A stretch of DNA of 64,000 bases, taken from the IMG/VR virus record IMGVR_UViG_3300047444_000069, positions 1 to 64,000 of that record; one strand, 5' to 3'. This stretch comes from a virus (lineage: Duplodnaviria; Heunggongvirae; Uroviricota; Caudoviricetes). The notes under the pieces were generated by a model that saw only the letters and a program-made list of their open reading frames with translations, had not been told where the DNA came from and made no database searches. Below are positions 1 to 64,000 of this stretch, one piece after another. The position numbers and the translations under genes are program-made. Within the stretch, counting starts at the first letter, position 1. Every line of letters starts with the position of its first letter.

Positions 1-1
1 C

Positions 2-247
2 GACGGGGAAGAAAGCTGGTGCATCAAGATCAAATCCGGTGAATACGCGGGCGTGGTTTATAAGTACAACTACGTTCGCGTCATCGAACCGAATGATCCT
101 GATGGCTACGCCGTTCTGAAGTTTGATTATGACGTTCTGTACCACGCAGAACTAGCCGAAGACAAGTTCAAGAAAGCGTTCGAGACGGTTCTAGGTGACA
201 TTTTATATGAAGTAATAAGTACCTCACCCGAACCAGATAAAGATTGA
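2..247 (+). CDS. 3' end of an upstream gene (partial CDS, unknown function)
   Basis: Frame is open from the window edge and shares the frame of ORF 53..247; stop at 247; helicase gene follows 6 nt later. Confidence 0.45.
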   Translation, partial: DGEESWCIKIKSGEYAGVVYKYNYVRVIEPNDPDGYAVLKFDYDVLYHAELAEDKFKKAFETVLGDILYEVISTSPEPDKD

Positions 248-252
248 TATAG

Positions 253-1671
253 ATGGAACGCATTGAAAAGACGGTGTTGCAAGGTCTGTTGTACAACGAA
301 GAATTCATGCGCAAGACATTCCCGTTCTTGAAGCAAGAGTACTTCACGGATCAGATCGATGCACAGATGTTTAAAACTATCTCTGGCTTTATTTCGGAGT
401 ACAACAAGTGCCCCTCGAAAGAAGCCGTTGAGATTTCGCTGCAAAATGATCGTGGTGTTGGAGAAGACACCTACGAGAACTGTATCAATGAACTGAATGA
501 GTATGCCCCTACAGATACCGTCAACGAATTCCTGATCAATGAGACGGAAAAGTTTTGCAAGGAACGCGCCGTCTACAATGCGATCACTCGTTCGATCAAT
601 GTGATGGACGGTCGGGACAAGGAACTTGGTCCTGACGGTATTCCGCAGTTGCTTCAAGATGCGCTGGCAGTCGCCTTCAATTCGAATGTCGGCCATGACT
701 ACTTCAACGATGCAGAGAAGCGGTTCGAGTTCTACAACCGTGAAGAAGAACGCATCCCGTTCCATCTGGAACTTCTGAACAAGGTCACCAAGGGTGGTCC
801 GCCCAAGAAGACGCTGACCTGTGTGCTGGCCCCGACTGGTGCAGGTAAGTCGCTGTTCATGACGGATTGGGCGTCGTTCCTTGTGGCATCCGGCTTCAAC
901 GTGCTTTACATCACCTGTGAAATGGCGGAAGAACGCATCGCAGAACGTAATGACGCTAACCTGCTTGATGTTCCGCTGGATCAGTTGAAGTCCATGAACA
1001 AGGACACGTTCCTTGGACGCATGTCGAAGATCACGTCGAAGACGCAAGGCCGGATGTTCATCAAGGAATATCCGACTTCATCGGCGCACGTTGGACACTT
1101 CAAGGCGCTGCTGAACGAACTGAAGATCAAGCAGAAGTTTGTCCCCGACATCATCTTCGTGGACTACATCAACATCTGCCTGTCGCAGCGGTACAAGGCG
1201 GGCGGCAACGCCAACAGCTACACCATCGTCAAGGCCACGGCAGAAGAAATGCGCGGCATGGCGGTTGAATATGATGTACCGGTCGTCACTGCCACTCAGG
1301 TTAATCGAGATGGTATGGACAATTCGGACATCGACATGACCAACACTTCTGAATCGATGGGTCTACCTATGTCTCTCGATATTTTCTTTGCACTGATCCC
1401 GACAGAAGAACTTGAAGCACAGAACCAAATTCTCATAAAACAGCTAAAAAATCGTTTCGGTGATATTAACTACTTCAAGCGATTTGTTGTTGGTATTGAT
1501 CGCTCGAAGATGCGTCTGTATGACTTGGAAAACGCAGCACAAGAAGACATCACGAAAGAAAAGATTGCCGCAAAAGAAGCAAAAACGGCCTATGAGTCAG
1601 ATGACTTCAAGGCCGCTATGACGAAGGCAAAACCGAAGACTGGTTTAGATTTCGATTCGATCAAGTGGTAA
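253..1671 (+). CDS. DnaB-family replicative DNA helicase (T4 gp41-like)
   Basis: 472 aa; Walker A 'LAPTGAGKS'; RecA-like C-terminal core with DnaB-type N-terminal domain; followed by primase a few kb downstream, as in T4. Confidence 0.85.
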   Translation: MERIEKTVLQGLLYNEEFMRKTFPFLKQEYFTDQIDAQMFKTISGFISEYNKCPSKEAVEISLQNDRGVGEDTYENCINELNEYAPTDTVNEFLINETEKFCKERAVYNAITRSINVMDGRDKELGPDGIPQLLQDALAVAFNSNVGHDYFNDAEKRFEFYNREEERIPFHLELLNKVTKGGPPKKTLTCVLAPTGAGKSLFMTDWASFLVASGFNVLYITCEMAEERIAERNDANLLDVPLDQLKSMNKDTFLGRMSKITSKTQGRMFIKEYPTSSAHVGHFKALLNELKIKQKFVPDIIFVDYINICLSQRYKAGGNANSYTIVKATAEEMRGMAVEYDVPVVTATQVNRDGMDNSDIDMTNTSESMGLPMSLDIFFALIPTEELEAQNQILIKQLKNRFGDINYFKRFVVGIDRSKMRLYDLENAAQEDITKEKIAAKEAKTAYESDDFKAAMTKAKPKTGLDFDSIKW

Positions 1672-1707
1672 GCCCTAAATACTCTCAGAAACACTCTGGG
1701 AGTAGTC

Positions 1708-2382
1708 ATGCAACACGCGAAGAAAATTAACCGGCGCTTGAAACCGTTATATGACACTCTGAGAGGTCGGCGCGAGATTAGTCACGCTGACCTTCGCAAG
1801 CTGATCCAGACCGCCATACGCCCGTTTGATGCGCGCTGTGTGATGTATGGTGAAGCAATCGCGACTGACGATGTAGGAATCAGCGGTGTATTCGAACCCG
1901 AAGATCATCACTGGCCCATCAAGATCGAAGTCCATGTGTCGAAATACAGCGATAAACTCATCCTGTCCGACAAGCTGACGAAGCACATGGTCTATGCGAT
2001 CTTCCAATCCCTCTCGCATGAACTGATTCACAAGCACCAGTACCGGTTTAGGGACGACCGCGCACCGATCATCATGTACATGCTAGGTGACGGCCAACCG
2101 ATGAACGCGAAGCAAGCCTACCTTGCGGAAATCGATGAAATCGAAGCCTATGCGCATGACATCGCCATAGACCTGTTCTACAACTATCCCGGAAAGTATC
2201 TGGACCATCTTCGTGATGGTCGCTACATGACTTCCTTGGCTTGGCAGATGTACGTCGAAGCCTTCCACGGCACTGACTGGAAGGACATCCGCAACCGTCT
2301 GTACAAGAAGACCTACGAACATCTCACCCGGATTCGGGAAAAACAAGAAGGATTCACATGTACGATCACTTTCTCTCGTTAG
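1708..2382 (+). CDS. hypothetical protein with HExxH motif (possible zinc metallopeptidase/SprT-like)
   Basis: 224 aa; 'SHELIHKHQ' HExxH; SD GGGAG 6 nt upstream; CTAAATA motif and SD-sequestering hairpin in leader. Confidence 0.6.
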   Translation: MQHAKKINRRLKPLYDTLRGRREISHADLRKLIQTAIRPFDARCVMYGEAIATDDVGISGVFEPEDHHWPIKIEVHVSKYSDKLILSDKLTKHMVYAIFQSLSHELIHKHQYRFRDDRAPIIMYMLGDGQPMNAKQAYLAEIDEIEAYAHDIAIDLFYNYPGKYLDHLRDGRYMTSLAWQMYVEAFHGTDWKDIRNRLYKKTYEHLTRIREKQEGFTCTITFSR

Positions 2383-2543
2383 CCGACTTGATTCAGCTTG
2401 TGTTGATGTTGGCCGCATGTTACGCTTGCTACAGACGTGGGATTACTGTTGGAACAATCTCAACGTTGGAAAAGCTGGAACAGATGGGTGTTGTAAAGTT
2501 GCAACGTGAAGGCGACGACACGGAACAAGAAGAAGAAAAGTAG
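2358..2543 (+). CDS. small hydrophobic protein
   Basis: 61 aa with a predicted TM segment 'LIQLVLMLAACYACY' and acidic tail; ATG overlaps upstream gene end. Confidence 0.35.
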   Translation: MYDHFLSLADLIQLVLMLAACYACYRRGITVGTISTLEKLEQMGVVKLQREGDDTEQEEEK

Positions 2544-2551
2544 AAAAGTAG

Positions 2552-2580
2552 TTGACCATGTTTGGGAATTCAGATATAAT
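2552..2580 (+). promoter_or_regulatory. sigma70-like promoter TTGACC-17-TATAAT
   Basis: TTGACC 2552-2557, TATAAT 2575-2580; spacer holds 'catgtttgggaat', the reverse complement of the ATTCCCAAACATG spacer motif of the repeated cassette. Confidence 0.6.
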
Positions 2581-2658
2581 GTGGTTTCACAGTTGATGTT
2601 GTCGGTCAACAACGGTTAGTAAGGGAGTCCGTGCAAAATTCCCCATACTTGTTGAATC

Positions 2659-2771
2659 GTGAGTGTGATGGAAATGGTAGACATCCTGACGAGGGCCGCA
2701 CGCTGCATAGCGTAATCCTGAATCGGGTTGGCGATAAAAAGCCTGTGCGGGTTCGACTCCCGTCACTCACA
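2659..2771 (+). tRNA. tRNA-like gene, atypical length (~112 nt; possible insertion or intron)
   Basis: Acceptor GTGAGTG(2659-2665)/CACTCAC(2764-2770) and U8; D-arm GATG-GAAATGGTAGA-CATC; T-arm GCGGG-TTCGACT-CCCGT with GTTCGA T-loop; discriminator A; ~60 nt between D- and T-arms is too long for a canonical anticodon plus variable region; flanked by ATCCTGA direct repeats 32 nt apart. Confidence 0.4.
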
Positions 2772-2804
2772 ACTCCATAAATCTTTGTTGAAGAAAAGTA
2801 GAAC

Positions 2805-3011
2805 ATGAAGAAGCAAGCAACCCAGAAGTCGAAGATCGAAGCAATCCTGCGCAAAGGCCGTCTCCTGACGCCGACGCAAGCGAAGTCGTATGGCATCACC
2901 AAGCCGTCCGCACGTATCAGCGAACTGCGCGATGATGGCATGAACGTGGTCAGCACCACGAACAAGTCGGGTAATTTCGCGTGGAAGTTGGGTACGCCCG
3001 CTTTCGCATAA
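2805..3011 (+). CDS. small basic protein, putative (w)HTH DNA-binding
   Basis: 68 aa; 'LTPTQAKSYGITKPSARISELRDDG' helix-turn-helix-like; driven with the tRNA-like gene from the 2552 promoter. Confidence 0.5.
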   Translation: MKKQATQKSKIEAILRKGRLLTPTQAKSYGITKPSARISELRDDGMNVVSTTNKSGNFAWKLGTPAFA

Positions 3012-3113
3012 GAAGCACAACTGGCACTAAACCACGCTACGGACGGCGCTCTGTTCCCTAAACTACTGCCTCTGTAGCGTGTGCGAACATCTACATCAAA
3101 CTGAGAAATCTCA

Positions 3114-3521
3114 ATGCTGCATAACCTGTCGGTCCAAGAAGTTCAAAACAACGTCGCAAACGAGACGGACATCGAAGTCCTTCGTAATGCGCTGGTCCTC
3201 GCAAATCAAATGATCGTCACGCTGGACGAGACGGTCGTTTCCCTTCTGGACCAACTCGAAGAAGTCCTCGAAGAAAACGAAGCACTGTTCGCTGATGCAG
3301 AACGCTATACGCTGGTGAAGTTCACGCTTCCGGCAATGCTGGAAATCGCGACCACGGCTGGTGCGAACAGTCCGCAGCTTGCAGAAGTGTTCGGTCGCCT
3401 GACGCCCGAAACCCTCGATGAATCGCTGGACAGCGCCATCGCCCACGGTGCGCTGGAAGAACTTCGCGAAGCATACGAAGCAGATCAGGCAGAAGCGGCA
3501 CAAGGTAGCCGATTGGACTAA
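3114..3521 (+). CDS. acidic hypothetical protein
   Basis: 135 aa, D/E-rich, helical. Confidence 0.5.
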   Translation: MLHNLSVQEVQNNVANETDIEVLRNALVLANQMIVTLDETVVSLLDQLEEVLEENEALFADAERYTLVKFTLPAMLEIATTAGANSPQLAEVFGRLTPETLDESLDSAIAHGALEELREAYEADQAEAAQGSRLD

Positions 3522-3670
3522 TAATCCAGCGTCAATCAGCACAAAGATACCGGTAGTGTCAGGTAGGGAAAGTAAACGGAGAATGGGAAGCGAAACGGGT
3601 TGAGCCTGAGTAGCGGATACCTCACCGGCCTGTCACAAGAAAGCCCCAAAGTTGTTTTCATCGAAAGGTG

Positions 3671-3699
3671 TTGACACGTTTGGGGCTTTTTGCTATAGT
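3671..3699 (+). promoter_or_regulatory. early-type promoter TTGACA-17-TATAGT with -35 enclosed in hairpin loop
   Basis: TTGACA 3671-3676, TATAGT 3694-3699; AGCCCCAAA(3642-3650)/TTTGGGGCT(3679-3687) 9-bp stem + T-run acts as upstream terminator and forms the spacer. Confidence 0.65.
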
Positions 3700-3730
3700 T
3701 CTTCTATACCAACGAAACGGAGCGCACCAC

Positions 3731-4906
3731 ATGAGCCAACTGACCATCGCTGAGTACCGTGTCGAAGAACTCTACGCCCGCGTGAAGAAGTTCAACAACA
3801 AGGCCACGAAGCTGAATCTCCCGGTCATCACGCTGGCGAAGACGGCGGCATTCACGAAGGACTTCAAGGCCCGCAATTCGGATGGCGTCCTGCAAGAGTA
3901 TTCGATCAACTACGTCACCATCGAAATCACTGGCGACATCCCGCGCATCGGCGGTTGGGCGATTCACTCGAAGGTCGAACCGTCTGGCGTGTTCGGTCAG
4001 AACTTCGTCTACTCGCAACCGGGCTTCGAAGCGGTTGAATCGCTGCGCACGACGAAGATGATCTGCGAACACTGCAACCACAACCGCGCACGTTCGCTGG
4101 TCTACCTGCTTCAGAAAATCGAGACGGGCGAACAGAAGTTGGTTGGCAAGACGTGCCTGAAGGACTTCTTGCCGAACATCGATGTGGCGGCGCTGCTGTC
4201 CTACCTCGAAGGCTTCCGCGAACTCGCAACGTCCAACATCGATGAAGACGCCGAACGTGCTCCCCGCGAAGCTTACGTCTACAGCACGAAGGAACTGATC
4301 GCAGAATGCCTCTACTCGATCCGTAAGGTTGGTTTCCGTTCGAAGAAGGCGGCACGCGAGATGGGCGAAGAAGGTACGGAAACTTCGGCATGGGTCGGCA
4401 TCGCGGATCAGAAGAAGCGCGAAAAGTTGTACCCGCTGGACGAAATGCGCCCGATTTTCGAATCGGGCGAAATCGAGAAGGTTCTGGACTTCATCAAGGC
4501 ACTGAACCCGCGCGATGATTTCGGCTACAACCTGCAACTGGCAGTCGAACAAGTCTACGCCCCGGCTAAGATGTTCCCGTTCGTGGCCGCTGGTGTCCAG
4601 ATGTACCTGAAGTCGCTGGAAAATGCCGCAGAAGCCGCGACGAAGACAAATGAGTACTTGGGGACTGTTGGTGAACGCAGCGTCTTCAGTGGCCTCAAAA
4701 TCGTCCGAGTGACGCCGATTGAAGGTCACTACGGTACGACCTTTCTGACGTGCTTCGAAGATGATGCAGGACGTTCGCTGGTCTGGTTTGCATCGAAGTG
4801 TCCGGGTAAGGTTGGTGAAGTGTTCAACCTGAAGGCAACGATCAAGGAACACAAGGACTACAACGGCACGAAGCAGACGGTGATCACCCGAGCTACGGAA
4901 GTTTGA
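3731..4906 (+). CDS. hypothetical protein (391 aa) with possible zinc-binding CxHCxH...C cluster
   Basis: SD GGAG upstream of ATG 3731; strong promoter upstream, intrinsic terminator downstream; 'CEHCNHNRA...GKTCLKDF'. Confidence 0.65.
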   Translation: MSQLTIAEYRVEELYARVKKFNNKATKLNLPVITLAKTAAFTKDFKARNSDGVLQEYSINYVTIEITGDIPRIGGWAIHSKVEPSGVFGQNFVYSQPGFEAVESLRTTKMICEHCNHNRARSLVYLLQKIETGEQKLVGKTCLKDFLPNIDVAALLSYLEGFRELATSNIDEDAERAPREAYVYSTKELIAECLYSIRKVGFRSKKAAREMGEEGTETSAWVGIADQKKREKLYPLDEMRPIFESGEIEKVLDFIKALNPRDDFGYNLQLAVEQVYAPAKMFPFVAAGVQMYLKSLENAAEAATKTNEYLGTVGERSVFSGLKIVRVTPIEGHYGTTFLTCFEDDAGRSLVWFASKCPGKVGEVFNLKATIKEHKDYNGTKQTVITRATEV

Positions 4907-4910
4907 AGAA

Positions 4911-4940
4911 AAAGGGGACTTCGGTCCCCTTAGTTTTTGG
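4911..4940 (+). terminator. rho-independent terminator
   Basis: GGGGAC-TTCG-GTCCCC followed by TTAGTTTTTGG. Confidence 0.75.
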
Positions 4941-4967
4941 TGACTAAGTAAACTGCGAGGAACAAAT

Positions 4968-5240
4968 ATGTTACAGAAGTGTAAAATTAGGACTGAGAAT
5001 TGGTACTGGAATCGACAGCTACAGCTTCGATTATTTCAGCTTGGTGTGTTCTGGCCGGGAGTGGGGAAGAAGCTTTGGAACTGTCGCAACGGACGTGGGG
5101 ACTACTTGTTCCTTGAACCGGTCCACGATGGTAGCGGATGGTTCCTTAGTTGGGGACGGGAATTCGACTTCAATCGCGCGATTGATCTTCCCGAGACGAC
5201 TGCGAAGTTGTTACTGAAAGACCTAGAATTGACATCCTGA
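4968..5240 (+). CDS. hypothetical Trp-rich small protein
   Basis: 90 aa; SD GAGGAA; sits between two terminators. Confidence 0.35.
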   Translation: MLQKCKIRTENWYWNRQLQLRLFQLGVFWPGVGKKLWNCRNGRGDYLFLEPVHDGSGWFLSWGREFDFNRAIDLPETTAKLLLKDLELTS

Positions 5241-5285
5241 AAAAGATAAATATTAGGTGCAGATCAATTTCCTTCTAAAACAGTT

Positions 5286-5341
5286 TCCCGCCGAAGGCGG
5301 CTGCGCTTGCGCAGATAACTAGTTCCTTACTTGTTCTTTTT
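5286..5341 (+). terminator. tandem hairpins + T-run (terminator)
   Basis: CCGCC-GAAG-GCGG then CTGCGC-TT-GCGCAG then TTGTTCTTTTT. Confidence 0.55.
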
Positions 5342-5433
5342 AGTTACCATGAACCCCGAACTGCATTATATCAATGTTGGGGATTCTTGTCAAGATAAAT
5401 ATTCGCGTTCCAACCTCAACAAAGGATACAACT

Positions 5434-5955
5434 ATGTCTTCATGGACTCTCAAAACACCGCCGACATTCCGGTCTGACGCAGTTGCGTCCGCATCGGGCT
5501 GGAAGCATCCGGTGACTGGCGAAGTGCTGGTCGCTATTCGTGGCCTCACCACGAAAAACGTTGATGCGCTCGTAGTGCCGACCTTCACGCTGGCTGTTCC
5601 GGCTGATGCGACGTACACGGTCGGTCAAGCACTCGTCTTCACGGTCACGGCCTCTGAAGCTGTCTCGATCAGCGGTACGCCGTCGATTGACGTGACTATC
5701 GGTTCGACGGTTCGCCAAGCGCAGTTCACTGGCATCGACGCAACGCAGAAGATTCTCACGTTCTCGTACACGCTGGTTGCTGGTGATGCAGATGCCGATG
5801 GTATCGCGGTTGCAAACACCATCGACCTGAACACGGTCGGTAAGGGCAAGTCGAAGGTGGTGGATCAAGTCGCGGGTTCGGGCGGTCAGCCGATTGATGC
5901 GGCTGCGCTGACGTTCACGGTCCCGGCAACTACGGGTATCAAGACCTCTGCGTAA
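5434..5955 (+). CDS. hypothetical protein (173 aa), beta-rich; possible late/virion protein
   Basis: SD AAGGA; GATAAATA late-like motif 37 nt upstream; T/V/A-rich Ig-like composition. Confidence 0.55.
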   Translation: MSSWTLKTPPTFRSDAVASASGWKHPVTGEVLVAIRGLTTKNVDALVVPTFTLAVPADATYTVGQALVFTVTASEAVSISGTPSIDVTIGSTVRQAQFTGIDATQKILTFSYTLVAGDADADGIAVANTIDLNTVGKGKSKVVDQVAGSGGQPIDAAALTFTVPATTGIKTSA

Positions 5956-5968
5956 TCTGTAGACGAAG

Positions 5969-6373
5969 ATGATTAAAGTCGATCTGACCGAAGACAACTT
6001 CGAGTTCTTCGCAATCAAACATTACGATGACCCGAACTGTTTAGGAGTGCATGAATTTAAAGAAGACATGCAAAGGTTCAAATACCTCAATCGACTTCTA
6101 AACAAATTCGAAGAAGGCGGCGAGATGAAGGTAAATCTAGTCCTGAACCATCTCGTCGTTCTATACAATCTATTCAACGATGCTGCAACCAACCTACTGT
6201 TCTGTCGTGTTGCAGAGAAGCACTGGCCGATTCTGGTCCCGTTCCTGATCTATATCAATCGAATGCCTTCAGAGATATACATATCTTCGAAGCGCATCAT
6301 CCATGACAGCGATATTCACATCGACATGAGCGTGGTCACGGCTTTGCGCGAATTCAACCGTCAAGGTTGTTAA
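5969..6373 (+). CDS. hypothetical protein
   Basis: 134 aa; ends in ...NRQGC. Confidence 0.5.
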   Translation: MIKVDLTEDNFEFFAIKHYDDPNCLGVHEFKEDMQRFKYLNRLLNKFEEGGEMKVNLVLNHLVVLYNLFNDAATNLLFCRVAEKHWPILVPFLIYINRMPSEIYISSKRIIHDSDIHIDMSVVTALREFNRQGC

Positions 6374-6382
6374 GGAATAAAT

Positions 6383-6571
6383 ATGAAAACTGACAACCCC
6401 ACTGCGCGACGGCCCCTCAAATCGTTCAAGATGTTCCTAGAGGATGCGGCTGTTGGTGCGGTTGCTGCGAATGCGACTGGCCCCGCCGTAGCTGGTACTG
6501 GCGATGACAAATCAACCGTTGTCGTCAAGAAAAAGCCAATCATCCAAACACGGAGCAAACCGAACGTATGA
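6383..6571 (+). CDS. hypothetical small protein
   Basis: 62 aa, A/G-rich; stop overlaps next ATG. Confidence 0.35.
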   Translation: MKTDNPTARRPLKSFKMFLEDAAVGAVAANATGPAVAGTGDDKSTVVVKKKPIIQTRSKPNV

Positions 6572-6852
6572 AGACGATCATCCATAAGATGCGGTCTATT
6601 CTGATCAAGAAGGCCGTCGAACAAGTAGACGCTGGATTCGCCTGTCCGATCTGCCACGCAACGCATGTCCATAGCCATACCTCGGCGGAAATCGTTGAGT
6701 ATCGCAACAAGCTGAAAGCAAAACTACCGAAAGCTAGTCAACCCAATCCTGCGCCGAAACGCAAACCGGCACCAAAGAAAGATGTTCCGGGTGAAGTGAC
6801 AACTGCGCCGCCGAAGCGCAAAAGATCAAGGAACAACAATCATGGGCGATAA
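6568..6852 (+). CDS. small basic protein with CxxC-Hx3H zinc-finger-like motif
   Basis: 94 aa; 'CPICHATHVHSH'; K/P-rich tail. Confidence 0.45.
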   Translation: MKTIIHKMRSILIKKAVEQVDAGFACPICHATHVHSHTSAEIVEYRNKLKAKLPKASQPNPAPKRKPAPKKDVPGEVTTAPPKRKRSRNNNHGR

Positions 6853-7336
6853 TGTAGAACTGGACGTTGCCCTGTTGCGTCGAGATTCAGAAGCAACAAC
6901 TCAGATCGTCACGAAGCTTGACAACGCAATTGAAAAGCTGACCGACCTCGGAACCGACATGAAGCAGATGTTGGTTCTTCACGAACAACGCCTTGGGCGA
7001 CTGGAAAAGATTGACAACGAAATTCATGGATTGGTTGAAACGCGTCGTGCAGAACTCCAAACCGACATCAACGATTTGGAGGGCAAGGTGGCATCAACAG
7101 TCAAGGAAATTTCGAGCGACATCAACAAGACAGAAGATCGGTTGATGACGGCAATCAAGGGTGTCAAAGACGACATCGAGAAGGACGGTAAGAAGAAGGA
7201 CGAGAACCACGATGCCCTGACCAAGCGAGTAGAAGCCCTTGAAAAATGGCGCTACATCATCATCGGTGGGGGTGTTGCCGTTGGCTTCATCATCGAGAAA
7301 GTTTTACCGATATTTGGGATTGGGTCACATGGATGA
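6842..7336 (+). CDS. coiled-coil protein with C-terminal TM anchor
   Basis: 164 aa; helical heptads; 'YIIIGGGVAVGFIIEKVLPIF' TM. Confidence 0.55.
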   Translation: MGDNVELDVALLRRDSEATTQIVTKLDNAIEKLTDLGTDMKQMLVLHEQRLGRLEKIDNEIHGLVETRRAELQTDINDLEGKVASTVKEISSDINKTEDRLMTAIKGVKDDIEKDGKKKDENHDALTKRVEALEKWRYIIIGGGVAVGFIIEKVLPIFGIGSHG

Positions 7337-7352
7337 CCAAGTTTGTAGATAA

Positions 7353-7380
7353 GACCGCCTTCGGGCGGTTTTGTCGTTTC
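7353..7380 (+). terminator. rho-independent terminator
   Basis: ACCGCC-TTCG-GGCGGT + TTTTGTCGTTT. Confidence 0.7.
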
Positions 7381-7386
7381 TGGGGC

Positions 7387-7415
7387 TTGCAACAAGTCTG
7401 GGAATGTGAGATAAT
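7387..7415 (+). promoter_or_regulatory. sigma70-like promoter TTGCAA-17-(TGa)GATAAT
   Basis: extended -10 TGaGATAAT upstream of primase. Confidence 0.5.
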
Positions 7416-7455
7416 GCTTCTATCGTATCCACTGCATCATGAATAACTGATCTGT

Positions 7456-8517
7456 ATGGCCCTCTACATCGACGTTAAGTACGTCAGCTTCATTGCCAGT
7501 CGTCTCCCGTTGTTTACCAAGAAAGATGCGGCACTCTGGAACTTCCGTTGCCCCATCTGTGGTGATTCCCAGACCAACAAGCGTAAGGCACGCGGCTATC
7601 TGTTCGCAAAGGAACAGAAGCTAATTTTCGCTTGCCACAACTGCGGCGCGAGCATGTCGTTCGGGAAGTTCCTCGATTCGGTCGATCCGGTCCTCTACAG
7701 CGAGTACCGGCGCGAAGTCTACAAGGAAACGAACGGCGGTCGAAGGGAAGTGAAGAAGGTAGAGAAAGAAGACGACGATGATGAACTGGTCAAGAATCTC
7801 GTAAAAACGGATACAGCGGCCCGGTTCGGTCAGAAGGTAGCGGAACACCCTCCGACACTTCTGGACGGCCTGATGGATCGTTTAGACCGTCTGTCGCGCG
7901 AGCATGAAGCTGTCCGGTATGTGATGGATCGACAGATTCCCAAGAATCAGTTCCACAAGATGTACTTCATCGAGAACATGCTGGACATCGTTCAGCTATC
8001 GGATCGATATGAAGGTCGCATCAAGACCAACGAACCGCGCATCGTTCTGCCGTTCTACGACACGAAAGGGCAGTTGACCGGCGTGACCTGTCGGGCCATT
8101 CGTGGCGAATCGCTGCGCTATGTGGTCGTGAAGGTGAAGGACGATGTACCGCTGATCTTCGGTATCAACGAAATCGACCGGAACAAGCTGGCCTACATCG
8201 TTGAAGGTCCGATTGATTCGATGTTCGTACCGAACTGCATCGCGGTTGGTGGAACGGGGATGCAGAAGGCGAAGACTCTGGGCCTGAAGGATACCGTGAC
8301 GATCTTCGACAATCAGCCGCGCAACAAGGACGTATGTCGCCTTCAAGAGAAGGCTATCGCAAGCGGGGATAGGGTTGTCGTGTGGACCCCGCGAGTGACC
8401 CAGAAGGACATCAACGACATGAAGAAGGACGGCGTTGATTACATGAGCATCATCGAATCCCGGACGTTTTCCGGGCCACAAGCAAAACTAGAATTCGAAC
8501 GATGGAAAAAGTGTTGA
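7456..8517 (+). CDS. DNA primase (T4 gp61-like; zinc ribbon + TOPRIM)
   Basis: 'CPICGDSQTNKRKARGY...CHNCG' zinc ribbon; TOPRIM 'IVEGPIDSMF...GGTG'; 353 aa. Confidence 0.8.
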   Translation: MALYIDVKYVSFIASRLPLFTKKDAALWNFRCPICGDSQTNKRKARGYLFAKEQKLIFACHNCGASMSFGKFLDSVDPVLYSEYRREVYKETNGGRREVKKVEKEDDDDELVKNLVKTDTAARFGQKVAEHPPTLLDGLMDRLDRLSREHEAVRYVMDRQIPKNQFHKMYFIENMLDIVQLSDRYEGRIKTNEPRIVLPFYDTKGQLTGVTCRAIRGESLRYVVVKVKDDVPLIFGINEIDRNKLAYIVEGPIDSMFVPNCIAVGGTGMQKAKTLGLKDTVTIFDNQPRNKDVCRLQEKAIASGDRVVVWTPRVTQKDINDMKKDGVDYMSIIESRTFSGPQAKLEFERWKKC

Positions 8518-8714
8518 AGAAAGAAGACGTTGTTGAACTGGAATATGCGCGATTGATGAATGACATCTTTGGAAGGACCGCACACGGTAAGCTTAAAACT
8601 ACCGATCTGCTTTATCGCGGTTATGCAAACTGGCTTCAGGATGAATACGATCTGGACTATGATGCAATGGACATCGTTCATGCTGTTGCAGCAAAGAAGG
8701 CCAAATATGATTGA
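8502..8714 (+). CDS. hypothetical small protein
   Basis: 70 aa, start overlaps primase end. Confidence 0.4.
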   Translation: MEKVLKKEDVVELEYARLMNDIFGRTAHGKLKTTDLLYRGYANWLQDEYDLDYDAMDIVHAVAAKKAKYD

Positions 8715-8852
8715 CGTGTGTGCCTGTATGGGACCGATCAAGGGCGAACCATATTGTCCGTGCCAGATGCAACAGTTTCAGCCCGGACGAGTGGCGTAAA
8801 TATCACGCCGATTTACAAACCCTTCTTTTCAACGTAAGACAAGCTGCACTGA

Positions 8853-9689
8853 ATGACTATCGAAGCCAAAGTAATCGCTGATTCGTTCTGGGTCAACCAG
8901 AAGACCGGCAAGAAACACCGTATCACCACGTTCCAACTGAAGTATCCCCGACTGATTCATGGCGAGTTCCTAACTCACAGGACGTTTAGCCGCAACGCAT
9001 CGTCTTCGCGTGCGATCCCGGTCATGAAGCTTCTGAAGGACATCTGGAACGACCCCGCTATGCCCGTTCATTGGGGCGAGAATCAGTCGGGGATGCAAGC
9101 CAAAGCCGAACTATCCGGCTGGAAGCGCAAAGCCGCCAAAGCCCTCTGGATCGGTGCAAGCAAGGTTGCCTGTGCGTTCGCATACGGTATGGTCAAGGTA
9201 GGTCTACACAAACAAGTTGCAAACCGAATTTGTGAGCCTTGGCAACACATCAGCGTGATTTGCACGGCCACGGATTGGGACAATTTCTACGAACTGCGCG
9301 AACACCCGGACGCACAGCCCGAGATTCGTGAACTGGCGCAGGCGATGAAGGCCGCACAAGACGCATCTGTGCCGCGAGAACTTGCACCGTGGGACTGGCA
9401 TTTACCGTATGTGTCTGACGCCGAAATGAAGTCGCTACCGCTATTCATTCTCAAGAAGCTGTCTGCTGCACGTTGTGCCCGCGTCTCGTATCTGACGCAC
9501 GATGGACTGATTCCGAACATCGAGAACGACATCAAGCTTCATGACCGTCTGGTTGGTTCGAAGCCGATCCATGCAAGTCCGGTTGAACACCAAGCCCGTC
9601 CGTCGATGGACGACAACTATCACAAGAACTTCTGTGGCTTCATTCAGTATCGCGAAGAAGTAGAAGCCATGAACCTTGAAACCCGATGA
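8853..9689 (+). CDS. thyX: flavin-dependent thymidylate synthase ThyX
   Basis: ThyX signature 'HRTFSRNASSSRAIP' (RHRxxxxxxxS); 278 aa. Confidence 0.8.
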   Translation: MTIEAKVIADSFWVNQKTGKKHRITTFQLKYPRLIHGEFLTHRTFSRNASSSRAIPVMKLLKDIWNDPAMPVHWGENQSGMQAKAELSGWKRKAAKALWIGASKVACAFAYGMVKVGLHKQVANRICEPWQHISVICTATDWDNFYELREHPDAQPEIRELAQAMKAAQDASVPRELAPWDWHLPYVSDAEMKSLPLFILKKLSAARCARVSYLTHDGLIPNIENDIKLHDRLVGSKPIHASPVEHQARPSMDDNYHKNFCGFIQYREEVEAMNLETR

Positions 9690-9952
9690 AGTTCATCCAG
9701 AAGAACGTACCGGTGGTCGAAGCGTGTCAGTTCCGCGATGAACACGCCTTCCATGATTGGGCCAACGAATGGGGATTCGATTTCCAGTATGTCGGCCAAG
9801 ATGACATCCGGTTCCGCGTGATGCAGACGATGGCCGCTGAAGAATGGAAGACGGTTCGGCCCGGTGATTGGGTCATCTACGGCGCATTCGACTTCTACGC
9901 GATGGACGACAAATCGTTCAACGACTATTACAAGCGTCTGGACCTAGAGTAA
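9686..9952 (+). CDS. hypothetical protein
   Basis: 88 aa, ATGA-coupled to thyX. Confidence 0.45.
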   Translation: MKFIQKNVPVVEACQFRDEHAFHDWANEWGFDFQYVGQDDIRFRVMQTMAAEEWKTVRPGDWVIYGAFDFYAMDDKSFNDYYKRLDLE

Positions 9953-9956
9953 ACAC

Positions 9957-10394
9957 ATGGCATACGACCAAAATAAAGAAGTCCTCGCCATCATCCAACA
10001 AAACATTAAAGAGTACAGAATGAATCAAGCAATCATCGCCGCTGGCAACCTGATCACCGAAGTTTCGCACGCTGCATCCCTCTCGGCTGGCTGGTGGCAT
10101 GACCTGAAGACCGGCGAACTGGTCGAACCGAACATCGGTGAGAAGTTGTGTCTGGTCCACAGCGAAATTTCGGAAGCTATGGAAGGCGCACGCAAGAACC
10201 TGATGGACGACAAGCTTCCGCATCGCAAGATGATCGAAGTCGAACTTGCAGACGCCGTGATCAGAATTGGCGACCTGTGTGGCCGTCTGGGTCTGGACCT
10301 CGGTGGCGCTATCGCAGAGAAGCTTGAATTTAATGCTTCAAGGCCGGATCACAAGAAGGAAAACCGTCTGGGCGAGAACGGGAAAAAATTCTGA
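9957..10394 (+). CDS. MazG-like nucleoside triphosphate pyrophosphohydrolase
   Basis: 145 aa; 'HSEISEAMEGARK...EVELADAVIRI' all-alpha NTP-PPase motifs. Confidence 0.7.
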   Translation: MAYDQNKEVLAIIQQNIKEYRMNQAIIAAGNLITEVSHAASLSAGWWHDLKTGELVEPNIGEKLCLVHSEISEAMEGARKNLMDDKLPHRKMIEVELADAVIRIGDLCGRLGLDLGGAIAEKLEFNASRPDHKKENRLGENGKKF

Positions 10395-10426
10395 GTTAAA
10401 TAGTAACCCGAAATAAGACTTACATC

Positions 10427-10816
10427 ATGTTCACACTTTCCGAAATCAAGTTCGTCGTCGTCTCGATAGCACTGGTCAGCGCCATCGGCGGTTCGTTCTT
10501 CTACGGTCAACATACGCAGAAGGAATCGGACCTTGCCGTGGCTGCGAAAGATCAAGTCATCATGCAGACTAAGATCGATGCAGAGACGGCACGGCGCAAT
10601 GACATTTCAAGCAAATTCGAAGACAAGCTTGACAACCTGAAGATCGTCAACACGACCATCACACGGAACGTCAAGACTGAACTTCAGAAACAAATCTATA
10701 CGGACTGCAAACTCCCCGCAACGGGCGTAGCACTGATTAACAACAACGTCGATCTGCTGAATGCTGTACGGCATGGCACGACAGCATCGGCACCTGTAGC
10801 TGCATCAGCACCATAA
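10427..10816 (+). CDS. i-spanin (Rz-like, N-terminal TM + coiled coil)
   Basis: N-terminal TM 'FVVVSIALVSAIGGSFFY'; helical periplasmic part; directly followed by a lipoprotein gene. Confidence 0.6.
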   Translation: MFTLSEIKFVVVSIALVSAIGGSFFYGQHTQKESDLAVAAKDQVIMQTKIDAETARRNDISSKFEDKLDNLKIVNTTITRNVKTELQKQIYTDCKLPATGVALINNNVDLLNAVRHGTTASAPVAASAP

Positions 10817-11091
10817 TGAAAAAATTGATCGCACTTGTTGCGATCTGTGCATCACTGGCTGCGTGCGGGACGACCCCGCCGAAGCCGGTCCTCGCGCCGA
10901 TTGCAACCCCATCTGACCTAACCCGTCAGTGCCCCGATATTCCCTATATCGCCAGTGATGCAAACCTTGGTGACACAGTGACCTACATCACCAATTTCCA
11001 AGTCCAGTATAACGTCTGTGCAGCGCGCAATGACTCCCTTCGTGAAGTGACCAGTCCGCAACCTACTACGTCACCTTCACAGGGAAAGTAA
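10816..11091 (+). CDS. o-spanin (Rz1-like outer-membrane lipoprotein)
   Basis: signal peptide + lipobox 'SLAAC'; Pro-rich; 91 aa; separate, non-embedded (T4 pseT.3/pseT.2-like architecture). Confidence 0.6.
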   Translation: MKKLIALVAICASLAACGTTPPKPVLAPIATPSDLTRQCPDIPYIASDANLGDTVTYITNFQVQYNVCAARNDSLREVTSPQPTTSPSQGK

Positions 11092-12095
11092 TGACCACAA
11101 AGATTCAAGAGAAAACAGACAGTCTGATCACGCAGTATCCAGAAGTCGAAGCCTTCACTAAGAAGCAGCTTTCGATCTTCTGGCTTCCTGATGAAGTCAA
11201 AGTCGAGAAGGACGTTCAAGACGTTCTGACGAACATGATCGTGCCCGAGAAGCATGGCGTCACGACGACCCTGAAGCTGTTCACCAAGTACGAACTGAAG
11301 GCCGGTGCGGATTACTGGATGGGGCGGTTCAAACGTCGATTTCCGCGTCCTGAGTTTCAAGAGATGGCTGCGACGTTCGGTATGTTTGAACTGGCTATCC
11401 ACAAGCGGTTCTACCAGAAGATCAACGAACTGACGTTCCTTCACACGGACGAGTTCTACAACAGCTACACCGAAGACCCAATCCTAAAGGCCCGGATGGA
11501 CTTCATTGATGAAGTCATCTCTGACCCGGCTGATTTGGTATCGCTGGCTGGCTTCTCGATGATCGAAGGCGCGATCCTTTACACATCGTTCGCCTTCCTG
11601 AAGCACTTTCAGCAACAGGGCAAGAACAAGCTGTTGAACGTGGTTCGTGGCATCAACTTCAGTGTTCGCGACGAGAACCTTCACTCGCTGGCTGGTGCAT
11701 GGGTCTTCCAAAAGTTGCTGGACGAACAGAACCCTGATGCAGCATATCGGGCTGTACTAAAAGATCGCATCTTCGCGATGGCCCGCGCGCTCTATGAGCA
11801 TGAGTGCCGCATCGTGGACATGATCTTCGATAAGGGGGCGATCCCCGGCATCACGGCGCACCAGTTGAAGAACTTTGCGATGTCGCGCGTCAACGAAGTC
11901 CTGAAGAATCTGGGCTACGACAAGCTGGAAAAGGTTGAGTACAACCCGATTGCTGAGTGGTTCTACAAGGCGGTGAATAGCTACACGTTCAACGACTTCT
12001 TCAGCGGCATGGGAAGCCAGTATCACCGTTCGTGGGATGAAGAAGCCTTCGTCTGGAAAACAAAAGCACAACGAGAAGCAGAGGCAGTAGCATGA
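11091..12095 (+). CDS. nrdB: ribonucleotide reductase small subunit (NrdB-like)
   Basis: 334 aa; di-iron ligand helices 'EGAILYTSFAFLKHF', 'RDENLHS'. Confidence 0.8.
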   Translation: MTTKIQEKTDSLITQYPEVEAFTKKQLSIFWLPDEVKVEKDVQDVLTNMIVPEKHGVTTTLKLFTKYELKAGADYWMGRFKRRFPRPEFQEMAATFGMFELAIHKRFYQKINELTFLHTDEFYNSYTEDPILKARMDFIDEVISDPADLVSLAGFSMIEGAILYTSFAFLKHFQQQGKNKLLNVVRGINFSVRDENLHSLAGAWVFQKLLDEQNPDAAYRAVLKDRIFAMARALYEHECRIVDMIFDKGAIPGITAHQLKNFAMSRVNEVLKNLGYDKLEKVEYNPIAEWFYKAVNSYTFNDFFSGMGSQYHRSWDEEAFVWKTKAQREAEAVA

Positions 12096-13795
12096 GCGCA
12101 TCAGTCTATGAACAATTGAGTGTCGAACGTAAGGCACTCCAAACAGAAGGTCTGGTCCCCGAGTGGTACACAACCGCTGGTTTCCAGATGTTCAAGGACA
12201 AGTACGAGTATCAGACCAACGGACAATCTGTTCGTGGTCAGTTCAAGCGTATTGCAGCAACCGCCGCTTCCCATCTTCCTCTGAGTATCGCTGAACTTGG
12301 CGAACAGTGGTTCTTCAAGCTTCTCTGGAATGGTTGGCTGTCCGCATCGACGCCTGTTCTGGCGAACACTGGAACGGATCGTGGACTGCCGGTGTCGTGT
12401 TCTGGCGGCAAGATCGGTGATTCGGTCTATGACTTCTATGCGCACAAGCTTGAAGTTGCGATGTTGACGAAGAACGGTTTCGGAACGTCTGGCTATCTAG
12501 GCGGCATCCGTCCGCGTGGTTCGAAGATCAGCACTGGCGGCAAAGCATCGGGTGTCCTCGATGTCTTCACTGGCCTGATCGATGACATGCGCAAGATCGC
12601 ACAAGGCACAGCACGCCGTGGCGCATATGCGGGCTACCTTGAAGCGGATCATGGGGACTTCGATGAAGTGTGTGATTTCATCTACAACAACCCGGACGAT
12701 GCAAACATCGGTTGGGTCATCACTGATGCGTTCGTTGCGCGTCTGGAAGAAGGCGATGTAGATACGCATCGACGCTTCAAGAAGATGCTGAAGCTGAAGA
12801 TGGTGCATGGTAAGGGCTACTTCTTCTTCGTAGACAAGGCAAATCGTCATCGTCCAGAGATGTACAAGAAGCTGGACCTTCGCATCAACAACAGCAACCT
12901 GTGTTCGGAAATCATGCTGTTCAACGATGAAGATCACACGTACACCTGTGTTCTGAGTTCGATGAACGTCGCTAAGTACGACGAGTGGAAAGATACGGAA
13001 GCGGTGTATTGGGCGACCATCTTCCTTGACTGTATCGCGGCTGAATTCATTCAACGGGCCAAGAAGATTCCGGGTCTGGAACGCGCTGTTCGCTTCACCG
13101 AGAAGGGTCGTGCTTTGGGTCTGGGGCAATGTGGTTTCCATACCTACCTGAAGCAGAACATGATCGCTTATGAGTCGTTCGAAGCGCACATGAAGAACCT
13201 CGAAATCGCGAAGCACATCTGGGACAAGTCGCTCGAAGCATCGCAGTTCATGGCTATCGAGATGGGTGAACCGGAATGGTGTAAGGGCTATGGTGTTCGC
13301 AACACGCACCGTATCGCCATCGCGCCTACGAAGTCCACAGCGAACTTGATGGGCGGCGTGTCCGAAGGTATCAACCTCGATCCGGCGAACGTCTACAACG
13401 CGTCTGGTGCGGCTGGTGAGATGGATCGTATTGATCCGGTCTTCTTGGCACTGATGAAGGAACGCGGCCACTTCAACAAGAAGGTCGTTGCCGACATCGC
13501 AGACAAGCAGGGTTCGGTTCAACATCTGACTTGGTTGACTGATGAAGAAAAGGCAGTGTTCCGCACTGGTTTCGAAATCAACCAAAAGACTCACGTTCGG
13601 ATGTGTTCGACGCGTGGCCGGTTCATCGATCAATGGCAGTCGGTCAACCTGATGTTCGCGGCTGATGAAGATGAAGAATGGATTTCCGAAGTCCATCAAG
13701 ACATCTTCCTTGACGAGAACATGCTTGCAAGCTACTACATCTATACGTCCGCTGGCGTTCAAGCGGCAAAAGGTGATTGCGAGGCTTGCCAATAA
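12092..13795 (+). CDS. nrdA: ribonucleotide reductase large subunit (class I NrdA-like, short form without ATP-cone)
   Basis: 567 aa; active site 'SNLCSEIML'; C-terminal redox pair 'CEAC'; ATGA-coupled to nrdB. Confidence 0.8.
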   Translation: MSASVYEQLSVERKALQTEGLVPEWYTTAGFQMFKDKYEYQTNGQSVRGQFKRIAATAASHLPLSIAELGEQWFFKLLWNGWLSASTPVLANTGTDRGLPVSCSGGKIGDSVYDFYAHKLEVAMLTKNGFGTSGYLGGIRPRGSKISTGGKASGVLDVFTGLIDDMRKIAQGTARRGAYAGYLEADHGDFDEVCDFIYNNPDDANIGWVITDAFVARLEEGDVDTHRRFKKMLKLKMVHGKGYFFFVDKANRHRPEMYKKLDLRINNSNLCSEIMLFNDEDHTYTCVLSSMNVAKYDEWKDTEAVYWATIFLDCIAAEFIQRAKKIPGLERAVRFTEKGRALGLGQCGFHTYLKQNMIAYESFEAHMKNLEIAKHIWDKSLEASQFMAIEMGEPEWCKGYGVRNTHRIAIAPTKSTANLMGGVSEGINLDPANVYNASGAAGEMDRIDPVFLALMKERGHFNKKVVADIADKQGSVQHLTWLTDEEKAVFRTGFEINQKTHVRMCSTRGRFIDQWQSVNLMFAADEDEEWISEVHQDIFLDENMLASYYIYTSAGVQAAKGDCEACQ

Positions 13796-14274
13796 TGTTT
13801 GACTCCCAGAAGGTCTTCTGGGTTAAGGCGTCTTTCGCTGAGAAGCGGGACGCCTTTGTTCCTTTCGCTGACCTGATAACCCCACAGTACTCGCATGGCG
13901 AACGTATCCTTCCCTCTGTCCGGTCGGCCATGATCCGCGAACAGATGGTCAAACTGAAGCGAGCATACGACCATGCCGTGATTCGTTCGTTGACTGATCC
14001 GATCTGGCGACAGCTTGACCAAAGTCGGTCATGGTGGACCCTGACCCCGGCTGATGTGAATCGCGAACTTCTTGAAGAACGGGTCCATGATCCGGTCAGT
14101 GTCGTGTCAGAGATGATCGACACCTTCAACGCGGGAAGGGTCGAAGCCCCGATCATCGTCATCAACCGCTTTGAAGGTGACAAGCAGTATCGCCTTGTGT
14201 CCGGGAACCTTCAGTTGATGATCTGTCGGTCATCTCGCATCATTCCCAAGTGTGTTTTTGTTGAACTGGACTGA
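13795..14274 (+). CDS. hypothetical protein
   Basis: 159 aa; start overlaps nrdA stop (TAATG). Confidence 0.5.
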   Translation: MFDSQKVFWVKASFAEKRDAFVPFADLITPQYSHGERILPSVRSAMIREQMVKLKRAYDHAVIRSLTDPIWRQLDQSRSWWTLTPADVNRELLEERVHDPVSVVSEMIDTFNAGRVEAPIIVINRFEGDKQYRLVSGNLQLMICRSSRIIPKCVFVELD

Positions 14275-14289
14275 CAGACGTGCTATAAT
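14261..14289 (+). promoter_or_regulatory. sigma70-like promoter TTGAAC-17-(TGc)TATAAT
   Basis: extended -10; overlaps end of preceding gene. Confidence 0.55.
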
Positions 14290-14322
14290 GCGTCATCTCA
14301 ACTAGAAAGAGTAAACAAACAA

Positions 14323-14838
14323 GTGCGTACCATTTTTCTCGACCTCGATGGGGTCATGGTAGATTTTGATAGCCATTTTGAATCACTTCATGGCCGTACC
14401 CCGAAGGAAGTAGGCGAAGAAAACTTTTGGAAGGTCTTCGACACGAAGCGTGACGGATTCTTCCGTGACTGTCTACCGTTCGAAGGACATCTTCAGTTCC
14501 TTGGTGAAGTTGAAGATGTTGCCGATCATTTCGGCTTCAAGGTCGAAGTCCTAACGGCGCTTCCGCGTCGATCCACGCATCCGACTGCGCACCAAGAGAA
14601 GCAAGACTGGTTGAATATTCACGGAATGAGCCACATTCCCATGAATGTCGGTCCCTATGCCATCGACAAGCAGAAGTGGTGCAAGCCGGGTGACATCCTG
14701 ATCGATGACAAAGACCTGAACATCATCCAGTGGCGCACGAAAGGTGGTCTGGGGATTCACCATATTCCCGGTGACTTTCTGACATCGTATCGCACGCTTC
14801 GGGCCTACGCATCGTCCTGTGACCTCTCGGAAGAATGA
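14323..14838 (+). CDS. HAD-superfamily phosphatase (5'-nucleotidase-like)
   Basis: GTG start; motif I 'FLDLDGVMVD'; 171 aa. Confidence 0.65.
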   Translation: MRTIFLDLDGVMVDFDSHFESLHGRTPKEVGEENFWKVFDTKRDGFFRDCLPFEGHLQFLGEVEDVADHFGFKVEVLTALPRRSTHPTAHQEKQDWLNIHGMSHIPMNVGPYAIDKQKWCKPGDILIDDKDLNIIQWRTKGGLGIHHIPGDFLTSYRTLRAYASSCDLSEE

Positions 14839-15065
14839 GAATCCGCGTCCAGTACAACGATGCCAAGCGGCTGCTGATCATCCATAACGCGGACCAATTG
14901 TTGGCCGTCTATAAGGACATCGATTGGACCACGGCGCACGTCATTCGGCGTGGCCTGTTTGACGCGGAAACCTTGATTAAGCTGCATCCCGAGAAAACGC
15001 TTGTAGATTTTCTCCACGAATTGAATGATCCACCAAAAGATGAAGAATGGAACTGCCCAACATAA
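14835..15065 (+). CDS. hypothetical small protein
   Basis: 76 aa. Confidence 0.4.
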   Translation: MRIRVQYNDAKRLLIIHNADQLLAVYKDIDWTTAHVIRRGLFDAETLIKLHPEKTLVDFLHELNDPPKDEEWNCPT

Positions 15066-15541
15066 TCTTTCTTGATTTCGACGGGGTGATTTGTAATCCC
15101 CGCGCGTGTATTGCAACCCGAGATACGGGCGGGGTATTTTCGTATCTCGATCCGATTGCCTGTCTTCTGGTGAAGCGGCTGTGCGAAGATAATAACGCGA
15201 AGCTGGTTATCTCGTCGTCATGGCGCATCCTGTACGACCGTTTCTCGATTCAAAGCATCCTGAATGCCGCGTGCCCGAAGCTTGGTAGCTTCATGTGGCA
15301 GGGGACCGATTGGTGTACGCCGAATCATAACGGTGGTGATGGCAATTACTTCGGTCGTGGTCGCGAGATTCAGGCATGGATTCGAAACCATTCGTCTGAA
15401 TTCCAACGGTTCGTGATCCTCGATGACGATTCGGACATGGACCCGTACATGGATTCGCTGGTCAAGTCGGACACCTATGACGGTATCGGCTATCACCAGT
15501 GGCGTGCGGCGGATAATATCCTGAGCGGTAAAACAGATTGA
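15047..15541 (+). CDS. HAD-superfamily phosphatase, second copy
   Basis: motif I 'FLDFDGVI'; 164 aa; paralogous to 14323..14838. Confidence 0.65.
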   Translation: MELPNIIFLDFDGVICNPRACIATRDTGGVFSYLDPIACLLVKRLCEDNNAKLVISSSWRILYDRFSIQSILNAACPKLGSFMWQGTDWCTPNHNGGDGNYFGRGREIQAWIRNHSSEFQRFVILDDDSDMDPYMDSLVKSDTYDGIGYHQWRAADNILSGKTD

Positions 15542-15549
15542 AAGAAGAA

Positions 15550-15981
15550 ATGATCTTGGCGCACATGGATTGCGCCGAACGATATGCCCGACTGTCGAAA
15601 GCACGACGCCTGAAAGTTGGTGCGTTGGTGGTTGATGGGGATAAAGTCATCTCCATCGGCTACAACGGTACGGCCCCCGGTGCAGACAACAACTGCGAAA
15701 TCGAACCGGAAAATTGGGACGGCGACATTCGCACGCTGAAGACCAAGCCAGAAGTAATACACGCAGAAGTGAACGCGCTGCGCAAGTTAAACTGGTCGGT
15801 TGATGGTACATCCGATGCATATGGCGCTAACCTGTTCTGTAACTTCGCGTGCTGTCTTCCGTGCGCAAAAGAGATGGTGGATTACGGAATCGGTCGTTTC
15901 TTTTACCGTTATGCCTATCGGGACACTTCTGGGCTGGACTATCTGGAAGAAAACGGCGTAAAAGTCCGACAGATCGTGTAA
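15550..15981 (+). CDS. dCMP deaminase
   Basis: 'HAEVNAL' and 'CCLPCAKEM' zinc-binding motifs of cytidine/dCMP deaminases. Confidence 0.75.
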   Translation: MILAHMDCAERYARLSKARRLKVGALVVDGDKVISIGYNGTAPGADNNCEIEPENWDGDIRTLKTKPEVIHAEVNALRKLNWSVDGTSDAYGANLFCNFACCLPCAKEMVDYGIGRFFYRYAYRDTSGLDYLEENGVKVRQIV

Positions 15982-16025
15982 GTCCTAAATACGTGAGAAT
16001 GAATTAACTATGGAGGATCATTCTC

Positions 16026-16181
16026 ATGCCAACCACGCACTTCGAATGTAATGATTGCGAAGCTGTTTTCGCCGTCAAGCATTCACTTAACAAAGACTAC
16101 TACCGTGTTCTGAATTGTCCGTTCTGCGGGTCGGAGCTAGACAACGAGGAATATGACGTAGACGAGAACATAGATGAATAA
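16026..16181 (+). CDS. small zinc-ribbon protein (51 aa)
   Basis: 'CNDCEA...CPFCGS'; SD GGAGG; not in ORF track (<60 aa); CTAAATA motif + hairpin in leader. Confidence 0.5.
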   Translation: MPTTHFECNDCEAVFAVKHSLNKDYYRVLNCPFCGSELDNEEYDVDENIDE

Positions 16182-16395
16182 AGAAGTAGCAAAGATCGTC
16201 ATTTACTACACTGACGGCACGTATCAAGAAGTCCAAGCAATCGCAGCACCGAAGCCCTATACCGGCATCCGTGGTCCATTCGAAGCACAACCGGCAACGG
16301 AACCGCTACCGAACCCCGATGATTATTACTATCCCGGAAAGATCGGAACATGGCCGCATCCGCCCGCCGACACCGGTATCAAGATCGTAGACTGA
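16174..16395 (+). CDS. hypothetical protein
   Basis: 73 aa; ATGAATAA overlap with upstream stop. Confidence 0.45.
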   Translation: MNKEVAKIVIYYTDGTYQEVQAIAAPKPYTGIRGPFEAQPATEPLPNPDDYYYPGKIGTWPHPPADTGIKIVD

Positions 16396-16401
16396 GCCGC
16401 A

Positions 16402-16441
16402 TAAATACCCATACATTCAAAACGTATGGGTATTTTCATTT
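16402..16441 (+). terminator. rho-independent terminator
   Basis: AAATACCCATAC-loop-GTATGGGTATTT + TCATTTAT. Confidence 0.65.
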
Positions 16442-16843
16442 ATGTGGTTGTATCAAGGCAAAGAACAAACTGAAATTCCGGCTGGCATGGTTGGCTTCGT
16501 GTATCTAATCACTGACCATGTGAATAACAAGAAGTACATCGGTAAGAAGCTGTATCATTTTGCCAAGACCAAACAAGTCAAAGGCGTCAAGAAGAAGTAC
16601 AAGGCCGAATCAGATTGGCGCGAGTATTACGGATCGAATGACGAACTGAAGGCACTGGTCGAACTACACGGTCCCGAGAAGTTTACGCGCGAAATTCTTC
16701 ACCAATGCCCGAACAAGGGGGCTGCGAATTATTGGGAAGCCTATGAGCAATTCGTGCGCCACGTCCTGCTTTCGGACGAATATTACAATGGCTGGATTTC
16801 CGCAAAAATTACCAAAATGCATGTTGCCAAGCTGCGCAAGTAG
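16442..16843 (+). CDS. free-standing GIY-YIG nuclease-domain protein (short, no obvious DNA-binding domain)
   Basis: 'GFVYLITDHVNNKKYIGKK' GIY-YIG; 'REYYGSN' second motif; 133 aa. Confidence 0.65.
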   Translation: MWLYQGKEQTEIPAGMVGFVYLITDHVNNKKYIGKKLYHFAKTKQVKGVKKKYKAESDWREYYGSNDELKALVELHGPEKFTREILHQCPNKGAANYWEAYEQFVRHVLLSDEYYNGWISAKITKMHVAKLRK

Positions 16844-16853
16844 TCTGTAGAAT
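16824..16853 (+). promoter_or_regulatory. candidate promoter TTGCCA-18-TAGAAT
   Basis: 'tctgTAGAAT' resembles -10 of repeated cassette; lies in 3' end of GIY-YIG gene. Confidence 0.35.
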
Positions 16854-16896
16854 TATCCCCGCACCGATCAGGCGGTGTTTACAAAGGGGAACAATC

Positions 16897-17400
16897 ATGC
16901 AGGTAGTGGCTAATGCCGTAGTACCTTTCCAAACCTCTATGGAAGCTGCATTCGCACCGTGGGCCATCGTCGAAAAATGGTTGCGCAAGGCCCGAGAACA
17001 CGACCTTCCTATCTCGATCAATGGCTTGATGGGGATGGAAGAAGTCACCAAGATCGTCAACGGTCCACAACAAGTCCGGGACATCATCAGCGCGTTCCAA
17101 GCAAAGAAAATGGTCACGAAGCACGAACTGACCGAAGAACAGCGTACTGGCGACAAGCGCGACCGCATCGGCTACATGTGGAACCCTGAGTTCCGTGGCG
17201 AACCATATCGGCCCGCCATCAAGCCCAACAAGAAGCCATCCAAGCCCACGACGACCAAACCAAGTGTTGGGGTCGCTCATTCTTCCGAGAAGGCCAAGCA
17301 CGCCGCTCCAAAGGCCGTAGAACTCGTCTTCCAAGGCGTGACGCTGGTAGTCAGCCGAAATCCAGAGAACGGAAACACCCGCATCGTCATCGAAGGGTGA
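16897..17400 (+). CDS. hypothetical protein
   Basis: 167 aa, basic P/K-rich linker. Confidence 0.5.
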   Translation: MQVVANAVVPFQTSMEAAFAPWAIVEKWLRKAREHDLPISINGLMGMEEVTKIVNGPQQVRDIISAFQAKKMVTKHELTEEQRTGDKRDRIGYMWNPEFRGEPYRPAIKPNKKPSKPTTTKPSVGVAHSSEKAKHAAPKAVELVFQGVTLVVSRNPENGNTRIVIEG

Positions 17401-17406
17401 CCCAAA

Positions 17407-17440
17407 AGCCCGACCAGTGATGGTCGGGCTTTTGTTTTTC
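17407..17440 (+). terminator. rho-independent terminator
   Basis: AGCCCGACC-agtgatg-GTCGGGCT + TTTGTTTTT. Confidence 0.75.
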
Positions 17441-17450
17441 GGAGACGATC

Positions 17451-17684
17451 ATGAATCTGTTCCGTATCTCCCTGTTCGGCGGGAGCGAGTTGTTTCATAC
17501 TGAAGATACGCCATTCGAATCGTATGCCGATGCTGAAATCTACGCCGTATCGGAAGCTAAGATTTCTGGTGCATGTTTGTACACCGTGGTTGATTTAACA
17601 AACTTGGGAATTGTTGTTGACAAGGTTCCCGCGTTTGGGTATGATTCATACATCGACAGCAAACACCAAACGAAGAACCTCTAG
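17451..17684 (+). CDS. hypothetical small protein
   Basis: 77 aa. Confidence 0.45.
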   Translation: MNLFRISLFGGSELFHTEDTPFESYADAEIYAVSEAKISGACLYTVVDLTNLGIVVDKVPAFGYDSYIDSKHQTKNL

Positions 17685-17695
17685 GAGAGTAGAAC

Positions 17696-17956
17696 ATGTT
17701 GAGACTTCCCCCGCAAGACAGCGCGATCCGCGAGTGTTTCGATACGGCACATCTGGCTGAACTGTGTGCGCCTGAGAACCGGCTGAAGCTTCCGACCTTC
17801 CGCGAAGCCCTGACGAATGCCAAGGCGTTCTTCTTGGAAAACAAGAGCGTGCGGAACGTCAATTCGGTCACGCTGCGCGCCGATGGCGAACTGTGGCTGA
17901 TCCAAGTGGGACCGCGCGGCGGCTGGAAAGTGTTGTGGAACTTTGGTCAACTGTAG
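17696..17956 (+). CDS. hypothetical small protein
   Basis: 86 aa. Confidence 0.45.
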   Translation: MLRLPPQDSAIRECFDTAHLAELCAPENRLKLPTFREALTNAKAFFLENKSVRNVNSVTLRADGELWLIQVGPRGGWKVLWNFGQL

Positions 17957-17959
17957 TAC

Positions 17960-17988
17960 TTGACATGTTCCCACGTTTGGGGTAATAT
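17960..17988 (+). promoter_or_regulatory. early-type promoter TTGACA-17-TAATAT (spacer CCCACGTTTGGGG)
   Basis: member of repeated cassette, 'CCCACGTTTGG' subtype. Confidence 0.6.
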
Positions 17989-18010
17989 TCATACATCGGA
18001 AAGAGAAGCC

Positions 18011-18253
18011 ATGATTCTGAATAACTCACAAGCCGAAGCAGTCTACAGCGCGATGCGCGTATTGAACAACATCAGTGGCATGATACATGTCGTGATGCCC
18101 GGAATGACGGCTGGTCATACGATCACCGTGTCTCAGGAAGTGGTGTCGCGTAAGGTGGTGATCAACCTTCGTTCGATGATTGAACTCGAACCGATCAGCA
18201 CCGAACAATATAAGGACCAGAACCATTTCATGCGTGCTTACGAACTGGAATAA
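18011..18253 (+). CDS. hypothetical small protein
   Basis: 80 aa; SD GAGAAG upstream of ATG 18011. Confidence 0.5.
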   Translation: MILNNSQAEAVYSAMRVLNNISGMIHVVMPGMTAGHTITVSQEVVSRKVVINLRSMIELEPISTEQYKDQNHFMRAYELE

Positions 18254-18280
18254 AATACAACAAACCACAGCGAGGAAACC

Positions 18281-18478
18281 ATGAGTCTGACCCGTAGCGA
18301 AAGTGAACTGCTGGAAGCCCGAGAGGGTGAACTGAACGACGCCGAACGTGGCGTGATCGATGCGACCTTCGATGCCCTCGAAGAAGCTGCAACGATCCGT
18401 GGTGTGAAGCTGGCCCGCGATGATCGCGTGGCGGCACTGGAAGCTGCGCTGGTCCGATTCCTTCTGGCATCTCGATAA
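18281..18478 (+). CDS. hypothetical small acidic protein
   Basis: 65 aa. Confidence 0.4.
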   Translation: MSLTRSESELLEAREGELNDAERGVIDATFDALEEAATIRGVKLARDDRVAALEAALVRFLLASR

Positions 18479-18491
18479 CAGGGAGTGAACG

Positions 18492-18788
18492 ATGAATAAA
18501 GAACGCCGCAAGGCCATCTCGAAGGTCCATGAGGAATTCGACAATATCAAGTCCGACTATGACGAAATCATCGGTCGGTTCGATGACCTCAAATCCCAGA
18601 TCGAAGCGATTCGGGACGACGAACAGGAAGCCCGAGACAACCTTCCCGAGAACCAACAGGAAGGCGACAAGGGTCAAGCCATGACGGACGCCATCGAGAA
18701 CCTTGAAAGCGCCATCGAGACGATTGAATCCCTGATGGAAGTCGATATGGAATCCATCATCGACAACCTGAACAGCGCATCAGACTAA
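18492..18788 (+). CDS. hypothetical acidic coiled-coil protein
   Basis: 98 aa, D/E-rich. Confidence 0.45.
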   Translation: MNKERRKAISKVHEEFDNIKSDYDEIIGRFDDLKSQIEAIRDDEQEARDNLPENQQEGDKGQAMTDAIENLESAIETIESLMEVDMESIIDNLNSASD

Positions 18789-18819
18789 CCAACAACCAAG
18801 AACCTAAGAGAGCAAGATC

Positions 18820-19137
18820 ATGAGCAAGCGAGAAATCACCGTCAAATTGGACAGAAACAGCATCGCAGATGCAATGGAAGAAGCCGCATGGCGCGTCTTG
18901 TTTTGGCGCAGCATCCGATTCTTTCTGGCGATGGCTGGCGTCGTCTTGCTTGGCGTGGTCTTGTACTCGACGGGTGCGCTTGATGATGGTTCGAAGGTCA
19001 ACAATTGGGTTGAGAAGCACGACGCGGCCAAGAAAGAAGCCATCTACGGGAATTCGAAGACCGTAGAAGAACAGAATGTCGATCAACAGAACGAAATGTT
19101 GTGCCGCAATGGGTCACCCTATTGCGTGAGGAAGTAA
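18820..19137 (+). CDS. hypothetical membrane protein
   Basis: 105 aa; TM 'FFLAMAGVVLLGVVLY'. Confidence 0.45.
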   Translation: MSKREITVKLDRNSIADAMEEAAWRVLFWRSIRFFLAMAGVVLLGVVLYSTGALDDGSKVNNWVEKHDAAKKEAIYGNSKTVEEQNVDQQNEMLCRNGSPYCVRK

Positions 19138-19391
19138 GTCCTGAGATGTTTCTTTAGTGAGGAAAACATGATTTCATTGATGCGTAAGGCGATTCGCCTC
19201 TACAGCAATCCCGACAACACGAAGCAGCAGAATCGACGGATGCAGCGTCAATGGATACGAAGTATGGAGTTCCTTGGGGACCGCCATGTACTGCGCAAGA
19301 CTTCACCGCGCATGACGCCGGAAGACCCTCGAATCCTCCGCTGATCGGTATCCGGGCGATGGTGAAAATCATCGCCCAAACTTGTAGATTT

Positions 19392-19401
19392 GTGGTATAA
19401 T
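19392..19401 (+). promoter_or_regulatory. extended -10 (TGgTATAAT) candidate promoter
   Basis: 'cccaaacttgtagatttgTGgTATAAT'; contains CCCAAAC core; no clear -35. Confidence 0.35.
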
Positions 19402-19523
19402 ACGCAAGTTCGCTAGGGAAATTCACAGTCCCTACGTTGAGAAGTTCCTACCTGACGTACCCAATCCCTCTGCTGTGACCACTGCAAGAGAACTAGAAGA
19501 AGTAAAGAAGTTAGAACAACGAA

Positions 19524-20486
19524 ATGATCCTTATAGACTATAGCGGCACGGCCATCACACAGATCATGGGCGCGCTGCAAGGTGACAACACGGCTGTTAT
19601 TGAACCCGATACGTTCCGTCACCTGTACCTGTATAACCTGCTGGAAGTGAAGAAGAAGTACGGCAAGCGTTTTGGCAACATCGTGTTTGGCGTTGACAAC
19701 AAGCAGTACTGGCGCAAGGCGATGTATCCGCACTACAAGTGCTACCGGAAGAAGACCAAGGAAGATCAGGGCTACGACTGGAACATGATCCATCATTGCA
19801 TGGACACCCTGAAGGCCGAACTGACGGAAGTGTTCCCGTATCCGGTGATCGATGCGCCGTTCGCAGAGGCCGATGACGTGATCTACACGATGGCTGAATG
19901 GTCGCATCTGAATTCGGGCAAGGAAGATATGTTTGGTGAGCGTGAACCGGAACAGACGCTTGTCATCGCGTCAGATACGGACTTGGTTCATTGCCAGAAA
20001 TTCCCAGAAGTGAAACAACTGTCGCCCTATACCAAGGAACAGGTTTTGCCTGTCTTGGAACGGAGCGTGAAGGGCGTCAAAGAGAAGTACAAGGTTCCGT
20101 TGGATCACTTCCTGATCGATCACATCCTGACGGGTGATAGCGGTGACTCGATCCCGAATATCCTCACCGAAGACGACTTCTTTGCAAAGAAGCTGGCCGA
20201 CCCGGATACCAAGGTTCGACAAGCATCGGTCACTGCCAAGATCAAAGAGTTCTATCTGAACCAACTGGAAGAACACGGCGAGATTCGCGAGTACCGGTCC
20301 AAGGAAGAAGAAAAGAACTTCAAGCGCAACAAGCGTCTGGTCGATCTGGCAGAGATTCCGCAACGCGTGAAAGACAAGGTTCTGGCCGTGTATCATGAGC
20401 AAACTGGCAAGGACCGTTCGAAGCTGCTGGACTACTTCACGCAGCACCGTCTCAAAAACCTGTTGGACGACATTCAAGAATTCTGA
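19524..20486 (+). CDS. rnh: RNase H / 5'-3' flap exonuclease (T4 rnh-like)
   Basis: aligns by eye with T4 RNase H: 'LIDYSGTAI', 'VFGVDNKQYWRKAMYPHYKCYRKK', 'AEADDVIY', 'LVIASDTDLVHCQKFPEVKQLSP'. Confidence 0.8.
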   Translation: MILIDYSGTAITQIMGALQGDNTAVIEPDTFRHLYLYNLLEVKKKYGKRFGNIVFGVDNKQYWRKAMYPHYKCYRKKTKEDQGYDWNMIHHCMDTLKAELTEVFPYPVIDAPFAEADDVIYTMAEWSHLNSGKEDMFGEREPEQTLVIASDTDLVHCQKFPEVKQLSPYTKEQVLPVLERSVKGVKEKYKVPLDHFLIDHILTGDSGDSIPNILTEDDFFAKKLADPDTKVRQASVTAKIKEFYLNQLEEHGEIREYRSKEEEKNFKRNKRLVDLAEIPQRVKDKVLAVYHEQTGKDRSKLLDYFTQHRLKNLLDDIQEF

Positions 20487-20488
20487 TC

Positions 20489-20911
20489 ATGGCAAAACAC
20501 TACGGAATCCGGTACGGCTACGATGTCAGCGGCAGCGAGATTCAGCCGCGTGATGGCGAACGCATCCTCGATGAAGGCGAAGCACTACCCGAGAGATACA
20601 GACCTTGGCTGAACGGTTCCGGGTGGGTTTCGCCGCAGAAGTTGCATACGCATCCGGGCGCGAATCAGACGGCGTGCGTATTCGGGAATTATTGGGCCTA
20701 CGCGGTCCCCATCGAAGCGAGAGTACCGAAGGTCCAACATGTCGAAGAAAAGCCGCCTGAAGCGATTCTGGACGTTCCTGACGTGGTATCTGAGTCCACG
20801 CCTGAACCGATCCATGATCCTGCACCAGTCCTTCCCGAACCTATGAAGAAATCCCGGAAGCGCAAGTCGCTACCGTTCTTCGCGAACGAGATTGTGTTTG
20901 ATGATGATTGA
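20489..20911 (+). CDS. hypothetical protein with C-terminal 'SLPFFANEIVFDDD' (possible sliding-clamp-binding tail)
   Basis: 140 aa; C-terminus resembles T4 clamp-interaction motif (S/T)LDFL; position after rnh. Confidence 0.45.
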   Translation: MAKHYGIRYGYDVSGSEIQPRDGERILDEGEALPERYRPWLNGSGWVSPQKLHTHPGANQTACVFGNYWAYAVPIEARVPKVQHVEEKPPEAILDVPDVVSESTPEPIHDPAPVLPEPMKKSRKRKSLPFFANEIVFDDD

Positions 20912-21019
20912 TCACCTAGTGATCCGATTGGTGGAAGCGTATGCCGATCTGATCGATGCAGTCGAAGATTGGATTGACGACCTTCCACCTCCGTTTAGCT
21001 GGTTCTTACCATAAAGAAA

Positions 21020-21601
21020 ATGAAAAGAAAGTTTGTAGTGGCCGATCTTCACTTCGGTCACAAAGGCGTGTGTAAGTTCATGTCCCCGAACGGGGTCGAT
21101 AAGCTGCGACCGTGGGACGATACGGAATCGATGGATGATGCCTTAGTCGAAGCATGGAACAAGACCGTTGGCCCGGAAGATGAAGTCTACGTTCTGGGCG
21201 ATGTCACGATGAATCGATCAGCATTGCCGACTGTCGGGCGCTGCAACGGCAAGAAGCATCTTATCAAGGGCAACCACGATACCGCACCCATCGCTGAGTA
21301 CCTTGACTACTTCTATGAAGTGTCGGCGTGCCGCGCGTTGAAGGACATGATCCTGACGCACATCCCGATCCATGCTTCGGGTCTGGGGCGATTTGGCGTG
21401 AACGTCCACGGCCATCTTCATGCGTACAAGGTTGAGACGGTCTACGAAGATGAAGGCGGCGACCGCGAAGTGATTCCCGATCCGCGCTACATCTGCGTAT
21501 CAATCGAACAGACCAGATGGAAGCCGGTGTTGCTCGATTATGTACGAGACGAGATTCGAGCACGCAAAGAACTGTGGGGCGACAAGTTCTTTAGTGCATA
21601 A
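21020..21601 (+). CDS. calcineurin-like metallophosphoesterase
   Basis: 'DLHFGH', 'GDV', 'GNHD', 'GHLH' phosphoesterase motifs; 193 aa. Confidence 0.7.
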   Translation: MKRKFVVADLHFGHKGVCKFMSPNGVDKLRPWDDTESMDDALVEAWNKTVGPEDEVYVLGDVTMNRSALPTVGRCNGKKHLIKGNHDTAPIAEYLDYFYEVSACRALKDMILTHIPIHASGLGRFGVNVHGHLHAYKVETVYEDEGGDREVIPDPRYICVSIEQTRWKPVLLDYVRDEIRARKELWGDKFFSA

Positions 21602-21632
21602 ATAGGAAACACTAACGCACTACTGAGCAACC

Positions 21633-22349
21633 ATGAAACTCTACATCCCCGAAATTCTGCAACACGTCTCTGACGCATATAGCCATGCTGAGAAGGTAGC
21701 ATTCCTTCGTCAACATGCATCAGAACCGCTTGAACAAATCCTGCAATATAACTTCCATCCAGACATCAAGTTCAGTCTCCCGGAAGGTGATGCACCGTAC
21801 AAGAAAGAGAAGGACATTCCGGTCGGCAAGTCAGCCACGAACCTGTATCGTGAAGCACGACGCCTGTATATCTTCCTTCAAGGCTTTGCACCGAACCTGA
21901 AGCCGTTCAAGCGTGAACAGCTTTTCATCGAACTGCTGGAAGGTATCCACTGGTCCGAAGCGGATATGTTGATCGCCGTCAAGGATAAGAAGCTTCAAGA
22001 CCTGTATCCGGGCGTGACGTATGAATGTGCGCGTGATGCGTTTGCTCGGCTGCTTCCTGTTGAACCGCCGAAGAAGATCGTGAAGGCAATCAAGCTGGCG
22101 ATCCCTGACCTTGATGCAGAACTGGCAAAGGAAAAGGTGGAACAAGAAGCCCTCCCTTTAGCACAACCGGTGTCATCTACTCCGACGACAGTGGATTCAG
22201 CTTCGGATACAGTGACGCCGACAGCACCGAAGGAAAAGAAGCCGATGTCGGAAGCGATGAAGGCCGGTTTGCTGAAGGCACAAGCAGCACGCAAGGCGAA
22301 CGCAGCGGCAAAACGCGCAGCGAAAGACCAAGCATCAAAAGCCGAATGA
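21633..22349 (+). CDS. hypothetical protein with Lys/Ala-rich C-terminal tail
   Basis: 238 aa; C-terminal 'AARKANAAAKRAAKDQASKAE' histone-H1-like. Confidence 0.5.
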   Translation: MKLYIPEILQHVSDAYSHAEKVAFLRQHASEPLEQILQYNFHPDIKFSLPEGDAPYKKEKDIPVGKSATNLYREARRLYIFLQGFAPNLKPFKREQLFIELLEGIHWSEADMLIAVKDKKLQDLYPGVTYECARDAFARLLPVEPPKKIVKAIKLAIPDLDAELAKEKVEQEALPLAQPVSSTPTTVDSASDTVTPTAPKEKKPMSEAMKAGLLKAQAARKANAAAKRAAKDQASKAE

Positions 22350-22473
22350 TCGATAGATTATTCGGACTCCTGACTACATTATTTGGTCGGGACGACTGGA
22401 CTACGGTCGATCCCAACACTGAACTAAAGGAATGGCTTGATACACGAAAAACAAACAACCAAGGCTTTGTTGA

Positions 22474-24006
22474 ATGAGCAAGCAATGTCCGCATTGCGAA
22501 TCTGCGAAGGTGCAGAGTCGCGGGACCAAAACCAATCAAGCGGGTAGCACACGAAACCGCTATCAGTGCATGGACTGCCTGAAGTGGTTCAGCACCGTGG
22601 TAAGTGAAGTGGTAGAACCGGAAGTCGTCGTTCCTCGATTCAGTTCCAGTACGCCCAAAGATTTCGAAGGATATGAACGCTTCGTCATCTCGGCTGTGCA
22701 GAACGACACATCGGTCAACAAGCAATTCCTTGAATCGCTGAAGCGGTACTGCGAAGTCAACAAGGCCAAATTGATCCTTGTGCCGATCACCTGCAAGGCG
22801 AACGACGACTCACAGTACTGTGTCGATCCTGAATTGCTGGTGACGCAAGATGTGTTGCTGTCGAAGAAGCTTCGTCTGTTGGCCCATGTGCAGATCAGTC
22901 CGACCATCGCAACGCCGTTGGCTGGTATGGATGAACAGAGCAAGGGCAACAGCCTGATTATCGCGCATCCACAGCTTCAGATGCGGACCCTTGCGACACT
23001 CGAAGACTCTCCGATCCAACTTTGGACCACTGGTGCGATCACTTATGACAACTATGCACAGACGAAGACAGGCGAAAAGGCGAAATTCAACCATTCGCTT
23101 TCTGCCCTTGTCGTTGAAAAAGACCATAATCAGTTCTACTGTCGTGTCCTTAATTGCGACGACGATAATGGATTCTACGACCTCGATCTATATTACAGCC
23201 CGACCGCCGTTCGTTCGACGGGCCAAGTAGAAGCCCTGATTACGGGCGATGAACACGCGATGTTCACGTCTCCCGAAGTGAAGGCCGCGACCTACACTGG
23301 CGAGGGTTCGTTGACGAATCTGTTGAGGCCCAAGAAGATTGTGCGCCACGATGTGCTGGACTTCTTCACTGGTTCGCACCATCACCAACACAGCTTCCTG
23401 CTTCAGTACGCAAAGCACAAGACTCGAACGAATATCGTTGAAGATGAACTGACGCTGACCTTGCGCTACATCGCAGAGACGACGCCATCGTATGCGGAAA
23501 ACATCATGGTCGCATCGAATCACGTTGAGCACATGAACAAGTGGCTTGACACGATTGATCCGAAGACTGAAGTTTGGAATGCCAAGCTTTACTACCGGAT
23601 GATGTACCTGATGCTGGAACACATTGATAGGAATGGCATCGACATCCCGAACGCGTTCCAGATGTGGGTCGAAACTACGTCACATGATTTCGATGAACCG
23701 AAGCTTCGCTGGTTGGGTCGCAATGAACCGTTCAAGATTCATGGCATCGAACTGTCGAATCACGGCGACATGGGTATCAACGGTTCGCGTGGTAGTCCCA
23801 CACAGTTCAGCCGTCTGCCTGACAAGATGGTAGTTGGACACAGCCACAGCCCGAGCATCATGAAGGGTTGCTACACGGTCGGAACATCGACTGGTCGGTT
23901 GGAATACACGAAGGGTCCGTCCTCATGGGCGAACAGCCATGTCGTGATCTATCCCAACGGAAAAAGGCAGTTGGTCACGATCATCAACGGCAAGTATCGT
24001 CTTTAA
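22474..24006 (+). CDS. metallophosphoesterase with N-terminal zinc ribbon
   Basis: 'CPHC...CMDC' ribbon; 'ITGDEHA', 'SNHVEH', 'SNHGDMG', 'GHSHSP' phosphoesterase motifs; 510 aa. Confidence 0.6.
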   Translation: MSKQCPHCESAKVQSRGTKTNQAGSTRNRYQCMDCLKWFSTVVSEVVEPEVVVPRFSSSTPKDFEGYERFVISAVQNDTSVNKQFLESLKRYCEVNKAKLILVPITCKANDDSQYCVDPELLVTQDVLLSKKLRLLAHVQISPTIATPLAGMDEQSKGNSLIIAHPQLQMRTLATLEDSPIQLWTTGAITYDNYAQTKTGEKAKFNHSLSALVVEKDHNQFYCRVLNCDDDNGFYDLDLYYSPTAVRSTGQVEALITGDEHAMFTSPEVKAATYTGEGSLTNLLRPKKIVRHDVLDFFTGSHHHQHSFLLQYAKHKTRTNIVEDELTLTLRYIAETTPSYAENIMVASNHVEHMNKWLDTIDPKTEVWNAKLYYRMMYLMLEHIDRNGIDIPNAFQMWVETTSHDFDEPKLRWLGRNEPFKIHGIELSNHGDMGINGSRGSPTQFSRLPDKMVVGHSHSPSIMKGCYTVGTSTGRLEYTKGPSSWANSHVVIYPNGKRQLVTIINGKYRL

Positions 24007-24536
24007 GCCGCTGGTGTAGCGCGCTTCAGAACATCGTCCTTATGTCCTTCGTACTTGACCGGCACATGATGCTGGTTGAGTACGACTGTCATACCATTGG
24101 CTGTGTAGCCGTGGTATCCATGATCAAGGACGGCGCGTTCGAAGTCGTTGCCTTTTTCTTCACCGTTGTATTTGTGAGTTTCCGCAGTCTTGTTGATCGC
24201 AGCACGTTCGTCTGAATGTGCCGTCACAGGATCATAAATGCCATGCAGCGTTGCGCTGTGTACGTGCATCCCCAGACCGCCTTCATGCACAGGCGGCAAT
24301 GCGCCATGTTCGGACTTGTTGTGGTTATAGAAATATACCCTCGACTTGATCCGGTCATCCTTCGTCCACTGAAGGCGCTTCCCTTCTTCTCCCTTGATTC
24401 CCTTCCCAGAATAGCGACCGTCCAGATGGTCGAGTCCCGGCTTATTCGAATAGTGAATGCCGTGGACAGTCGCGCCCTTCGTCGGCGCAGCTTCCTCGCG
24501 TTCGGCAAGGAACGATCTAAAAGTTTTCATTGACAT
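24003..24536 (-). CDS. His/Gly-rich protein (family member 1)
   Basis: 177 aa from 'MSMKTF'; SD GGGGG; many HG/HxH pairs; CTAAATA motif ~22 nt upstream on minus strand. Confidence 0.5.
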   Translation of the reverse strand: MSMKTFRSFLAEREEAAPTKGATVHGIHYSNKPGLDHLDGRYSGKGIKGEEGKRLQWTKDDRIKSRVYFYNHNKSEHGALPPVHEGGLGMHVHSATLHGIYDPVTAHSDERAAINKTAETHKYNGEEKGNDFERAVLDHGYHGYTANGMTVVLNQHHVPVKYEGHKDDVLKRATPAA

Positions 24537-24559
24537 AGCCCCCAATGTTGTAGTATTAT
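24530..24559 (+). promoter_or_regulatory. sigma70-like promoter TTGACA-15-TAGTAT
   Basis: drives 24593 gene; divergent from the minus-strand gene. Confidence 0.5.
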
Positions 24560-24592
24560 TTAGGTTCAATACAACACCGGGAGAGACGCCCC

Positions 24593-24892
24593 ATGAAGCA
24601 ATTTCTGATTTCGACATCCGGCAATGACCGGATCGGTAAGACCGACACCTTCGCAACCGTGCTGGACAATGCGGCCCCGGCTGGTTCCTTGTCGTTGGTC
24701 CTTTCCACGACCTACAGCAAGGCCAAGAACCCCGACAGCCATCTGGTGCGACAGACGCTTCACTTCGCGACCAAGGTCGATCTGGCGAACTACGCGCGAT
24801 TCCTTCAGCGGGCGGCTGGCGAAAGTCAACCCTCGACACCACAAGAGGACGACGAACTCAACGAACTACTGTCCCCTTCGTCGGAAAGTTGA
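24593..24892 (+). CDS. hypothetical protein
   Basis: 99 aa; SD GGGAGAG. Confidence 0.5.
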   Translation: MKQFLISTSGNDRIGKTDTFATVLDNAAPAGSLSLVLSTTYSKAKNPDSHLVRQTLHFATKVDLANYARFLQRAAGESQPSTPQEDDELNELLSPSSES

Positions 24893-24946
24893 AGTAGTGC
24901 GTTAAGTGTGGTAGTAAACAGACTCCCCAACAAAAAGGAAGAAGAC

Positions 24947-25156
24947 ATGGCAATCGTCACGGTGGATGATCTGATCGCCGCACTTTCAAAGTTCGATGGT
25001 TCGAAGCTGGTTAAGGTGCAGGATCGAGAAATACCTGTCATTGCGCTGAACGCCAGTGGTGTCTATGAAGATGTATTTCTGAACAAAGATGGGAAAAACA
25101 TTGACATCGTATTGATCACCGTCCAACGTGATCTGGACGAAAGCCAAGGCCGATAA
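24947..25156 (+). CDS. hypothetical small protein
   Basis: 69 aa from 'MAIVTVDD'; SD AAGGAAG. Confidence 0.45.
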   Translation: MAIVTVDDLIAALSKFDGSKLVKVQDREIPVIALNASGVYEDVFLNKDGKNIDIVLITVQRDLDESQGR

Positions 25157-25212
25157 ACAACAGCCGCGATCAGCGATGGTCGCGGCATACAAAACTAGAA
25201 GGACAAGACAAA

Positions 25213-25680
25213 ATGAAAAAAGGTGAGATGCTTTCGAAGATGCTTCTTTTGGTAACAGAACGGTTTGACGGGAAGTACGATAAGTCCGGTCAACCATATG
25301 TGATGCATTTACTCAAAGTTCTTCATTATTGCAAGACTGACGACGAAGAACTTCAGTGCATCGCATTGGGTCACGATCTGGTCGAAGACACGCCGACGAC
25401 CTATGACGAATTGCGTCATGGCTTCGGTTTCTCGGAACGGATCATCACCGGTATCAAGAACATGACCAAGGTTCCGGGCGAGACGGAACGGGATTATCTG
25501 GACCGTCTGATGTCGGCCAAGGACTCCATCGTCGTGAAGCTGGCCGATCTTCGCCACAACAGCGACATCCGCCGTCTGAAGGGTCTGGCAGAGAAGGACT
25601 TCGCCCGGATGCAGAAGTACCACAGGATGTTCCTTGAACTGTCAGAACGTCTGACCGACGAATATGAAATTGCCGGATAA
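25213..25680 (+). CDS. HD-domain (p)ppGpp hydrolase-like small alarmone hydrolase
   Basis: 'ALGHDLVEDT' HD motif plus upstream His; 155 aa RelA/SpoT-type HD fold. Confidence 0.7.
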   Translation: MKKGEMLSKMLLLVTERFDGKYDKSGQPYVMHLLKVLHYCKTDDEELQCIALGHDLVEDTPTTYDELRHGFGFSERIITGIKNMTKVPGETERDYLDRLMSAKDSIVVKLADLRHNSDIRRLKGLAEKDFARMQKYHRMFLELSERLTDEYEIAG

Positions 25681-25683
25681 CAG

Positions 25684-25711
25684 TTGACAAGTATTCCCAA
25701 ACCTGTATAAT
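25684..25711 (+). promoter_or_regulatory. early promoter cassette TTGACA-16-TATAAT + conserved leader
   Basis: 'gTTGACAagtATTCCCAAACCTGTATAATcctttcatcgacaacacgaacGGGAG'. Confidence 0.65.
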
Positions 25712-25744
25712 CCTTTCATCGACAACACGAACGGGAGTAAACAA

Positions 25745-26101
25745 ATGGGACTGATCGTTGAAGTTTATCGCGGCGCACGCGGCCATGACTGTACCAACCA
25801 CGGCATCTCGTCGCGCTATGACGAACTCTGCCTGATGAACGTGGACGGACCTTTCGAACCGAACGAACTGAATGTCGCACCGGCATGGTTGGATTCGCAC
25901 TATCCGGGCTGTGCACGCATCATCCCGGCCATCAAGAAGAACGGCGTCTGGGTTCCGTACCCGGAAAGCCCGATGTACGGCGGAAACGTGGCCTGTACGT
26001 CCGACAGCCGGTTCTCGGAAGCCGTCGAAAAGCTTCTGGGACACAACTGGTACGGCGCGGTCAAGATTCACGACCGTTTCGAGACGGAACAAGAACTCTG
26101 A
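25745..26101 (+). CDS. hypothetical protein
   Basis: 118 aa. Confidence 0.5.
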   Translation: MGLIVEVYRGARGHDCTNHGISSRYDELCLMNVDGPFEPNELNVAPAWLDSHYPGCARIIPAIKKNGVWVPYPESPMYGGNVACTSDSRFSEAVEKLLGHNWYGAVKIHDRFETEQEL

Positions 26102-26110
26102 AGAAAGTAG

Positions 26111-26160
26111 TTGACACGAATTCCCACGTTTGGTAAGATTCTTCTTGTCCCAAACGTGGG
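26111..26160 (+). promoter_or_regulatory. early promoter TTGACA-17-TAAGAT with 11-bp inverted repeat bracketing the -10
   Basis: CCCACGTTTGG 26123-26133 / CCAAACGTGGG 26150-26160. Confidence 0.6.
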
Positions 26161-26183
26161 ACGAACTAATAGGAGATTAGCAC

Positions 26184-26495
26184 ATGGGCCAAAGCATCAA
26201 GCCGAAGTACGCACTGGAAGTCTACGAAACCCGTATGGTCGATGGTAAGCCGCGCAGCGTGCTGGCCTTCGAAGGTGCAACGTGGGACACCAAGCGTCAC
26301 GGTCGCCCGGATTCCAAGAACCTCGAAAAGTACGTGCTGGCATACGGCAAGTCGCTGGAAACGGGTGGTTCGAACTTCCACATCACGGAAGCTAAGGGTT
26401 ATGTCTCGTATCCGAATCGTGCGGTGATCCGCTTCAATCACTCGAATGGCGCAACGGTCGCGTCGTGGCAAGCACCCGCCTTCATGGTGTGGTAA
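26184..26495 (+). CDS. hypothetical protein
   Basis: 103 aa; SD AGGAG. Confidence 0.5.
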   Translation: MGQSIKPKYALEVYETRMVDGKPRSVLAFEGATWDTKRHGRPDSKNLEKYVLAYGKSLETGGSNFHITEAKGYVSYPNRAVIRFNHSNGATVASWQAPAFMVW

Positions 26496-26505
26496 GGGAG
26501 AGAAC

Positions 26506-26742
26506 ATGAACAAAGCGAAACTGATCGCAGACCTCAAGAGCATTCGTAAGGACGCCACGATGGGGACGGCCAACTTCAACCAAATCCCAACTGGTGAGAC
26601 GTTCACGTATCCAACCAAGGAATCCGAAGTCACGGCATTCATTGAAGAACGCACGCGACTCTGGCGCGATACGTGGATCGTCGGGATGCTCGATGAAGTC
26701 ATCAACGATCTGCAACGCGGCGCGGCCCGCTATCAGGACTGA
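26506..26742 (+). CDS. hypothetical small protein
   Basis: 78 aa; SD GGGAGAG. Confidence 0.45.
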   Translation: MNKAKLIADLKSIRKDATMGTANFNQIPTGETFTYPTKESEVTAFIEERTRLWRDTWIVGMLDEVINDLQRGAARYQD

Positions 26743-26752
26743 GGGAGAATTC

Positions 26753-26998
26753 ATGCGTTCTATCGGTCCTCACGAAGAACTGTCGGTCGGGACGAAGGTC
26801 CGGGTCGGCAACAAGTACGGTACGGTGGTGAGTGCCACGGTCAGACCGGCGCATCCGAGAGGAACCATCGTGGTCCATGAGATTCACTTCACGGAAGCTG
26901 TTCTGCGCGGGGTCGGGCGGATCAGGGCAAAACCCAAGGCGATGTCGAAACCCTACACATCATTCGTCAATTACTCTTTCATTTACGTTCTCGAATAA
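26753..26998 (+). CDS. hypothetical small protein
   Basis: 81 aa; SD GGGAGAA. Confidence 0.45.
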   Translation: MRSIGPHEELSVGTKVRVGNKYGTVVSATVRPAHPRGTIVVHEIHFTEAVLRGVGRIRAKPKAMSKPYTSFVNYSFIYVLE

Positions 26999-27004
26999 CA
27001 AAAG

Positions 27005-27196
27005 ATGCTAATAAGAATTGCACTGCTGTTCGCGCTGTTTGCGGGCGGTTTGTATGTCTTCCTGTCGTGCTTCGGAAAGATCGACAGGAAGACTTGGGGA
27101 ACCTTCTTCCGGGCGTTGATGAAGGTTCTCGTTTGTCTCATGTTCGGCGCGGCGGCAGTCGCCTCGCTTGGAATCGTTTCGCAACTTACCAACTGA
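27005..27196 (+). CDS. small membrane protein (2 TM)
   Basis: 63 aa, two hydrophobic helices. Confidence 0.4.
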   Translation: MLIRIALLFALFAGGLYVFLSCFGKIDRKTWGTFFRALMKVLVCLMFGAAAVASLGIVSQLTN

Positions 27197-27210
27197 TAAG
27201 GTAAAACAAT

Positions 27211-28008
27211 ATGAAATTTCTGAAAGTCTTGCTGGTTTCCTTTGTAGTCCTGATGATGGCCGCATGTGGCCGCATCGACACCGGTCACTCTGGCGTTCGC
27301 ACAAGCTGGAACAAGATGGTCCAGACACAAGTCGTCACGCCGGGATTCTACGTCGCAGTCACGGACGATGTGACGCAGTACGTCACGAACGAAATCACGT
27401 TCAAGCTGGAAAACGAGAAGCCACAGACCGCCGATAAGTCGTATCTGAAAGACCTCGACGCAACCTATACGTGGCAAGTCACGTCGAACGATCTTCCGAC
27501 ACTGGTGACGCGATTCAAGAATCGAACCTTGGTTCAAGGCGATGACCGCTACCCGATGGGAATTTACGTCGATGCCGTGATGCAGCGCAGCTTGGCACAG
27601 GCCGTCAGCGAAGTCGATGCACTCGATGCAAACCAGAAGCGCACACAGATCGAGAACAATACGATCAAGTTTGCGACCGAGAAGTTCAAAGAAGAAGGAC
27701 TGGACAAAGACATCCACATCAATCAGGTGATGATCAAGAACATCGAGATTGATCCGCGTCTTCAGGAATCGATCCTTCGCAACGTGACTGCACAGAAGGA
27801 CAACCAGACGAAAGACATCGAGATTTCGACCGCCGACAAAGAAGCGAAGCGTATGGCGAAGCTGGCCGAAAACGGTTCGAACGCTAACTACATCGCCCTG
27901 TTGAACGCACAGTCGAACATGAAGATCGCGGAAGGCATCGCGAACGGTCGGGTCAATACCATCGTCGTCCCGGCTGACTTCAAAGGCATCGTGAACACGG
28001 CGAAGTAA
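27211..28008 (+). CDS. SPFH/band-7-like lipoprotein
   Basis: lipobox 'LMMAACG'; 265 aa with SPFH-like central domain and coiled-coil tail. Confidence 0.5.
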   Translation: MKFLKVLLVSFVVLMMAACGRIDTGHSGVRTSWNKMVQTQVVTPGFYVAVTDDVTQYVTNEITFKLENEKPQTADKSYLKDLDATYTWQVTSNDLPTLVTRFKNRTLVQGDDRYPMGIYVDAVMQRSLAQAVSEVDALDANQKRTQIENNTIKFATEKFKEEGLDKDIHINQVMIKNIEIDPRLQESILRNVTAQKDNQTKDIEISTADKEAKRMAKLAENGSNANYIALLNAQSNMKIAEGIANGRVNTIVVPADFKGIVNTAK

Positions 28009-28259
28009 TGGTAACGGTTGACGACATCCTGTATGGCGATGACAACCATCTCTGGAAGCTGCGTGGTGCAGAGGCGACCGAAGTCATCGCCCAAAAGATC
28101 GAAGCGATGAAGCGCCTGTATCAAGAAGTCATCGCCATCGCGGACAACGCCGATCTAAGCGTGCATGTGACGTTCAGCTTCCCGGAAGGGTTGACGACCG
28201 GTCACAACGAATACTTCCGTCCAGAAGTAGCGTGGAATCCATCATCGAAATATTGTTGA
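28008..28259 (+). CDS. member of C-terminal-Cys small-protein family (outlying paralog)
   Basis: 83 aa; '...HVTFSFPEGLTTGHNEYFRPEVAWNPSSKYC' parallels '...FEFTFDGITGSYYTYRP...GWQGSSC' of 40087..40320. Confidence 0.5.
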   Translation: MVTVDDILYGDDNHLWKLRGAEATEVIAQKIEAMKRLYQEVIAIADNADLSVHVTFSFPEGLTTGHNEYFRPEVAWNPSSKYC

Positions 28260-28279
28260 ACTCCCACGTTTGATTTTGC

Positions 28280-28308
28280 TTGACACAACTCCCGGATGCG
28301 GGTATGAT
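28280..28308 (+). promoter_or_regulatory. early promoter TTGACA-17-TATGAT
   Basis: IR GGTATGA/TCATACC around -10 (28301-28320); partial 'ctcccacgtttg' copy upstream. Confidence 0.55.
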
Positions 28309-28343
28309 TCTTCTCATACCAACAACGCACCGGGAGTTTTCAC

Positions 28344-28727
28344 ATGAAGAAGATCATTGATGTTCGCGTCGAATCGGACCTCTACGTTGCTGGCCGTGAT
28401 GAAGATGGTCAGGAAATCCACGGTTTGTCCTACAAGGTCGTCGCGGAATTCGAAGGGGGTGAAGCCTATCACCACGAACACACGTTCCCGACCGTGAAGC
28501 TGGAAGCGATTTGGTGTGATGCCATCAGCGAAATGGTCCAGTGCAATTCCCTCGACCCCGAATCACAGAAGGCGAAGGCCGAACGTCTGTGCGCTCGCGT
28601 TCACAAGCACATCAAACAAGGTGGTAAGATTGACATGAACCACTGGCAGTTTCATCGGACGATTTACGGCACTTCTGCCTACCTCGATGAAGTTTCGATG
28701 ATGACGGCGGAACAACGAGCACAATAA
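28344..28727 (+). CDS. hypothetical protein
   Basis: 127 aa; SD GGGAG. Confidence 0.5.
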   Translation: MKKIIDVRVESDLYVAGRDEDGQEIHGLSYKVVAEFEGGEAYHHEHTFPTVKLEAIWCDAISEMVQCNSLDPESQKAKAERLCARVHKHIKQGGKIDMNHWQFHRTIYGTSAYLDEVSMMTAEQRAQ

Positions 28728-28764
28728 TTAAACATACGTTTCAAACACGCTACGGGAGATTCAA

Positions 28765-28962
28765 ATGTCACACAAAATCACGATCACCATCGAGACGGGG
28801 AACGCAGCATTTGACGGGGATGACGAAGTAACCGAAGTTCGGCGCATCCTTGAAGAAGTTGCACGTCGCATCGAGCGAACTGGCGTGTCCATTGCGGACG
28901 GCCAAGCACTGGTCGATCTGAACGGCAACAAGGTTGGCGTCATCAAGGTGGAGACTCAATGA
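28765..28962 (+). CDS. hypothetical small protein
   Basis: 65 aa; SD GGGAGA. Confidence 0.45.
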   Translation: MSHKITITIETGNAAFDGDDEVTEVRRILEEVARRIERTGVSIADGQALVDLNGNKVGVIKVETQ

Positions 28963-29210
28963 CCACGTTCCGCGAATGGGGCGAGCAAGTCAAGGCCATT
29001 ATCCCGTCACTGGTCCAAGTGGCCTCGGATAATGGCCTTTTCTTCAATGGAGACGCCGCAGAACGGCTTCTCGATGATGGCGAGTACCTAACCGTCTATA
29101 CGATGATCCAAGCCGTCTGTGAAGGTTTGGCATCGATCCCTACGGCGGTTACTGACCACGAATCCCTATGTTCCATCCTAGTTCAGTATCCGCATGAAGA
29201 ACAGCACTAG
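28959..29210 (+). CDS. hypothetical small protein
   Basis: 83 aa; ATGA coupling. Confidence 0.45.
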   Translation: MTTFREWGEQVKAIIPSLVQVASDNGLFFNGDAAERLLDDGEYLTVYTMIQAVCEGLASIPTAVTDHESLCSILVQYPHEEQH

Positions 29211-29427
29211 GAACCGGATCAACCAACAGTTCTTCCAGACCAAGGTCGAAGCGGGCCTCTATGAGTACCGTGGCTACGAAATCTGGAAGGACGCCTTCCG
29301 TGCCGTCTGGGTCATCAATGGACCCAAGGGCGGCGCATTCCGCTACCTCAACGAAGCCAAGAAGCATATCGACTGGATCATCAAGTATCCGTCGAAGAAG
29401 CCGATTGTAAAACCAGAACCAGAATGA
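29194..29427 (+). CDS. hypothetical small protein
   Basis: 77 aa. Confidence 0.4.
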   Translation: MKNSTRNRINQQFFQTKVEAGLYEYRGYEIWKDAFRAVWVINGPKGGAFRYLNEAKKHIDWIIKYPSKKPIVKPEPE

Positions 29428-29801
29428 CAGATAAGACCAAACTAGGATACGTCACATTCCCCGCCGCATACGTCTTCGAACACGCCATCGACGCCAAGAG
29501 CAAGCTTCTCGACACCCGCGAGAAGAAGCGTCTTGAATTCATCGAGAACATCAAACAGAAGCCCACCAAGCGCCGTTTCTGGCCCGGTAAAGCGTTGACC
29601 AATGATGAAGCCATCGCCTTCATCCAAGGCGAACTGTGGTTGTGTCATGAGTACTTCTACCTCACCCCGGAATGGCAGTCTGACCGGCTGATCGCGCTGG
29701 ACAGACTGATCGACGTGTCGTGTTGCATGATTCAACGCTCGATTGAGCAAGAAAACACAGACATGACATTGACCATCGAAGCCGCGAACATGATCCTCTG
29801 A
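29424..29801 (+). CDS. hypothetical protein
   Basis: 125 aa; ATGA coupling. Confidence 0.45.
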   Translation: MTDKTKLGYVTFPAAYVFEHAIDAKSKLLDTREKKRLEFIENIKQKPTKRRFWPGKALTNDEAIAFIQGELWLCHEYFYLTPEWQSDRLIALDRLIDVSCCMIQRSIEQENTDMTLTIEAANMIL

Positions 29802-29831
29802 AAAGCAACCACAAATTTGTTTCGAAATGTG

Positions 29832-29859
29832 TTGACATCCTCTCCCAAACCTGTAGAAT
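29832..29859 (+). promoter_or_regulatory. early promoter cassette TTGACA-16-TAGAAT
   Basis: 'TTGACAtcctctCCCAAACCTGTAGAAT'. Confidence 0.6.
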
Positions 29860-29935
29860 CTGTTCTCAGGTTGAGACGCAAAACAAACAAGTCGAAACCG
29901 AAACACAAAACCAACTCTGATAAGGAATCTACACC

Positions 29936-30466
29936 ATGAAAAAGATCGCACTCGCATTCATTTCCGTCCTCGCAATCTCGACGGCAGCTTTCGCACACGA
30001 CACCAACGTCGGTCAATCGGGCAGCGTCGCCGGTCAACTGAATGTCGGCGCACAGACCTCGCAGTACAGCGGCAACATCAACGGGTCGGCAACGTCCATC
30101 TCGAACGGCAACGCGGTCACGGCGGCGCAAGTCGGTGGTCAGGGTCAGTCAATCCAGTCGGCCTTCAACAACACTGGCGGCACGTCCACGGTCGGCGGTT
30201 CGATCAGCGCGGGTGGTGCAACGGTCGGTTCGGGTACGACGCAGTATTCGAACAGCACCGTGACCGGTAACGTGTCGGGCAACGCTCCCACGATGGACGG
30301 CAACAGCATCGCCAACGGCGGCGCAGCGTTCGGCAACACGACCACGACCGCTAATGTCGGCGCGAACTTCGGTTCGAACGTGCAAGGCGGAACCCTCGGC
30401 ATCAACGGTTCGGCTGGTTTCCAAGCGGTCGGCAGCATCAGCGGCGCACATGGATTCGGGCAGTAA
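29936..30466 (+). CDS. secreted G/S/T/N-rich low-complexity protein
   Basis: signal peptide 'MKKIALAFISVLAISTAAFA'; 176 aa, >70% G/S/T/N/A/V/Q. Confidence 0.55.
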   Translation: MKKIALAFISVLAISTAAFAHDTNVGQSGSVAGQLNVGAQTSQYSGNINGSATSISNGNAVTAAQVGGQGQSIQSAFNNTGGTSTVGGSISAGGATVGSGTTQYSNSTVTGNVSGNAPTMDGNSIANGGAAFGNTTTTANVGANFGSNVQGGTLGINGSAGFQAVGSISGAHGFGQ

Positions 30467-30483
30467 TAGCCTGAGAGGGGTCT

Positions 30484-30519
30484 AGCCGCAACCCTGATGC
30501 GGTTAGGACTGCTGTTTTT
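30484..30519 (+). terminator. weak terminator-like hairpin
   Basis: AGCCGCA-accctga-TGCGGTT ... TGTTTTTA. Confidence 0.3.
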
Positions 30520-30567
30520 AACAACGATAGGCCGTCCGCAGTGAGTAGTACCTACATGAAGTGAAAC

Positions 30568-30603
30568 GAGACGGGAACCGTTCGGGGTAACGGTTCCCGT
30601 CTC
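30568..30603 (+). other. perfect 15-bp stem-loop (no U-tract)
   Basis: GAGACGGGAACCGTT-CGGGGT-AACGGTTCCCGTCTC, 22 nt upstream of the next secreted-protein gene. Confidence 0.6.
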
Positions 30604-30625
30604 AACATCCGGGAGTAATACAACA

Positions 30626-31231
30626 ATGAAGAAAATCGTACTTGCTGGCATTCTTGCACTTGCATCCATCGTCGCACAGGCACAAACGGTTGACGCATCG
30701 GCATCGACCACGACCAACACCGCATCCACTTCGGGCGCGCTGAATCAGGGTGTCTCGCTTCAGAACACGTTCAACAGCCCGGATAAGGTGGACTACGCCG
30801 GTTCCTATACGGTCAAGTCGGCCCCGTCGATTCAAGCTGCATCGGGATACGGTTCGTTCTCCCAACAAAACTGTATGGTGTCCGGTTCGGCTGGCATCTC
30901 CATCGTTGGATTCGGCGCAACGGGTCAGACACCGATTGATGGCGCACGATGCGATCTGCGCGTCGATCAACAGAACATGGCATCGACCGCGATCACGCTT
31001 CACAACTTCGTCGCCACAAATCCCAAGGTTGCGGACAACCTGAAGATGTCGCTGGACGAGAAAGCCGCCGCCATGCTTCAAGCTGCTGGTGATATGTCAT
31101 GTCTCGCTTCGGATCGTCAGCGCGCGGTGATGGAGAAGAAGGGGCTGTGTAAGGAAGTTGGCGACATCGCTACGCTGGATCACCGCTTCGGTCAGCCCCG
31201 TTCGACCCAAATCGACTACAGCAACGAATAG
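30626..31231 (+). CDS. secreted protein with 4 Cys
   Basis: signal peptide 'MKKIVLAGILALASIVAQAQ'; 201 aa. Confidence 0.55.
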   Translation: MKKIVLAGILALASIVAQAQTVDASASTTTNTASTSGALNQGVSLQNTFNSPDKVDYAGSYTVKSAPSIQAASGYGSFSQQNCMVSGSAGISIVGFGATGQTPIDGARCDLRVDQQNMASTAITLHNFVATNPKVADNLKMSLDEKAAAMLQAAGDMSCLASDRQRAVMEKKGLCKEVGDIATLDHRFGQPRSTQIDYSNE

Positions 31232-31260
31232 TTGACACGCATTCCCAGACTTGTTATAAT
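31232..31260 (+). promoter_or_regulatory. early promoter cassette TTGACA-17-TATAAT
   Basis: 'TTGACAcgcATTCCCAgACtTGtTATAAT'. Confidence 0.6.
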
Positions 31261-31288
31261 TCAGTTCTAAGATCAAGAAGGGGAAGAA

Positions 31289-31441
31289 ATGAAGAAGAAC
31301 AAGATGAAGTGGAAGGGGAACAAGATCGTGATCGAGCTTGTTCCCCTGAAGCCCCGCATCGGAGTGATCTTCTCCAAAGTAGTAAGCAACAAAAAGTTGA
31401 AGAAACACAAGATCAAACACAAGAACAAGGTTGCAGATTGA
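31289..31441 (+). CDS. 51-aa Lys-rich basic peptide
   Basis: SD AAGGGGAAG; first ORF after promoter; not in ORF track (<60 aa). Confidence 0.4.
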   Translation: MKKNKMKWKGNKIVIELVPLKPRIGVIFSKVVSNKKLKKHKIKHKNKVAD

Positions 31442-31812
31442 AGCCTTTAATCCACGCAAAAATTTCGGTGAAGACCTATGGCGGGAAAGTTGAGGATTAT
31501 CTACCGATTCATGATTTTATCGATAGTAGTAAGTGCGCTCACCCAGACATCCGCCATCGCGCAATTCTCCATTCAGCTTTTGGATGCTTTGTCGTTGAGC
31601 GCGTATTCGGGACGTATATAACGAACTCGGATGGCAAGGATGTATCGGTTCGCGACATCGCGGAAGAACACATCATTCAAGACCTCGGCTTCCTTCCGAC
31701 GATGGAACAATACCTGAACAACATGACGATTCAGCCGTGGATGTCAGGCAGTCAGAAGCGAAACGAGAACGTAGCAAAGAACGTATTCATCCCTCTGCAC
31801 GACGCAGATTAA
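31438..31812 (+). CDS. hypothetical protein (start uncertain; TTG overlapping upstream stop, or GTG 31468)
   Basis: C-terminal ~125 aa look protein-like; N-terminal extension to GTG 31309 overlaps the Lys-rich peptide and looks out-of-frame. Confidence 0.4.
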   Translation: MKPLIHAKISVKTYGGKVEDYLPIHDFIDSSKCAHPDIRHRAILHSAFGCFVVERVFGTYITNSDGKDVSVRDIAEEHIIQDLGFLPTMEQYLNNMTIQPWMSGSQKRNENVAKNVFIPLHDAD

Positions 31813-31835
31813 CAAGAAGAAAGAAGAACAAGTAA

Positions 31836-32309
31836 ATGACGCAGAAACAACATATCGAAGTCCTGATCGAAGAATTCAAGAAGTCGCAAGAAGAATTCAA
31901 GGCAAAGGCAATGGCCTCGTTGAAGAAGCTGTTTGCCGACACGTTCGAAGCATTCCCAGAAACGAAGTTCATTTCTTGGACCCAATTCGCGCCCCACTTC
32001 AATGATGGCGACGAATGTGTCTTCTGCGTTCATCCCATCACGGCATCGAATGCCAATCCCGAAGATGTCCGATATGGCGAATACATTGGTGAAGACACGG
32101 AAGAAGGCGAAGAACACATCTGGATCTATGACGCCGACTACGGTTCGTATGATGTGCCTTCGAACGAAGCGGAAGATGCATTCGGCAGTCTGAGTAACCT
32201 GATCCAGTCGGACGAACTGGAAGACATCCTACGATCCACCTTCGGCAATCACGTTCGCGTCATCGCAACCCGCGAAGGCTTCACGACCGAATCCTACGAC
32301 CACGACTAA
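31836..32309 (+). CDS. acidic hypothetical protein
   Basis: 157 aa, D/E-rich C-terminal half. Confidence 0.5.
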   Translation: MTQKQHIEVLIEEFKKSQEEFKAKAMASLKKLFADTFEAFPETKFISWTQFAPHFNDGDECVFCVHPITASNANPEDVRYGEYIGEDTEEGEEHIWIYDADYGSYDVPSNEAEDAFGSLSNLIQSDELEDILRSTFGNHVRVIATREGFTTESYDHD

Positions 32310-32317
32310 AGAAAAAC

Positions 32318-32590
32318 ATGAGCAAGACTAAGCTGTTGGTAATCGACACGCAGACGCGCGTTGTCCATTCGTTCGAAGGTAACTACCGTTGCGGCGAAGC
32401 CCATCTGCCCGCCGATGAAGACCTTGGTCCTGCTGCTGGACTGATCGAAGAACTGAACGGGTTCCGCGAGATGGCAGACGAACGCCGGTACAAGAAAGAA
32501 AAGGCCGCAGAAGAACTGGCGGAACGCAACAAGGCAATCATGGCGCTTCATCACGAATACGCCAAGTGGTTCCAACTGCTTATCAAGTGA
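32318..32590 (+). CDS. hypothetical small protein
   Basis: 90 aa. Confidence 0.45.
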   Translation: MSKTKLLVIDTQTRVVHSFEGNYRCGEAHLPADEDLGPAAGLIEELNGFREMADERRYKKEKAAEELAERNKAIMALHHEYAKWFQLLIK

Positions 32591-32596
32591 GGAAGC

Positions 32597-33724
32597 ATGA
32601 GCAAGCAATATGATGTGGTGGTGTATCGCGGTCGGTTCCAAGGTTTCCACAATGCGCACCTGAAGACGATCCTGATGGCGCTTCAGTTCGCCAAGAAGGT
32701 CATCGTCGTGATCGGTAGTGCCAACGAAGCCCGCACGTACTATCGCAATCCGTTCTTTGAAGATGAGCGTATTGAGATGATCAAGGGCGCATTGTCCGAT
32801 CACTTCCGCCACGAAGACGTGTCGTTCGTTTCGGTTCAAGACAACCCGAGCGATAGCGCATGGGCGGAAGATGTCGAAGACAAGGTTGCCGCGCGTGTAA
32901 ATCGTCTGTTCGAAGGAACCGAAGGTGTCATCAGCATCGCACAGATCGGTTTCAAGAAAGACGCCAACTGCGAACGCGATGTCGATCTGTTCCCGACATG
33001 GGAATACATCGAGACACCCAACTTCGAACCGCTGGACGCTACGCATGTGCGCGAAGTTCTGTTCAGCATGAAGCCACTGTCGTTCCTCGCTGGCGTGTGT
33101 CCGCATTCGGTGATTCAGTATTTCGAAGCGTTCCGCCAGTCGCACACGTGGCTGAACATGTTCGAAGAAAAGATTTACGTCGAGAACTACCAGAAGCAGT
33201 TTGCTGGTCTTCCGTATGCTCCCACGTTCGTGACTGGCGACAACGTAGCAATTCAACGCGGTCGTGTGCTGTTGGTGAAGCGTGGCAATCATCCGGGCAA
33301 GGGTCTGTGGGCGCTTCCGGCTGGCTTCTTTAACGCCAAGAAGCATGTCACCAAGGGCGAAGTGATCCCCGCTGACCGTGATCCGCTGGATTGTGCCGTT
33401 CGAGAACTGTTCGAAGAAACGAAGGCCAAGGTGACGCGTCTCGAATTGGAAATGCGTGTGATCGGTGAGGAAGTGTTCGCGGCTGAAGATCGTGATCCGC
33501 GTGGCCGCATCATCACTCATGCGTTTGCCTACAACCTCGATACGCTGTCCGATCTTGAAACCGAAGCGGCGGATGATGCCACAGAAACCGGCTGGTTCTT
33601 CCTTGGTGACCTCGATCCCCGCACGATCTATGCGGACCACTTCCAGATCATCAAGTGGGGCTTCTTTGAGTACCACAAGGTCAGTAATTGGGCCTTGCAA
33701 GACCGAATGAACCGGCTGGTATAA
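32597..33724 (+). CDS. bifunctional NMN adenylyltransferase / Nudix ADP-ribose pyrophosphatase (NadM-Nudix)
   Basis: 'GRFQGFHNAH' (H/T)xGH nucleotidyltransferase motif; C-terminal Nudix box 'RELFEETKAKV'. Confidence 0.75.
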   Translation: MSKQYDVVVYRGRFQGFHNAHLKTILMALQFAKKVIVVIGSANEARTYYRNPFFEDERIEMIKGALSDHFRHEDVSFVSVQDNPSDSAWAEDVEDKVAARVNRLFEGTEGVISIAQIGFKKDANCERDVDLFPTWEYIETPNFEPLDATHVREVLFSMKPLSFLAGVCPHSVIQYFEAFRQSHTWLNMFEEKIYVENYQKQFAGLPYAPTFVTGDNVAIQRGRVLLVKRGNHPGKGLWALPAGFFNAKKHVTKGEVIPADRDPLDCAVRELFEETKAKVTRLELEMRVIGEEVFAAEDRDPRGRIITHAFAYNLDTLSDLETEAADDATETGWFFLGDLDPRTIYADHFQIIKWGFFEYHKVSNWALQDRMNRLV

Positions 33725-33742
33725 CAACTACAGGAAATAAAA

Positions 33743-35098
33743 ATGTACACAGCGAACATCCATCTGCCACAAAACTTCGTCCTTGAATCGGACTCCTACA
33801 AGTTTTCCCATGTCCCAGAAATCTACCCGGAAGGTACGGAAGCATTGCACGCGTATCTGTCGGCACGCGTGAAGGGTCAACGCGTGGTCCAGTTCGGTCC
33901 CTCGATGTGGATCAAGAAGAAGCTGCTGTCCCCGATCACACTGAAGATGATCAACGAAGCTGATGACTTCATCTCGGCGCACATCGGCCCCGGCGCATTC
34001 AATCGTGCGTTCTGGCTTCACATCCTGAACACGTATGGCGGTTTCATTCCGCTGACGATCCGTGGTCTGCCAGAAGGTACGGTCACGGACAGCTACGACA
34101 CGTTGCTGACGATTCAATGTGACGATCCGGTCTGCTTCCCGCTGGCACAGTTCATCGAAGCATCGCTTCAGTCGGACCTCTGGTACAGCACGACCATCGC
34201 GACGAACGATCTGGAAAACTACGAAGTCGCCAAATCGCACTTCGATTTGTTCTCGGATCAACCGCATCTTCTGCCGTTCATGCTGCATGACTTTGGCGCG
34301 CGGGGTTGTACGTCCGAAGAACAGCGTCAGATCGGCGGCGCTGCGCACCTGATCTTCTTCCAAGGTTCGGACACGATCAGCGGCATCCGTGCAGCAAACC
34401 TGTACTATGGCTGCGAGATGGCCGCGTATTCGGTTCGCGCAACTGAGCACAGCATTCAGTGTGCGTATGGTCCCGAAGGGCAAGAAGCCTACATTCAACG
34501 CGTTCTTGACGCACATGCAAAGCCGGGTAACATCGTCTCGCTGGTGCTTGATGGCTACAACGTCTGGCGCGAAGCTGAACTTCTGTGTACGAAGTTCAAG
34601 GAACAGATCGTCAACAGCGGCGCGAAGATCGTGTTCCGTCCTGATTCGGGCGACATGTTCGAAGTGGTTCCGCGTCTTCTGGAAATGCAAGCTGAAGCGT
34701 TCAGCTACACGGTCAATAGCAAGAACAAGAAGGTCATCAACAATGTCGGCCTGATTCAAGGCGATGGCATCGACAAGACCACGTTCATGTTGATGATGCA
34801 GAAGGTCGTATCCCTCGGCTATGCACCTGAATGCGTCGTCATGGGTTCTGGTGGTGGTCTGCTTCAGAAGGTCAACCGCGATACCCTGAAGTTCGCACAG
34901 AAGGCATCGTCCATCAAGATCAATGGCGAGTGGCGCGATATTTTTAAAGACCCGATTACCGATCCGGGCAAGAAGTCCAAGACGGGTTTGCAAGACGATC
35001 CGCGTTTCGTAACGTACTACACGCCCGATGAAGGTCTGGTATACAACGAAGACCTTGCAACGATCCGGGAACGTGCGTTCGCTGGCGCGGCTGTGTAA
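33743..35098 (+). CDS. nicotinamide phosphoribosyltransferase (NadV/NAMPT)
   Basis: 451 aa; N-terminal 'DSYKFSH' and overall PRTase type II features; adjacent to NadM-Nudix as in vibriophage KVP40. Confidence 0.75.
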   Translation: MYTANIHLPQNFVLESDSYKFSHVPEIYPEGTEALHAYLSARVKGQRVVQFGPSMWIKKKLLSPITLKMINEADDFISAHIGPGAFNRAFWLHILNTYGGFIPLTIRGLPEGTVTDSYDTLLTIQCDDPVCFPLAQFIEASLQSDLWYSTTIATNDLENYEVAKSHFDLFSDQPHLLPFMLHDFGARGCTSEEQRQIGGAAHLIFFQGSDTISGIRAANLYYGCEMAAYSVRATEHSIQCAYGPEGQEAYIQRVLDAHAKPGNIVSLVLDGYNVWREAELLCTKFKEQIVNSGAKIVFRPDSGDMFEVVPRLLEMQAEAFSYTVNSKNKKVINNVGLIQGDGIDKTTFMLMMQKVVSLGYAPECVVMGSGGGLLQKVNRDTLKFAQKASSIKINGEWRDIFKDPITDPGKKSKTGLQDDPRFVTYYTPDEGLVYNEDLATIRERAFAGAAV

Positions 35099-35113
35099 AT
35101 TCCCAAAAGTGGG

Positions 35114-35141
35114 TTGACAAGTTAAGGCTGACAGGTATGAT
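35114..35141 (+). promoter_or_regulatory. early promoter TTGACA-16-TATGAT
   Basis: preceded by 'ATTCCCAAAAGTGGG'. Confidence 0.55.
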
Positions 35142-35179
35142 TCGTGCCTGTTGGTCCTTTTCTATTTCAGGAGATTGCT

Positions 35180-35482
35180 ATGACGAAACGTACCTTCGAA
35201 GAACGCGTGAAGTTCGACTGCGGCTTCCTGATCGGCCACAAGTACGGCGTGCGTCTCGCGAAGAATGGCGTACAGTCGCGCTATGCGGTCGTCTTCATCC
35301 CGCCGCGTGGCCGTGCCCGTCTGGTCATCAAGACGCACCTTCATGGCACCGTGTATGGCATCAACACGTCGCTGATCAAGGGAGACGATCTGGTGTTCCT
35401 TGGCTACTCCACGAAGCCCGCTGATGTGGACGAGTTCAATGCACTGATCGCGGACCCGGATTGCAAGGTCATCGAATTCTAA
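35180..35482 (+). CDS. hypothetical protein
   Basis: 100 aa from 'MTKRTF'; SD AGGAG. Confidence 0.5.
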   Translation: MTKRTFEERVKFDCGFLIGHKYGVRLAKNGVQSRYAVVFIPPRGRARLVIKTHLHGTVYGINTSLIKGDDLVFLGYSTKPADVDEFNALIADPDCKVIEF

Positions 35483-35500
35483 AATTCCCGCGTTTGGGTA

Positions 35501-35532
35501 TTGACGAAGGATTCTCAAACATGTAGAATCCT
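35501..35532 (+). promoter_or_regulatory. early promoter TTGACG-17-TAGAAT with 8-bp IR across -10
   Basis: AGGATTCT 35508-35515 / AGAATCCT 35525-35532; conserved leader 'ccttttcatcgaatcaacaacGGAG'. Confidence 0.6.
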
Positions 35533-35553
35533 TTTCATCGAATCAACAACGGA

Positions 35554-35853
35554 GTGCAGCACATGGCAATCACCATTCGCACCAACAACGTCCCGCGCAA
35601 TCCGATCTACGGGTACGAACTGTCCGAAAAAGAGCGCAAGGAATTCGACTACATCGACGCTGAACACTTCGATGGTCACAGCTTCCTGCGCTACAAGGGC
35701 GAACTGTATGACCTGTCGGACTTCATGCGTGCGCGAGAAATCAGCGAACTGTCCGCATGGGACGGCTACGCATCAGATTCCTACTTCAGCGGCATCGTGA
35801 TCAAGTACGTTGACAACTTCGAGCGTGTCATCGTCGGAACCTACATCTCCTAG
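35554..35853 (+). CDS. hypothetical protein
   Basis: 99 aa. Confidence 0.5.
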   Translation: MQHMAITIRTNNVPRNPIYGYELSEKERKEFDYIDAEHFDGHSFLRYKGELYDLSDFMRAREISELSAWDGYASDSYFSGIVIKYVDNFERVIVGTYIS

Positions 35854-35861
35854 AGAACTAC

Positions 35862-36185
35862 ATGAAACATCTGTTTGAAGACAAGCATCAAATCAAAATC
35901 ACAAAGGCACTTCTGAAGTCGGCCAAGAAGCGCCTGAAAGATGGCGCGAATACGGCTGTGTGTAGCGCAGTGATCGATTCGCGGGGTGTTCGGATTCCCG
36001 GTTCGTGGGTCGAACAGATTGGCGTGATTGACATCATCACCGACGAAATTTCGCATCGTCTCGGAAGTTCGTCCTACGTGACCGACTGGTTGGAGCGCGA
36101 ACACGGCATCACCCTTTCAAGCTATGGCGAACGAACCAAGTACCGTCGCGCATGGATCGATAACATACTGAAGGAACTCGCATGA
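35862..36185 (+). CDS. hypothetical protein
   Basis: 107 aa. Confidence 0.45.
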   Translation: MKHLFEDKHQIKITKALLKSAKKRLKDGANTAVCSAVIDSRGVRIPGSWVEQIGVIDIITDEISHRLGSSSYVTDWLEREHGITLSSYGERTKYRRAWIDNILKELA

Positions 36186-36556
36186 CATCACGTCGCGTCA
36201 CTGAAGCTTTCCCACTGACCGAAGCCGATGTTGGTAAGTTCATCAACAGCGATTCAATGTGGAACTTCGGCATCTGCCATAGGCCCGCTGAAGTGGTCAA
36301 GGTTGCGAAGTCGCGCGTCTACATCCGTGAAGCGGAAGCCGACCGTTGGGACGATGAAATCAAGGAATGGACCCTGAAGCCCGGAACGCGAGAGTCGTCC
36401 TATGTGATGATGAAGTCGGTCAAGTTCGTCTCCGACACGTTTGTAGAAGCCGACCTGTTGTATCAAATTTCCCGTAACTGTGTGAAAGACACGAACGACG
36501 CAATTTCGGCAACTGCCGAAAAATACAGCAAACTTGTCGGAAACATGTTGACATGA
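36182..36556 (+). CDS. hypothetical protein
   Basis: 124 aa, ATGA coupling. Confidence 0.45.
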   Translation: MTSRRVTEAFPLTEADVGKFINSDSMWNFGICHRPAEVVKVAKSRVYIREAEADRWDDEIKEWTLKPGTRESSYVMMKSVKFVSDTFVEADLLYQISRNCVKDTNDAISATAEKYSKLVGNMLT

Positions 36557-36576
36557 ATTCCCAAGTTCGGTAGAAT
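36548..36576 (+). promoter_or_regulatory. early promoter TTGACA-17-TAGAAT
   Basis: 'TTGACAtgaATTCCCAAgttCGGTAGAAT'; -35 overlaps end of upstream gene. Confidence 0.6.
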
Positions 36577-36614
36577 TCTTCATATCGAATTAACAACCCC
36601 ATAGGAGTTAGACT

Positions 36615-36860
36615 ATGACGACATTCGCAAACTGGTTTAAGACCTTCAACGAAGAAAAGGGCATCGACCCCGAGACGAACATCGAAGTCGAAGGTCCGAG
36701 TGGCACGAACTTCATGACGCTGGAAAACGTCTTCGAAGCGATCCTCGCCACGTCCCCGGCTGAACAAGCTGGTATCAAGGCGATGATCGTCAAGATCGAC
36801 TTCGCGAACGGCAACGTGGTCGATTACTACAAGCATCTCGCCAAGGCCATCGCACAATGA
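36615..36860 (+). CDS. hypothetical small protein
   Basis: 81 aa; SD GGAG. Confidence 0.5.
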   Translation: MTTFANWFKTFNEEKGIDPETNIEVEGPSGTNFMTLENVFEAILATSPAEQAGIKAMIVKIDFANGNVVDYYKHLAKAIAQ

Positions 36861-37048
36861 GCGCGCTGATCGACGGTTGCATCCCGCCACACACTGAATG
36901 TCCGTTTCGAACTCAGTGTGCTTTCGCAGAAAAGAATACGTGTCCTCACGGTGGCACGGAACACCGGGTCGCTTTCTCATGCGGCTCGGCCCGGGGGTTT
37001 CAGTTGATCGAGAACATCAAGAACAATGACAAGAAAGATTCTCGCTGA
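36857..37048 (+). CDS. small Cys-rich protein (possible zinc binding)
   Basis: 63 aa; CxxxxxC...C..C...C pattern. Confidence 0.4.
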   Translation: MSALIDGCIPPHTECPFRTQCAFAEKNTCPHGGTEHRVAFSCGSARGFQLIENIKNNDKKDSR

Positions 37049-37217
37049 GAAGAACGGGTGGATTTCGATCATCGATATTGAGAAATCCACCCGATCATAT
37101 CTCGTTGTACGGTATGTGATGGCAACCAAACCCCGCAAGGTATTCATCGCGGAACAAGGCAGAGAGTGGGACTTGTTCGATAACGTCGAAGAAGCAATCC
37201 GCTGGATCAAAGAATAG
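37026..37217 (+). CDS. hypothetical small protein
   Basis: 63 aa. Confidence 0.35.
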   Translation: MTRKILAEKNGWISIIDIEKSTRSYLVVRYVMATKPRKVFIAEQGREWDLFDNVEEAIRWIKE

Positions 37218-37242
37218 TCAACTAAATGAAGTAGAAAACAAC

Positions 37243-38322
37243 ATGAAAAAATTACTGGTTGGTATTTTGTTGTCCTTAGTAACTGTGATCGCATTTGCGT
37301 TGCCGAACCCGCGTCAGATCGAAGATGCATTGGCCGCTGGTCGCTACAACGATGCACAGTCGATGGTGGCGCAAGTCCTCAACGAACGTCCCGATTCGGC
37401 GCGTGCGCACCTGTTGAACGCGTATCTACTGATCCATGTCCAGCACGACAAGACGGCGGCAAACGCTGAACTCAACACGGCTTCTGGTCTGGACCGCAAC
37501 GGCGATGTGAAGAACAGTCCTCTGTTTGGTCGCGTGGTAGGCGAAATCGACACGTACAAGGCCGCTGCGCCGCCCACACGACAGCGGACATACGAACAGA
37601 CCCCGGTCGTCTCGAAAGCCGCCGTATCGCCTGTGGCGTCACCTGTGGTGCAGTCTGAACCCGAGAAAAGTGGTGGTTATGGTTTCGTGATCTTCGTTGT
37701 TCTGTTGGTAGCAGTTTGTATCGGCGTGATTGCCTACCTGTTCATCCGTGGTGTAGACGAGCGGCGCAAGCTGGAATCCTCTTATACGCCGTACACGACA
37801 TCCGGTAGTCGCCAGTTGACCCGGACGCGCAGTGGTGGAACCTACAACGCACCGTACAACCCGCCGCCTGTGCCGCTCGATCCGTATCCGGGTGCAATGT
37901 CGGTTCAGCACTTTCCGGCCCCGGTTCAGGTTGTACAGCAAGCCCCGCAACAATCGTTCGGAAGTCAAGTCGCAGCAACCGCAACCGGTGTCGTCGCTGG
38001 TGAACTGATTCACGACGCCCTGACTAGCAGCAAGCATCATTCCCGGACTTGGGAAGAACCGGTTCGAGAACGCGAAGTTGTTCGTGACCCGGATCAGGGT
38101 TCTTCGCGCAGTTCGTCGTCGCGTGACGAATCCCCGGTGTCGTATAGCAACGAGCGTTCCTCGTTCTCGTCGGGGTCAGATGATAGCTGGTCGTCGCGTA
38201 GTTCCGACAGTTCTTCGTCGTCCTCGTGGGACAGTGGTTCCAGCAGTAGCAGCAGTTCGTGGGATTCCGGTTCCTCGTCGTCGTGGGATTCGGGCAGCAG
38301 TTCGAGTAGTTCCGACTGGTAA
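37243..38322 (+). CDS. membrane protein with signal peptide, TPR-like segment, TM helix and Ser/Trp/Asp repeat tail
   Basis: 'MKKLLVGILLSLVTVIAFA'; TM 'GYGFVIFVVLLVAVCIGVIAYLFI'; C-terminal 'SWDSGSSSS' repeats. Confidence 0.55.
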   Translation: MKKLLVGILLSLVTVIAFALPNPRQIEDALAAGRYNDAQSMVAQVLNERPDSARAHLLNAYLLIHVQHDKTAANAELNTASGLDRNGDVKNSPLFGRVVGEIDTYKAAAPPTRQRTYEQTPVVSKAAVSPVASPVVQSEPEKSGGYGFVIFVVLLVAVCIGVIAYLFIRGVDERRKLESSYTPYTTSGSRQLTRTRSGGTYNAPYNPPPVPLDPYPGAMSVQHFPAPVQVVQQAPQQSFGSQVAATATGVVAGELIHDALTSSKHHSRTWEEPVREREVVRDPDQGSSRSSSSRDESPVSYSNERSSFSSGSDDSWSSRSSDSSSSSSWDSGSSSSSSSWDSGSSSSWDSGSSSSSSDW

Positions 38323-38361
38323 GCATCCACTGTATTTCTTTCACAAACTTGTAATTACTCG

Positions 38362-38390
38362 TTGACATAGACCGGCATTGAGCGTACAAT
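38362..38390 (+). promoter_or_regulatory. sigma70-like promoter TTGACA-17-TACAAT
   Basis: -35/-10 match, spacer lacks CCCAAAC core. Confidence 0.5.
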
Positions 38391-38435
38391 TCTTTGTGTC
38401 GGTTCTGAAACAAAAACACCTTTGGGAGTTTCATC

Positions 38436-38693
38436 ATGCAGTTCAGGACGACCGATGTTCATGGCATTTTCGTTTATGACATGTCCGACAGTGTTTGTTG
38501 GTCCGAGAAGGTGACCGACTACTACAACAAGGGAGACGTGATCGACGTTGACTTTGAAGTGGTGATCGAGACGCACTTCACCGCTGATTTTCTGGGCGGC
38601 AAGCTGGTTGCAGTAGATGAAGAAGCGAAGGCATGGGCGGCACCTTTGTTAGAAATGATGAAGTCGCCCGAGGAAGTAGAAGAAGTACGGTAA
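38436..38693 (+). CDS. hypothetical small protein
   Basis: 85 aa; SD GGGAG. Confidence 0.5.
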   Translation: MQFRTTDVHGIFVYDMSDSVCWSEKVTDYYNKGDVIDVDFEVVIETHFTADFLGGKLVAVDEEAKAWAAPLLEMMKSPEEVEEVR

Positions 38694-38750
38694 ACACATA
38701 ATCGTGGTGTTTTGGAAACACCCTCAACCACGAAGCGAAGGCGACCATAT

Positions 38751-39113
38751 ATGACTCAAATCACGTTTCAGCACCAACTCAGCAATCATGACATCATCGA
38801 TGTTTGTAATGGTTGCGACAAACTTGATGTACAATACAAACTCGATGAAGTTGAACAGAAACGCGTGGTCGCGGAGCAAGAACACAACACCATCATCAGC
38901 GAAGCGAAGGACCGTGGCTTCGTCGTCTTGACGCGCGAAGAAGCGGAAGAAATGAAAGACGACATCGAAGCGGGTGAATGTCTGGTCCAGATGATGGAAG
39001 AAGCGGCAAGTCTCTGGGAAACCAACCCGGAAGAAGCGGCCAAGAAGATGACGCACATCATGTTCCTGACGACCGGCAAGAAGCTTCAATTCGCTGGTGC
39101 AATCGCAGCATAA
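38751..39113 (+). CDS. hypothetical acidic protein
   Basis: 120 aa from 'MTQITFQHQ'. Confidence 0.45.
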   Translation: MTQITFQHQLSNHDIIDVCNGCDKLDVQYKLDEVEQKRVVAEQEHNTIISEAKDRGFVVLTREEAEEMKDDIEAGECLVQMMEEAASLWETNPEEAAKKMTHIMFLTTGKKLQFAGAIAA

Positions 39114-39140
39114 TCAACAACAGAAGTAGAGAACTAGAAA

Positions 39141-39443
39141 GTGTCGAATAACCTGATTAACAGTCCTGAAGCAAAGAAGCGTTTCAACAACAAGCTGTCG
39201 GAAATCTCGGCGTCCTTTACCCGCGTTGAAGCTGAACGCGATCTGGTGAAGACCATCGTGTCCGACCTCGCTGAAGAATTCCAGATCGACAAGAAGATCG
39301 TCAATCTGCTGGCCCGCACGTATCACAAGTCGGACTTCAAAGAGAAGGTCGCAGAGAAGACCGAATTCGAAATCATCTACGAAACCATTACGGGTGAAAG
39401 CCCGGAAGCCGGTGATTCGTATAACGGCGAAGATGGTGAGTGA
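39141..39443 (+). CDS. hypothetical protein (GTG start)
   Basis: 100 aa, helical, acidic tail. Confidence 0.4.
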   Translation: MSNNLINSPEAKKRFNNKLSEISASFTRVEAERDLVKTIVSDLAEEFQIDKKIVNLLARTYHKSDFKEKVAEKTEFEIIYETITGESPEAGDSYNGEDGE

Positions 39444-39444
39444 G

Positions 39445-39696
39445 ATGACGAAGTACGCAACTGCACAAGAAGCAAATAAGGCAATCGCAGATAAGCTGGC
39501 GCAAGCGCAACAGTTGTTCCGCGAATGTGCCGCGATTGCCGAAGAAGCAAATGTCGAAGTACACACGGACATTCTTGGCCTCTGGGGAACGGGTGTGACA
39601 TACATCCCGAAGTCCGAACGCGAGGAATGGGGTGAAGAAACCCAAGAACGTCTTGAAGAAGATGGCGGATGGATGGCATCCGCATCAAGCTGCTAA
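39445..39696 (+). CDS. C-terminal-Cys family paralog B (ends GGWMASASSC)
   Basis: 83 aa; N-terminal 'AIADKLAQAQQL..ECAAIAEEANVEVH' helix shared with paralog at 41816. Confidence 0.55.
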   Translation: MTKYATAQEANKAIADKLAQAQQLFRECAAIAEEANVEVHTDILGLWGTGVTYIPKSEREEWGEETQERLEEDGGWMASASSC

Positions 39697-39727
39697 AACC
39701 ACACGAAACAAACTGAGAACGACCAAC

Positions 39728-40078
39728 ATGCAACTTACTCGCGACGAAGCACAAATCTTCCTGAACATGATCGACGGCAACGCAACGGTTCCCGACAGTT
39801 CGATGCCGATCCTCGACAAGATTTACAAGGCGTACCCGGACATCCTTCGTGGTACGAAGTACATCAAGCTGCTTAACGAGTGGCAAGCCAATCGCGAGAA
39901 AGTGAAGAAGTCGGCAATGGCACAGATCAGCGAACTGCTGGCCTCGGCCAAGGCAAGCGTCACGGAAGCCGCGCGTATCGCAAAGGCTGCTGGTGTCGGC
40001 TTCGATCTGTCCATCGGTGATCCCGATTATGGTTGCTACTTCGACCCGGTTGAAGGTTGGTCGTCCTCGAACTGCTGA
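39728..40078 (+). CDS. C-terminal-Cys family paralog C (ends EGWSSSNC)
   Basis: 116 aa; 'AKAAGVGFDLSIGDPDYGCYFDP' core. Confidence 0.5.
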   Translation: MQLTRDEAQIFLNMIDGNATVPDSSMPILDKIYKAYPDILRGTKYIKLLNEWQANREKVKKSAMAQISELLASAKASVTEAARIAKAAGVGFDLSIGDPDYGCYFDPVEGWSSSNC

Positions 40079-40086
40079 GAACATTC

Positions 40087-40320
40087 ATGACGCAAATCAC
40101 ACAAGAACAGAAGGCCGAAGCTTCGCGCCTGATCGCAGAGCAAGTCGCTATCGCAGAAGAAGCACTCGCGAAGGCCGAACAGTTGGCGAAGGAAGCGCGA
40201 GTTGGCTTCGAATTCACGTTCGACGGCATCACTGGTTCGTATTACACATATCGCCCGTATGGAAAGACCGACGCGCCGGTTGAAGGTTACTACGATGGTT
40301 GGCAAGGGTCGTCCTGCTGA
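40087..40320 (+). CDS. C-terminal-Cys family paralog D (ends DGWQGSSC)
   Basis: 77 aa; 'AKEARVGFEFTFDGITGSYYTYRP'. Confidence 0.55.
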   Translation: MTQITQEQKAEASRLIAEQVAIAEEALAKAEQLAKEARVGFEFTFDGITGSYYTYRPYGKTDAPVEGYYDGWQGSSC

Positions 40321-40631
40321 TGGACAAGCAATTCCTCGCAGAGCGCAAGAAAGCCGTTAAGGAAATTGCGCGACTGACGGCACTTCAGAAGCAATGCATC
40401 GAAAGCATCGAAGAACTGGCTGACCAGTACGGCATCCGCGTTGAACTGGACCTTCCGGCAACGGGTTACAACGGCGACGTGTGGTATGTGCCGAACCTGC
40501 CAGAAGAACTTCGAGAGAAGATTGACGCCGGTGAAGATGTTGACCTGTCGGGCACGGAATGGGAAGAATCCGCCGAATTCGATTCTTACGGCGAACAACA
40601 CGGCTGGAAGAACAGTTCGTCATACTGCTGA
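40320..40631 (+). CDS. C-terminal-Cys family paralog E (ends HGWKNSSSYC)
   Basis: 103 aa; 'YGIRVELDLPATGYNGDVWYVP'; start overlaps upstream stop. Confidence 0.55.
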   Translation: MDKQFLAERKKAVKEIARLTALQKQCIESIEELADQYGIRVELDLPATGYNGDVWYVPNLPEELREKIDAGEDVDLSGTEWEESAEFDSYGEQHGWKNSSSYC

Positions 40632-40634
40632 ACC

Positions 40635-40877
40635 ATGACAGACAAGATGACACAAGAAGAAGCCGCGAAGTTCGTATCGGCTTTGGCTGAAAGTATTCGC
40701 ACGACGCTTCGGACCATCGTTCAAGTTGCAGACGAACATGATCTGGATGTGAAGTTGCTGGATGAATTTGACAATTACCTTCGTTACTACGGTCGCACAT
40801 GGACCGAAGAAGATACCGATGGCGGAATCGAGTACGTTCGAACCGGTGACGGCGGATGGTATAGTTCACACTGCTGA
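40635..40877 (+). CDS. C-terminal-Cys family paralog F (ends GGWYSSHC)
   Basis: 80 aa. Confidence 0.5.
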   Translation: MTDKMTQEEAAKFVSALAESIRTTLRTIVQVADEHDLDVKLLDEFDNYLRYYGRTWTEEDTDGGIEYVRTGDGGWYSSHC

Positions 40878-40889
40878 GTAAAAACAAAC

Positions 40890-41819
40890 ATGATTATCAT
40901 TGGTTCGAAAGCACTGGTAGCACGCGGCATTCAAACGGGTCGCAAGTCGTTCGACATCGACGTGGTAGGCGAGTATGACGAAATCGTTGACTATGCGAAG
41001 AAGTATCACGGCAACATTCGCGCATGTTACCCGATTGATGAAGGCAAGAAGCTGGTAGTGAAGACGGACCGGACGATCATCGAAGGTGAAATCACATGGG
41101 AAGGATCGAGCGCAGCGGCCCTGCGTGATCTGATCCTTACCGACCCCCAGACGATCCATGCGCGTGACTTTGTAGGCCATCGTTTCGCGTCCCTTGACGT
41201 GCTGTACATGCTGAAGATGTCGCACCGCTATCTGAAGGATTCGCCTCACTTCCTGAAGACGATGAAAGACATCCAGTTGATGCGTTCGAAGGGTGCAACG
41301 ATCCGCCCGGAACACGAAGCGTTCTATCAACAACGGATGAAGGACACCTACGTCTATAAGCATCCGAAGCTGGATCAGTCGAAGAAAGACTTCTTCAATG
41401 GCGATGGCGTGAAGTACGTCTATGATCATGACAGCATCCATGAAGCAGTGAAGCATCTGATCAAACCGGCCTACACGTTCTACAAGCCCGACGAGAACGA
41501 AGTGAACTGTTCGAAAGACATGTTCTACGCAGTCCCGAAGATCATCCGGCTGTATGGTGGTCTGGAAGAAATATATGTACTTGCCTTAGAGAGAAGTCAG
41601 ATTCCGTTCGGTGATCTGTGGTCCCCGAAGAAGTCGTTCGACATGGCGCTGATGAAGGTCTGTACGTCGATCACATCGGGCTGGTTCCGCGAGTTCTGTT
41701 GGGAGCATTACGACGAGATTCAATCGCTTTACGACCCGGAATATGTTGAGAAGTTTTGGGCGAAGGCAATGGCGGGCGAAGTGAAGCCCTACAATATCGA
41801 AGAAGACGTTTACGCATGA
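40890..41819 (+). CDS. Pol-beta-superfamily nucleotidyltransferase-fold protein
   Basis: N-terminal 'IIGSKALVARGIQTGRKSFDIDVVG' = hG[GS]x9-13Dh[DE]h NTase signature; 309 aa; embedded in the paralog array. Confidence 0.5.
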   Translation: MIIIGSKALVARGIQTGRKSFDIDVVGEYDEIVDYAKKYHGNIRACYPIDEGKKLVVKTDRTIIEGEITWEGSSAAALRDLILTDPQTIHARDFVGHRFASLDVLYMLKMSHRYLKDSPHFLKTMKDIQLMRSKGATIRPEHEAFYQQRMKDTYVYKHPKLDQSKKDFFNGDGVKYVYDHDSIHEAVKHLIKPAYTFYKPDENEVNCSKDMFYAVPKIIRLYGGLEEIYVLALERSQIPFGDLWSPKKSFDMALMKVCTSITSGWFREFCWEHYDEIQSLYDPEYVEKFWAKAMAGEVKPYNIEEDVYA

Positions 41820-42076
41820 TCAAGAAAGATAAAGAATTGGTTTCAAAGGCAATCGCGGCAAAGCTGGCGCAAGCTGATGTACTGTTGGCCGAATGCGTGA
41901 TGCTGGCCGAAGAAAGCGGTGTATGTTTCGAACTTCCGTGGGGCGGTGAAGGCACACAGCAACGCGGCATGGGGGCTGGTTACGTCCCGACAACCGCAAG
42001 CGAACGCGACAAAGAGTGGAACATCACGAACTACGATGATTCCACTGGTTGGCAACCGTCTGCGGGAATCTGCTAA
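41816..42076 (+). CDS. C-terminal-Cys family paralog G (ends TGWQPSAGIC)
   Basis: 86 aa; 'AIAAKLAQADVLLAECVMLAEESGVCFEL'; ATGA-coupled to NTase gene. Confidence 0.55.
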   Translation: MIKKDKELVSKAIAAKLAQADVLLAECVMLAEESGVCFELPWGGEGTQQRGMGAGYVPTTASERDKEWNITNYDDSTGWQPSAGIC

Positions 42077-42082
42077 AAGTAG

Positions 42083-42115
42083 TTGACAAAGGTGGGGATT
42101 CTCGTTAGAATCCCC
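42083..42115 (+). promoter_or_regulatory. early promoter TTGACA-17-TAGAAT with 9-bp IR across -10
   Basis: GGGGATTCT 42094-42102 / AGAATCCCC 42107-42115. Confidence 0.6.
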
Positions 42116-42143
42116 ATTGTCGCTTCTATAGGGAGAGAAACAC

Positions 42144-42272
42144 ATGGACCGCTTCTATGACTTCATGATCAGCAACACAGCATGGAACCTTCCGGTATGG
42201 GCGGCAGTTGCCCTGATGGTCGTCCTCGCGATCCTTCGCGCGTTCTGGAACGTCATTCACTGGTTCGCCTGA
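42144..42272 (+). CDS. 42-aa single-TM peptide
   Basis: SD GGGAGAG; 'WNLPVWAAVALMVVLAILRAFW'. Confidence 0.4.
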   Translation: MDRFYDFMISNTAWNLPVWAAVALMVVLAILRAFWNVIHWFA

Positions 42273-42274
42273 TC

Positions 42275-42481
42275 ATGCGAGTGACCCTCAACAAGATCAA
42301 CGCGGCAATCAAGGCCGCTGGCGGCGAAGACGAACTGGTCCGTGGTAATGGCTACTTCTACTTCGTTGGTGAAGACACCCCGAAGTGGCATCAGGCAAGC
42401 GTCTACACAATGTTCCTGAGTGACTTCACCGTGGAAGAATGGGTTGATATGTGGCGATCCATGAGTGGAAAAGCTAAATAG
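42275..42481 (+). CDS. hypothetical small protein
   Basis: 68 aa from 'MRVTLNK'. Confidence 0.45.
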   Translation: MRVTLNKINAAIKAAGGEDELVRGNGYFYFVGEDTPKWHQASVYTMFLSDFTVEEWVDMWRSMSGKAK

Positions 42482-42542
42482 TATGTGTCCTTTGGGATAC
42501 ACAAATAACCAATTCCAACGATACTGTAGCCCATAGGACACC

Positions 42543-43421
42543 ATGAAGACCTTCCATCAACTACGCCGGTACTTGAATGACCTTCCCCTGATCAGCGAAG
42601 AACTGCATCAGTCGATCACCAACGTTCTCGATTCGGAACACATCAAGCCCGAGCACAAGCTGAACCACGTTTCGTCGGCAATCCGCACGGCTATCAAGAA
42701 CGGCGAAGATCATGGTCTGGAAGATGCGAAGCCGAAGAAGGGTTCCAGTCGTGCCGTGTTCTTCCCGAAAGACCCGCACAAACTGAAGATCGATGGCGTC
42801 GATACGCACATGCCTACGGCCCTGAAGGTCGCGTTCCCCGGCCAATTGGACAAGTATAAGCATCATGACGAACCGTTGCTTGGAGAGGAACAGAACCGCG
42901 TAGAAGGCGATCATTGGACCAATCAACAGTATGGCGTCCTACGTCACGGTGATCGGTCTGGCGAGTACCATACGAACGAGCACGGCTTCCTTGCGCCGAT
43001 GCTGCACGCCCATGATGAAGGGCATCACATCCACTTCGGTAAGATCGAACCAATCAAGGCCGGTGACTTCCAGAAGCACACGAAAGCGCCCGGATTCGAG
43101 AAGGGTATCAGCCATCAGGAAATGTTCGACTACCTGAACCATCATCACGCAGAGGCACACGGACAGTCCTATACGGGCAAGACTTCGCCCGAGCGCATCG
43201 AGAAGCTTGACGATCACCCGATCCTCAACAACATGCACGGATGGATGGGTAACACTGGCGCACATCCCGCCGATCTAAACAAGCGGAACATGGGCATCTG
43301 GACGCATCCGGTGACGGGAAACAAACACATCGTGGTCAGCGACTACGGCTACACAGGTGATGTCGCCAAGCAGTACATGCAGCGACGACAGCGAGCAAGC
43401 AAAGCAATGCGGGGTTGGTAA
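42543..43421 (+). CDS. His-rich protein (family member 2)
   Basis: 292 aa, ~12% His incl. 'HAHDEGHHIHFG', 'NHHHAEAHG'; CTAAATAG 62 nt upstream. Confidence 0.6.
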   Translation: MKTFHQLRRYLNDLPLISEELHQSITNVLDSEHIKPEHKLNHVSSAIRTAIKNGEDHGLEDAKPKKGSSRAVFFPKDPHKLKIDGVDTHMPTALKVAFPGQLDKYKHHDEPLLGEEQNRVEGDHWTNQQYGVLRHGDRSGEYHTNEHGFLAPMLHAHDEGHHIHFGKIEPIKAGDFQKHTKAPGFEKGISHQEMFDYLNHHHAEAHGQSYTGKTSPERIEKLDDHPILNNMHGWMGNTGAHPADLNKRNMGIWTHPVTGNKHIVVSDYGYTGDVAKQYMQRRQRASKAMRGW

Positions 43422-43445
43422 AGAGAAGGATGGGATGGTTAAGAG

Positions 43446-43474
43446 AAGGCCGGTCGAAAGATCGGCCTTTTTGC
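43446..43474 (+). terminator. rho-independent terminator
   Basis: GGCCGGTC-gaaa-GATCGGCC + TTTTTG. Confidence 0.7.
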
Positions 43475-43484
43475 ATTCTGGTGC

Positions 43485-43513
43485 TTGACAATGTATTCCC
43501 AAGTCTGTATATT
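43485..43513 (+). promoter_or_regulatory. early promoter cassette TTGACA-17-TATATT
   Basis: 'TTGACAatgtATTCCCAAgtCTGTATATTtcttccatcgacaacgcatttGGGAG'. Confidence 0.6.
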
Positions 43514-43547
43514 TCTTCCATCGACAACGCATTTGGGAGAGCAAGAC

Positions 43548-43742
43548 ATGAACTACATCAAACGTCTCGAAGCTGATCTGAAAGCCGCGCAAGACAAGCT
43601 GGCCGCGATGGAAGAAGAAATCCAATCCTTCCGCAAGCACCTTCAGTCCTCGAAGTTCGTAAACACGGAAACCGAACGCAACGACTGGATCGCGGTAGCA
43701 GACGTGCAACGTCATCTGGACAACATCAAGAACGCAGAGTAG
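43548..43742 (+). CDS. hypothetical small coiled-coil protein
   Basis: 64 aa from 'MNYIKRLEAD'. Confidence 0.45.
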   Translation: MNYIKRLEADLKAAQDKLAAMEEEIQSFRKHLQSSKFVNTETERNDWIAVADVQRHLDNIKNAE

Positions 43743-43750
43743 GAGGATGT

Positions 43751-43915
43751 ATGCAAGCAACTTTCAAGGTCCGTGACAATCAGGTGTTGGTGTCGTTCAA
43801 CAGTCCCCTGTGGATTCAGGCGACGTTCGACTTCACGGACCAGACCACGTTCGCTATCGCGATGATGCAAGCTGCACAGTTCGTCGCGAATCACGCCAAA
43901 TTCAAGCAAGCTTAG
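43751..43915 (+). CDS. hypothetical small protein (54 aa)
   Basis: strong SD TAGGAGGA; not in ORF track. Confidence 0.45.
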   Translation: MQATFKVRDNQVLVSFNSPLWIQATFDFTDQTTFAIAMMQAAQFVANHAKFKQA

Positions 43916-43926
43916 GAGTTTCAGAC

Positions 43927-44250
43927 ATGGCCCAACTTCTCACCGACAATCGCATTGGCAAGGCACACGCCTTCTACTTGGTCCTGAAGCTGAAGGCGGG
44001 TCACTACCGCATCGACAAGCCGACAAGCCCTGAAGCGGTCGGTGAAATCTACAAGCGGGACAACGACTGGTACGGTGAAATCACGCTCGATGGCATGTTC
44101 TTCAATTCGTGCGGCACTGGCCTGAAGGACGTGATCTACGAACTGGAACACAGCATCGTGCGCAACGGCCAAGGCAAGAACATGGTGATCTACCAGAAGG
44201 ACGCCGAAGCCCTGACCGCGAACTTATTGAAGCGTCTCAGAAAGGGTTGA
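43927..44250 (+). CDS. hypothetical protein
   Basis: 107 aa; SD AGGAG. Confidence 0.5.
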   Translation: MAQLLTDNRIGKAHAFYLVLKLKAGHYRIDKPTSPEAVGEIYKRDNDWYGEITLDGMFFNSCGTGLKDVIYELEHSIVRNGQGKNMVIYQKDAEALTANLLKRLRKG

Positions 44251-44274
44251 CAAGCATTCCCAAACCTGTATAAT
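44247..44274 (+). promoter_or_regulatory. early promoter cassette TTGACA-16-TATAAT
   Basis: 'TTGACAagcATTCCCAAACCTGTATAATtcttttcatcaacaacGGAcatGAGG'. Confidence 0.65.
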
Positions 44275-44307
44275 TCTTTTCATCAACAACGGACATGAGG
44301 CACGACG

Positions 44308-44562
44308 ATGACCAATAAGACCAACGAGAAGATCGACTACGCCGCGCAACTGGCCTTGTTTTTGCTGAAGGAAACCGGATCGGTTTGTGGCAAGTGGCGG
44401 GGTCGGATGAATGCGGCCGAACAACGGGCGCTCTACGGACGGTTCATCGGACGTGGCGTGATCATGATCGACGGCACGGAGGAAACCATCCACCAACGGG
44501 TCAAGGTCTGTTTCGGGGCCGATTGGGACGACCGGAACTACGTGGACTGGAAAGACCTTTGA
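44308..44562 (+). CDS. hypothetical small protein
   Basis: 84 aa. Confidence 0.5.
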   Translation: MTNKTNEKIDYAAQLALFLLKETGSVCGKWRGRMNAAEQRALYGRFIGRGVIMIDGTEETIHQRVKVCFGADWDDRNYVDWKDL

Positions 44563-44629
44563 GCGGATGTACGATCTGATACAATCAGACGATAGAATTT
44601 ACATACCTTATTACATCATGGAGTCGCAT

Positions 44630-44944
44630 ATGATCAAATCGCTTCTTTCTACGCAAGCCTACGACATCGCTCTTGAAGCTGGACAACCATCGAACGTGAT
44701 CGACATCTCGCGCGGTCGTGAACTCGTCACCGAACGCCTGTTGCTGGAATCCGCGAAGATTTCGCTGTTCCTCTCGATGGTGAACCCGCCGCGCCACAAC
44801 GAGACTGTCGCGCAACGAGTAGAACGTACAAAGTCGTTCCTGTTCGAACAGTTTATCGAATCCGGGTACGAAGGTGATGAAGCCTTCAACCTCGTCAAGA
44901 ACGCCCATGCGCACGCCTACGCCGAATTCGTCAAGGTGCATTAA
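44630..44944 (+). CDS. hypothetical protein
   Basis: 104 aa; SD GGAG. Confidence 0.45.
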   Translation: MIKSLLSTQAYDIALEAGQPSNVIDISRGRELVTERLLLESAKISLFLSMVNPPRHNETVAQRVERTKSFLFEQFIESGYEGDEAFNLVKNAHAHAYAEFVKVH

Positions 44945-44959
44945 TCTTCATGTCTGGGA

Positions 44960-44988
44960 TTGATATCAGGTTCCCAAACCTGTAGAAT
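44960..44988 (+). promoter_or_regulatory. early promoter cassette TTGATA-17-TAGAAT
   Basis: 'TTGATAtcaggTTCCCAAACCTGTAGAATgcttttcatcgacaacaaacacGGAG'. Confidence 0.6.
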
Positions 44989-45022
44989 GCTTTTCATCGA
45001 CAACAAACACGGAGATTCAAAC

Positions 45023-45535
45023 ATGAGCCACTTCCAACTTATCAACGAAGAAACTGTCCGCCTGAAGGCCACGGATGCGCTCTACCGTATTAAAAATCGT
45101 CTGGCAGCTTCCCGTAAGGCTCTCGAAATCGTCCTGATGCACGAAGGCGCAACGATCAACGGTCATCTGCTGAACAAGCTGAAGAAGGCCGTGCTCCCTG
45201 ACTGGAAGCTGTATCTGGACACGCAGTACGGTTGGTATCAGTTGGAAATCGACGGTCCCGGTTTCGATACGATCCGCGTGAATCTCGCATACAAAGGTCA
45301 GACTACCGTGATCGACAAGGCGCTGGTCGAAGCAGGATTCAATCCGTACTTGCTGGATGCCGAACGTCTGGTGAAGTACGAAGGCGAACTTGAAACCATC
45401 GAAGCCCGCGTAAAGCGTTTCAACTACGCGCTGGTCGAATTGAAGGACGCATATGACGGTCTGGGCGATCTTCGCTTCGCGTTCTCGGACAATCACCTTC
45501 CGTCCATCAAGGACGCACAAGGACGCTGGATTTAA
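45023..45535 (+). CDS. hypothetical protein
   Basis: 170 aa. Confidence 0.55.
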   Translation: MSHFQLINEETVRLKATDALYRIKNRLAASRKALEIVLMHEGATINGHLLNKLKKAVLPDWKLYLDTQYGWYQLEIDGPGFDTIRVNLAYKGQTTVIDKALVEAGFNPYLLDAERLVKYEGELETIEARVKRFNYALVELKDAYDGLGDLRFAFSDNHLPSIKDAQGRWI

Positions 45536-45544
45536 GGGAGATTG

Positions 45545-45784
45545 ATGAACATCTTCGAAGACATTCTGGATACGCGCAGTCTCACGGTGATCCACTATAA
45601 GATCGAAGACGCAATGCCATCATGCATTGCTCTTGGGTCCATTGAAGACCAGAAGGCATTCGCGCTAATTCTCGAAACCAACAGTCTCGATGAAATCTGG
45701 GCCATCGCCCATGAACGTTTGGGCCAGTTCGAACAAGCCAAAGCACTTCGCGACTGGATCGCGAAAAAGACAAGAAGGGGTTAA
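45545..45784 (+). CDS. hypothetical small protein
   Basis: 79 aa; SD GGGAG. Confidence 0.45.
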   Translation: MNIFEDILDTRSLTVIHYKIEDAMPSCIALGSIEDQKAFALILETNSLDEIWAIAHERLGQFEQAKALRDWIAKKTRRG

Positions 45785-45787
45785 AAC

Positions 45788-46009
45788 ATGCTCGCGCGAA
45801 ACATCAGCTACTACATCTATCGAAACAGCGCATGGATCGAACTGCACTCACATAACGTGGTGGAAGGATCGGTCATCCCGCGCGTCGGAGAAGTGGTGTA
45901 TGGGTTCGGTTTATCGGAAGCGGAATTCAAGGTGACGAAGGTTCGTTACAACGTCTCCAACGCCGAAGTTGAAGTCGAAGTCACACAGCTACCGGGAAGC
46001 GAAGATTGA
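45788..46009 (+). CDS. hypothetical small protein
   Basis: 73 aa. Confidence 0.4.
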   Translation: MLARNISYYIYRNSAWIELHSHNVVEGSVIPRVGEVVYGFGLSEAEFKVTKVRYNVSNAEVEVEVTQLPGSED

Positions 46010-46317
46010 GCCTTCTAAACCTCGGCGGTCCCGGTCCTAGCGGATTGGCCCAATGGCTGGTCCGCGAAGCTGAACATCATCGGAAGTGGGGTCCGCTTGG
46101 ATGGGCCTCACGATCAAATCTGACCTTTTACGCAATGATCATCATCTCTGGTCATAACACAGTCTGGGACGGAGAAACACCATTCTAAAAGACCTAAAAG
46201 ACAGTCTGATATGTTTCCTGATAGTGGCGATCGTGACAGGAATCGTAGTTTCCGCCAGTACAAGAAAAGAACCAGAAGAACATCAAAAGAAAGTAAACGA
46301 GAAGATAGAAAACAAGA

Positions 46318-47703
46318 ATGTCCGTACTTGAAATCCTGAATCAAATCGCCGCTACGTCGAAGAAGACGGAGAAAGAAGCGATCCTAAAGCAACACGCGGA
46401 AAATGAAACCCTGAAGCGGGTCTTCTATCTCGCGTATCAACCAACCATCAACTTCTACACGAAGCGCATCCCCGCATACACGCCCAATACGGGCGAGAAG
46501 TCGATCTTTGACGACGAAGATACCTTCACCCTCGATGCGGCGCTTGACGCCATTGAGACGGTTCTGGCGAAGCGCAAGGTGACTGGCAACGCAGCATCGA
46601 CGTATCTCGCGAATCTCCTGACGCAACTCCATGCTGACGACGCCACGGTCCTTGAACGGGTCGTACTGCGTGACCTTCGTATCGACGCGGGCGCAAACAC
46701 GGCTAACAAGGTCTGGAAGGCGCTGATCCTTGATGTCCCCTACATGCGGTGCAGTCTCCCCAAGGAAGTCAAACTAGCCACGTTTCCGTGGGCCACAGGG
46801 CTATATTCGCAACTGAAGTCGGACGGCAGCTTCACGAACGTCAACGTGTACGAAGATGGCACGGTTGAATTAATGACGCGCAACGGCAACGTCTACCCGG
46901 AAGAAGATTTCGCTCCGATTGCGAACATCTTCCGTGCGGCTGAAGGTACATGCGGCTATCAGTTCCACGGTGAATTGCTGGTCTACAAAGACGGCGAATT
47001 GATGGAACGCGCCGAAGGCAACGGCGTTCTGAACAAGATTCAACAAGGCAAGAACAAGCTTCCTGCCGGTCACGAAATCCGCTACGTCGCATGGGACATG
47101 ATCCCGATTGAAGCGGCGGTTCCGAAGGGCAAATATGAAGTCCCGTATGCGGTGCGCCTCGATGATCTTGAAAGTCTGAAGTTGTCTGGTGTGGTGTCCG
47201 TGGTTGAAACGAAAGTCGTCCATACGATCCGGGAAGCATACGAGCACTATCAGGAACAGTTGGCCCTTGGTCTGGAAGGCACGATCCTGAAAGACCCAGA
47301 AGCGATCTGGCAAGATACGACCAGTAAACAGCAGGTGAAATTCAAGCTAGAAGTCTGTGTTGAGCTTGAATGTGTCGGCTTCAATCCGGGCAAGGGTAAG
47401 AACGCTTCAACTTTCGGTAGCGCCAAGCTTCGTTCTTCTGATGGTCTGTTGACGGTGAACTGTTCGGGCTTCAAAGATGCCGACCGTAAGTACATCAGCG
47501 AGAACCGTGACGACTTCATCAGCACCATCTGGGCGGTCAAATCAAACGCCATGACGAAGAAGCGTGCCGATGGAACCCGCAGTCTGTTCTTGCCGCAGTA
47601 CGTCGAACAACGCAACGACAAGACCGAAGCTGATTCACTCGAACGCATCGAACTCCAATTCGAATCGGCAGTGACCGACCTCGAAAAACTGATTGCAATG
47701 TAA
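46318..47703 (+). CDS. ATP-dependent DNA ligase (T4 gp30-like)
   Basis: 461 aa; N-terminus 'LEILNQIAATSKKTEKEAILKQHAENETLKRVFYLAY' matches T4 ligase 'LKILNEIASIGSTKQKQAILEKNKDNELLKRVYRLTY'; 'GLEGTILKD' motif. Confidence 0.85.
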   Translation: MSVLEILNQIAATSKKTEKEAILKQHAENETLKRVFYLAYQPTINFYTKRIPAYTPNTGEKSIFDDEDTFTLDAALDAIETVLAKRKVTGNAASTYLANLLTQLHADDATVLERVVLRDLRIDAGANTANKVWKALILDVPYMRCSLPKEVKLATFPWATGLYSQLKSDGSFTNVNVYEDGTVELMTRNGNVYPEEDFAPIANIFRAAEGTCGYQFHGELLVYKDGELMERAEGNGVLNKIQQGKNKLPAGHEIRYVAWDMIPIEAAVPKGKYEVPYAVRLDDLESLKLSGVVSVVETKVVHTIREAYEHYQEQLALGLEGTILKDPEAIWQDTTSKQQVKFKLEVCVELECVGFNPGKGKNASTFGSAKLRSSDGLLTVNCSGFKDADRKYISENRDDFISTIWAVKSNAMTKKRADGTRSLFLPQYVEQRNDKTEADSLERIELQFESAVTDLEKLIAM

Positions 47704-47762
47704 AAGCCCGGTAGGAGTGCTAAATAGTTTTGACCGCACTCCTTATCACCCCGACCATATCA

Positions 47763-48023
47763 ATGCCCGCATACGACTATAATTGTAAAGAATGTGATCA
47801 CACGTTCGAACTCAATCTCCGAATCGCAGACATGAAGAAGCCCGAAGGCGAACCATGTCCGTCCTGCAACAATTCAAATACTATTCAAAAAGTGCTGTTG
47901 GGAGCGCCTCCAATTGGCGATCCAGTTCGCTTAGGCATCCGAAAACCAGATGGAGCCTTCAAAGAAGTACTTCAGAAGATACACGAAAGGACGTACAAGA
48001 GTAATCTTAATCAGAAGTGGTGA
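47763..48023 (+). CDS. FmdB-type zinc-ribbon protein
   Basis: 'MPAYDYNCKECDHTFE...CPSC'. Confidence 0.5.
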   Translation: MPAYDYNCKECDHTFELNLRIADMKKPEGEPCPSCNNSNTIQKVLLGAPPIGDPVRLGIRKPDGAFKEVLQKIHERTYKSNLNQKW

Positions 48024-48199
48024 TCTTTGAACACCGGAACCCCTTGTACGATTCTTTCAGCCCGTTGGAGATGAGTGACATCGAAGACTGTGACAGACTG
48101 TTTTTTCGACAAAACTCGGACAGTATTTCCAAGAACTTGAAGTGTTTAGGAAAATTATCAGTAGTACCGATCATCCTCTCATAGTAGGAGCAACACCAC

Positions 48200-48994
48200 A
48201 TGGCACGAAATAAAAGGGCAAACAGTTCAGCCAAGCCCGCCGTGAAATCCAACGCACAGGCACAAAGCGTTCACCGTCAAGATCAACGTCAACAAGTCGA
48301 TCACGTCTCGAATCGCCTGAAGCTGCGTATTGATGATCTGAAAGTGTTTGATCCGCTGACGCAGAATCAGCGAGTGTTCTTCGAAGAATATGCCAATCAA
48401 CAGAACATGGCGTTTGTTCTTCACGGTGCAGCGGGCAGCGGGAAAAGTTTCATTGCCCTGTACAAAGCACTCGAAACTGTGTTGGACCCGTCGCTTCCGT
48501 TTGATGGTGTTGTCATCGTGCGATCAGCGGTCCCCGGTCGTGACATCGGTCACTTGCCCGGTAGCGAAGAAGAAAAGTTGGCGGTCTACGAGCAACCCTA
48601 CATCGGCATCTGCGCTGACCTGTTCGGACGCCATGACGCATACCAACGACTGAAAGAATCCGGCAACATCGACTTCATTTCATCGTCTTTCATTCGCGGC
48701 ACGACGCTGGACAACAAGATCGTGATCGTGGACGAAATGCAGAACTACAGTTGGGAAGAACTGTACACGATTGCAACTCGCGTAGGACACCGTACCAAGA
48801 TCATCTTTGCTGGCGACCTGCGTCAGACTGACCTTCGCAAGCGTGGCGATCCTTCCGGTCTGGTGAAGTTCCTTGACATCATGGCAACCATCCAGAACGT
48901 CGCAGAGATTGAGTTTGGCGTATCTGACATCGTGCGAAGCCAGTTCGTCAAATCTGTGATCGTTGCGACGATGGCATACGAAGACGCACATTAA
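48200..48994 (+). CDS. phoH: PhoH-like ATPase
   Basis: Walker A 'GAAGSGKSF', Walker B 'IVIVDEMQN'; 264 aa. Confidence 0.8.
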   Translation: MARNKRANSSAKPAVKSNAQAQSVHRQDQRQQVDHVSNRLKLRIDDLKVFDPLTQNQRVFFEEYANQQNMAFVLHGAAGSGKSFIALYKALETVLDPSLPFDGVVIVRSAVPGRDIGHLPGSEEEKLAVYEQPYIGICADLFGRHDAYQRLKESGNIDFISSSFIRGTTLDNKIVIVDEMQNYSWEELYTIATRVGHRTKIIFAGDLRQTDLRKRGDPSGLVKFLDIMATIQNVAEIEFGVSDIVRSQFVKSVIVATMAYEDAH

Positions 48995-49055
48995 GTGTGA
49001 CGTGCCGTTCACCGGGCTAGGGCACGATAAAATTACGGTCCCCGGTAGCATTCTA

Positions 49056-49106
49056 GGGTTCCTCGAAAGGCTAAATATTGATGTACATATTAGCCCGAAG
49101 GAACCC
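49056..49106 (+). promoter_or_regulatory. SD-sequestering leader hairpin containing CTAAATA late-promoter-like motif (T4 gene e-type)
   Basis: GGGTTCCTCG 49056-49065 pairs CGAAGGAACCC 49096-49106 (SD AAGGAA in 3' arm); CTAAATAT 49071-49078 in loop. Confidence 0.5.
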
Positions 49107-49109
49107 TAA

Positions 49110-49619
49110 ATGTCTTATACCCTGTCCGCAGCGGGCGCGAACCTAATCAAGCAGTTTGAGGGATGCAAACTCACTGCCTATTACGATTCGGTTGGTGTCC
49201 TCACAATCGGCTACGGAACGACCAACAGCGTCCTTCCGGCAAGCCAACAGATAAAACCCGGTCAAACGATCACTCTCGCACAAGCTGAGATTTTCCTCGC
49301 ACTTGGCGTGAATAAGTTCGCACCCGGCGTCAACAATCTGGTCAAGATTCCAATTTCTCAGAATGAGTTCGATTCGCTGGTTTGCTTCGCCTACAATGTT
49401 GGGACGGGTAACCTAGCTTCGTCAACACTCTTGCGCAAATTGAATGCTGGCGACATCGCTGGCGCACAGAAAGAATTCCTGAAGTGGAACAAAGCTGGTG
49501 GTCAAGTTCTTCGCGGACTGACGCGTCGGCGTCTCGCAGAAGCAGCGAACTTTGGTCCCCTGACGCGCCAACAACTGATCGATCAGTGTCTTGGTGGTAT
49601 CGATCCCGATAAAGCATAA
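49110..49619 (+). CDS. GH24 lysozyme / endolysin (T4 e-like)
   Basis: 'LIKQFEGCKLTAYYDSVGVLTIGYG' matches T4 lysozyme Glu/Asp/Thr catalytic region; 169 aa. Confidence 0.8.
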   Translation: MSYTLSAAGANLIKQFEGCKLTAYYDSVGVLTIGYGTTNSVLPASQQIKPGQTITLAQAEIFLALGVNKFAPGVNNLVKIPISQNEFDSLVCFAYNVGTGNLASSTLLRKLNAGDIAGAQKEFLKWNKAGGQVLRGLTRRRLAEAANFGPLTRQQLIDQCLGGIDPDKA

Positions 49620-49630
49620 CGAGAATAATA

Positions 49631-50908
49631 ATGTCCCTTAATTTTTGGCAGATGCGCGGCCAACTCGATGCCCTGAACCTGATCACCGAAGAACTGACTT
49701 CGGTTGAGAAGGATACGCATCTGGAAGTCACGCCGTCGCACATGAAGAAGCCGTTGCACGCTGGCACAGCTATCGAGCATCGCGGCAATCCTTCGCACTA
49801 CGGTCCTGATGGTCACGCGGCACTCGATGCGCATGTCAAGTCGGTACTCGCGGACCCGTCCAAGAACAGCGTCCATAAGTCGGCAGACAGCTACACCAAG
49901 GAACATCGCGGCCACAGCTACGAGTTCCATGACGATCAGCCTAAGTCCTCGCTACGCAAGCAATATGTGATCGGGAAGACGTATGATCTGGCAACCCAGA
50001 ACAACCCCGAGTACAAGCGTTCAGTCTTTGATGGCTACGTGAAGAATCGCCCGGACATCATCAAACAGACTCGCGCGCATGACTATGATTCGATGGTGCA
50101 TGGATCGTACAAGGCAGTTGCGAAGGAAACGAACGCACAGTTCGAACACATGCCGGTGCGCACGCAGTATCACGATGGTCACATGGGCTATCACAACAGC
50201 GGTGAGATGCTTCGCGACATCCACGGCCACAACAACCTGACGGTGTATCGCGGCGGTGATCGTCACGAATTCCTGCACCACACGGACAAGACCGGCCTGA
50301 ACGAGAACGAGAAGTTTCGCGCGGTTCATGACTACTACGGTCATGGCATCTACGGCAACCAGTTTGGTCCGAAGGGTGAAGAAGTGGCGTGGCACTCGCA
50401 CCGCAAGATGTTCTCGCATGGTGCGGCAGTGGCGATGACATCAGAAACACGCGGTCAGAACAGCTACGTGAATTACACGCACGCGAATCTTGGCACGCAG
50501 AAGGAAATGGAAGGCCATCGCAAGGACAAGCACGCGGCACTGAATACTGGCGACTTCGAAGGCGCGAATCATGCCGATGCGAAGCTTCGTGAGGCTGGTG
50601 GTAAGTGGAACTACGCGAAGCAAGCGTCCGTTGCACTGCCCCATGAGATGCTTCACCCGCACTTCGATGGCAATGCGCCGAATTCAATTGCACGCCTGTT
50701 GCACGATCCGGCTGCGAAAGAGAACCCGACCTATGATGTCCACAAGGACCATTTGGGTTTGGTCGATCTGGCCCGCCATCACAACACGTCTTCGCACAAC
50801 CGTCAGGGCGGCGGTGTTCTGGATCGAGAGAATGCACATTCCGATCTGAAGCACATCGCTGGCGTGCATGGATACCAAAAATTGAGTCACAACCCGTTTC
50901 GGGGATAA
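49631..50908 (+). CDS. His-rich protein (family member 3)
   Basis: 425 aa, ~13% His; 'YHDGHMGYHNSGE', 'HDYYGHGIYG'. Confidence 0.6.
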   Translation: MSLNFWQMRGQLDALNLITEELTSVEKDTHLEVTPSHMKKPLHAGTAIEHRGNPSHYGPDGHAALDAHVKSVLADPSKNSVHKSADSYTKEHRGHSYEFHDDQPKSSLRKQYVIGKTYDLATQNNPEYKRSVFDGYVKNRPDIIKQTRAHDYDSMVHGSYKAVAKETNAQFEHMPVRTQYHDGHMGYHNSGEMLRDIHGHNNLTVYRGGDRHEFLHHTDKTGLNENEKFRAVHDYYGHGIYGNQFGPKGEEVAWHSHRKMFSHGAAVAMTSETRGQNSYVNYTHANLGTQKEMEGHRKDKHAALNTGDFEGANHADAKLREAGGKWNYAKQASVALPHEMLHPHFDGNAPNSIARLLHDPAAKENPTYDVHKDHLGLVDLARHHNTSSHNRQGGGVLDRENAHSDLKHIAGVHGYQKLSHNPFRG

Positions 50909-50937
50909 TTGACAAGCGCGGGGATTTGTGGTAAAAG
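50909..50937 (+). promoter_or_regulatory. sigma70-like promoter TTGACA-17-(TGg)TAAAAG
   Basis: extended -10; second degenerate 'ATAAATTCCCAAACATGgcaaTATATT' copy 50962-50990. Confidence 0.45.
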
Positions 50938-51009
50938 ATTCATGCCCGATGTGGGCTGTTATCATAAATTCCCAAACATGGCAATATATTTCCAAAAGGA
51001 CATACAATC

Positions 51010-51186
51010 ATGGCGAACAGCTACAGCACCACGGACAAGGCCAAGTCGGTCTTGGACGAAATCCTCGAAGACCTGAGCAAGTCGGACGAACCGACCGAAT
51101 CACATCTGCCGGAAGAAGTCACCAAGTTGGATAAGGCGACGCTTCTTGCAGTAATCTACAGACTTGTTGCAAAAGTACGCGACTGA
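51010..51186 (+). CDS. hypothetical small acidic protein (58 aa)
   Basis: SD AAAAGGA; not in ORF track. Confidence 0.4.
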   Translation: MANSYSTTDKAKSVLDEILEDLSKSDEPTESHLPEEVTKLDKATLLAVIYRLVAKVRD

Positions 51187-51212
51187 GTGTAAAATACACA
51201 CTTGTCGATCCG

Positions 51213-51244
51213 CAAAGGGGACTTCGGTCCCCTTTTGCTTTACC
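51213..51244 (+). terminator. rho-independent terminator
   Basis: GGGGAC-TTCG-GTCCCC + TTTTGCTTT (same hairpin as at 4914). Confidence 0.75.
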
Positions 51245-51293
51245 AGACTTGTTTCAGGATGTTAAGAACAGAAACAAGAAGAACTAAAAAGGG

Positions 51294-51797
51294 TTGATAC
51301 TAATGAAGAAGAAAACCATCCTTGCCGTTCTGTTGGCGGCGCTGTGCATACGTACAGCGGTCCCGATAGAACACCCCTCAACGCCCATAGGACCAGACGT
51401 TCAGAAGGACATCAACTGTTTGGCAGAGAACGTCTACTATGAGGCACGCGGCGAATCGGATGACGGCAAGAAGGCTGTAGCCGAAGTCACAACGAACCGC
51501 GCAAGCACGCCCGGATTTCCCAACACTGTCTGTGGTGTGGTGCATCAAAAGACTGACCGGACGTGTCAGTTCTCATGGGTCTGTCAGCGTCATCGAGCGC
51601 CGATAGACAAGAAAGACCAAACTTGGGTCGAATCTAAAAATATTGCCACAGATGTCTTGCTGTTTGACGACGACCCCGGTATAATGAAGAAAAAGACGGC
51701 ACTGTTTTACCATGCCAACTACGTCAAACCCGGTTGGGCGCGACACATGAAGTTCATCAAGCGTATTGGTGGACACCTTTTCTACACCAAGAAGTAA
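51294..51797 (+). CDS. SleB/CwlJ-family cell-wall hydrolase with signal peptide
   Basis: 'ENVYYEARGESDDGKKAVAEVTTNRA' hallmark; N-terminal 'MKKKTILAVLLAALC'. Confidence 0.65.
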   Translation: MILMKKKTILAVLLAALCIRTAVPIEHPSTPIGPDVQKDINCLAENVYYEARGESDDGKKAVAEVTTNRASTPGFPNTVCGVVHQKTDRTCQFSWVCQRHRAPIDKKDQTWVESKNIATDVLLFDDDPGIMKKKTALFYHANYVKPGWARHMKFIKRIGGHLFYTKK

Positions 51798-51916
51798 AGA
51801 GAACGACGAACTCGGCGCACATGTCTGGGACACTGCGCTGACGGACGAACACACATTACTTGCGGCCATCGTTGAAGAACAACGGCTGCGCTATCAAGAA
51901 ATCATCGAGAAGAAGT

Positions 51917-52189
51917 ATGCAAGTTGAAGCACAAGAAGTGACCATCACCGATCAATATCTGATCACACGCGAATTCGCATCCGCTGAAGCGTTTTCCGTG
52001 TACATCGAAGAACGTGCCATCGTGGACGGCGAAAGCTTGATCGATACCATCCTCACATACTGCGAAGAACGTGACATCGATGTGGACGTGACGGCCAAGC
52101 TGGTCACGAAATCCCTCAAAGAAAAGCTGGCAGTTGAGTTCGAAGAACGGAACATGCTGCAAAGCGAACATGGCACACTGGACCTGTGA
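51917..52189 (+). CDS. hypothetical acidic protein
   Basis: 90 aa from 'MQVEAQE'. Confidence 0.4.
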   Translation: MQVEAQEVTITDQYLITREFASAEAFSVYIEERAIVDGESLIDTILTYCEERDIDVDVTAKLVTKSLKEKLAVEFEERNMLQSEHGTLDL

Positions 52190-52695
52190 TCCAAACATTC
52201 AAAGAATTTCTAATCGAGAAGTATGGGACGGCGGGGACGTATGCCGCGATGAAGTTCTCGCACACATCCGAACTGAATATCCGTAAGTTCCTCGTTCAGA
52301 ATGATGTCCCCAATTCGGTCCCACAAGACAAGCTGCATGTGACGCTGCTGTACTCGCGCAAGCCGATGGTCGGATATACGCCACGCGGCACGCTAACGGA
52401 GCCTGAGAAGGTCCGCGTCCTTGACTTTGCTGTCTGGGATACTCAGAACGGAAAGAAGGCGCTAGTGGCGCTCCTAGACGCTCCGAAGCTGATCATCCGA
52501 CACAAGGTTCTGATGCAGCAGTATGACGGCACGTATGACTTCCCGGATTACAAGCCACACTTCACCATGTCCTACGATGTTGGCCCCGACTTCAACAAAG
52601 ACAGTTTGCAAAAATTGACCGAACCGCTGTATCTCGACCGTGAGTATGGCGAAGAATTGAACACGAACTGGAAAGCAGATGACAAAACTGATTGA
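52186..52695 (+). CDS. 2H phosphoesterase superfamily protein (LigT/2'-5' RNA ligase-like)
   Basis: two H-x-T-x motifs: 'HVTLLYS' and 'HFTMSYD'; 169 aa. Confidence 0.6.
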   Translation: MIQTFKEFLIEKYGTAGTYAAMKFSHTSELNIRKFLVQNDVPNSVPQDKLHVTLLYSRKPMVGYTPRGTLTEPEKVRVLDFAVWDTQNGKKALVALLDAPKLIIRHKVLMQQYDGTYDFPDYKPHFTMSYDVGPDFNKDSLQKLTEPLYLDREYGEELNTNWKADDKTD

Positions 52696-53059
52696 CCAAC
52701 TGAATGAACTGAAGGCCACGGCAACAGTTCGCAAGGCGCAACGAGACGAAGAAGAACGTCTGGCCCGCATCGAAGCGGAACAGTCGGAAATCAAACTCGG
52801 CAAGGAACACGCTGAATCGATGATTCCTTCGATCACGAAGAAGATTCTTCGATATGCCGATGACGGCGAATACCACAGCACCGATGTTCTGATCCAATCC
52901 AACGGCAAGAAGAAAGAATTGACACCGTGGGAAGCGGCATACGCACTCACGCTAACACAACACTTCGAAGAACAAGGCCTGACTGTCACACAAAGTCAAT
53001 CTCCGAAGGGCAGCGTACATGGCAACGTGTACAACACCTTCCTGTATATCTCATGGTAG
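52679..53059 (+). CDS. hypothetical protein
   Basis: 126 aa, coiled-coil N-terminus. Confidence 0.5.
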   Translation: MTKLIDQLNELKATATVRKAQRDEEERLARIEAEQSEIKLGKEHAESMIPSITKKILRYADDGEYHSTDVLIQSNGKKKELTPWEAAYALTLTQHFEEQGLTVTQSQSPKGSVHGNVYNTFLYISW

Positions 53060-53322
53060 TCAACGTCTCGACCGGCAAGCCGTTTGATGTGTATGTCGGT
53101 CGGGGTTCGAAGTGGGGCAACCCGTTCATCATTGGTCGGGACGGTACGCGAGATGAAGTCATCGAGAAGTACGAAGGCTGGATCATCCTGCAACCCCAAT
53201 TCGCTGACATCCATGAACTGTACGGCAAGATTCTGGGATGTCACTGTCATCCGAAACGATGTCACGGACACTCGCTTGAACGTCTTGCCGTTCAGCAGCA
53301 CCAACCATCCTTCTTTGATTGA
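53053..53322 (+). CDS. DUF4326-like protein
   Basis: 'DVYVGRGSKWGNPF...GCHCHPKRCHG'. Confidence 0.5.
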   Translation: MVVNVSTGKPFDVYVGRGSKWGNPFIIGRDGTRDEVIEKYEGWIILQPQFADIHELYGKILGCHCHPKRCHGHSLERLAVQQHQPSFFD

Positions 53323-53918
53323 GCATGACACCATTCGGCGCATACAAGTGTTATTTGGCCTTCCGCAGTCACTTCACCACGGACAGCTACGACATCATCA
53401 AGTATCGTGGCCGCGTGAGTGCCAAGCTGGAAACCTTCGAGAAGCGCAAGGACCGATACCGGTTCGAGAAGTTGGCCCGGAACAGTAGCGACAAAGAGAT
53501 TGTTGATACATACCTTGCCAACTTCACAAGCAAGCCTGACTATTCTGGTCTGTTCGATGACCAGACAGAGACGCGGTACAAGAAGTGGTCCGCGTACCAA
53601 CAAGCACTGTCGTACAACTTTGGGAATGAAGTGAAATACTTGTTGGAAGATGCAAAAAGTTCAGGTTTGTGTTATAATGACGTTTTCGACAGTAGTGATC
53701 GTCAACACCCGCCAGTCCTCACAGCATACCTCGGCAAGTCCATATCCGTTGATACCTTCGTGATTCTCGACCGTCTAAATAGTTTCACAAACAAGATGGT
53801 CGATGATGTAGTGACGAAAGACATCCTTCGCACTGCACGCAAGTACGACCCATTCCTAAAGGTTGATCTGGAAGTATATGGGAAACTCAACGAGAGAATC
53901 AGAAGCGAAGTCTTCTGA
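53319..53918 (+). CDS. helicase loading protein (T4 gp59-like)
   Basis: 'FGAYKCYLAFRSHFTTDSYDIIKYRGRVSAKLETFEKRKDRYRFEKLARNS' parallels T4 gp59 'GKSVYKLYLMIKQHMNGKYDVIKYNWCMRVSDAAYQKRRDKYFFQKLSEKY'. Confidence 0.75.
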   Translation: MSMTPFGAYKCYLAFRSHFTTDSYDIIKYRGRVSAKLETFEKRKDRYRFEKLARNSSDKEIVDTYLANFTSKPDYSGLFDDQTETRYKKWSAYQQALSYNFGNEVKYLLEDAKSSGLCYNDVFDSSDRQHPPVLTAYLGKSISVDTFVILDRLNSFTNKMVDDVVTKDILRTARKYDPFLKVDLEVYGKLNERIRSEVF

Positions 53919-54072
53919 CGAAGAAAGAATCCGGGCGCTGGAAGAAACCATCGCCTACATGCAGCGTGATCATGCGCTGGTGGTCAAGAAATTAGAAGCA
54001 GTCATGACAGATACGGCACGCACAAAACGGCGCGTTGAATCATGGCCTTTTGTTACGGTAGCAGTGAAGTAA
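53878..54072 (+). CDS. hypothetical small protein (start uncertain)
   Basis: 64 aa; overlaps gp59 3' end by 40 nt. Confidence 0.3.
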   Translation: MGNSTRESEAKSSDEERIRALEETIAYMQRDHALVVKKLEAVMTDTARTKRRVESWPFVTVAVK

Positions 54073-54073
54073 G

Positions 54074-54241
54074 ATGGGTAAGTCAAGAAATTTTCGTCCA
54101 GAAGAACGCAGCATTCATCGGGCGAAGCCGACCGCAGATAAGTCGGGCAAGTACAAGCACACTCTCTATGTCGTTGAAGATGACGACGAAGATGATGGGC
54201 TTACATGGGAAGAACTTGAAGGTCCGCTGGACGATGACTAA
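54074..54241 (+). CDS. 55-aa protein with strongly acidic C-terminus
   Basis: '...LYVVEDDDEDDGLTWEELEGPLDDD'; preferred over overlapping ORF 54042..54245. Confidence 0.35.
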   Translation: MGKSRNFRPEERSIHRAKPTADKSGKYKHTLYVVEDDDEDDGLTWEELEGPLDDD

Positions 54242-54343
54242 ATAAGCAGTACAAACGAAGTACGTGAACTTTCTATATGAGGCAAATCATGCAAGACAAA
54301 ATCGCAAACAATCGAACTAATCTCGAAATAGGTAGAAAACAAA

Positions 54344-55333
54344 ATGGCAAAATCATTCTCGGAACTCCGCAAGCAACGTGGCGACCTCGCTGACCTCACG
54401 AAGAAGCTTGAACAGCAATCCTCTGGCGGCAAGAAAGAAGACGACCGCTTCTGGTCGTGCCAGACTGACAAAGCTGGTAATGGTTCCGCAGTGATCCGCT
54501 TCCTCCCGGCACCGGCTGGCGAAGAAGACGCATGGGTCAAGCTGTACACACACGGTTTCCAAGGCCCGACTGGTAAGTGGTATATCGAAAATTCGCTGAC
54601 CACGATTGGCCGCGATGATCCGGTCACCGAACTGAATAACGAATTGTGGGCTTCGAAGTCGAAGGCCAACGAAGAAATCGCACGCAAGCAAAAGCGCAAG
54701 CTTGGCTATTACAGCAACGTGTACATTGTCTCGGACCCGGCGAACCCGGATAACGAAGGCAAGGTTAAAATCTTCCGCTACGGCAAGAAGATTCACGACA
54801 AGCTGATGTCGGCACTCAAGCCCGAGTTTGAAGAAGACGAAGCGTTCAACCCGTTCGACCTCTGGACTGGTGCGAACTTCCGCCTGAAGATTGCGAAGGT
54901 TGAAGGTTATGCAAACTTCGACAAGTCATCGCTCGCAAAGCCGGGTCCGTTGAAGGAAGACGACGACGAACTCGAAAAGATTTGGGAACAGTGCCACTCG
55001 CTGAAGGCGATCATCGCTGAAGATCAATTCAAGTCGTATGACGATCTTCTGAAGCGCTTGAACTTCGTGCTGGCAACCGGTACTGCACCGCGCAGTGCTG
55101 AGAAGTCCGAAATCAGCGACGAAGATCAAGACTTCATCCGTTCGCAAGCGAAGAACACGAAGACTTCGGAAGCGTCCGACGAACACGAAGACCTTCCGCC
55201 GTTCGATGTCGATCCGGCACCGCCGAAGAAGGAATCCCCGGCGAAGGCTGCGGCAGCAAAGGCAGCAACGAAGCAAGTGGTCGATGACGAAGATGACGAC
55301 CTCGCATTCTTCAAGAAGCTTGCTGAAGGTTAA
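54344..55333 (+). CDS. single-stranded DNA-binding protein (T4 gp32-like)
   Basis: 'DKAGNGSAVIRFLPAP' vs T4 'DNAGNGQAVIRFLPSK'; 'VSDPANPDNEGKVKIFRYGKKIHDKL' vs T4 '[26 protein letters not shown]'; acidic C-terminal tail. Confidence 0.85.
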   Translation: MAKSFSELRKQRGDLADLTKKLEQQSSGGKKEDDRFWSCQTDKAGNGSAVIRFLPAPAGEEDAWVKLYTHGFQGPTGKWYIENSLTTIGRDDPVTELNNELWASKSKANEEIARKQKRKLGYYSNVYIVSDPANPDNEGKVKIFRYGKKIHDKLMSALKPEFEEDEAFNPFDLWTGANFRLKIAKVEGYANFDKSSLAKPGPLKEDDDELEKIWEQCHSLKAIIAEDQFKSYDDLLKRLNFVLATGTAPRSAEKSEISDEDQDFIRSQAKNTKTSEASDEHEDLPPFDVDPAPPKKESPAKAAAAKAATKQVVDDEDDDLAFFKKLAEG

Positions 55334-55348
55334 TCGACAGTAGCAAAA

Positions 55349-55380
55349 CAAAAGCCCGCGTAAGCGGGCTTTTTTATTTT
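55349..55380. terminator. bidirectional rho-independent terminator
   Basis: AAAAGCCCGC-GTAA-GCGGGCTTTTTTATTTT between convergent genes. Confidence 0.8.
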
Positions 55381-57643
55381 ACATCACAAACGTTCCCATC
55401 ATTGCTCGATCAAAGTAGGATTCCCGACTACGGGGAGAACCACTGATCGGCATCACCTTCATATCGTTGCCAGAACTGCCGCCAGACTTAACGTTGGTTG
55501 TGGGGGCATGGACGATCACCGGCGCTTTGGATTCCTGTTTAACGGCTTCCTGATGGTCCTGCGAAGCCTTCGCGACGATCTTGCCACTATCGTTATCCTT
55601 CGTCGCCCACATACCGCCAAGTTTGCGTCCCGCCCAATCACCAAGTTCGCTTCCACCGAATCCACCCGCAACGCCGCCGATCAGTCCACCAACCGCCGTT
55701 CCAACACCCGGCATGATGGCAGTGCCGATCAATGCACCTGTAGTCGCACCGGCTTCGGCACCGGCCCAACCGCCCGCAACAGCACCGGCACCGCCGCCCG
55801 CAGCTTTCGCCTTGGCTTCCTTGGCCTGTTGTGGTGTGATCTTTCCGGCCTTCAATGCCGCGTCTACGTCCTGATACTCGTTGTAGGCGTCATATGCAGT
55901 GATTGCCGTGCCCGCGATGCCAAGCGCCTTACCTGCCTTACCCAGACCCTTTGCGACCTTGGACGTGGCCTTTGCTGCACCCTTGGCTTCACCTTCCAGA
56001 CCTTCAGCAGCACCTTTCGCGCCTTTCGCCTTGACTTCACTTTCGCCCGTCTTGGCCTTTTCTTCGGTCTTCGGCTTCACTTCTTCGGCCTGACCTTCCT
56101 TACCCTTACCCTTGATCTTTTCCTTGATCTTTTCCTTTGCGCCATGAAGCAGTTCAGCACCAGTTGCGAGTAATGAGAGAGGATCGATACCGCCGCCATC
56201 ACCTTCAGCTTTCGCGTCGTCAGCGAAGTTGCGAGTCGAATCCGCAGAACGTGGACCGACATCATTATCAACCAACGTATCATCCTTAGTGAAAGCATTG
56301 GCAACGGTCGGCGTCGGAAGAAGGGGTAGCGCGAAACCGGTAGCCACAGCACCACGAACAGCAGAGGACATCGGGCCTTCTTGTGTACGCAGAGGCGTGG
56401 ACGGATTCCCCTTGACCTTGATCGGTTCTTCGGCGGGCTTCGGCGTCACGTCATGTGCAGTCTGCTTCGGATGCGCAATCTCTTTGAACTCGACATCTTC
56501 GGCGTCATTGATCGAATCGATTTTCTTGCGCCGAAATGTAGGCTTCACACGGACCAAATCAGTCTGTGGTTCGCGTGGCTTCAAGTCGGGCACCGGAAGA
56601 AAGTTGCCTTCCTGATGTTCGATCTGCTTTGGGGGCATCACGGATTCGCTGGACGGCGAAGGAAGAACAGGCGCAACCGTAGCACCAGATGGCGAAGGAA
56701 GAACAGGCACTACCTTGGCAGCAACCGCAGCACCAGAAGGAGGCGGAAGCATAGGACTACCAACAACTGCTGCTGCGGTACGGCCACTATTTGGCGGCAA
56801 TGTCGGAGCAACATAGAACGGGGGCTTCTTGCCTTCCGCATGTTCCGAGTGTTCGCGCTCAACCATCTTGACGATCAGGCGTTCGACATGAAGGTTCTCG
56901 ATCTTGTCGGGGAACTTACCGACAGCATCGCCCTTGATACCCGACATTGCGGCTGCGATCTTGGCTACAAGCTTATCATCATGGTTGTCGGCGGGCTTTT
57001 CCTGTTCGCCCATGATGTCATCACCGAGACGAGTTTTTACCGCTTCGGCTGCACCAAGGTTCTGCATCTCTTGCAACGGCGTAATCAGGTTCTTGTGATT
57101 ACGTTTGTTGTCATACCCGGCCAAGCGTCGGAACAGAGGACTCTCCATATCCGCCTTTGATGCACCAAACATCTTCTCGAACCGGTAGCCAAGTTCCTGC
57201 TTGGCGGCGCTACCCTGTGGCTGATGCTTGTCCGTATGCTGCATACCTATGGCGGCAATCTTTTCAATCTGTGCCTTGGCCTCAACACTACCTTCAACCT
57301 CATTGATACGCGCGACCGCAGCTTGGAATTCCTTGTTCGAACGTTCGAAGTCGAACTTGCCATCCTTGCGCAGCTTCATGAATTCTTCAACGACCTCACG
57401 GAACACTTCCTTTTGTTCCTCTGATGCCGTCTTCATGAACTCTCGTTGATCTTTGATTTCGTCAGTGAACTGTTGATATGCTTCATCAACACGCTTGACG
57501 TTTGCACTCTCATTGCCCTTGTTGGATGACACCTGATTGCGACGCAGAATGTCACCGACATTCACCACTTCACTGATGAATTTATCATTCGACATGCGCT
57601 GAACTTCTTGTGTCTGCCGGGATTTGGTCGCTTGCATTGCCAT
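55379..57643 (-). CDS. large (754 aa) hypothetical protein with helical N-terminus, Pro-rich 'LPSPSG' repeats and C-terminal Gly-zipper region; possibly virion/tape-measure-like
   Basis: 'GAGAVAGGWAGAEAGATTGALIGTAIMPGVGTAVGGLIGGVAGGFGG'; Lys/Ala/Glu-rich helical stretches. Confidence 0.55.
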   Translation of the reverse strand: MAMQATKSRQTQEVQRMSNDKFISEVVNVGDILRRNQVSSNKGNESANVKRVDEAYQQFTDEIKDQREFMKTASEEQKEVFREVVEEFMKLRKDGKFDFERSNKEFQAAVARINEVEGSVEAKAQIEKIAAIGMQHTDKHQPQGSAAKQELGYRFEKMFGASKADMESPLFRRLAGYDNKRNHKNLITPLQEMQNLGAAEAVKTRLGDDIMGEQEKPADNHDDKLVAKIAAAMSGIKGDAVGKFPDKIENLHVERLIVKMVEREHSEHAEGKKPPFYVAPTLPPNSGRTAAAVVGSPMLPPPSGAAVAAKVVPVLPSPSGATVAPVLPSPSSESVMPPKQIEHQEGNFLPVPDLKPREPQTDLVRVKPTFRRKKIDSINDAEDVEFKEIAHPKQTAHDVTPKPAEEPIKVKGNPSTPLRTQEGPMSSAVRGAVATGFALPLLPTPTVANAFTKDDTLVDNDVGPRSADSTRNFADDAKAEGDGGGIDPLSLLATGAELLHGAKEKIKEKIKGKGKEGQAEEVKPKTEEKAKTGESEVKAKGAKGAAEGLEGEAKGAAKATSKVAKGLGKAGKALGIAGTAITAYDAYNEYQDVDAALKAGKITPQQAKEAKAKAAGGGAGAVAGGWAGAEAGATTGALIGTAIMPGVGTAVGGLIGGVAGGFGGSELGDWAGRKLGGMWATKDNDSGKIVAKASQDHQEAVKQESKAPVIVHAPTTNVKSGGSSGNDMKVMPISGSPRSRESYFDRAMMGTFVM

Positions 57644-57837
57644 GTTTTAGCCCTTGGTTTGATGTGCGCGCAACTGCGCCATTTCAGTCTCATGCCGAAT
57701 ATGTTGCACAAGCTGCCCTACGTAGATTTCCCGCTCCCACGGAATCATGTTGTCCAACTCTGTCAACGAATAGCCATGAAATTGCCGAAGGCTGAAGTTC
57801 AACGTGTAGTAGTTGTACAACGTGTCATGTGAGAGCA

Positions 57838-58536
57838 CTATCCGAAAAAAGCTTCGACGCCTTCGAGTGTGTACTGCGTTTCCTTCTCGCAGTGCGGACA
57901 TTTATCCGTGAAGGTGTGACGCAGAACCGGCATCGTGCGGAAGAAGTCTTCTATCTTGGCGAATTGTTCGGTCGTCAAGGCTTCGACAAACTGTGCAACT
58001 TCTTCTGGTGTTTCGTCTTTGGTTTGGTGAACCTCTGTCTCAGTGAAGACCGATTCGATACACTGGCAGATTGTTTGGTAGACCGTATCAACGGAGTAGT
58101 TCTTGTTGAGGAACGACAGTTGATCGGTGGTTGGGTAAGCCATCTCGACGCCCAGATTGTCGGCCAAGATGATCTTCTTGGTATGGTCTTTGTTCTTCTG
58201 GACCTCGACAATGGAAAGAGGCAGATTGTGTTCGTGATCCGCCTTGCAGTGTTGGCACGTCAAAATCAGATCGACAGTTTCGCCGGATGACTTGGATCGA
58301 ATCTGAAGGAACAAATATTCAAGATCGAAGTTAGGCATCGCTTCGACATCAAGCTTCTCGAATGTACATGCATTGACGGCTTCTTTGATTGCAAGGAGAA
58401 CGTCCGCTTCGCCGCCTTCAACGGCCATCAGCATGTTTTTCTGTTCACCTACCAACCAAGGACGGTACTTGATAGTCTTTCCCGTTGAGGGCACTTTAGT
58501 CTGGTAGGTCGGGGTCGTGTTGCGCGGGAGTGACAT
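57838..58536 (-). CDS. hypothetical protein with two Cys pairs (CQHC...CPHC), possible zinc ribbon; possibly structural
   Basis: 232 aa; GATAAATAG late-like motif ~30 nt upstream on minus strand. Confidence 0.5.
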   Translation of the reverse strand: MSLPRNTTPTYQTKVPSTGKTIKYRPWLVGEQKNMLMAVEGGEADVLLAIKEAVNACTFEKLDVEAMPNFDLEYLFLQIRSKSSGETVDLILTCQHCKADHEHNLPLSIVEVQKNKDHTKKIILADNLGVEMAYPTTDQLSFLNKNYSVDTVYQTICQCIESVFTETEVHQTKDETPEEVAQFVEALTTEQFAKIEDFFRTMPVLRHTFTDKCPHCEKETQYTLEGVEAFFG

Positions 58537-58576
58537 GTTTGATCATGAAAGTGGATTACGATCCACTATTTATCCC

Positions 58577-58604
58577 TTGACGCGAATTCCCAGACGTGTA
58601 TAAT
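58577..58604 (+). promoter_or_regulatory. early promoter cassette TTGACG-16-TATAAT
   Basis: 'TTGACGcgaATTCCCAgACgTGTATAAT'. Confidence 0.6.
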
Positions 58605-58722
58605 CCTTTATCAACTGGCTACGAAGAAGTACCAAGAAAACTACAACGATTGTTGGTTGTGTGTAGCACGCACTGAAAAGAAACGTGTAAAATGCGCACA
58701 ACAATACGAAAGGGACACTGTA

Positions 58723-59184
58723 ATGCCGATCAATGCACAGATTCAGAAAGACGGTTCGTTGACGTTCGAAGACTACCGGAAGCCAGAACCCACGTACTTT
58801 CCCGGCGCTACGCTGATGATCCCCGCGAATGGTCCGTGGGACACATCCATGTTTGCTGTAATCGAACAGAAAGACTCGGACCATCCGGGCATGGTCGCGT
58901 TCGTCGCCAAGCGCATCGATACGTTCGATCAGGCCCGAGAAGTCGCTGATTATCTGTGGGAACTGGCCGAAGAAGCTGGACGTGTGATGGATAAGTACCC
59001 GCGCATGTCGAACGGGCTGACACCGAATCATGTCAAGGGAACCTTTGAGTGGCGTGCCGACAAGCTGAAGGTCGATGCCGCACTCGAACACAGTCGGACC
59101 TTCAACAAGTGGTATGTGAAGTACTACAAGAAAGAGATTTACGCCTACAGACAAGCAACACGAACTAGAAATCTACAGAGATGA
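58723..59184 (+). CDS. hypothetical protein
   Basis: 153 aa from 'MPINAQ'; SD AGGGA. Confidence 0.5.
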   Translation: MPINAQIQKDGSLTFEDYRKPEPTYFPGATLMIPANGPWDTSMFAVIEQKDSDHPGMVAFVAKRIDTFDQAREVADYLWELAEEAGRVMDKYPRMSNGLTPNHVKGTFEWRADKLKVDAALEHSRTFNKWYVKYYKKEIYAYRQATRTRNLQR

Positions 59185-59393
59185 AATACGCACAACTTGC
59201 AACAGACTTGATGTTCTCGGCGGTCAGGGTTGCGGACCTCGCCACGAAGTACGGTTTACAGTTCCGCAAGAACAAGACCGGCAACGACATCTCAAACGCC
59301 ATCAGGAAGGCACGGAGAGCCGGATACGGAAAGGTCGAATTCGAGATGAACATGCTGGAATTCTATCTGAAAGAAATTCTCAAAAAGGCTTGA
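59181..59393 (+). CDS. hypothetical small protein
   Basis: 70 aa, ATGA coupling. Confidence 0.45.
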   Translation: MKYAQLATDLMFSAVRVADLATKYGLQFRKNKTGNDISNAIRKARRAGYGKVEFEMNMLEFYLKEILKKA

Positions 59394-59418
59394 CGGCGAA
59401 TCCCCAAGTCTGTATTAT
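59390..59418 (+). promoter_or_regulatory. early promoter cassette TTGACG-17-TATTAT
   Basis: 'TTGACGgcgAATCCCCAAgtCTGTATTATtctcacatcgcaacgaacttGGGG'. Confidence 0.55.
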
Positions 59419-59450
59419 TCTCACATCGCAACGAACTTGGGGATTCGAAC

Positions 59451-59729
59451 ATGGACATCAAGGAACTGAAGGCCGCGCTGATCACGAAGGGCTGGACGGA
59501 AGATCGTTGGGGTAACCTGAAGCGCGAAGTTTCGCACGAAGATGGTGTCCGCGTGTATCGCGTGAAAGTGCAGAAGATTTCGATCCGCATCGAACGCCAG
59601 TACACCATCGAAGCGTCACAATACTCCCCGGCACACAATGATTGGTCACTCGTTACCAGTTCTTACCTGAAAGATGTCAAGGTCCGCGAAGACGGTGGTA
59701 TCATTGTCGGGCGCAAGGTTTTGAAATAA
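59451..59729 (+). CDS. hypothetical protein
   Basis: 92 aa. Confidence 0.5.
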   Translation: MDIKELKAALITKGWTEDRWGNLKREVSHEDGVRVYRVKVQKISIRIERQYTIEASQYSPAHNDWSLVTSSYLKDVKVREDGGIIVGRKVLK

Positions 59730-59763
59730 TCTGCGCATTGGGACAACTTTCAGGGAAAAGAAT

Positions 59764-60132
59764 ATGCTTCAAGCTGATCCAAGTGAGTTCATGCCAACCG
59801 ATGCAGACACGTTGCTGGATGTGTATTGCAAGTTCCCGGTAGAGAACATCCAACGGGTTCTGAGCACGGTAGAAGAACGGCTGTGCTTTGAACCCGGCAA
59901 CCTGATCGACAAGCTTCTGGATACGGTTGATCGGTCCTTGCGAGAAATAGACGTGACGGTGAAGGAATCGTGCGTCTACGATGATGTCTCAATCGTCGTT
60001 TGTTATGACGTTCCGACCACGATTGAACAGATCAAATCCAATGTTGCGCGTGCGTGCTATTTCTTCTGGCAGCACAACATCGCCTTCACCAAAGAAGCAC
60101 AAGAAGCGTTGAGGGTCGGTAAGGAACATTAA
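59764..60132 (+). CDS. hypothetical protein
   Basis: 122 aa; SD AGGGAAAAG. Confidence 0.5.
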   Translation: MLQADPSEFMPTDADTLLDVYCKFPVENIQRVLSTVEERLCFEPGNLIDKLLDTVDRSLREIDVTVKESCVYDDVSIVVCYDVPTTIEQIKSNVARACYFFWQHNIAFTKEAQEALRVGKEH

Positions 60133-60155
60133 AAACAAAAACGTGTTTGTCGGTG

Positions 60156-60183
60156 TTGACATGTACAACCAAACCTGTATAAT
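60156..60183 (+). promoter_or_regulatory. early promoter cassette TTGACA-16-TATAAT
   Basis: 'TTGACAtgtacaACCAAACCTGTATAATtcttcacatcggcaaacacaacGGAG'. Confidence 0.65.
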
Positions 60184-60217
60184 TCTTCACATCGGCAAAC
60201 ACAACGGAGCGCAAGAC

Positions 60218-61219
60218 ATGAACAAGATCAACGCGGACCAGTTCCCCATCACCTTCGCTGCAACGTCCAACCTCACCAACAACTTCCGCGCGAGCGACAT
60301 CAAGCGTTTCGTCAAGGCCATCCCGGAAATCAACGAAGTCATCGACGCAAACGAAGTCATCGTGGCGCACGCGAAAGACCTTCGGCGCTATATCAACGAT
60401 TTCGTGTACGCAGCGTTCGACGCCGTAATCTCGGACAAATACTGGAAGCTTGGTCGCTACGAATCCTTGCCGGAAGATGTCCAAGCCCTGAACTACGAAC
60501 TGCCGCGCGAAGCACGCCTCATTGCTTCGTTCGAAAAGAAGCTGAACAAGGTCAAGACCGAACACGCATTGATCGCAGAATGCCGCGCATTGATCGCAGA
60601 ACTTCAACCGCTGGCCGACCTCGTTGCGTTCTTCAAGACGGTCGAAGTGAAGGCCACGGTCAAGCGTGCAGCAGTCAAGGCACAGAAGATCGAAGAAGTC
60701 CGCGTTGCAAGCCATACCGATGTCGTCTATCAAGCGGTTCTCCCGCTGAAGCTGATGGCTCAAGATCGTGCCGAATTGCACTTCCGTGCATCGGTTCGTA
60801 TTGCAGCAGAAGAAATCCTGAACGCTGGTGGTGATCTTGAAAAGCTGGTCCCGATCCCCGAAGGCAAGCTGACCGGATTTCAAGAAGCCCGCATCAACGC
60901 AGCACGTCGCTTCTATGTGTCGATCTGCAATTTGCGCAACCATCGCTACCTGACGCTGAATGATCAGTTGGTCGAAACCGAAGTCCTGAAGGTGCGTCGC
61001 GATGCAGCTTTCCAGTTCGAAGCCTTCGTATCGAAGCTGAACGATAAGATCAACGATGTCACGCTGAAGGCAGAACTGGCGGGTGATCCGTGGATCGGTT
61101 CGACGCTGACGGTGGAGACGAAGAACAAGGGCACGCAAGTCTGGAACACGAAGATGATCGTCAACGTGTCCAAGTACGGTAAGGTGTTCAACCAGTTCCC
61201 GACCCGACTGGCGCGATAA
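60218..61219 (+). CDS. hypothetical protein (333 aa)
   Basis: SD GGAG; long antisense ORF rejected. Confidence 0.55.
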   Translation: MNKINADQFPITFAATSNLTNNFRASDIKRFVKAIPEINEVIDANEVIVAHAKDLRRYINDFVYAAFDAVISDKYWKLGRYESLPEDVQALNYELPREARLIASFEKKLNKVKTEHALIAECRALIAELQPLADLVAFFKTVEVKATVKRAAVKAQKIEEVRVASHTDVVYQAVLPLKLMAQDRAELHFRASVRIAAEEILNAGGDLEKLVPIPEGKLTGFQEARINAARRFYVSICNLRNHRYLTLNDQLVETEVLKVRRDAAFQFEAFVSKLNDKINDVTLKAELAGDPWIGSTLTVETKNKGTQVWNTKMIVNVSKYGKVFNQFPTRLAR

Positions 61220-61225
61220 AGAAAA

Positions 61226-61266
61226 CAGGTTTGGGTATTGACGAACGATACCCAAACCTGTAATAT
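61226..61266 (+). promoter_or_regulatory. early promoter TTGACG-17-TAATAT with -35 in loop of perfect 12-bp hairpin
   Basis: CAGGTTTGGGTA 61226-61237 / TACCCAAACCTG 61249-61260; leader 'ctctacatcgacaaccaaacGGAG'. Confidence 0.65.
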
Positions 61267-61289
61267 CTCTACATCGACAACCAAACGGA

Positions 61290-61526
61290 GTGAACACCAT
61301 GACCACGACCCTCGCGCAAGACCTCCAAGTTGGTGACGAAATTCTGTCCGGTCGGCACAACAATGTCGTCGCAGTCGTCAATGAGATTCGCGAAGAAGCC
61401 GATGGCACGCTGACCGTCACGCTCTGTGACACGCGCGGACACGAAGGCGACTTCAAGTACCTGAAGTACGATGTTGTCACGATGTATGGCGATTATATCC
61501 ACTACTACGATGACGACGAATCATGA
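61290..61526 (+). CDS. hypothetical small protein
   Basis: 78 aa. Confidence 0.5.
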   Translation: MNTMTTTLAQDLQVGDEILSGRHNNVVAVVNEIREEADGTLTVTLCDTRGHEGDFKYLKYDVVTMYGDYIHYYDDDES

Positions 61527-61544
61527 AAGCGCAGCGTAAATAAA

Positions 61545-61568
61545 AAGGGGACCACGAATGGTCCCCAC
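61545..61568 (-). terminator. terminator oriented for minus-strand transcripts
   Basis: GGGGACCA-CGAA-TGGTCCCC with A-run upstream on + (U-run on -). Confidence 0.6.
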
Positions 61569-61579
61569 AAAGGATGAAA

Positions 61580-61774
61580 ATGAAATACACACAAGAACAA
61601 CTTCAAGAGATGGCCGCTGAATTCATGGGCCAACTGACCGGACACAACGATGTGCGCTGTCACCAACTGATCGGTGAAATGTCGCAACGTCTCGGAATCC
61701 ATCCGAACGCCATCGAACAGGGCATTCATATGCTCGCGATGGGTATGCAGTTCGAAGTTCGCGCAGCGGCTTAG
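61580..61774 (+). CDS. hypothetical small protein
   Basis: 64 aa from 'MKYTQEQ'; SD AAAGGA. Confidence 0.4.
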   Translation: MKYTQEQLQEMAAEFMGQLTGHNDVRCHQLIGEMSQRLGIHPNAIEQGIHMLAMGMQFEVRAAA

Positions 61775-62574
61775 GCCACGAAGCTGACCATGTTGCGGAA
61801 GCTAGATTCGACGGACGACACCTTCGAACTGATCTGCGACGAAACTGATTTAATGATGTCTCCACCCGCCAACACATTCTGCTGTTGCACGACAGAAGCC
61901 TGAAGCTTCTTCGATTCAATCTCGATACATGACCACTTCCGGTAAGCAAAGGTCACCGTGACTTTCTGAAAGTTCTGTGACCCTGCTGAACCCGTCATCG
62001 ATGATACGACCTTTGGGAATGCATTCTCCAATGCAACCTGATAGATCGTCCCATCAAGTCGATCCAACTGCGAAATCACAATATCGCATTCGTAGGTGTC
62101 CGGGTACGCAACCATCTGTGTATCATTCGGGACAATCGCATCCATCCAGTAATCAAACAGCTTCTTCGAGTTCATATCACGATCCATCAGCATCGTGATG
62201 GCGACGCCTTGGTCGCCGCCGTAGTCTATCCCAATCGGCATCGGTTGCGGTGCGCCGAAGGTGCGGCGTTCCTTGGTCTGAAGTATCGCGGAAGGGAAGA
62301 CGACCGATTCGACGCGCATCATGGTGGATCGTAGATACTGGTAGTACGTCGAACCCATAAGGCACGTTGGCGTACCGATGTAGACCTCATATCGGCTTTC
62401 AGAAGCAAGGCCCGTATTGAGAACTTCTTCCTTGAAGTTCTCGAACCCGTCTTTGGCGAACGATGTGGCGCTCGATTTGGTCTTGCCAATCCCGAGCGCA
62501 TCACGCACCACGTCACCGGCTGAATTCACTACATTGTTGAGGCCATTGATCGGCAGTAAATCAAGAAGTGACAT
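61771..62574 (-). CDS. putative baseplate/tail-tube-fold structural protein (T4 gp19/gp48/gp54-like pattern)
   Basis: 267 aa; 'YEVYIGTPTCLMGS...FPSAIL...TFGAPQPMPIGIDYGGDQG...DYWMDAI' resembles tube-fold family. Confidence 0.4.
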   Translation of the reverse strand: MSLLDLLPINGLNNVVNSAGDVVRDALGIGKTKSSATSFAKDGFENFKEEVLNTGLASESRYEVYIGTPTCLMGSTYYQYLRSTMMRVESVVFPSAILQTKERRTFGAPQPMPIGIDYGGDQGVAITMLMDRDMNSKKLFDYWMDAIVPNDTQMVAYPDTYECDIVISQLDRLDGTIYQVALENAFPKVVSSMTGSAGSQNFQKVTVTFAYRKWSCIEIESKKLQASVVQQQNVLAGGDIIKSVSSQISSKVSSVESSFRNMVSFVA

Positions 62575-62586
62575 GAGGATTCCTTA

Positions 62587-63180
62587 TTAAACGTGTTGCT
62601 TGGCGTCAAACCAAACTTTCTGCTTACTTGCCTTCTGGAACTGCTCAGTTGGGAGCAACGCGACCATTGGCCATGATGATGATGGTACTTCGAGATACTT
62701 CGATTCCAAACCATCATCACGATAGAGTTTGTACGCGAAGTCCGCGCCAAGGTTCTTTGCCTTCGATAGACGCATGAGGATGTCATAGGACAGTTTCATG
62801 CGTGTGGTTGCATCGAACCGGTCATTGTTTGCAAGATCGTACATGGCGATAAGCAATTTGAGACGCATGGGCGGCGGCAGGTAATGCATATTGATCCCTG
62901 TCCAATAATTGTGACCGTTCTTCGAAAACTTATCAATATAGAAGATACACGGAAAGCGGTCCCAATATTTCAGATCGTCCTTAGTGATAGCATCGTACTT
63001 AAACATGTACATTTTTCCGGGCGTCGGGTACGCGACGTTAGCCGTCTGTAACAGCCTACTATCCTTATAGCTGCTTCTGTTCAGTGCTTTGATGGACGCG
63101 GTGAACCAATCCAACGACTGTCGCATGTTGGCTTTGGTTACTTTGAAGTTATCGAACGGTGATGGTTTACGCGTTGCCAT
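62587..63180 (-). CDS. hypothetical protein, probably virion-associated
   Basis: 197 aa; SD; co-oriented with structural-looking genes. Confidence 0.45.
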   Translation of the reverse strand: MATRKPSPFDNFKVTKANMRQSLDWFTASIKALNRSSYKDSRLLQTANVAYPTPGKMYMFKYDAITKDDLKYWDRFPCIFYIDKFSKNGHNYWTGINMHYLPPPMRLKLLIAMYDLANNDRFDATTRMKLSYDILMRLSKAKNLGADFAYKLYRDDGLESKYLEVPSSSWPMVALLPTEQFQKASKQKVWFDAKQHV

Positions 63181-63859
63181 TGAGTCGGTTCAGTAGATAT
63201 GTTTCGATTTCGGGTGAGAACGTGTAGGTTCCATCTTGAAGGCTTGCTTTCCCTGCAACCAACCATCGCTTCAGAGAATGCTGAGTAGTCCTGAATGTTT
63301 TGCAGAAAGCCAATACACCCTTGTATGTTTTATCCCCAACGACAAGCAATTTCTTGACTTTCTCGCGAGAAGCTATGTACCGTTCAAGACGTTCGCCATC
63401 GAACTTGACACCTTTATTTAGTGCCGACAGCCTTGCTTTATCTTCTTCGGAAAAGATGCGACCGCCTTTACCGGGCTTGCCAAGCTTTGCCTCGCGCATC
63501 TTCGCTTTTGATTCTTCCGTGTGCTTCTTTCCCCGCATTCCCGATTCGCCGCCGCGCGTAACGTTGTATCCCTTATCCGCACCATCAAGGACGCAGCAAT
63601 CGTGTTCTCGGATGAAGTCCGGTTCCTTGACCTTCAGACAATGTTCGCCATCCAACGACTGATATATCACTTCAAATGTGAAGTTCTTTACACCATACTT
63701 TGAAAGGGCCGCATGAAGGATGGAATAGGAATTTTGATCGGGGCAGTTGCGGATACGGCGATGCTGCTTCCAGCGTTCTTTTGGTTGTTTGGACGTGAAA
63801 CCGATGTAGACCTTACCGTTGACGTGGTTGGTGATGCGATAGATTGTATAAATATGCAT
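63167..63859 (-). CDS. GIY-YIG homing endonuclease with NUMOD3-like DNA-binding motif
   Basis: 'IYTIYRITNHVNGKVYIGFTSK' GIY-YIG; 'NVTRGG'; 'HTEESKAKMREAKLGK' NUMOD3; CTAAATAG upstream on minus. Confidence 0.75.
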   Translation of the reverse strand: MHIYTIYRITNHVNGKVYIGFTSKQPKERWKQHRRIRNCPDQNSYSILHAALSKYGVKNFTFEVIYQSLDGEHCLKVKEPDFIREHDCCVLDGADKGYNVTRGGESGMRGKKHTEESKAKMREAKLGKPGKGGRIFSEEDKARLSALNKGVKFDGERLERYIASREKVKKLLVVGDKTYKGVLAFCKTFRTTQHSLKRWLVAGKASLQDGTYTFSPEIETYLLNRLNGNA

Positions 63860-63882
63860 AGTAGGTTTTGTGTTTAGGCCCG

Positions 63883-63920
63883 GACGGTGACAGCCGTACC
63901 GGGCTTTTTGTTGTTCACCT
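63883..63920 (+). other. stable hairpin + T-run (5'-UTR structure of minus-strand endonuclease gene or orphan + terminator)
   Basis: GCCCGGACGG-tgacag-CCGTACCGGGC then TTTTTGTTGTT. Confidence 0.4.
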
Positions 63921-64000
63921 ACTATTTAGTAAAACGAAGATTTTGAGATATTTGTATGGCTGTAAGTCTTTTTTTCTCTCACTTGATCCCAAGTTCCTTC

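Follow-up and report, generated by a model that had tools for sequence, protein, structure and literature searches.

T4 and other large lytic phages employ early promoters with an extended consensus, and temperate phages can carry multi-site repressor operators, such as the "stoperators" of mycobacteriophage L5 and the C1 operators of P1. The early promoters of T4 are exceptionally strong, and its genes e, soc, 49 and I-TevI have hairpins in which the Shine-Dalgarno sequence (SD) pairs with a 5' arm lying upstream of the start of an internal late promoter, the inhibitory helix being present in read-through RNA only (PMC3014915). In the T4-type phages RB49/phi1, T4/PST and KVP40/nt-1, promoter-early stem-loop (PeSL) cassettes have been described, their defining feature being a distinct terminator stem-loop ahead of the promoter (Arbiol et al. 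2010, PMC2839356; Comeau et al. 2014, PMC4122927). For Pseudomonas phage pf16, a "phage-specific promoter" motif has been reported (PMC5587285).

The window analysed here, a 64,000-nt stretch of a tailed-phage record, encodes gp41, gp32, gp59, gp33, dsbA and a gp30-type ligase, a T4-type gene set in line with the original likening to cassettes of T4-type genomes. It has no nucleotide match among all phage records compared, and the phage is novel, uncultured and of the T4 type. Its family of about 24 sigma70-type modules probably (at about 0.72) represents early promoters heading most blocks of small accessory genes. As with PeSLs, the setting is a T4-type genome, in which a near-consensus sigma70 promoter (TTGACA-N17-TATAAT, cf. 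RB49) with an AT-rich upstream region is repeated, is followed by an SD and start codon, is concentrated among small ORFans, coincides with breaks in the homology of close relatives and is associated with G-run/C-run inverted repeats. In contrast to PeSLs, only one of the 24 modules, 43485, is preceded by a distinct terminator stem-loop, and it is the sole copy with the classical PeSL layout. Hairpins, where there are any, lie across the promoter instead, the loop enclosing the -35 or the -10/start and the spacer forming one arm; the copies are only ~57% identical and carry a conserved spacer motif that has no counterpart in the PeSL description, and their promoter and terminator activities are predictions.

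T4 and other large lytic phages also have numerous strong host-type promoters that point the same way and resemble one another past both hexamers, but what the present phage conserves beyond the hexamers is a G/C-rich spacer quasi-palindrome, not A/T-rich UP-type sequence. The L5 and P1 operators likewise place one short motif at many intergenic or promoter sites genome-wide; those phages, however, are temperate with a known repressor, whereas the present phage is T4-type and presumably lytic, and its operator putative. The T4-like phage pf16 has dozens of conserved A/C-rich motif copies ahead of genes, but those intergenic copies that were looked at (e.g., 7226, 18919, 25620, 25926, 44709) adjoin the ATG and thus constitute leader and ribosome-site sequence; a TTCCCA spacer was not found in pf16 sigma70 promoters, and the two motifs are non-homologous.

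The module family and its genomic setting

Near-consensus sigma70 promoters (at least 10 of 12 hexamer matches) number 23 on the plus strand of the window and one on the minus strand, against 2.8 ± 1.5 expected per strand. The sequence ATTCCCAAACCTG with at most two mismatches is matched 15 times (1.3 expected; no shuffle reached 15), YCCCR stands at a fixed spacer offset in 15 of the 24 modules where ~1 is expected (background 4.5% per window scanned), and the leader TCTTNNCATCGACAAC gives 22 matches against 8.7, the best eight all inside modules. The repeat is real and exceeds chance, as first observed, but its copies are not "near-identical": across the 46-nt core of the 12 best copies, pairwise identity averages 57% (maximum 83%), and they therefore form a motif family of about 24 members. 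The longest exact stretch seen to be shared between paralogous copies is 19 nt, and the CATCGACAAC leader is present in only 8-10 modules.

All 14 main copies originally listed are in place, with TTGAC(A/G) (TTGATA at 44960), a 16-17 bp spacing and a TATAAT-like hexamer, but the list omitted 17617, 24530, 38362 and the weaker 14261 and 50956 (Table 1). Some of its details do not hold: the supposed inverted copy at 2552 is a plus-strand promoter (TTGACC-N17-TATAAT) in which the spacer core alone is reversed (GTTTGGGAAT), and of two presumed subtype copies, 28280 has CCCACGTTTG 5' of its -35 and CTCCCGGATGCGGG as its actual spacer, while 3671 has only the reversed core CGTTTGGGGC, without CCCACGTTTGG. 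Among the module spacers inspected, the forward motif is absent at 35114, 38362 and 42083.

Table 1. Modules and associated hairpins in the window (modules are named in the text by their first position)
Position	Strand	Feature	Hairpin stability
2552..2633	+	Module, spacer core reversed (TTGACC atGTTTGGGAATtcaga TATAAT), ends at GTG start	
3639..3690	+	Hairpin: A-tract, stem AAGCCCCAAA/TTTGGGGCTT, T-tract	dG -31 kcal/mol, z -5.2
3671..3733	+	Module, spacer cGTTTGGGGCtttttgc, -10 TATAGT	
14261..14325	+	Weaker member, TTGAAC-N17-TATAAT, spacer motif-free; TTCCCAAGTG 13 nt 5' of -35	
17617..17698	+	Module, full palindromic spacer TTCCCGCGTTTGGG; inverted copy CAAACTTGGGAA upstream	
17960..18013	+	Module, palindromic spacer TTCCCACGTTTGGGG	
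24530..24595	+	Module, 18-bp spacer tagCCCCCAAtgttgtag	
25684..25747	+	Consensus module, hexamers 12/12, ATTCCCAAACCTG	
26111..26186	+	Module, spacer TCCCACGTTTGG pairs with leader CCAAACGTGGGA	
28280..28346	+	Module, spacer ACTCCCGGATGCG pairs with CGCACCGGGAGT	dG -30.5 kcal/mol, z -6.4
29832..29938	+	Module, 70-nt A/C-rich leader	
31232..31291	+	Module, hexamers 12/12, ATTCCCAGACTTG, TGn extended -10	
35114..35182	+	Module without spacer motif; palindrome ATTCCCAAAAGTGGG adjoins -35 on upstream side	
35501..35565	+	Module, degenerate spacer motif ATTCTCAAACATG; full palindrome ATTCCCGCGTTTGGG immediately 5' of -35	
36548..36617	+	Module, ATTCCCAAGTTCGG	
38362..38438	+	Module without spacer motif, TTGACA-N17-TACAAT; first in dsbA-homolog block	
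42083..42146	+	Module, reversed G-run in spacer; GGGGATTCT pairs with AGAATCCCC across -10	
43452..43475	+	Separate intrinsic-terminator-like hairpin GGCCGGTCGAAAGATCGGCC and T-run, just 5' of module 43485	
43485..43550	+	Module, spacer TTCCCAAGT pairs with SD region ATTTGGGAG	
44247..44310	+	Consensus module, hexamers 12/12, ATTCCCAAACCTG	
44960..45025	+	Module, TTGATA, GTTCCCAAACCTG	
50956..51012	+	Degenerate member ATTCCCAAACATG, weak hexamers, small ORF downstream	
58577..58725	+	Module, 112-nt leader, ATTCCCAGACGTG, TATAAT	
59390..59453	+	Module, spacer CGAATCCCCAAGT pairs with SD-containing ACTTGGGGATTCG (hairpin 59397-59447)	
60156..60220	+	Module, AACCAAACCTG, TATAAT, leader CATCGGCAAACACAACGGAG	
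61225..61261	+	Hairpin, stem CAGGTTTGGGTA/TACCCAAACCTG	dG -26 kcal/mol, z -6.4
61238..61301	+	Module, -35 inside hairpin 61225-61261	

The modules occupy short intergenic gaps and are co-oriented with the genes, the region upstream is AT-rich (63% versus 48 ± 2%), and an SD (mostly GGAG) and start codon follow mostly 55-70 nt downstream; co-orientation, intergenic position and AT-richness support the original reading of the copies as predicted sigma70-type promoter-leader modules. They are concentrated in the ORFan-rich segments at 24.5-45 kb and 58.5-61.3 kb, and the interval of 45-58.5 kb, which encodes ligase, phoH, e, gp33, gp59 and gp32, is nearly module-free. Between modules lie one to about nine genes, not the one to four initially proposed; the gene downstream of 29832 encodes a signal-peptide protein rich in Gly/Ser/Thr/Asn. 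Host sigma70 RNA polymerase, its recognition being assumed, would use the A/T-rich upstream region, TTGACA, the 16-17 bp spacing and the TATAAT-like -10, beyond which a T/C-rich discriminator (TCTT) would lead to the A of CATCGACAAC, where transcription is predicted to start, and a G-poor leader of ~25 nt, then GGAG, 7-8 nt and ATG. Each module would head a short operon whose small accessory genes are for the most part unknown.

Conservation in relatives and cassette boundaries

The same modules are found at orthologous sites in two ~168-kb IMG/VR relatives and several fragments, with ortholog identities of 93-99% in the hexamers, 71-81% in the spacers and 56-76% in the flanks; the best-kept spacer columns are the CCC positions (0.82-0.85). 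The spacer motif ATTCCCA-N4-TG(GG), a quasi-palindrome next to the -10, is present in 56 of 75 non-redundant clade modules and is the most striking part of a clade-specific extended consensus. The closest match is the ortholog in 46 of 58 modules and a paralog in 12, which points to mostly vertical inheritance and does not fit the "mobile" character first ascribed to the modules.

Indels adjoin a module in 16 of 42 cases, against 9.6 ± 2.8 when pseudo-modules are put at random gene junctions (P = 0.02); this enrichment is modest, the comparisons with relatives A and B are non-independent, and any intergenic element would share some of its positions with indels at gene boundaries. At 25684, homology to A and B stops precisely where the -35 begins, and it stops at the ATG, with a different gene downstream, at 43485 (A and B) and 61238 (A). 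In A, an extra gene interrupts the leader of 17617, and 17960, present or absent depending on the relative, is missing; in B, a 267-nt insertion ends at the -35 of 44960. The upstream flank of 36548 is unlike that in A and B, and 17960 looks like a chimera, with an upstream flank similar to module B3119 and a core similar to B3518. Such breaks at module edges support a PeSL-like role as cassette boundaries, and gene gain, loss and swapping between relatives would tend to break there, as at PeSLs, because a module places a short patch of similarity at each cassette boundary; at 57% paralog identity and a longest exact stretch of 19 nt, these patches are short for homologous recombination. The proposed PeSL likeness thus extends to the ORFan-rich clustering and the edges of gene cassettes differing between relatives, but not to a general upstream stem-loop.

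Hairpins overlapping the promoter

A hairpin overlaps the promoter in about 10 of the 24 modules, and the two predicted hairpins with a -35 in the loop both exist. The one at 3639-3690, with 10 perfect pairs extending to 12, holds the -35 of 3671 in its loop, its 3' arm and T-run forming the promoter spacer, and looks terminator-like; the other, at 61225-61261, pairs perfectly over 12 positions and extends to 16 pairs, its loop enclosing the -35 of 61238. Directly downstream come the U-rich -10 and discriminator, and the related sequence L039 reads GGTCTGG/CCAGACC at the matching positions. In module 35114, the -10 lies in the loop of a terminator-like hairpin with a T-run (35126-35156), and in 26111 the -10 and predicted start site lie inside the loop of 26122-26161, the spacer-leader pairing being retained via compensatory changes in B and L024. 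The hairpin 28287-28338 of module 28280, kept in A and B, has the SD in its 3' arm, followed by UUUU, and the pairing at 59390 is retained in A and L039 with both arms changed. Across four genomes, stable hairpins are thus retained through compensatory changes. Spacer-leader inverted repeats are module-specific (mean longest 5.59 versus 4.50 ± 0.14 with partners permuted), and those with an upstream arm number 10 versus 9.1 with permuted partners.

Some of these hairpins look terminator-like, and others appear to hide the SD in read-through RNA. In this subset, the G/C-rich spacer would be one arm of a hairpin formed only in RNA read through from upstream: a partner arm before the -35 would give a hairpin that resembles a terminator, with the U-rich -10/TCTTTT behind it, and a partner in the leader or SD would hide the ribosome site, the two outcomes amounting to possible termination or translational insulation. 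RNA started at the module's own promoter would be without one hairpin arm. Groups 28280, 43485 and 59390 resemble the T4 e, soc, 49 and I-TevI hairpins in pairing the SD with a 5' arm upstream of the internal-promoter start, with the inhibitory helix confined to read-through RNA; they differ in that the promoter is sigma70-type, not late TATAAATA, it is the promoter spacer that serves as 5' arm, and only a minority of modules is predicted to be involved.

Possible roles of the conserved spacer

Since most modules are without a hairpin partner, pairing cannot account for the conservation of the spacer in general. The broader notion that UUCCC acts with GGGAG as an anti-SD or terminator arm, silencing or stopping every read-through transcript, is improbable: the two are complementary (one G-U pair allowed), strong SD-sequestering hairpins are predicted in ortholog groups 28280, 43485, 59390 and 44247, where the SD unpaired probability is 0.00-0.17 in the long RNA versus 0.37-0.90 in the short one, and the geometry is that of the T4 genes above (PMC3014915), but upstream-arm inverted repeats are not commoner than with permuted partners, and a long partner arm is missing from most modules, the consensus 25684 and 44247 among them. 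As a general rule it was rejected, SD accessibility over 53 modules being 0.39 behind the native upstream sequence and lower when that sequence is permuted (0.29) or shuffled (0.33). Slightly less credible still is a functionless spacer and leader, with similarity left by recent cassette duplication or gene conversion of a purely mobile repeat. The 12 modules closer to a paralog, the chimera-like 17960 and non-hexamer similarity continuing as far as GGAGCGCAAGACATG would suit it, but the ortholog is closest in 46 of 58 modules, mean paralog identity is just 57%, and the motif keeps its fixed offset in diverged lineages and is better kept than the flanks.

An extra factor-binding site in the spacer is possible and would fit the quasi-palindrome, its occurrence in either orientation and its clade-wide conservation. 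Supplementing rather than replacing the promoter reading, and tentative at perhaps one chance in four, is the idea that TTCCCA-N4-TGGGAA, often as a left half-site beside the -10, is a putative operator bound by a dimeric phage or host protein, which, between or beside the -35 and -10, would shut off or time the whole early regulon. The motif lies in the spacer or near the -35 in 21 of 24 modules (35114 and 14261, without a spacer motif, have a copy upstream at the -35 instead), the full palindrome occurs in 12 of 75, the CCC columns are the best kept, and the motif persists in clade members that share only about 75% identity in their A1-like protein. Judging by its sequence, the full palindrome transcribed into RNA could fold into no more than a weak 4-bp stem closed by a tetraloop, which leaves it unexplained by nucleic-acid structure. 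The gene of a DsbA-family DNA-binding protein lies at 39141-39443, AsiA and MotA domains were not seen in the 24-62 kb interval, and the shutdown of early promoters in T4 is, by one account, not fully understood (PMC3014915). However, T4 DsbA weakly binds A/T-rich late-promoter DNA (PMC2988020), a mismatch with the G/C-rich motif; no binding protein emerged from the 38 kb of the ~168-kb genome screened for regulators, the half-site alone is intact in most copies, and the distance between motif and -10 differs by 2-3 nt between half and full forms.

With early promoters of accessory-gene blocks as the preferred reading, the motif between -35 and -10 is clade-specific, and the modules belong with the PeSL cassettes and constitute no new kind of element. 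Hardly any copies of the T4 late motif TATAAATA are present, which suggests that the transcription programme of this phage may differ from that of T4.

A family of promoter-leader modules

The recurrent elements of the window, in which a sigma70-type promoter is followed by a leader running to the Shine-Dalgarno sequence (SD) and start codon, are a real and conserved family of host-type early promoter-leader units in a novel T4-like phage clade, their promoter activity and early timing being predicted from sequence. Across the whole window, sites that match 10 or more of the 12 sigma70 hexamer positions number 23 on the + strand and one on the - strand, against an expectation of 2.8 ± 1.5 per strand, and the 13 best sites between 25 and 45 kb all lie on the + strand. 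The family has about 24 members, counting 61238 (9 of 12 matches; each module goes by its -35 start coordinate) and a degenerate copy at 50956. Every coordinate of the original prediction corresponds to a + strand TTGAC(A/G)-N16/17-TAnnnT site (TTGATA at 44960), and the supposed inverted copy at 2552 is actually a + strand promoter in which the spacer core alone is reversed. The copies had also been called near-identical; the 12 best average 57% identity over a 46-nt core, with a maximum of 83%, and are thus better described as a motif family.

The sequence ATTCCCAAACCTG is matched 15 times with at most two mismatches (1.3 expected), and TCTTNNCATCGACAAC 22 times (8.7 expected), its top 8 matches all falling within modules. 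Fifteen of the 24 modules have the pentamer YCCCR in the spacer, at an offset of 9-14 nt (mostly 11) from the -35 start, compared with a background of 4.5% per 18-nt window; the forward spacer motif, ATTCCCA-N4-TG(GG), is absent from 35114, 38362 and 42083. TCTT follows the -10 at about 1 bit per column, and the 20 nt 5' of the -35 (-22 to -3) are 63% A+T versus 48 ± 2% for the window. On a strand-constrained gene map, every module sits within a gap of 55-110 bp, and in most of them an SD, usually GGAG, lies 22-32 nt past the predicted start site and precedes the ATG by 7-8 nt. The intervening blocks, put originally at one to four ORFs, hold 1 to about 9 genes.

In the modules of the window and its relatives together, GGAG far outnumbers any other SD and lies mostly 7-8 nt 5' of the ATG; the RegB endoribonuclease of T4 targets early-gene ribosome sites at GGAG (PMC3014915). 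The sole strong promoter-like site on the - strand of the window, TTGACA agaATCCCCAAcattga TATAAT at 5365-5393, has the spacer motif too, as CCCCAA. It is directed antisense into the + strand gene 4968-5240, with no ORF after it, and may be a source of antisense RNA.

Conservation among relatives and cassette boundaries

Pattern and protein scans of IMG/VR located two relatives of ~168 kb, IMGVR_UViG_3300046477_000062 (relative A, 77-95% nucleotide identity to the window) and IMGVR_UViG_3300046519_000060 (relative B, about 68-88%), and several shorter fragments from more distant members of the same clade, all with the same module type at syntenic positions. Between orthologous modules, identity is 0.93-0.99 in the -35 and -10, 0.71-0.81 in the spacer (0.82-0.85 in its CCC columns) and 0.56-0.76 in the upstream flank. 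The clade provides 75 non-redundant modules, of which 41 have the forward half-motif ATTCCCA-N4-TG abutting the -10, 12 the full palindrome CCCA-N4-TGGG and 3 the reversed motif. Modules 35114 and 14261 have no motif in the spacer and carry a copy directly 5' of the -35 instead; in one position or the other, the motif is found in 21 of the 24 window modules. Its presence in most clade modules, together with this either/or placement, marks it as a conserved lineage trait under some constraint, weaker than that on the hexamers. Concerted evolution or recent transposition was mostly rejected as a source of the similarity, since the nearest match is the ortholog for 46 of 58 modules, and recent copying is hardly in evidence.

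When the window is aligned with its relatives, homology repeatedly ends at module edges: at the 5' edge of the -35 in 25684; at the ATG, with a different gene next, in 43485 and 61238; and within the leader in 17617, where ...CAAACAC is followed by an additional gene in A. The upstream flank of 36548 differs from that of the relatives, and 17960, missing in A, appears in the window to combine two modules that B carries separately. Among the 42 indels or replacements that measure 40 nt or more, 16 adjoin a module, a modest enrichment over the 9.6 ± 2.8 expected for an equal number of pseudo-modules at random gene junctions (P = 0.02, the A and B comparisons not being independent). The segments 24.5-45 kb and 58.5-61.3 kb, populated by small proteins without a family match (ORFans), contain 18 of the 24 modules, and the core segment of 45-58.5 kb holds one weak copy only. 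An ORFan-rich location and homology breaks between relatives have been described for the promoter-early stem-loop cassettes (PeSLs) of T4-type phages (PMC2839356, PMC4122927).

The products of two genes, 63167-63859 (-) and 16442-16843 (+), have N-termini that resemble the GIY-YIG motif (TIYRITNHVNGKVYIGFT and FVYLITDHVNNKKYIGKK; judged by eye from the translations). They look like candidate Seg-type homing endonucleases, which would be a further source of local gene shuffling.

Promoter-overlapping hairpins and the spacer motif

About 10 of the 24 modules have a hairpin that overlaps the promoter, and the spacer is often one arm of an inverted repeat. Both hairpins named in the original prediction are present, far above shuffled-sequence stability (z = -6.4 and -5.2). 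Spacer-leader repeats are module-specific: the longest exact repeat averages 5.59, versus 4.50 ± 0.14 after leaders are swapped between modules, and 18 of 61 modules have one of at least 6 bp (8.0 expected).

Hairpins overlapping the promoters of individual modules
Module	Coordinates	Elements in the hairpin	Further features
26111		-10 and predicted start site in loop	pairing altered across genomes yet kept
28280	28287-28338	SD in 3' arm, then UUUU	dG -25 to -37 kcal/mol in three genomes
43485	43496-43540	SD inside 3' arm	
59390	59397-59447	SD inside 3' arm	
61238, 3671, 44960 and their relatives (second type)		-35 in loop	tail of U-rich -10 plus TCTTTT
35114		encloses -10	T-run

The arms of the 26111 hairpin read CCCACGTTTGG/CCAAACGTGGG in the window and A, CCCGCGTTTGG/CCAAACGCGGG in B and CCAACGTTGCG/CGCAACGTTGG in a further relative, L024. 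In the three hairpins that hide the SD (28280, 43485 and 59390), the promoter spacer itself is the 5' arm, and the stems are kept, with both arms changed, in the orthologs of A, B and another relative, L039. The 28280 hairpin could serve as a transcription terminator too. In the second type, L039 shows the double change GGTCTGG/CCAGACC.

Only transcripts read through from upstream would fold into such overlapping hairpins; those begun at the module's own promoter would lack one arm. Because the 5' arm of the SD-hiding stems is the promoter spacer, a translational block would be possible solely in read-through RNA. The predicted probability that the SD is unpaired is 0.00-0.17 in the long RNA versus 0.37-0.90 in the short one in the ortholog groups of 28280, 43485, 59390 and 44247 only, whose stems are conserved, and an SD paired in long and free in short RNA did not emerge as a family-wide rule. 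A general anti-SD role of the spacer (UUCCC:GGGAG) was rejected by partition-function folding of 53 modules, in which SD openness was 0.39 with the native upstream sequence versus 0.29 with permuted and 0.33 with shuffled sequence. Module-specific pairing of the region before the -35 with the spacer was likewise rejected, since inverted repeats there are no commoner than with permuted partners, which points to a shared motif rather than partner-specific stems. Nucleic-acid structure accounts for spacer conservation in a minority of copies only.

A different explanation would make the spacer motif the operator of a dimeric DNA-binding protein. At promoters the dyad occurs as the full palindrome (for example TTCCCAAGTTTGGGAA) in 12 of the 75 modules and as a half-site in 44, its position shifting by 2-3 nt; such a protein would be consistent with the full palindrome, with motifs running in either direction and with sites that lie in the spacer or, alternatively, next to the -35. 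The Pfam screen covered 72 proteins of 24-62 kb (ORFs of at least 50 aa, five large genes having been screened or identified separately) and gave DNA-binding matches for DsbA and gp32 only, with no AsiA, MotA or classical HTH repressor among the 72. The sole candidate binder in this segment is the DsbA-family protein at 39141-39443; DsbA of T4, however, binds A/T-rich late-promoter DNA, and weakly (PMC2988020). An operator of this kind seems doubtful to us, and the fuller proposal, that TTCCCA-N4-TGGGAA is the operator of a phage-encoded dimeric regulator over nearly all early promoters and doubles as a cassette-insulating hairpin arm, is unlikely. If the operator reading were true, early transcription would be shut off or timed via DNA binding in a lineage with no AsiA or MotA seen in the part examined, and the motif would offer a concrete handle, in some T4-like phages, on the switch-off of early transcription, described as incompletely understood even in T4 (PMC3014915).

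Gene content and relation to known systems

None of 50,697 phage records matched a 4-kb stretch of the window at the nucleotide level. The gp41-type helicase is 54% identical to its cyanophage T4-like counterparts, and the T4-type gene set of the window (G+C ~52%) also includes a gp30-type ligase, primase, ribonucleotide reductase, a T5 A1-like protein and NAMPT, together with dsbA, gp33, Acb1, gp59, gp32, a T4-type baseplate protein, PhoH and lysozyme. Searches for tRNA genes and, at gathering thresholds, for Rfam families were both negative. When 185,579 bacterial and archaeal genomes were scanned for an exact pattern, there were 37 scattered matches, about the chance number estimated for 596 Gb, and they gave no clue to the host; the sole Pseudomonadales MAG among them (L047) has no modules inside.

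Several other features of the gene map deserve record. The T4 late-promoter motif TATAAATA has a single copy in the window, both strands included (63847, +), despite the gp33 late co-activator homolog (51917-52189) and the - strand structural genes (55379-58434, 61771-62889); the late promoters of the clade may have a consensus different from that of T4. An Acb1 homolog, an anti-CBASS phosphodiesterase (Pfam PF23474, E = 4.6e-31), lies at 52249-52695 between gp33 and gp59. Inside the module-rich region, at 32597-35098, a NadR-like nucleotidyltransferase and NUDIX protein adjoins nicotinamide phosphoribosyltransferase; the two genes make up an NAD+ salvage cassette resembling those known from KVP40-type phages. 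Four successive small genes at 39632-40877 (148, 77, 103 and 80 aa) encode products with similar C-terminal motifs (GWSSSNC, GWQGSSC, GWKNSSSYC and GGWYSSHC) and no Pfam match; they look like a tandem paralog array. The 359-aa protein of 37243-38322 has a signal or anchor sequence, C-terminal low-complexity serine runs interrupted by WDSG (SSSSSWDSGSSSS...) and no match in PHROGs.

The promoter-leader modules are best filed with PeSL-type cassettes, as a variant. Common to both are the near-consensus sigma70 promoter (-35/N16-18/-10), the A+T-rich stretch before it, the location and the cassette-boundary behavior; in most modules, as in PeSLs, the element closes on its 3' side with an SD and start codon. 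PeSLs, in contrast, have a stable terminator stem-loop just 5' of each promoter. Among the modules such a stem-loop is not obligatory, a separate upstream terminator being found only at 43452-43475 (module 43485); their hairpins overlap the promoter instead, and their quasi-palindromic spacer motif is clade-specific. The read-through-RNA logic is that of T4 e, soc, 49 and I-TevI (PMC3014915), whose internal promoter is of the late (TATAAATA) type, whereas the modules pair this logic with a TTGACA/TATAAT sigma70 promoter.

The "phage-specific promoter" of Pseudomonas phage pf16 (KU873925, our L084) was considered as a possible homolog and rejected as unrelated. Intergenic copies such as 7226-7253, 18919-18946, 25620-25647, 25926-25953 and 44709-44736 sit right against the ATG of the gene that follows and include its ribosome-binding site, others are annotated within ORFs, and the placement of this "putative phage specific promoter" points to a conserved motif of the leader and ribosome site more than to a promoter.

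With these modules, the range of PeSL-type cassettes grows to include an uncultured T4-like clade, one branching close to the cyanophage T4-likes, in a layout more compact than that of described PeSLs, with the same bases used by promoter and hairpin. For metagenomic genomes of this clade, the spacer motif is a good annotation marker of early genes and cassette boundaries.

Follow-up and report, generated by a model that had tools for sequence, protein, structure and literature searches.

We describe here a predicted nucleotidyltransferase (NTase) of the Pol-beta fold and a family of small acidic proteins encoded beside it, which seem to make up a phage module of two parts that has not been described before. 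The module was analyzed in a stretch of 64,000 nucleotides from a tailed phage (Caudoviricetes, IMG/VR record IMGVR_UViG_3300047444_000069, positions 1 to 64,000; hereafter the window). A literature search on the DUF and PHROG family names, RB69ORF134c and related terms found no description of the enzyme, of its partners or of their association, and databases carry both only as DUFs or hypothetical proteins; what is new here is the conserved class of partner proteins that accompanies a Pol-beta NTase. The pair occurs in hundreds of sequenced phages, laboratory and therapy-relevant groups included (RB69-like Mosigvirus, phAPEC8/rV5-like phages, Acinetobacter Lazarusvirus, Pseudomonas syringae phages, and the Ralstonia phage RsoM2USA). 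Finding out what it does could uncover a novel protein modification or a novel mode of NTase regulation by phages, and a commonly occurring group of early phage genes would then have a known role.

The enzyme gene spans 40890–41819 on the plus strand, and the 309-aa reading frame given in the first-pass annotation of this DNA was confirmed, with an ATG start and a product that begins MIIIGSKALVARGIQTGRKSFDIDVVG. In Pfam, residues 1–78 match DUF7277 (E 6e−9, 36.9 bits against a curated cut-off of 27) and residues 104–281 match DUF7275 (E 5.6e−69, 232.2 bits against a curated cut-off of 27), and the full length corresponds to phrog_2141 in PHROG (E 1.6e−105). All three families are catalogued without function, and one GenBank record labels a homolog as a "putative nucleotidyltransferase". 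A total of 2,734 homologs were retrieved from a large protein collection at E ≤ 1e−5, and tblastn returned matches in 727 phage records, of which the best was the Ralstonia jumbo phage RsoM2USA (52%), with further matches in phAPEC8, in Acinetobacter, Pseudomonas and Aeromonas phages, and in the RB69-like Mosigvirus phages, where the homolog goes by the name "RB69ORF134c". The enzyme is also encoded, at 95% protein identity, on a 168-kb IMG/VR contig, and no phage nearly identical to the window was found in GenBank. Judging by its other genes (a DsbA-type regulator, a y05I-like protein, ribonucleotide reductase, DNA ligase, and NAD salvage genes), the window comes from a large T4-like phage. 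No sequence relatives of the enzyme were found in the PDB, a search with the family profile included, and nothing relevant was returned by NCBIfam and PADLOC. Among 185,579 species genomes, the family was matched five times and each match lay on a phage-looking MAG contig, so the module appears confined to phage or phage-like sequence and does not behave as a mobile bacterial toxin-antitoxin module.

An AlphaFold2 model of the enzyme, computed from 42 homologs (pLDDT 89.8, pTM 0.84), has an alpha/beta domain at the N-terminus followed by a helical domain, and both the model and its structural matches place an alpha/beta NTase core fold in the protein. The first Foldseek match against the PDB was MenT1 (probability 1.00), followed by a Paracoccidioides NTase-like protein, CCA-adding enzymes, ANT(2'')-Ia, and LnuA, while MenT3/TglT, MenT1, MenT4, and the putative Helicobacter pylori NTase 4ok0 are the top structural neighbours. 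The structure-based search, to which the fold had been left at first pass, thus found an NTase, and on the predicted structure this assignment is sound. The structural scores are modest, and the family is no more than distantly related to the AbiEii/MenT and ANT/Lnu groups. The suggested placement close to CD-NTases or OAS did not hold, as the nearest structures were AbiEii/MenT toxins and small-molecule ANT/Lnu enzymes, none of the top 50–60 structural matches was a CD-NTase, cGAS, or OAS protein, and PADLOC gave no match either. The models for KNTases and other named antibiotic NTase families were not matched, Pfam giving only a sub-threshold DUF6036 (E 0.09) and NCBIfam nothing relevant, and DUF1814/AbiEii (PF08843) gave no Pfam match even at E values up to 10.

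The catalytic motif region, delimited by conservation and the model, covers 40902–40961 (+), with G5-S6 at 40902–40907, D22 at 40953–40955, and D24 at 40959–40961. In the model, I-G5-S6 falls at the predicted junction of strand 1 (residues 2–4) and helix 1 (residues 5–11), D22-I-D24-V on a predicted strand (residues 23–27), and E65 (41082–41084, +), the candidate third catalytic carboxylate, on a predicted strand comprising residues 63–68. The alignment used for the residue counts holds 199 relatives, all of them clade-mates that are only 40–60% identical overall: G5/S6 is kept in 197, D22 in 199, and D24 in 198, and the position of E65 is occupied by E in 192 and by D in 6 (acidic in 198/199). 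Such near-invariance means that the NTase motif is no chance match, and the conservation pattern argues for an active, catalytically competent Pol-beta-fold NTase. The signature hG[GS]-x9-13-D-h-[DE]-h, under which the protein had originally been recognized, stood as far as its motif residues are concerned (conserved in 197–199 of 199) and failed in its spacer, which counts 15 residues from G5-S6 to D22; the carboxylates on which that recognition had been made to depend, D-x-D and a candidate third acid (E65), are kept throughout the family. The helical C-terminal domain (DUF7275; 41199–41732, +, from Pfam and conservation) has a set of invariant residues of its own (K109, H112, K123, H180, D181, H184, E226, E227, E234, and R235), and no convincing structural neighbour was found for it.

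The small ORFs beside the enzyme gene belong to phrog_899. In order to avoid circularity, the profile used to recognize them (head-HMM) was built from the partner bodies only, with the tail left out. Five Cys-ending ORFs lie directly upstream of the NTase gene at 39433–40877, all on the plus strand, in agreement with the small paralogs that had been reported ahead of it: paralog A (39433–39696, ending GGWMASASSC; head-HMM E 3e−18, phrog_899 E 2e−9), paralog B (39728–40078, ending GWSSSNC), paralog C (40087–40320, 77 aa, ending GWQGSSC), paralog D (40320–40631, ending GWKNSSSYC), and paralog E (40635–40877, ending GGWYSSHC), the last four being recognized by both phrog_899 and the head-HMM. The start of paralog B was set at the ATG that follows the stop of paralog A, a GTG at 39632 being possible, and its homolog in the metagenomic relative L004 has a similar length. 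The start of paralog D overlaps the stop of paralog C by 1 nt, and the stop of paralog E lies 12 nt ahead of the NTase ATG. On the other side of the enzyme gene stands paralog G (41816–42076, +, ending GWQPSAGIC; phrog_899 and head-HMM), and the ATGA coupling claimed for these two genes is real, since the TGA stop at 41817–41819 overlaps the ATG at 41816–41818. A distal seventh paralog (28008–28259, +, ending AWNPSSKYC; phrog_899 E 0.003, head-HMM E 1.9e−8) sits 12.6 kb away and keeps the tail. A weak head-HMM match at 32198–32590, which has no tail, was rejected as a paralog.

A promoter-like site (11/12 match to the consensus) was located at 38362–38390 (+), and the next one (11/12) at 42083–42111, after paralog G; both are matches to a consensus and no more, and such sites are not more numerous in the window than in shuffled controls. 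The stretch between 38362 and 42083 contains the DsbA gene, the array, the enzyme, and paralog G, an arrangement that would fit a single early unit. Within 38712–39443 (+), directly upstream of paralog A, there is a T4 DsbA-type transcription regulator (PF11126, E 2.9e−9) together with a C-terminal region of weak similarity to y05I (E 0.0025); the y05I-like and DsbA genes may share the transcription unit of paralog A, with a start possibly at the 38362 site.

The partner proteins are short and acidic (median length 86 aa, median pI 4.4), and no relatives of them were found in Pfam, NCBIfam, PADLOC, or the PDB. Their bodies have a mean column identity of 17%, while the W, the S, and the terminal C are invariant and the W-x-x-S spacing is fixed. 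The head-HMM finds 206 ORFs, all on the strand of the enzyme gene, and the strict tail motif (an ORF ending in W.{0,3}[SATG]S.{0,3}C) is present in 172 of them, the rest being mostly close tail variants; about 10 of the 206 carry 1–5 residues after the Cys and a few have no Cys. A library-wide search with the partner profile gave 635 cluster representatives, of which the best 150 are 60–203 aa long and aligned, nearly all of them, to the last residue, with no fusion to another domain seen among these 150. The tail W-x-x-S-x(1-5)-C ends 148 of the 162 partner representatives examined, with three residues as the commonest S-to-C spacing in these 162 sequences, and approximately 5% of the partners have one to a few residues beyond the Cys, or no Cys. 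In the AlphaFold2 model of paralog C, residues 6–37 form a helix and residues 39–57 a hairpin, and residues 71–77, i.e., the tail, have a pLDDT below 50; the tail is thus predicted to be disordered or flexible. No structural neighbours of this model were found. A short Ser/Cys tail that is invariant yet disordered is what one commonly sees in motifs to which a partner binds or which it modifies.

The association of the two families was followed across phages in neighbourhoods of 12 kb, with IMG/VR loci gathered using clade-specific enzyme peptides as seeds. At least one same-strand ORF with the strict tail was present in 71 of 80 IMG/VR loci; the nine loci without one include three that lack any DNA upstream and two with variant tails (WSSSNCY and WDVSWC), so that a tailed partner on the enzyme's strand accompanies 73 of the 77 informative loci (~95%). 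The strict tail was carried by 165 of 5111 same-strand ORFs versus 4 of 6342 on the opposite strand, and 169 tailed ORFs were upstream of the enzyme gene versus 17 downstream. Partner copies number one to six per IMG/VR locus, and the median gap between the last partner stop and the enzyme start is 21.5 nt. Four clade-A loci have no partner within 2 kb. Partners were also found upstream of the enzyme in 5/5 MAG loci and in 9 GenBank phages of unrelated lineages, immediately upstream of the homolog in four metagenomic relatives (L003–L006), and just upstream of it in every Gram-negative phage that was opened, e.g., with two copies in RsoM2USA, three in phAPEC8, two in the Acinetobacter phage Abraxas, three in the RB69-like phage ATK47, and at least five in the Pseudomonas phage Pyxpy01. 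The converse search gave the same picture, as the phages Merlin and PsgM04F, found by a small-protein query, both have the enzyme next door, and the tblastn counts of enzyme and partner per genus are close (Aeromonas 59 vs. 57, Enterobacter 36 vs. 34, Shigella 18 vs. 17). The co-location of the NTase with small proteins, initially noticed in this one window, is a feature of ~95% of its relatives, across unrelated lineages. That T4 has no such gene was likewise borne out: neither the enzyme nor the partner family was found in the 149.9 of 168.9 kb of T4 that were scanned, the e.3–nudE interval included, while in ATK47 the enzyme and the partners are both located in this interval.

Two of the loci deserve a separate remark. 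In ATK47 (NC_055708.1), the partners are three tandem ORFs at 3870–4667 (102, 93, and 68 codons from stop to stop), left without annotation in the RefSeq record, that end in WVSSSALC, WVASSHTC, and WVSSSYSC and lie between e.3 and the RB69ORF134c homolog. The 377-aa protein P0112 was considered as a partner naturally fused to the enzyme, a view that was discarded because a TAG stop separates the two (…PACW*, with a GTG start following); the gene call, made on an ENA contig (L003, 1–1240), runs through this stop, and the DNA holds two separate genes, whose adjacency it confirms.

The enzyme family falls into two clades. Clade B enzymes (~260 aa) are encoded by Gordonia and Mycobacterium phages (actinophages) and by Vibrio and Alteromonas phages, and keep I-G-S/T, D-x-D, and the invariants of the helical domain, with approximately 50 residues of the N-terminal domain and the clade-A residues R113, H120, R149, S263, and R267 missing. 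No tailed partners were seen within 5 kb of clade B enzymes, so the partners go with one enzyme clade, and the clade-A-specific parts are candidate tail-binding elements. An obligatory disulfide or shared metal between C258 of the enzyme and the partner Cys was also considered and failed, since 11 clade-A enzymes have Ala258 and 7 of these 11 loci still have Cys-tailed partners. In the clade B Alteromonas phage PT11-V22, the homolog (ORF138; L094, 5001–6152) is prolonged at the C-terminus by ~110 aa rich in Tyr, Gly, and Glu, an addition not present in the other homologs.

The reading that we tentatively favour, at somewhat short of an even chance, is that an active NTase acts on or with the partner tails, probably by nucleotidylating the invariant Ser. 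The scheme that we infer for the contact between enzyme and partner, the acceptor residue, the nucleotide used, and the biological target would run as follows. Enzyme and partners would be co-transcribed, each partner starting with a long helix, continuing as a small beta-hairpin body, and ending in a flexible W-x-x-S-x(1-5)-Cys-COOH tail; the enzyme would bind this tail and move an NMP from an NTP onto the hydroxyl of its invariant Ser, and the modification would arm or switch the diversified small effectors early in infection, with the terminal Cys either aiding recognition or providing another reactive group. Known NTases of the Pol-beta fold nucleotidylate ribose, antibiotic, or protein hydroxyls, the target of ANT(2'') and LnuA being an antibiotic hydroxyl, and the Ser hydroxyl is proposed as acceptor because the characterised structural neighbours all nucleotidylate hydroxyl groups. 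The reading is favoured by the NTase fold with its conserved catalytic residues, by the close gene linkage, by the invariance and predicted disorder of the tail, by the diversified copies beside a single enzyme gene, by the distal copy that retains the tail, and by the fact that the partner-less clade B enzymes are also those without R113, H120, R149, S263, and R267. Several observations count against it: clade B enzymes evidently work without such partners, four clade-A loci have none within 2 kb, ~5% of the partners have residues after the Cys or no Cys at all, and in large phages gene order can last without a functional link. The known protein-modifying Pol-beta NTases (GlnE, GlnD, MntA, and DrrA) target, to our knowledge, Tyr and not Ser, which speaks against Ser-nucleotidylation in particular. 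The MenT enzymes, which are the closest structures, act on tRNA 3' ends and are inhibited by a small upstream partner (PMC10435456), and this too weighs against the favoured reading.

The same MenT likeness is the starting point of the best-surviving alternative, possible in our view though unlikely, in which the pair resembles MenT/MenA1: the enzyme would extend RNA 3' ends, for instance tRNA CCA ends in a variant directed at host shut-off or tRNA repair, and the small proteins would dock onto it as inhibitors, timers, or specificity adaptors and not as substrates. The top structural neighbours (MenT3/TglT, MenT1, MenT4, and 4ok0) agree with it. MenA1, 68 aa long and with an extended helix at its centre, is the product of the gene just ahead of MenT1 and blocks the active sites of that enzyme (PMC10435456), and the partners likewise have a long helix (N-terminal, ~32 residues) and the directly upstream position. 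In addition, K109 and D127 of the helical lobe are invariant or nearly so and are spaced like MenT motifs III (Lys) and IV (Asp), a comparison made by the published motif description. However, AbiEii/MenT enzymes are recognized by PF08843, to which our family has no sequence match, and its near-restriction to phages (only the 5 MAG contigs among the species genomes) also sets it apart from them. Its helical domain is much larger than theirs and has its own invariant His/Asp/Glu cluster. An antitoxin role leaves unexplained why there are one to seven diversified copies per genome and why their sole invariant part is a disordered W-x-x-S...C tail, whereas the C-terminus of MenA1 is dispensable (PMC10435456).

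A more doubtful proposal is that enzyme and partners belong to a joint early programme of host takeover or anti-defence without ever touching, the enzyme nucleotidylating a small molecule or signal while the tails engage a host factor. ANT(2'')-Ia and LnuA, which like our enzyme combine an NTase core with a short helical domain, are among the top structural matches, the dense cluster of invariant His, Asp, Glu, Arg, and Lys residues in the helical domain suggests a ligand pocket of its own, and clade B enzymes work without partners. ANT(2'')-Ia and LnuA differ from our enzyme in being bacterial or plasmid-borne antibiotic-resistance proteins without partners, and their identity to it is 10–17%. 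What weakens the proposal is the tightness of the linkage (same strand, 21.5-nt median gap, ~95% of loci, unrelated lineages) and the fact that the two parts are present or absent together, both missing in T4 and both standing between e.3 and nudE in ATK47; as the early regions of these genomes are highly variable, shared timing alone is hard to credit. It is very improbable that the NTase-like domain is a catalytically dead scaffold with a likeness that is structural only, for although a sequence-level relative with a solved structure is missing, G5-S6, D22, D24, and E65 are nearly invariant in sequences as diverged as the 199 clade-mates, GS/GT and D-x-D persist in the distant clade B, and dead enzymes usually lose their catalytic motif residues.

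Modification of the partner tails, the reading that we favour, would have a precedent in MntA/HepT, where a minimal NTase covalently modifies a co-encoded partner (PMC7641770). This type VII system resembles the phage pair in that a minimal Pol-beta NTase is encoded beside a small protein, and covalent modification is the logic proposed here. It differs in that the partner of MntA is a HEPN RNase with an Rx4-6H motif that is modified on Tyr, whereas the candidate acceptor of the phage proteins is a Ser in a disordered tail, and copy number and phage restriction differ as well. The phage partners have no HEPN Rx4-6H motif (only W, S, and C are invariant), and their predicted fold is a helix plus hairpin instead of a HEPN bundle.

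A bolder version of the tail-modification reading, conceivable but improbable as we see it, is that the module is a form of post-translational tailoring in phages, in which one NTase-fold enzyme matures the W-x-x-S...Cys tails of diversified small acidic effectors. The chemistry could be Ser-O-nucleotidylation, which could be followed by elimination of the NMP to dehydroalanine and its capture by the terminal Cys, or, alternatively, it could be a protein-primed oligonucleotide synthesis. If tailoring of this kind does occur, virulent phages would be using a RiPP-like or type-VII-like logic against host targets. The arrangement recalls RiPP arrays such as prochlorosin (ProcA/ProcM) in its tandem diversified ORFs, its short Ser/Cys motif, and the single adjoining enzyme gene; on the other hand, the phage partners are folded acidic proteins of 60–200 aa, and their conserved part is the extreme C-terminus and not a leader. 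No RiPP tailoring-enzyme domain was found beside them, the enzyme matching only DUF models in Pfam.

Other Pol-beta NTases are known from large phages. T4 has its own annotated nucleotidyltransferase, nrdC.11 (L098, 5435–6445; motif YFGSHLYGTSTPESDVDF), which we take to be a member of the RlaP family. NrdC.11/RlaP and our enzyme are alike in being Pol-beta-type proteins with hG[GS]...DxD encoded in the early regions of large phages. NrdC.11 and NrdC.10 of T4 were rejected as relatives of the enzyme, with no HMM relationship to it. Of the Pol-beta NTases described in jumbo phages, those of the RlaP family are the most frequent; they are linked to RNA ligases, and a jumbo-phage survey lists other Pol-beta NTases (RlaP and CCA-adding enzymes) and not the present family (PMC7824862). 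Cys-tailed partners, in contrast to the phage module, are not described for RlaP.

Some further genes of the window were recorded along the way. The ORF at 42543–43421 (+) encodes a His-rich protein of 292 aa for which Pfam, PHROGs, NCBIfam, and PADLOC gave no match; in L004 the same place is taken by a counterpart of 297 aa, and the protein was not seen beside the enzyme in the other phage lineages checked. A predicted membrane protein of 359 aa at 37243–38322 (+) has an N-terminal TPR-like region, a DUF2076 match just above threshold, and a C-terminal Ser/Asp/Trp repeat (SSSSWDSGSSSS...), with a 360-aa counterpart at the same position in L004. The NAD salvage pair at 32597–35098 (+), 4 kb upstream of the array, comprises an NMN adenylyltransferase-Nudix fusion and a nicotinamide phosphoribosyltransferase, and L004 has it too. 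The large subunit of ribonucleotide reductase (11091–13795, +) may be split: its ORF of 567 aa corresponds to no more than the C-terminal 60% of the PHROG profile, and another ORF, of 334 aa, runs 4 nt into the start of the first.

Follow-up and report, generated by a model that had tools for sequence, protein, structure and literature searches.

Few injected phage proteins are known, to our knowledge, outside T4 (Ip1-3 and Alt) and P1. In T4 the prohead protease follows the cleavage rule (L/I)xE. Otherwise unrelated T4 internal proteins reach the prohead core by means of a leader, the capsid-targeting sequence, which gp21 afterwards cuts off (PMC3012670, PMC5694885). The mature Ips are Lys-rich, non-enzymatic inhibitors of GmrSD-type restriction, 76-185 aa in length (PMC12373910), and solid-state NMR places the lysines of the internal proteins in contact with DNA (PMC3012670). 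Alt is a head-targeted ADP-ribosyltransferase that is processed by the prohead protease, injected, and modifies host proteins (PMC5512222, PMC9503650, PMC5694885). The polyvalent proteins of phages and conjugative elements are predicted to be effectors that are injected (PMC5512222).

Overall, we believe that three genes in the DNA analysed here, a stretch of 64,000 nucleotides from an IMG/VR virus record (the window), belong beside these systems. Proteins A, B and C appear to be unrelated, enzyme-like cargo with a T4-type leader, most likely packaged into the head and injected as effectors, a reading that we hold with reasonable, if less than full, confidence. The group resembles IPI, IPII and IPIII in its leader, which has the form MKT[F/Y]..F... 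and ends in [I/L]-x-E, on members that are otherwise unrelated. The resemblance extends to a late-promoter-like context, to the position of one gene directly downstream of lysozyme, and to the tandem arrays of leader-bearing genes in relatives. At the same time, the predicted cargoes differ from the T4 Ips in being 165-405 aa long, enzyme-like, 9-10% His and near neutral in pI, in a phage that is only distantly T4-like. T4 Alt offers a precedent for enzymatic cargo and has no homology to A, B or C. With the large polyvalent proteins the link lies in the B-core and C-like domains described below, and in the delivery of pre-made effectors together with the DNA (PMC5512222), which would hold here as well; the difference is that B and C are separate small genes, each with its own T4-type leader, rather than modules of one giant. 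On our best reading, the system departs from the T4 internal proteins in its enzyme-like cargo and its convergent His enrichment.

Three conserved genes and their N-terminal leaders

To judge from its genes, the window comes from a myovirus that resembles T4 only distantly. It encodes a gp41 sharing 54% identity with cyanomyovirus gp41, as well as PhoH, a T4 e-type lysozyme (PF00959), DNA ligase, Acb1 and NAMPT, and gp33 can be listed with gp59 and gp32 among its T4-like features. A 177-kb relative carries an annotated gp59/gp32 neighbourhood, to which putative window ORFs beginning at 53325 and 54344 correspond. Within the window there are no head genes. Neither megablast with the window as query nor tblastn with A found a match among cultured phages. 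A 148-aa ORF (52249..52695, +) between a cell-wall hydrolase and the putative gp59/gp32 region matches the anti-CBASS protein Acb1 (PF23474, E 2e-32), a gene also found in the 177-kb relative.

A, B and C are real, conserved genes (Table 1); their coordinates, strands and lengths are as first described, and each has homologues. There are 110 for A, at 30-90% identity, and more than 322 for B, while for C a word-seeded search found 24 and a profile search of cluster representatives 1068. The AlphaFold models of A and B are confident (pLDDT 90 and 92.5, respectively). A search of Pfam, PHROGs and NCBIfam with the three proteins and every sequence in their alignments returned no curated family, the PHROGs match being to B-core only (phrog_3170, of unknown function); an 'Organ_specific' hit from these scans was set aside as compositional.

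Table 1. Positions of the genes, domains and promoter-like motifs discussed in the text, numbered from the first nucleotide of the window.
Feature	Coordinates	Strand	Description
Protein A	42543..43421	+	292 aa; leader and truncated protein-kinase-like domain
Leader of A	42543..42599	+	MKTFHQLRRYLNDLPLISE (aa 1-19); predicted capsid-targeting sequence, ends in I-S-E
Kinase-like core of A	42705..43418	+	Invariant alignment columns, secondary-structure order, fold matches
CTAAATA motif of A	42474..42480	+	Late-promoter-like; 63 nt upstream of A start
Phage lysozyme (T4 e family)	49110..49619	+	PF00959, E 2e-46; stop 12 nt before B
CTAAATA motif of lysozyme-B unit	49071..49077	+	33 nt upstream of lysozyme gene
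Protein B	49631..50908	+	425 aa; leader, helical N-terminal region, B-core, C-like remnant tail
Leader of B	49631..49690	+	MSLNFWQMRGQLDALNLITE (aa 1-20); weaker match to targeting sequence, ends in I-T-E
B-core domain	50039..50530	+	aa ~137-300 of B; phrog_3170
B tail	50723..50890	+	aa ~365-420; homologous by transitivity to C-terminal half of C-like domain
Protein C	24003..24536	-	177 aa (175 from second Met); leader and stand-alone C-like domain
Leader of C	24501..24536	-	(MS)MKTFRSFLAE, then REE
C-like domain of C	24042..24467	-	aa ~24-165; consensus over 195 segments
CTAAATA motif of C	24557..24563	-	21 nt upstream of C

Only one genuine sequence link joins the three, as their alignments indicate: a short N-terminal leader that the preliminary description missed. 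The sole BLASTP match between A and B joins their N-termini (residues 4-47 and 5-48), and when the A and C families are compared by hhalign the leader 'MKTFxxF' alone aligns. The globular parts show no mutual similarity, either in pairwise BLASTP or in hhalign comparisons of the three family alignments (probability <5%). The three had been grouped as a family; with similarity limited to the leader, that grouping falls away, this being the very result that the preliminary description had named as refuting it.

The leaders were compared with the N-termini of IPI, IPII and IPIII taken from the T4 genome. IPI starts with MKTFKEFTSTTTPVSTITE followed by A, and protein A with its 19-residue leader followed by E, I-x-E ending at residue 19 in both; IPII and IPIII start with MKTYQEFIAE followed by A, where C has (MS)MKTFRSFLAE followed by REE. 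Identity to the T4 leaders is thus 5/7 for A (against IPI) and 6/10 for C (against IPII/III). The leader of B, which starts MSLNFWQ... and is followed by E, is a weaker match, and the relatives of B start with MKTF, MKSF or MKNF. The putative prohead-protease sites are I-S-E19 in A, I-T-E20 in B and L-A-E12 in C. In the family alignments the linker that precedes the leader-end Glu varies in length and sequence, and the Glu itself is nearly invariant in each family: E19 in A, where H22 is nearly invariant as well, E20 in B, and E12 in C, whose family has the leader consensus M[KQ][ST]F..F[LV]AERE. The leader pattern and its Glu are kept across homologues of 30-90% identity, and the models lose confidence nowhere but in the leaders, with low pLDDT at residues 1-20 of A and 1-19 of B. 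In a count over all six frames of the window, starts of the form MK[ST][FY] belong only to A and C out of 883 Met-initiated frames that reach 40 aa or more. The leader was not found in polyvalent-type B homologues or in embedded C-like domains. The [LIVM]xE motif is short and frequent by chance, occurring within residues 7-40 of 43 of the 67 leaderless long B homologues, and being so commonplace it argues only weakly, taken alone, for a prohead-protease site.

The leader is also found well beyond these three genes. In a sample of 44 IMG/VR loci around A homologues (671 kb), the leader together with [LIVM]xE is present in 25 genes from nine mutually unrelated families, and in several loci the leader-bearing genes form tandem arrays (MKTFKEFISE..., MKSFKEFIYE..., MKTFKEYISE..., MKTFTKFMSE..., MKSFKEFISE...) that are comparable with the hyperplastic T-even ip loci. 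Of all the evidence gathered here, these arrays speak most strongly, we suggest, for the leader as a modular signal in this phage clade. Five different leader-bearing genes, some directly adjacent, are found per locus in L017 (~4800-15250), L018 (~2790-12500) and L031 (~8250-18000); one 141-aa array member has 0% His and a DUF6321 domain. A further leader-bearing protein of 584-671 aa and 7-8% His, which begins MKSFLEHLTEAV..., occurs at 10894-12873 (+) of L041 and also in L035, L042 and L049. It matches DUF6267 and has a TLGH motif and a KHDG motif reminiscent of ligase/capping nucleotidyltransferases, and is possibly another packaged enzyme.

The transcriptional setting may resemble that of T4 internal proteins. 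CTAAATA, a putative late promoter in what appears to be a T4-like genome, is found at 10 sites in the window against 1.8 expected, a number reached in none of 100 shuffles, and nine of the 10 are followed by a start codon at a distance of 21-100 nt. The preliminary description had noted the motif, and it does precede all three transcription units, B being served through the lysozyme gene. Seven other sites lie at 1675, 15985, 47720, 53775 and 54238 (+) and at 63421 and 63929 (-); six of these are 27-100 nt upstream of ORF starts, among them that of the putative gp32-like gene at 54344. In T4, ipIII follows e just as B follows lysozyme here, and the 177-kb relative has the same order. The earlier statement that the proteins have no T4 counterpart is thus wrong in the functional sense: their N-termini match the IPI, IPII and IPIII leaders, and B holds the position of ipIII after lysozyme. 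C is a lone minus-strand gene within a long plus-strand run, and its stop overlaps by 4 nt that of a convergent ORF (22474..24006, +) encoding a 510-aa protein with a Cys-rich N-terminal region (CPHC...CMDC) and no Pfam match.

Could A, B and C instead be late enzymes of the cytoplasm that never enter the head, the MKTF leader being a translation-initiation or some other N-terminal feature? Not every late T4 gene encodes a virion protein, the lysozyme gene ahead of B being an example, B has a degenerate leader, and packaging is itself a prediction. We nevertheless consider this unlikely. The leader is kept at the protein level across very divergent DNA (homologues of 30-40% identity), is followed by a conserved [ILV]xE, and is attached to at least nine unrelated families in the clade; it starts only two of the 883 Met-initiated frames of the window, and it matches the experimentally defined T4 capsid-targeting sequence almost residue for residue. 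The B and C domains, moreover, belong to the repertoire of injected polyvalent effectors.

The general pathway for packaged and injected cargo can be outlined by analogy with T4. The A, B and C units would be transcribed late from a CTAAATA-type promoter, and the leader (MKTF..., ~10-20 residues) would direct each protein to the scaffolding core of the assembling prohead. A gp21-type prohead protease would then cut after the Glu of [I/L/V]-x-E, that is, after E19 of A, E20 of B and E12 of C. The mature protein would be kept in the DNA-filled head and injected with the DNA, and would act on the host before phage gene expression.

Domains of the predicted cargo

Protein A contains, in order, a Gly-rich loop (G67-S68-S69), Lys95, Glu121, H241-P-x-D244...N249 and D267-Y-G269. 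K95, E121, D244, N249 and D267, candidates for the beta3 Lys, alphaC Glu, catalytic Asp and Asn, and Mg-binding Asp of kinases, are invariant or nearly so, and lie in the order and on the secondary-structure elements that such residues would occupy. The model of A has the N-lobe and catalytic core of the kinase fold; only one helix follows the DFG-like motif, and A consequently has no C-lobe. We infer from the model that A is a truncated, minimal protein-kinase-like enzyme in which the putative ATP-binding and phosphotransfer residues are kept and which may be active. Curated kinase families do not recognise it: there was no Pfam hit for A at E<=1 and no NCBIfam hit, and a weak ABC1 hit appeared in three of 35 relatives of A (E 0.065). 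Profile searches of PDB sequences with A1, A2, A3 and A4 returned nothing meaningful, a cGAS match for A (E 0.13) being judged a chance one. In the fetched polyvalent proteins the A profile, a relaxed hmmsearch and a regular expression found no A-like or kinase-like domain. A thus differs from Kinase-PolyVal and from RIO/Bud32-type minimal kinases in having no significant HMM match to any kinase family, and it differs from T7 gp0.7, which is made after infection and is not packaged. The neighbourhood of A consists of small unknown genes between dsbA and ligase.

B and C are built from domains that are also found in polyvalent proteins. B-core, whose invariant residues are H212, R230, H233-D234, H238, E250-E251, H257, E272, R274 and Q276-N277, occurs inside giant polyvalent proteins and in cluster C mycobacteriophages. 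For example, in Mycobacterium phage Asterius (L004) the homologue is gp109 (6686..7987; phrog_3170, present in about 200 phages), which lies ~5 kb downstream of the genes for the major capsid protein and the head fibre and may also be virion-associated. The C-like domain carries the motifs HYS, GxGIKGxE..R, RxYFY, ExGLG, NxFE and GY(D/H)GY. The top matches among the 1068 hits of the C profile are mostly internal segments of proteins of 2000-4500 aa that also carry LPD37, LPD38, ART-PolyVal, InPase or Zeta_toxin domains, which mark these giants as 'polyvalent' injected effectors (PMC5512222); in Limnohabitans phage DC33 the C-like domain lies within a 3125-aa ORF.

The two domains keep company. 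B and C-like domains occur together in 85 fetched proteins (local hmmsearch), and B-core, here aa ~147-278 of B, lies ~30-450 residues upstream of the C-like domain in 22 giants and downstream of it in one (P0342). In the Pfam-scanned giants ART-PolyVal follows the C-like domain, giving the order B-core, C-like, ART-PolyVal, and the C-like domain is followed at a distance of less than 60 residues by 28 of the 76 ART segments in the fetched proteins. Because the C-like domain thus lies between B-core and an ADP-ribosyltransferase in giants, B and C are probably functionally coupled and act in one pathway. Proteins of 450-730 aa have a complete C-like domain after B position ~350, the C-terminal half of which aligns to the T4-like B tail, and in the fused proteins P0197 and P0168 the B-tail profile and the C profile hit one and the same segment. 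The B tail is therefore a remnant of a C-like domain, and this homology, as read from the profiles, is the true source of the 'HGY' pattern common to B and C.

No ART was found in the window, and B and C are associated only with H-Y-D-type ART-PolyVal in other phages, whereas T4 Alt is an R-S-E ART. The C-like domain was also considered as a possible divergent ART; when C-like and ART-PolyVal segments were compared by hhalign (probability 38%, E 3e-4), only the C-terminal GYDG element aligned. The window encodes a nicotinamide phosphoribosyltransferase at 33743..35098 (+; NAMPT_N + NAPRTase, E 2e-40), a phage NAD+ salvage gene that may be of interest, given that in other phages ADP-ribosyltransferases accompany the B and C domains.

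As to what B does, its model has no recognisable fold match, and neither B-core nor the C-like domain matches any Pfam LPD model. B carries a helical domain in which a His/Asp/Glu constellation is conserved, and our guess is that it is possibly a metal-dependent hydrolase. Motif and helix order suggest a zincin-like peptidase or an HD-type hydrolase, assignments that we rejected since no search supports them; B-core has no HExxH or HExxxH helix followed by a Glu-ligand helix in a zincin fold.

These domains also bear on whether the three proteins might be components of the prohead core or scaffold, that is, assembly factors degraded or expelled at maturation rather than injected effectors. The T4 core proteins gp22, gp67 and gp68 are, after all, cut by the same protease as the internal proteins (PMC5694885). 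Nonetheless, A, B and C are globular, confidently folded and enzyme-like, with conserved residues of catalytic type, and phages whose heads are quite unlike this one's carry homologous domains, as do conjugative elements according to the literature (PMC5512222). A scaffolding role therefore seems to us highly improbable.

Histidine content of leader-bearing proteins

The trait by which the three proteins were first noticed is real. His makes up 10.3% of A, 10.4% of B and 9.0% of C, whereas the 72 ORFs of the window that are 100 aa or longer average 3.2% (sd 2.2). Gly shows just a modest increase. The sole other ORF above 7% (18026..18550, -; 10% His) is probably spurious, being antisense to the plus-strand ORFs 17960..18253 and 18281..18478, and owes its His to GTG/ATG-rich codons read backwards.

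The arrangement of this His is another matter. Recurring HG, HxH and GYH patterns had been pointed out, and these prove to be at chance for the composition: HG and GH counts do not stand out from shuffled sequences of the same composition (p = 0.11-0.45), and His pairs within three residues number 6, 8 and 4 in A, B and C against 8.1, 12.0 and 3.8 expected. The His is dispersed rather than clustered, and in none of the three are there HxH or HH runs conserved in position. Columns with at least 80% His in the family account for only 7 of the 30 His of A, 8 of the 44 of B and 2 of the 16 of C. Family means stay near ~8%, and His is found somewhere in 150-180 columns in A and B and in 81 in C.

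These observations weigh on the explanation offered at the outset, in which A, B and C are paralogous His/Gly-rich metal-binding virion or decoration proteins, or enzymes with unusual His metal centres. Such an explanation would accommodate the 9-10% His of all three, the invariant His of A (H22, H157, H161, H225, H255), B (H212, H233, H238, H257) and C (H28, H91), and the His/Asp/Glu constellation of B-core, which could bind a metal. Yet the globular parts have no homology, most His falls in non-conserved columns where positions turn over while content is kept, HxH, HH and HG are at or below chance, and 1-3% His is enough for the leaderless homologues of B and C, so domain function does not require the extra His. 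Nor is there any signal or fold typical of an outer-capsid decoration protein. We regard this explanation as very unlikely, and His-based metal centres in particular sit poorly with dispersed, mostly unconserved His in unrelated domains. What does survive of the earlier proposal is the idea of virion proteins, probably as internal head proteins, packaged and injected, to which the leader points, and not as decoration proteins. Metal binding by scattered surface His is possible.

In place of a metal-binding family, the data point to a property of the leader-bearing, presumably packaged proteins as a class. Median His in B homologues is 7.8% in the T4-like proteins of up to 430 aa against 1.3% in the polyvalent type, and in the match columns that the two share it is 7.9% against 2.9%. 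Solo C has 6.6%, compared with 1.9% for the C-like segments in giants, and the solo versions of the two domains hold three to six times more His than the polyvalent ones. The A family stands at 7.9%, and its leaderless members number only three. Across the 44 loci of the relatives, median His is 6.5% in leader-bearing genes and 2.1% in the 771 other genes (Mann-Whitney, p = 5e-7 by gene and p = 0.002 with one value per family). At the same time, His across the leader-bearing families ranges over 0-8.3%, and some of them are not His-rich. Rather than a catalytic or metal-cluster feature, His richness appears to be a compositional trait gained independently by the packaged proteins of this clade, a clade-specific tendency.

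What might such a tendency be for? The T4 internal proteins are Lys-rich, with 1-2% His. In mature A, B and C, K+R is about equal to D+E, the pI is 7.1-7.5, and the computed charge at pH 5.5 is +22, +35 and +13, respectively. Dispersed His could accordingly act as a switchable charge, near neutral in the cytoplasm and polycationic beside packed DNA. We go further only with diffidence, in a proposal that we ourselves hold to be rather unlikely: that the enrichment is adaptive and convergent in proteins that travel in the head, the His serving as titratable counter-ions that take the place of the T4 lysines, bound to DNA when protonated in the strongly negative surroundings of packed DNA, and neutral and released at cytoplasmic pH. 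In the literature searched, we found no description of convergent His enrichment in leader-bearing proteins.

Possible consequences for T4-like phages

Injected proteins act before phage gene expression, and are for that reason front-line tools of counter-defence. The apparent conservation of a T4 capsid-targeting leader far outside the T-even phages suggests that the leader can be used as a search handle for injected cargo in metagenomes, and the CTAAATA sites could serve to define the late regulon of this phage. The cargo itself appears to be enzymatic, comprising a minimal kinase and two domains that are otherwise buried in giants and are now accessible as small proteins. The ~8% of dispersed His, which is missing from the non-packaged homologues, hints at an undescribed physical constraint on the co-packaging of protein and DNA. 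Should the His enrichment indeed prove adaptive, His and leader together would flag an arsenal of injected enzymes in uncultured T4-like phages, one to which no fewer than eight other families would belong in addition to the kinase and the B and C modules.
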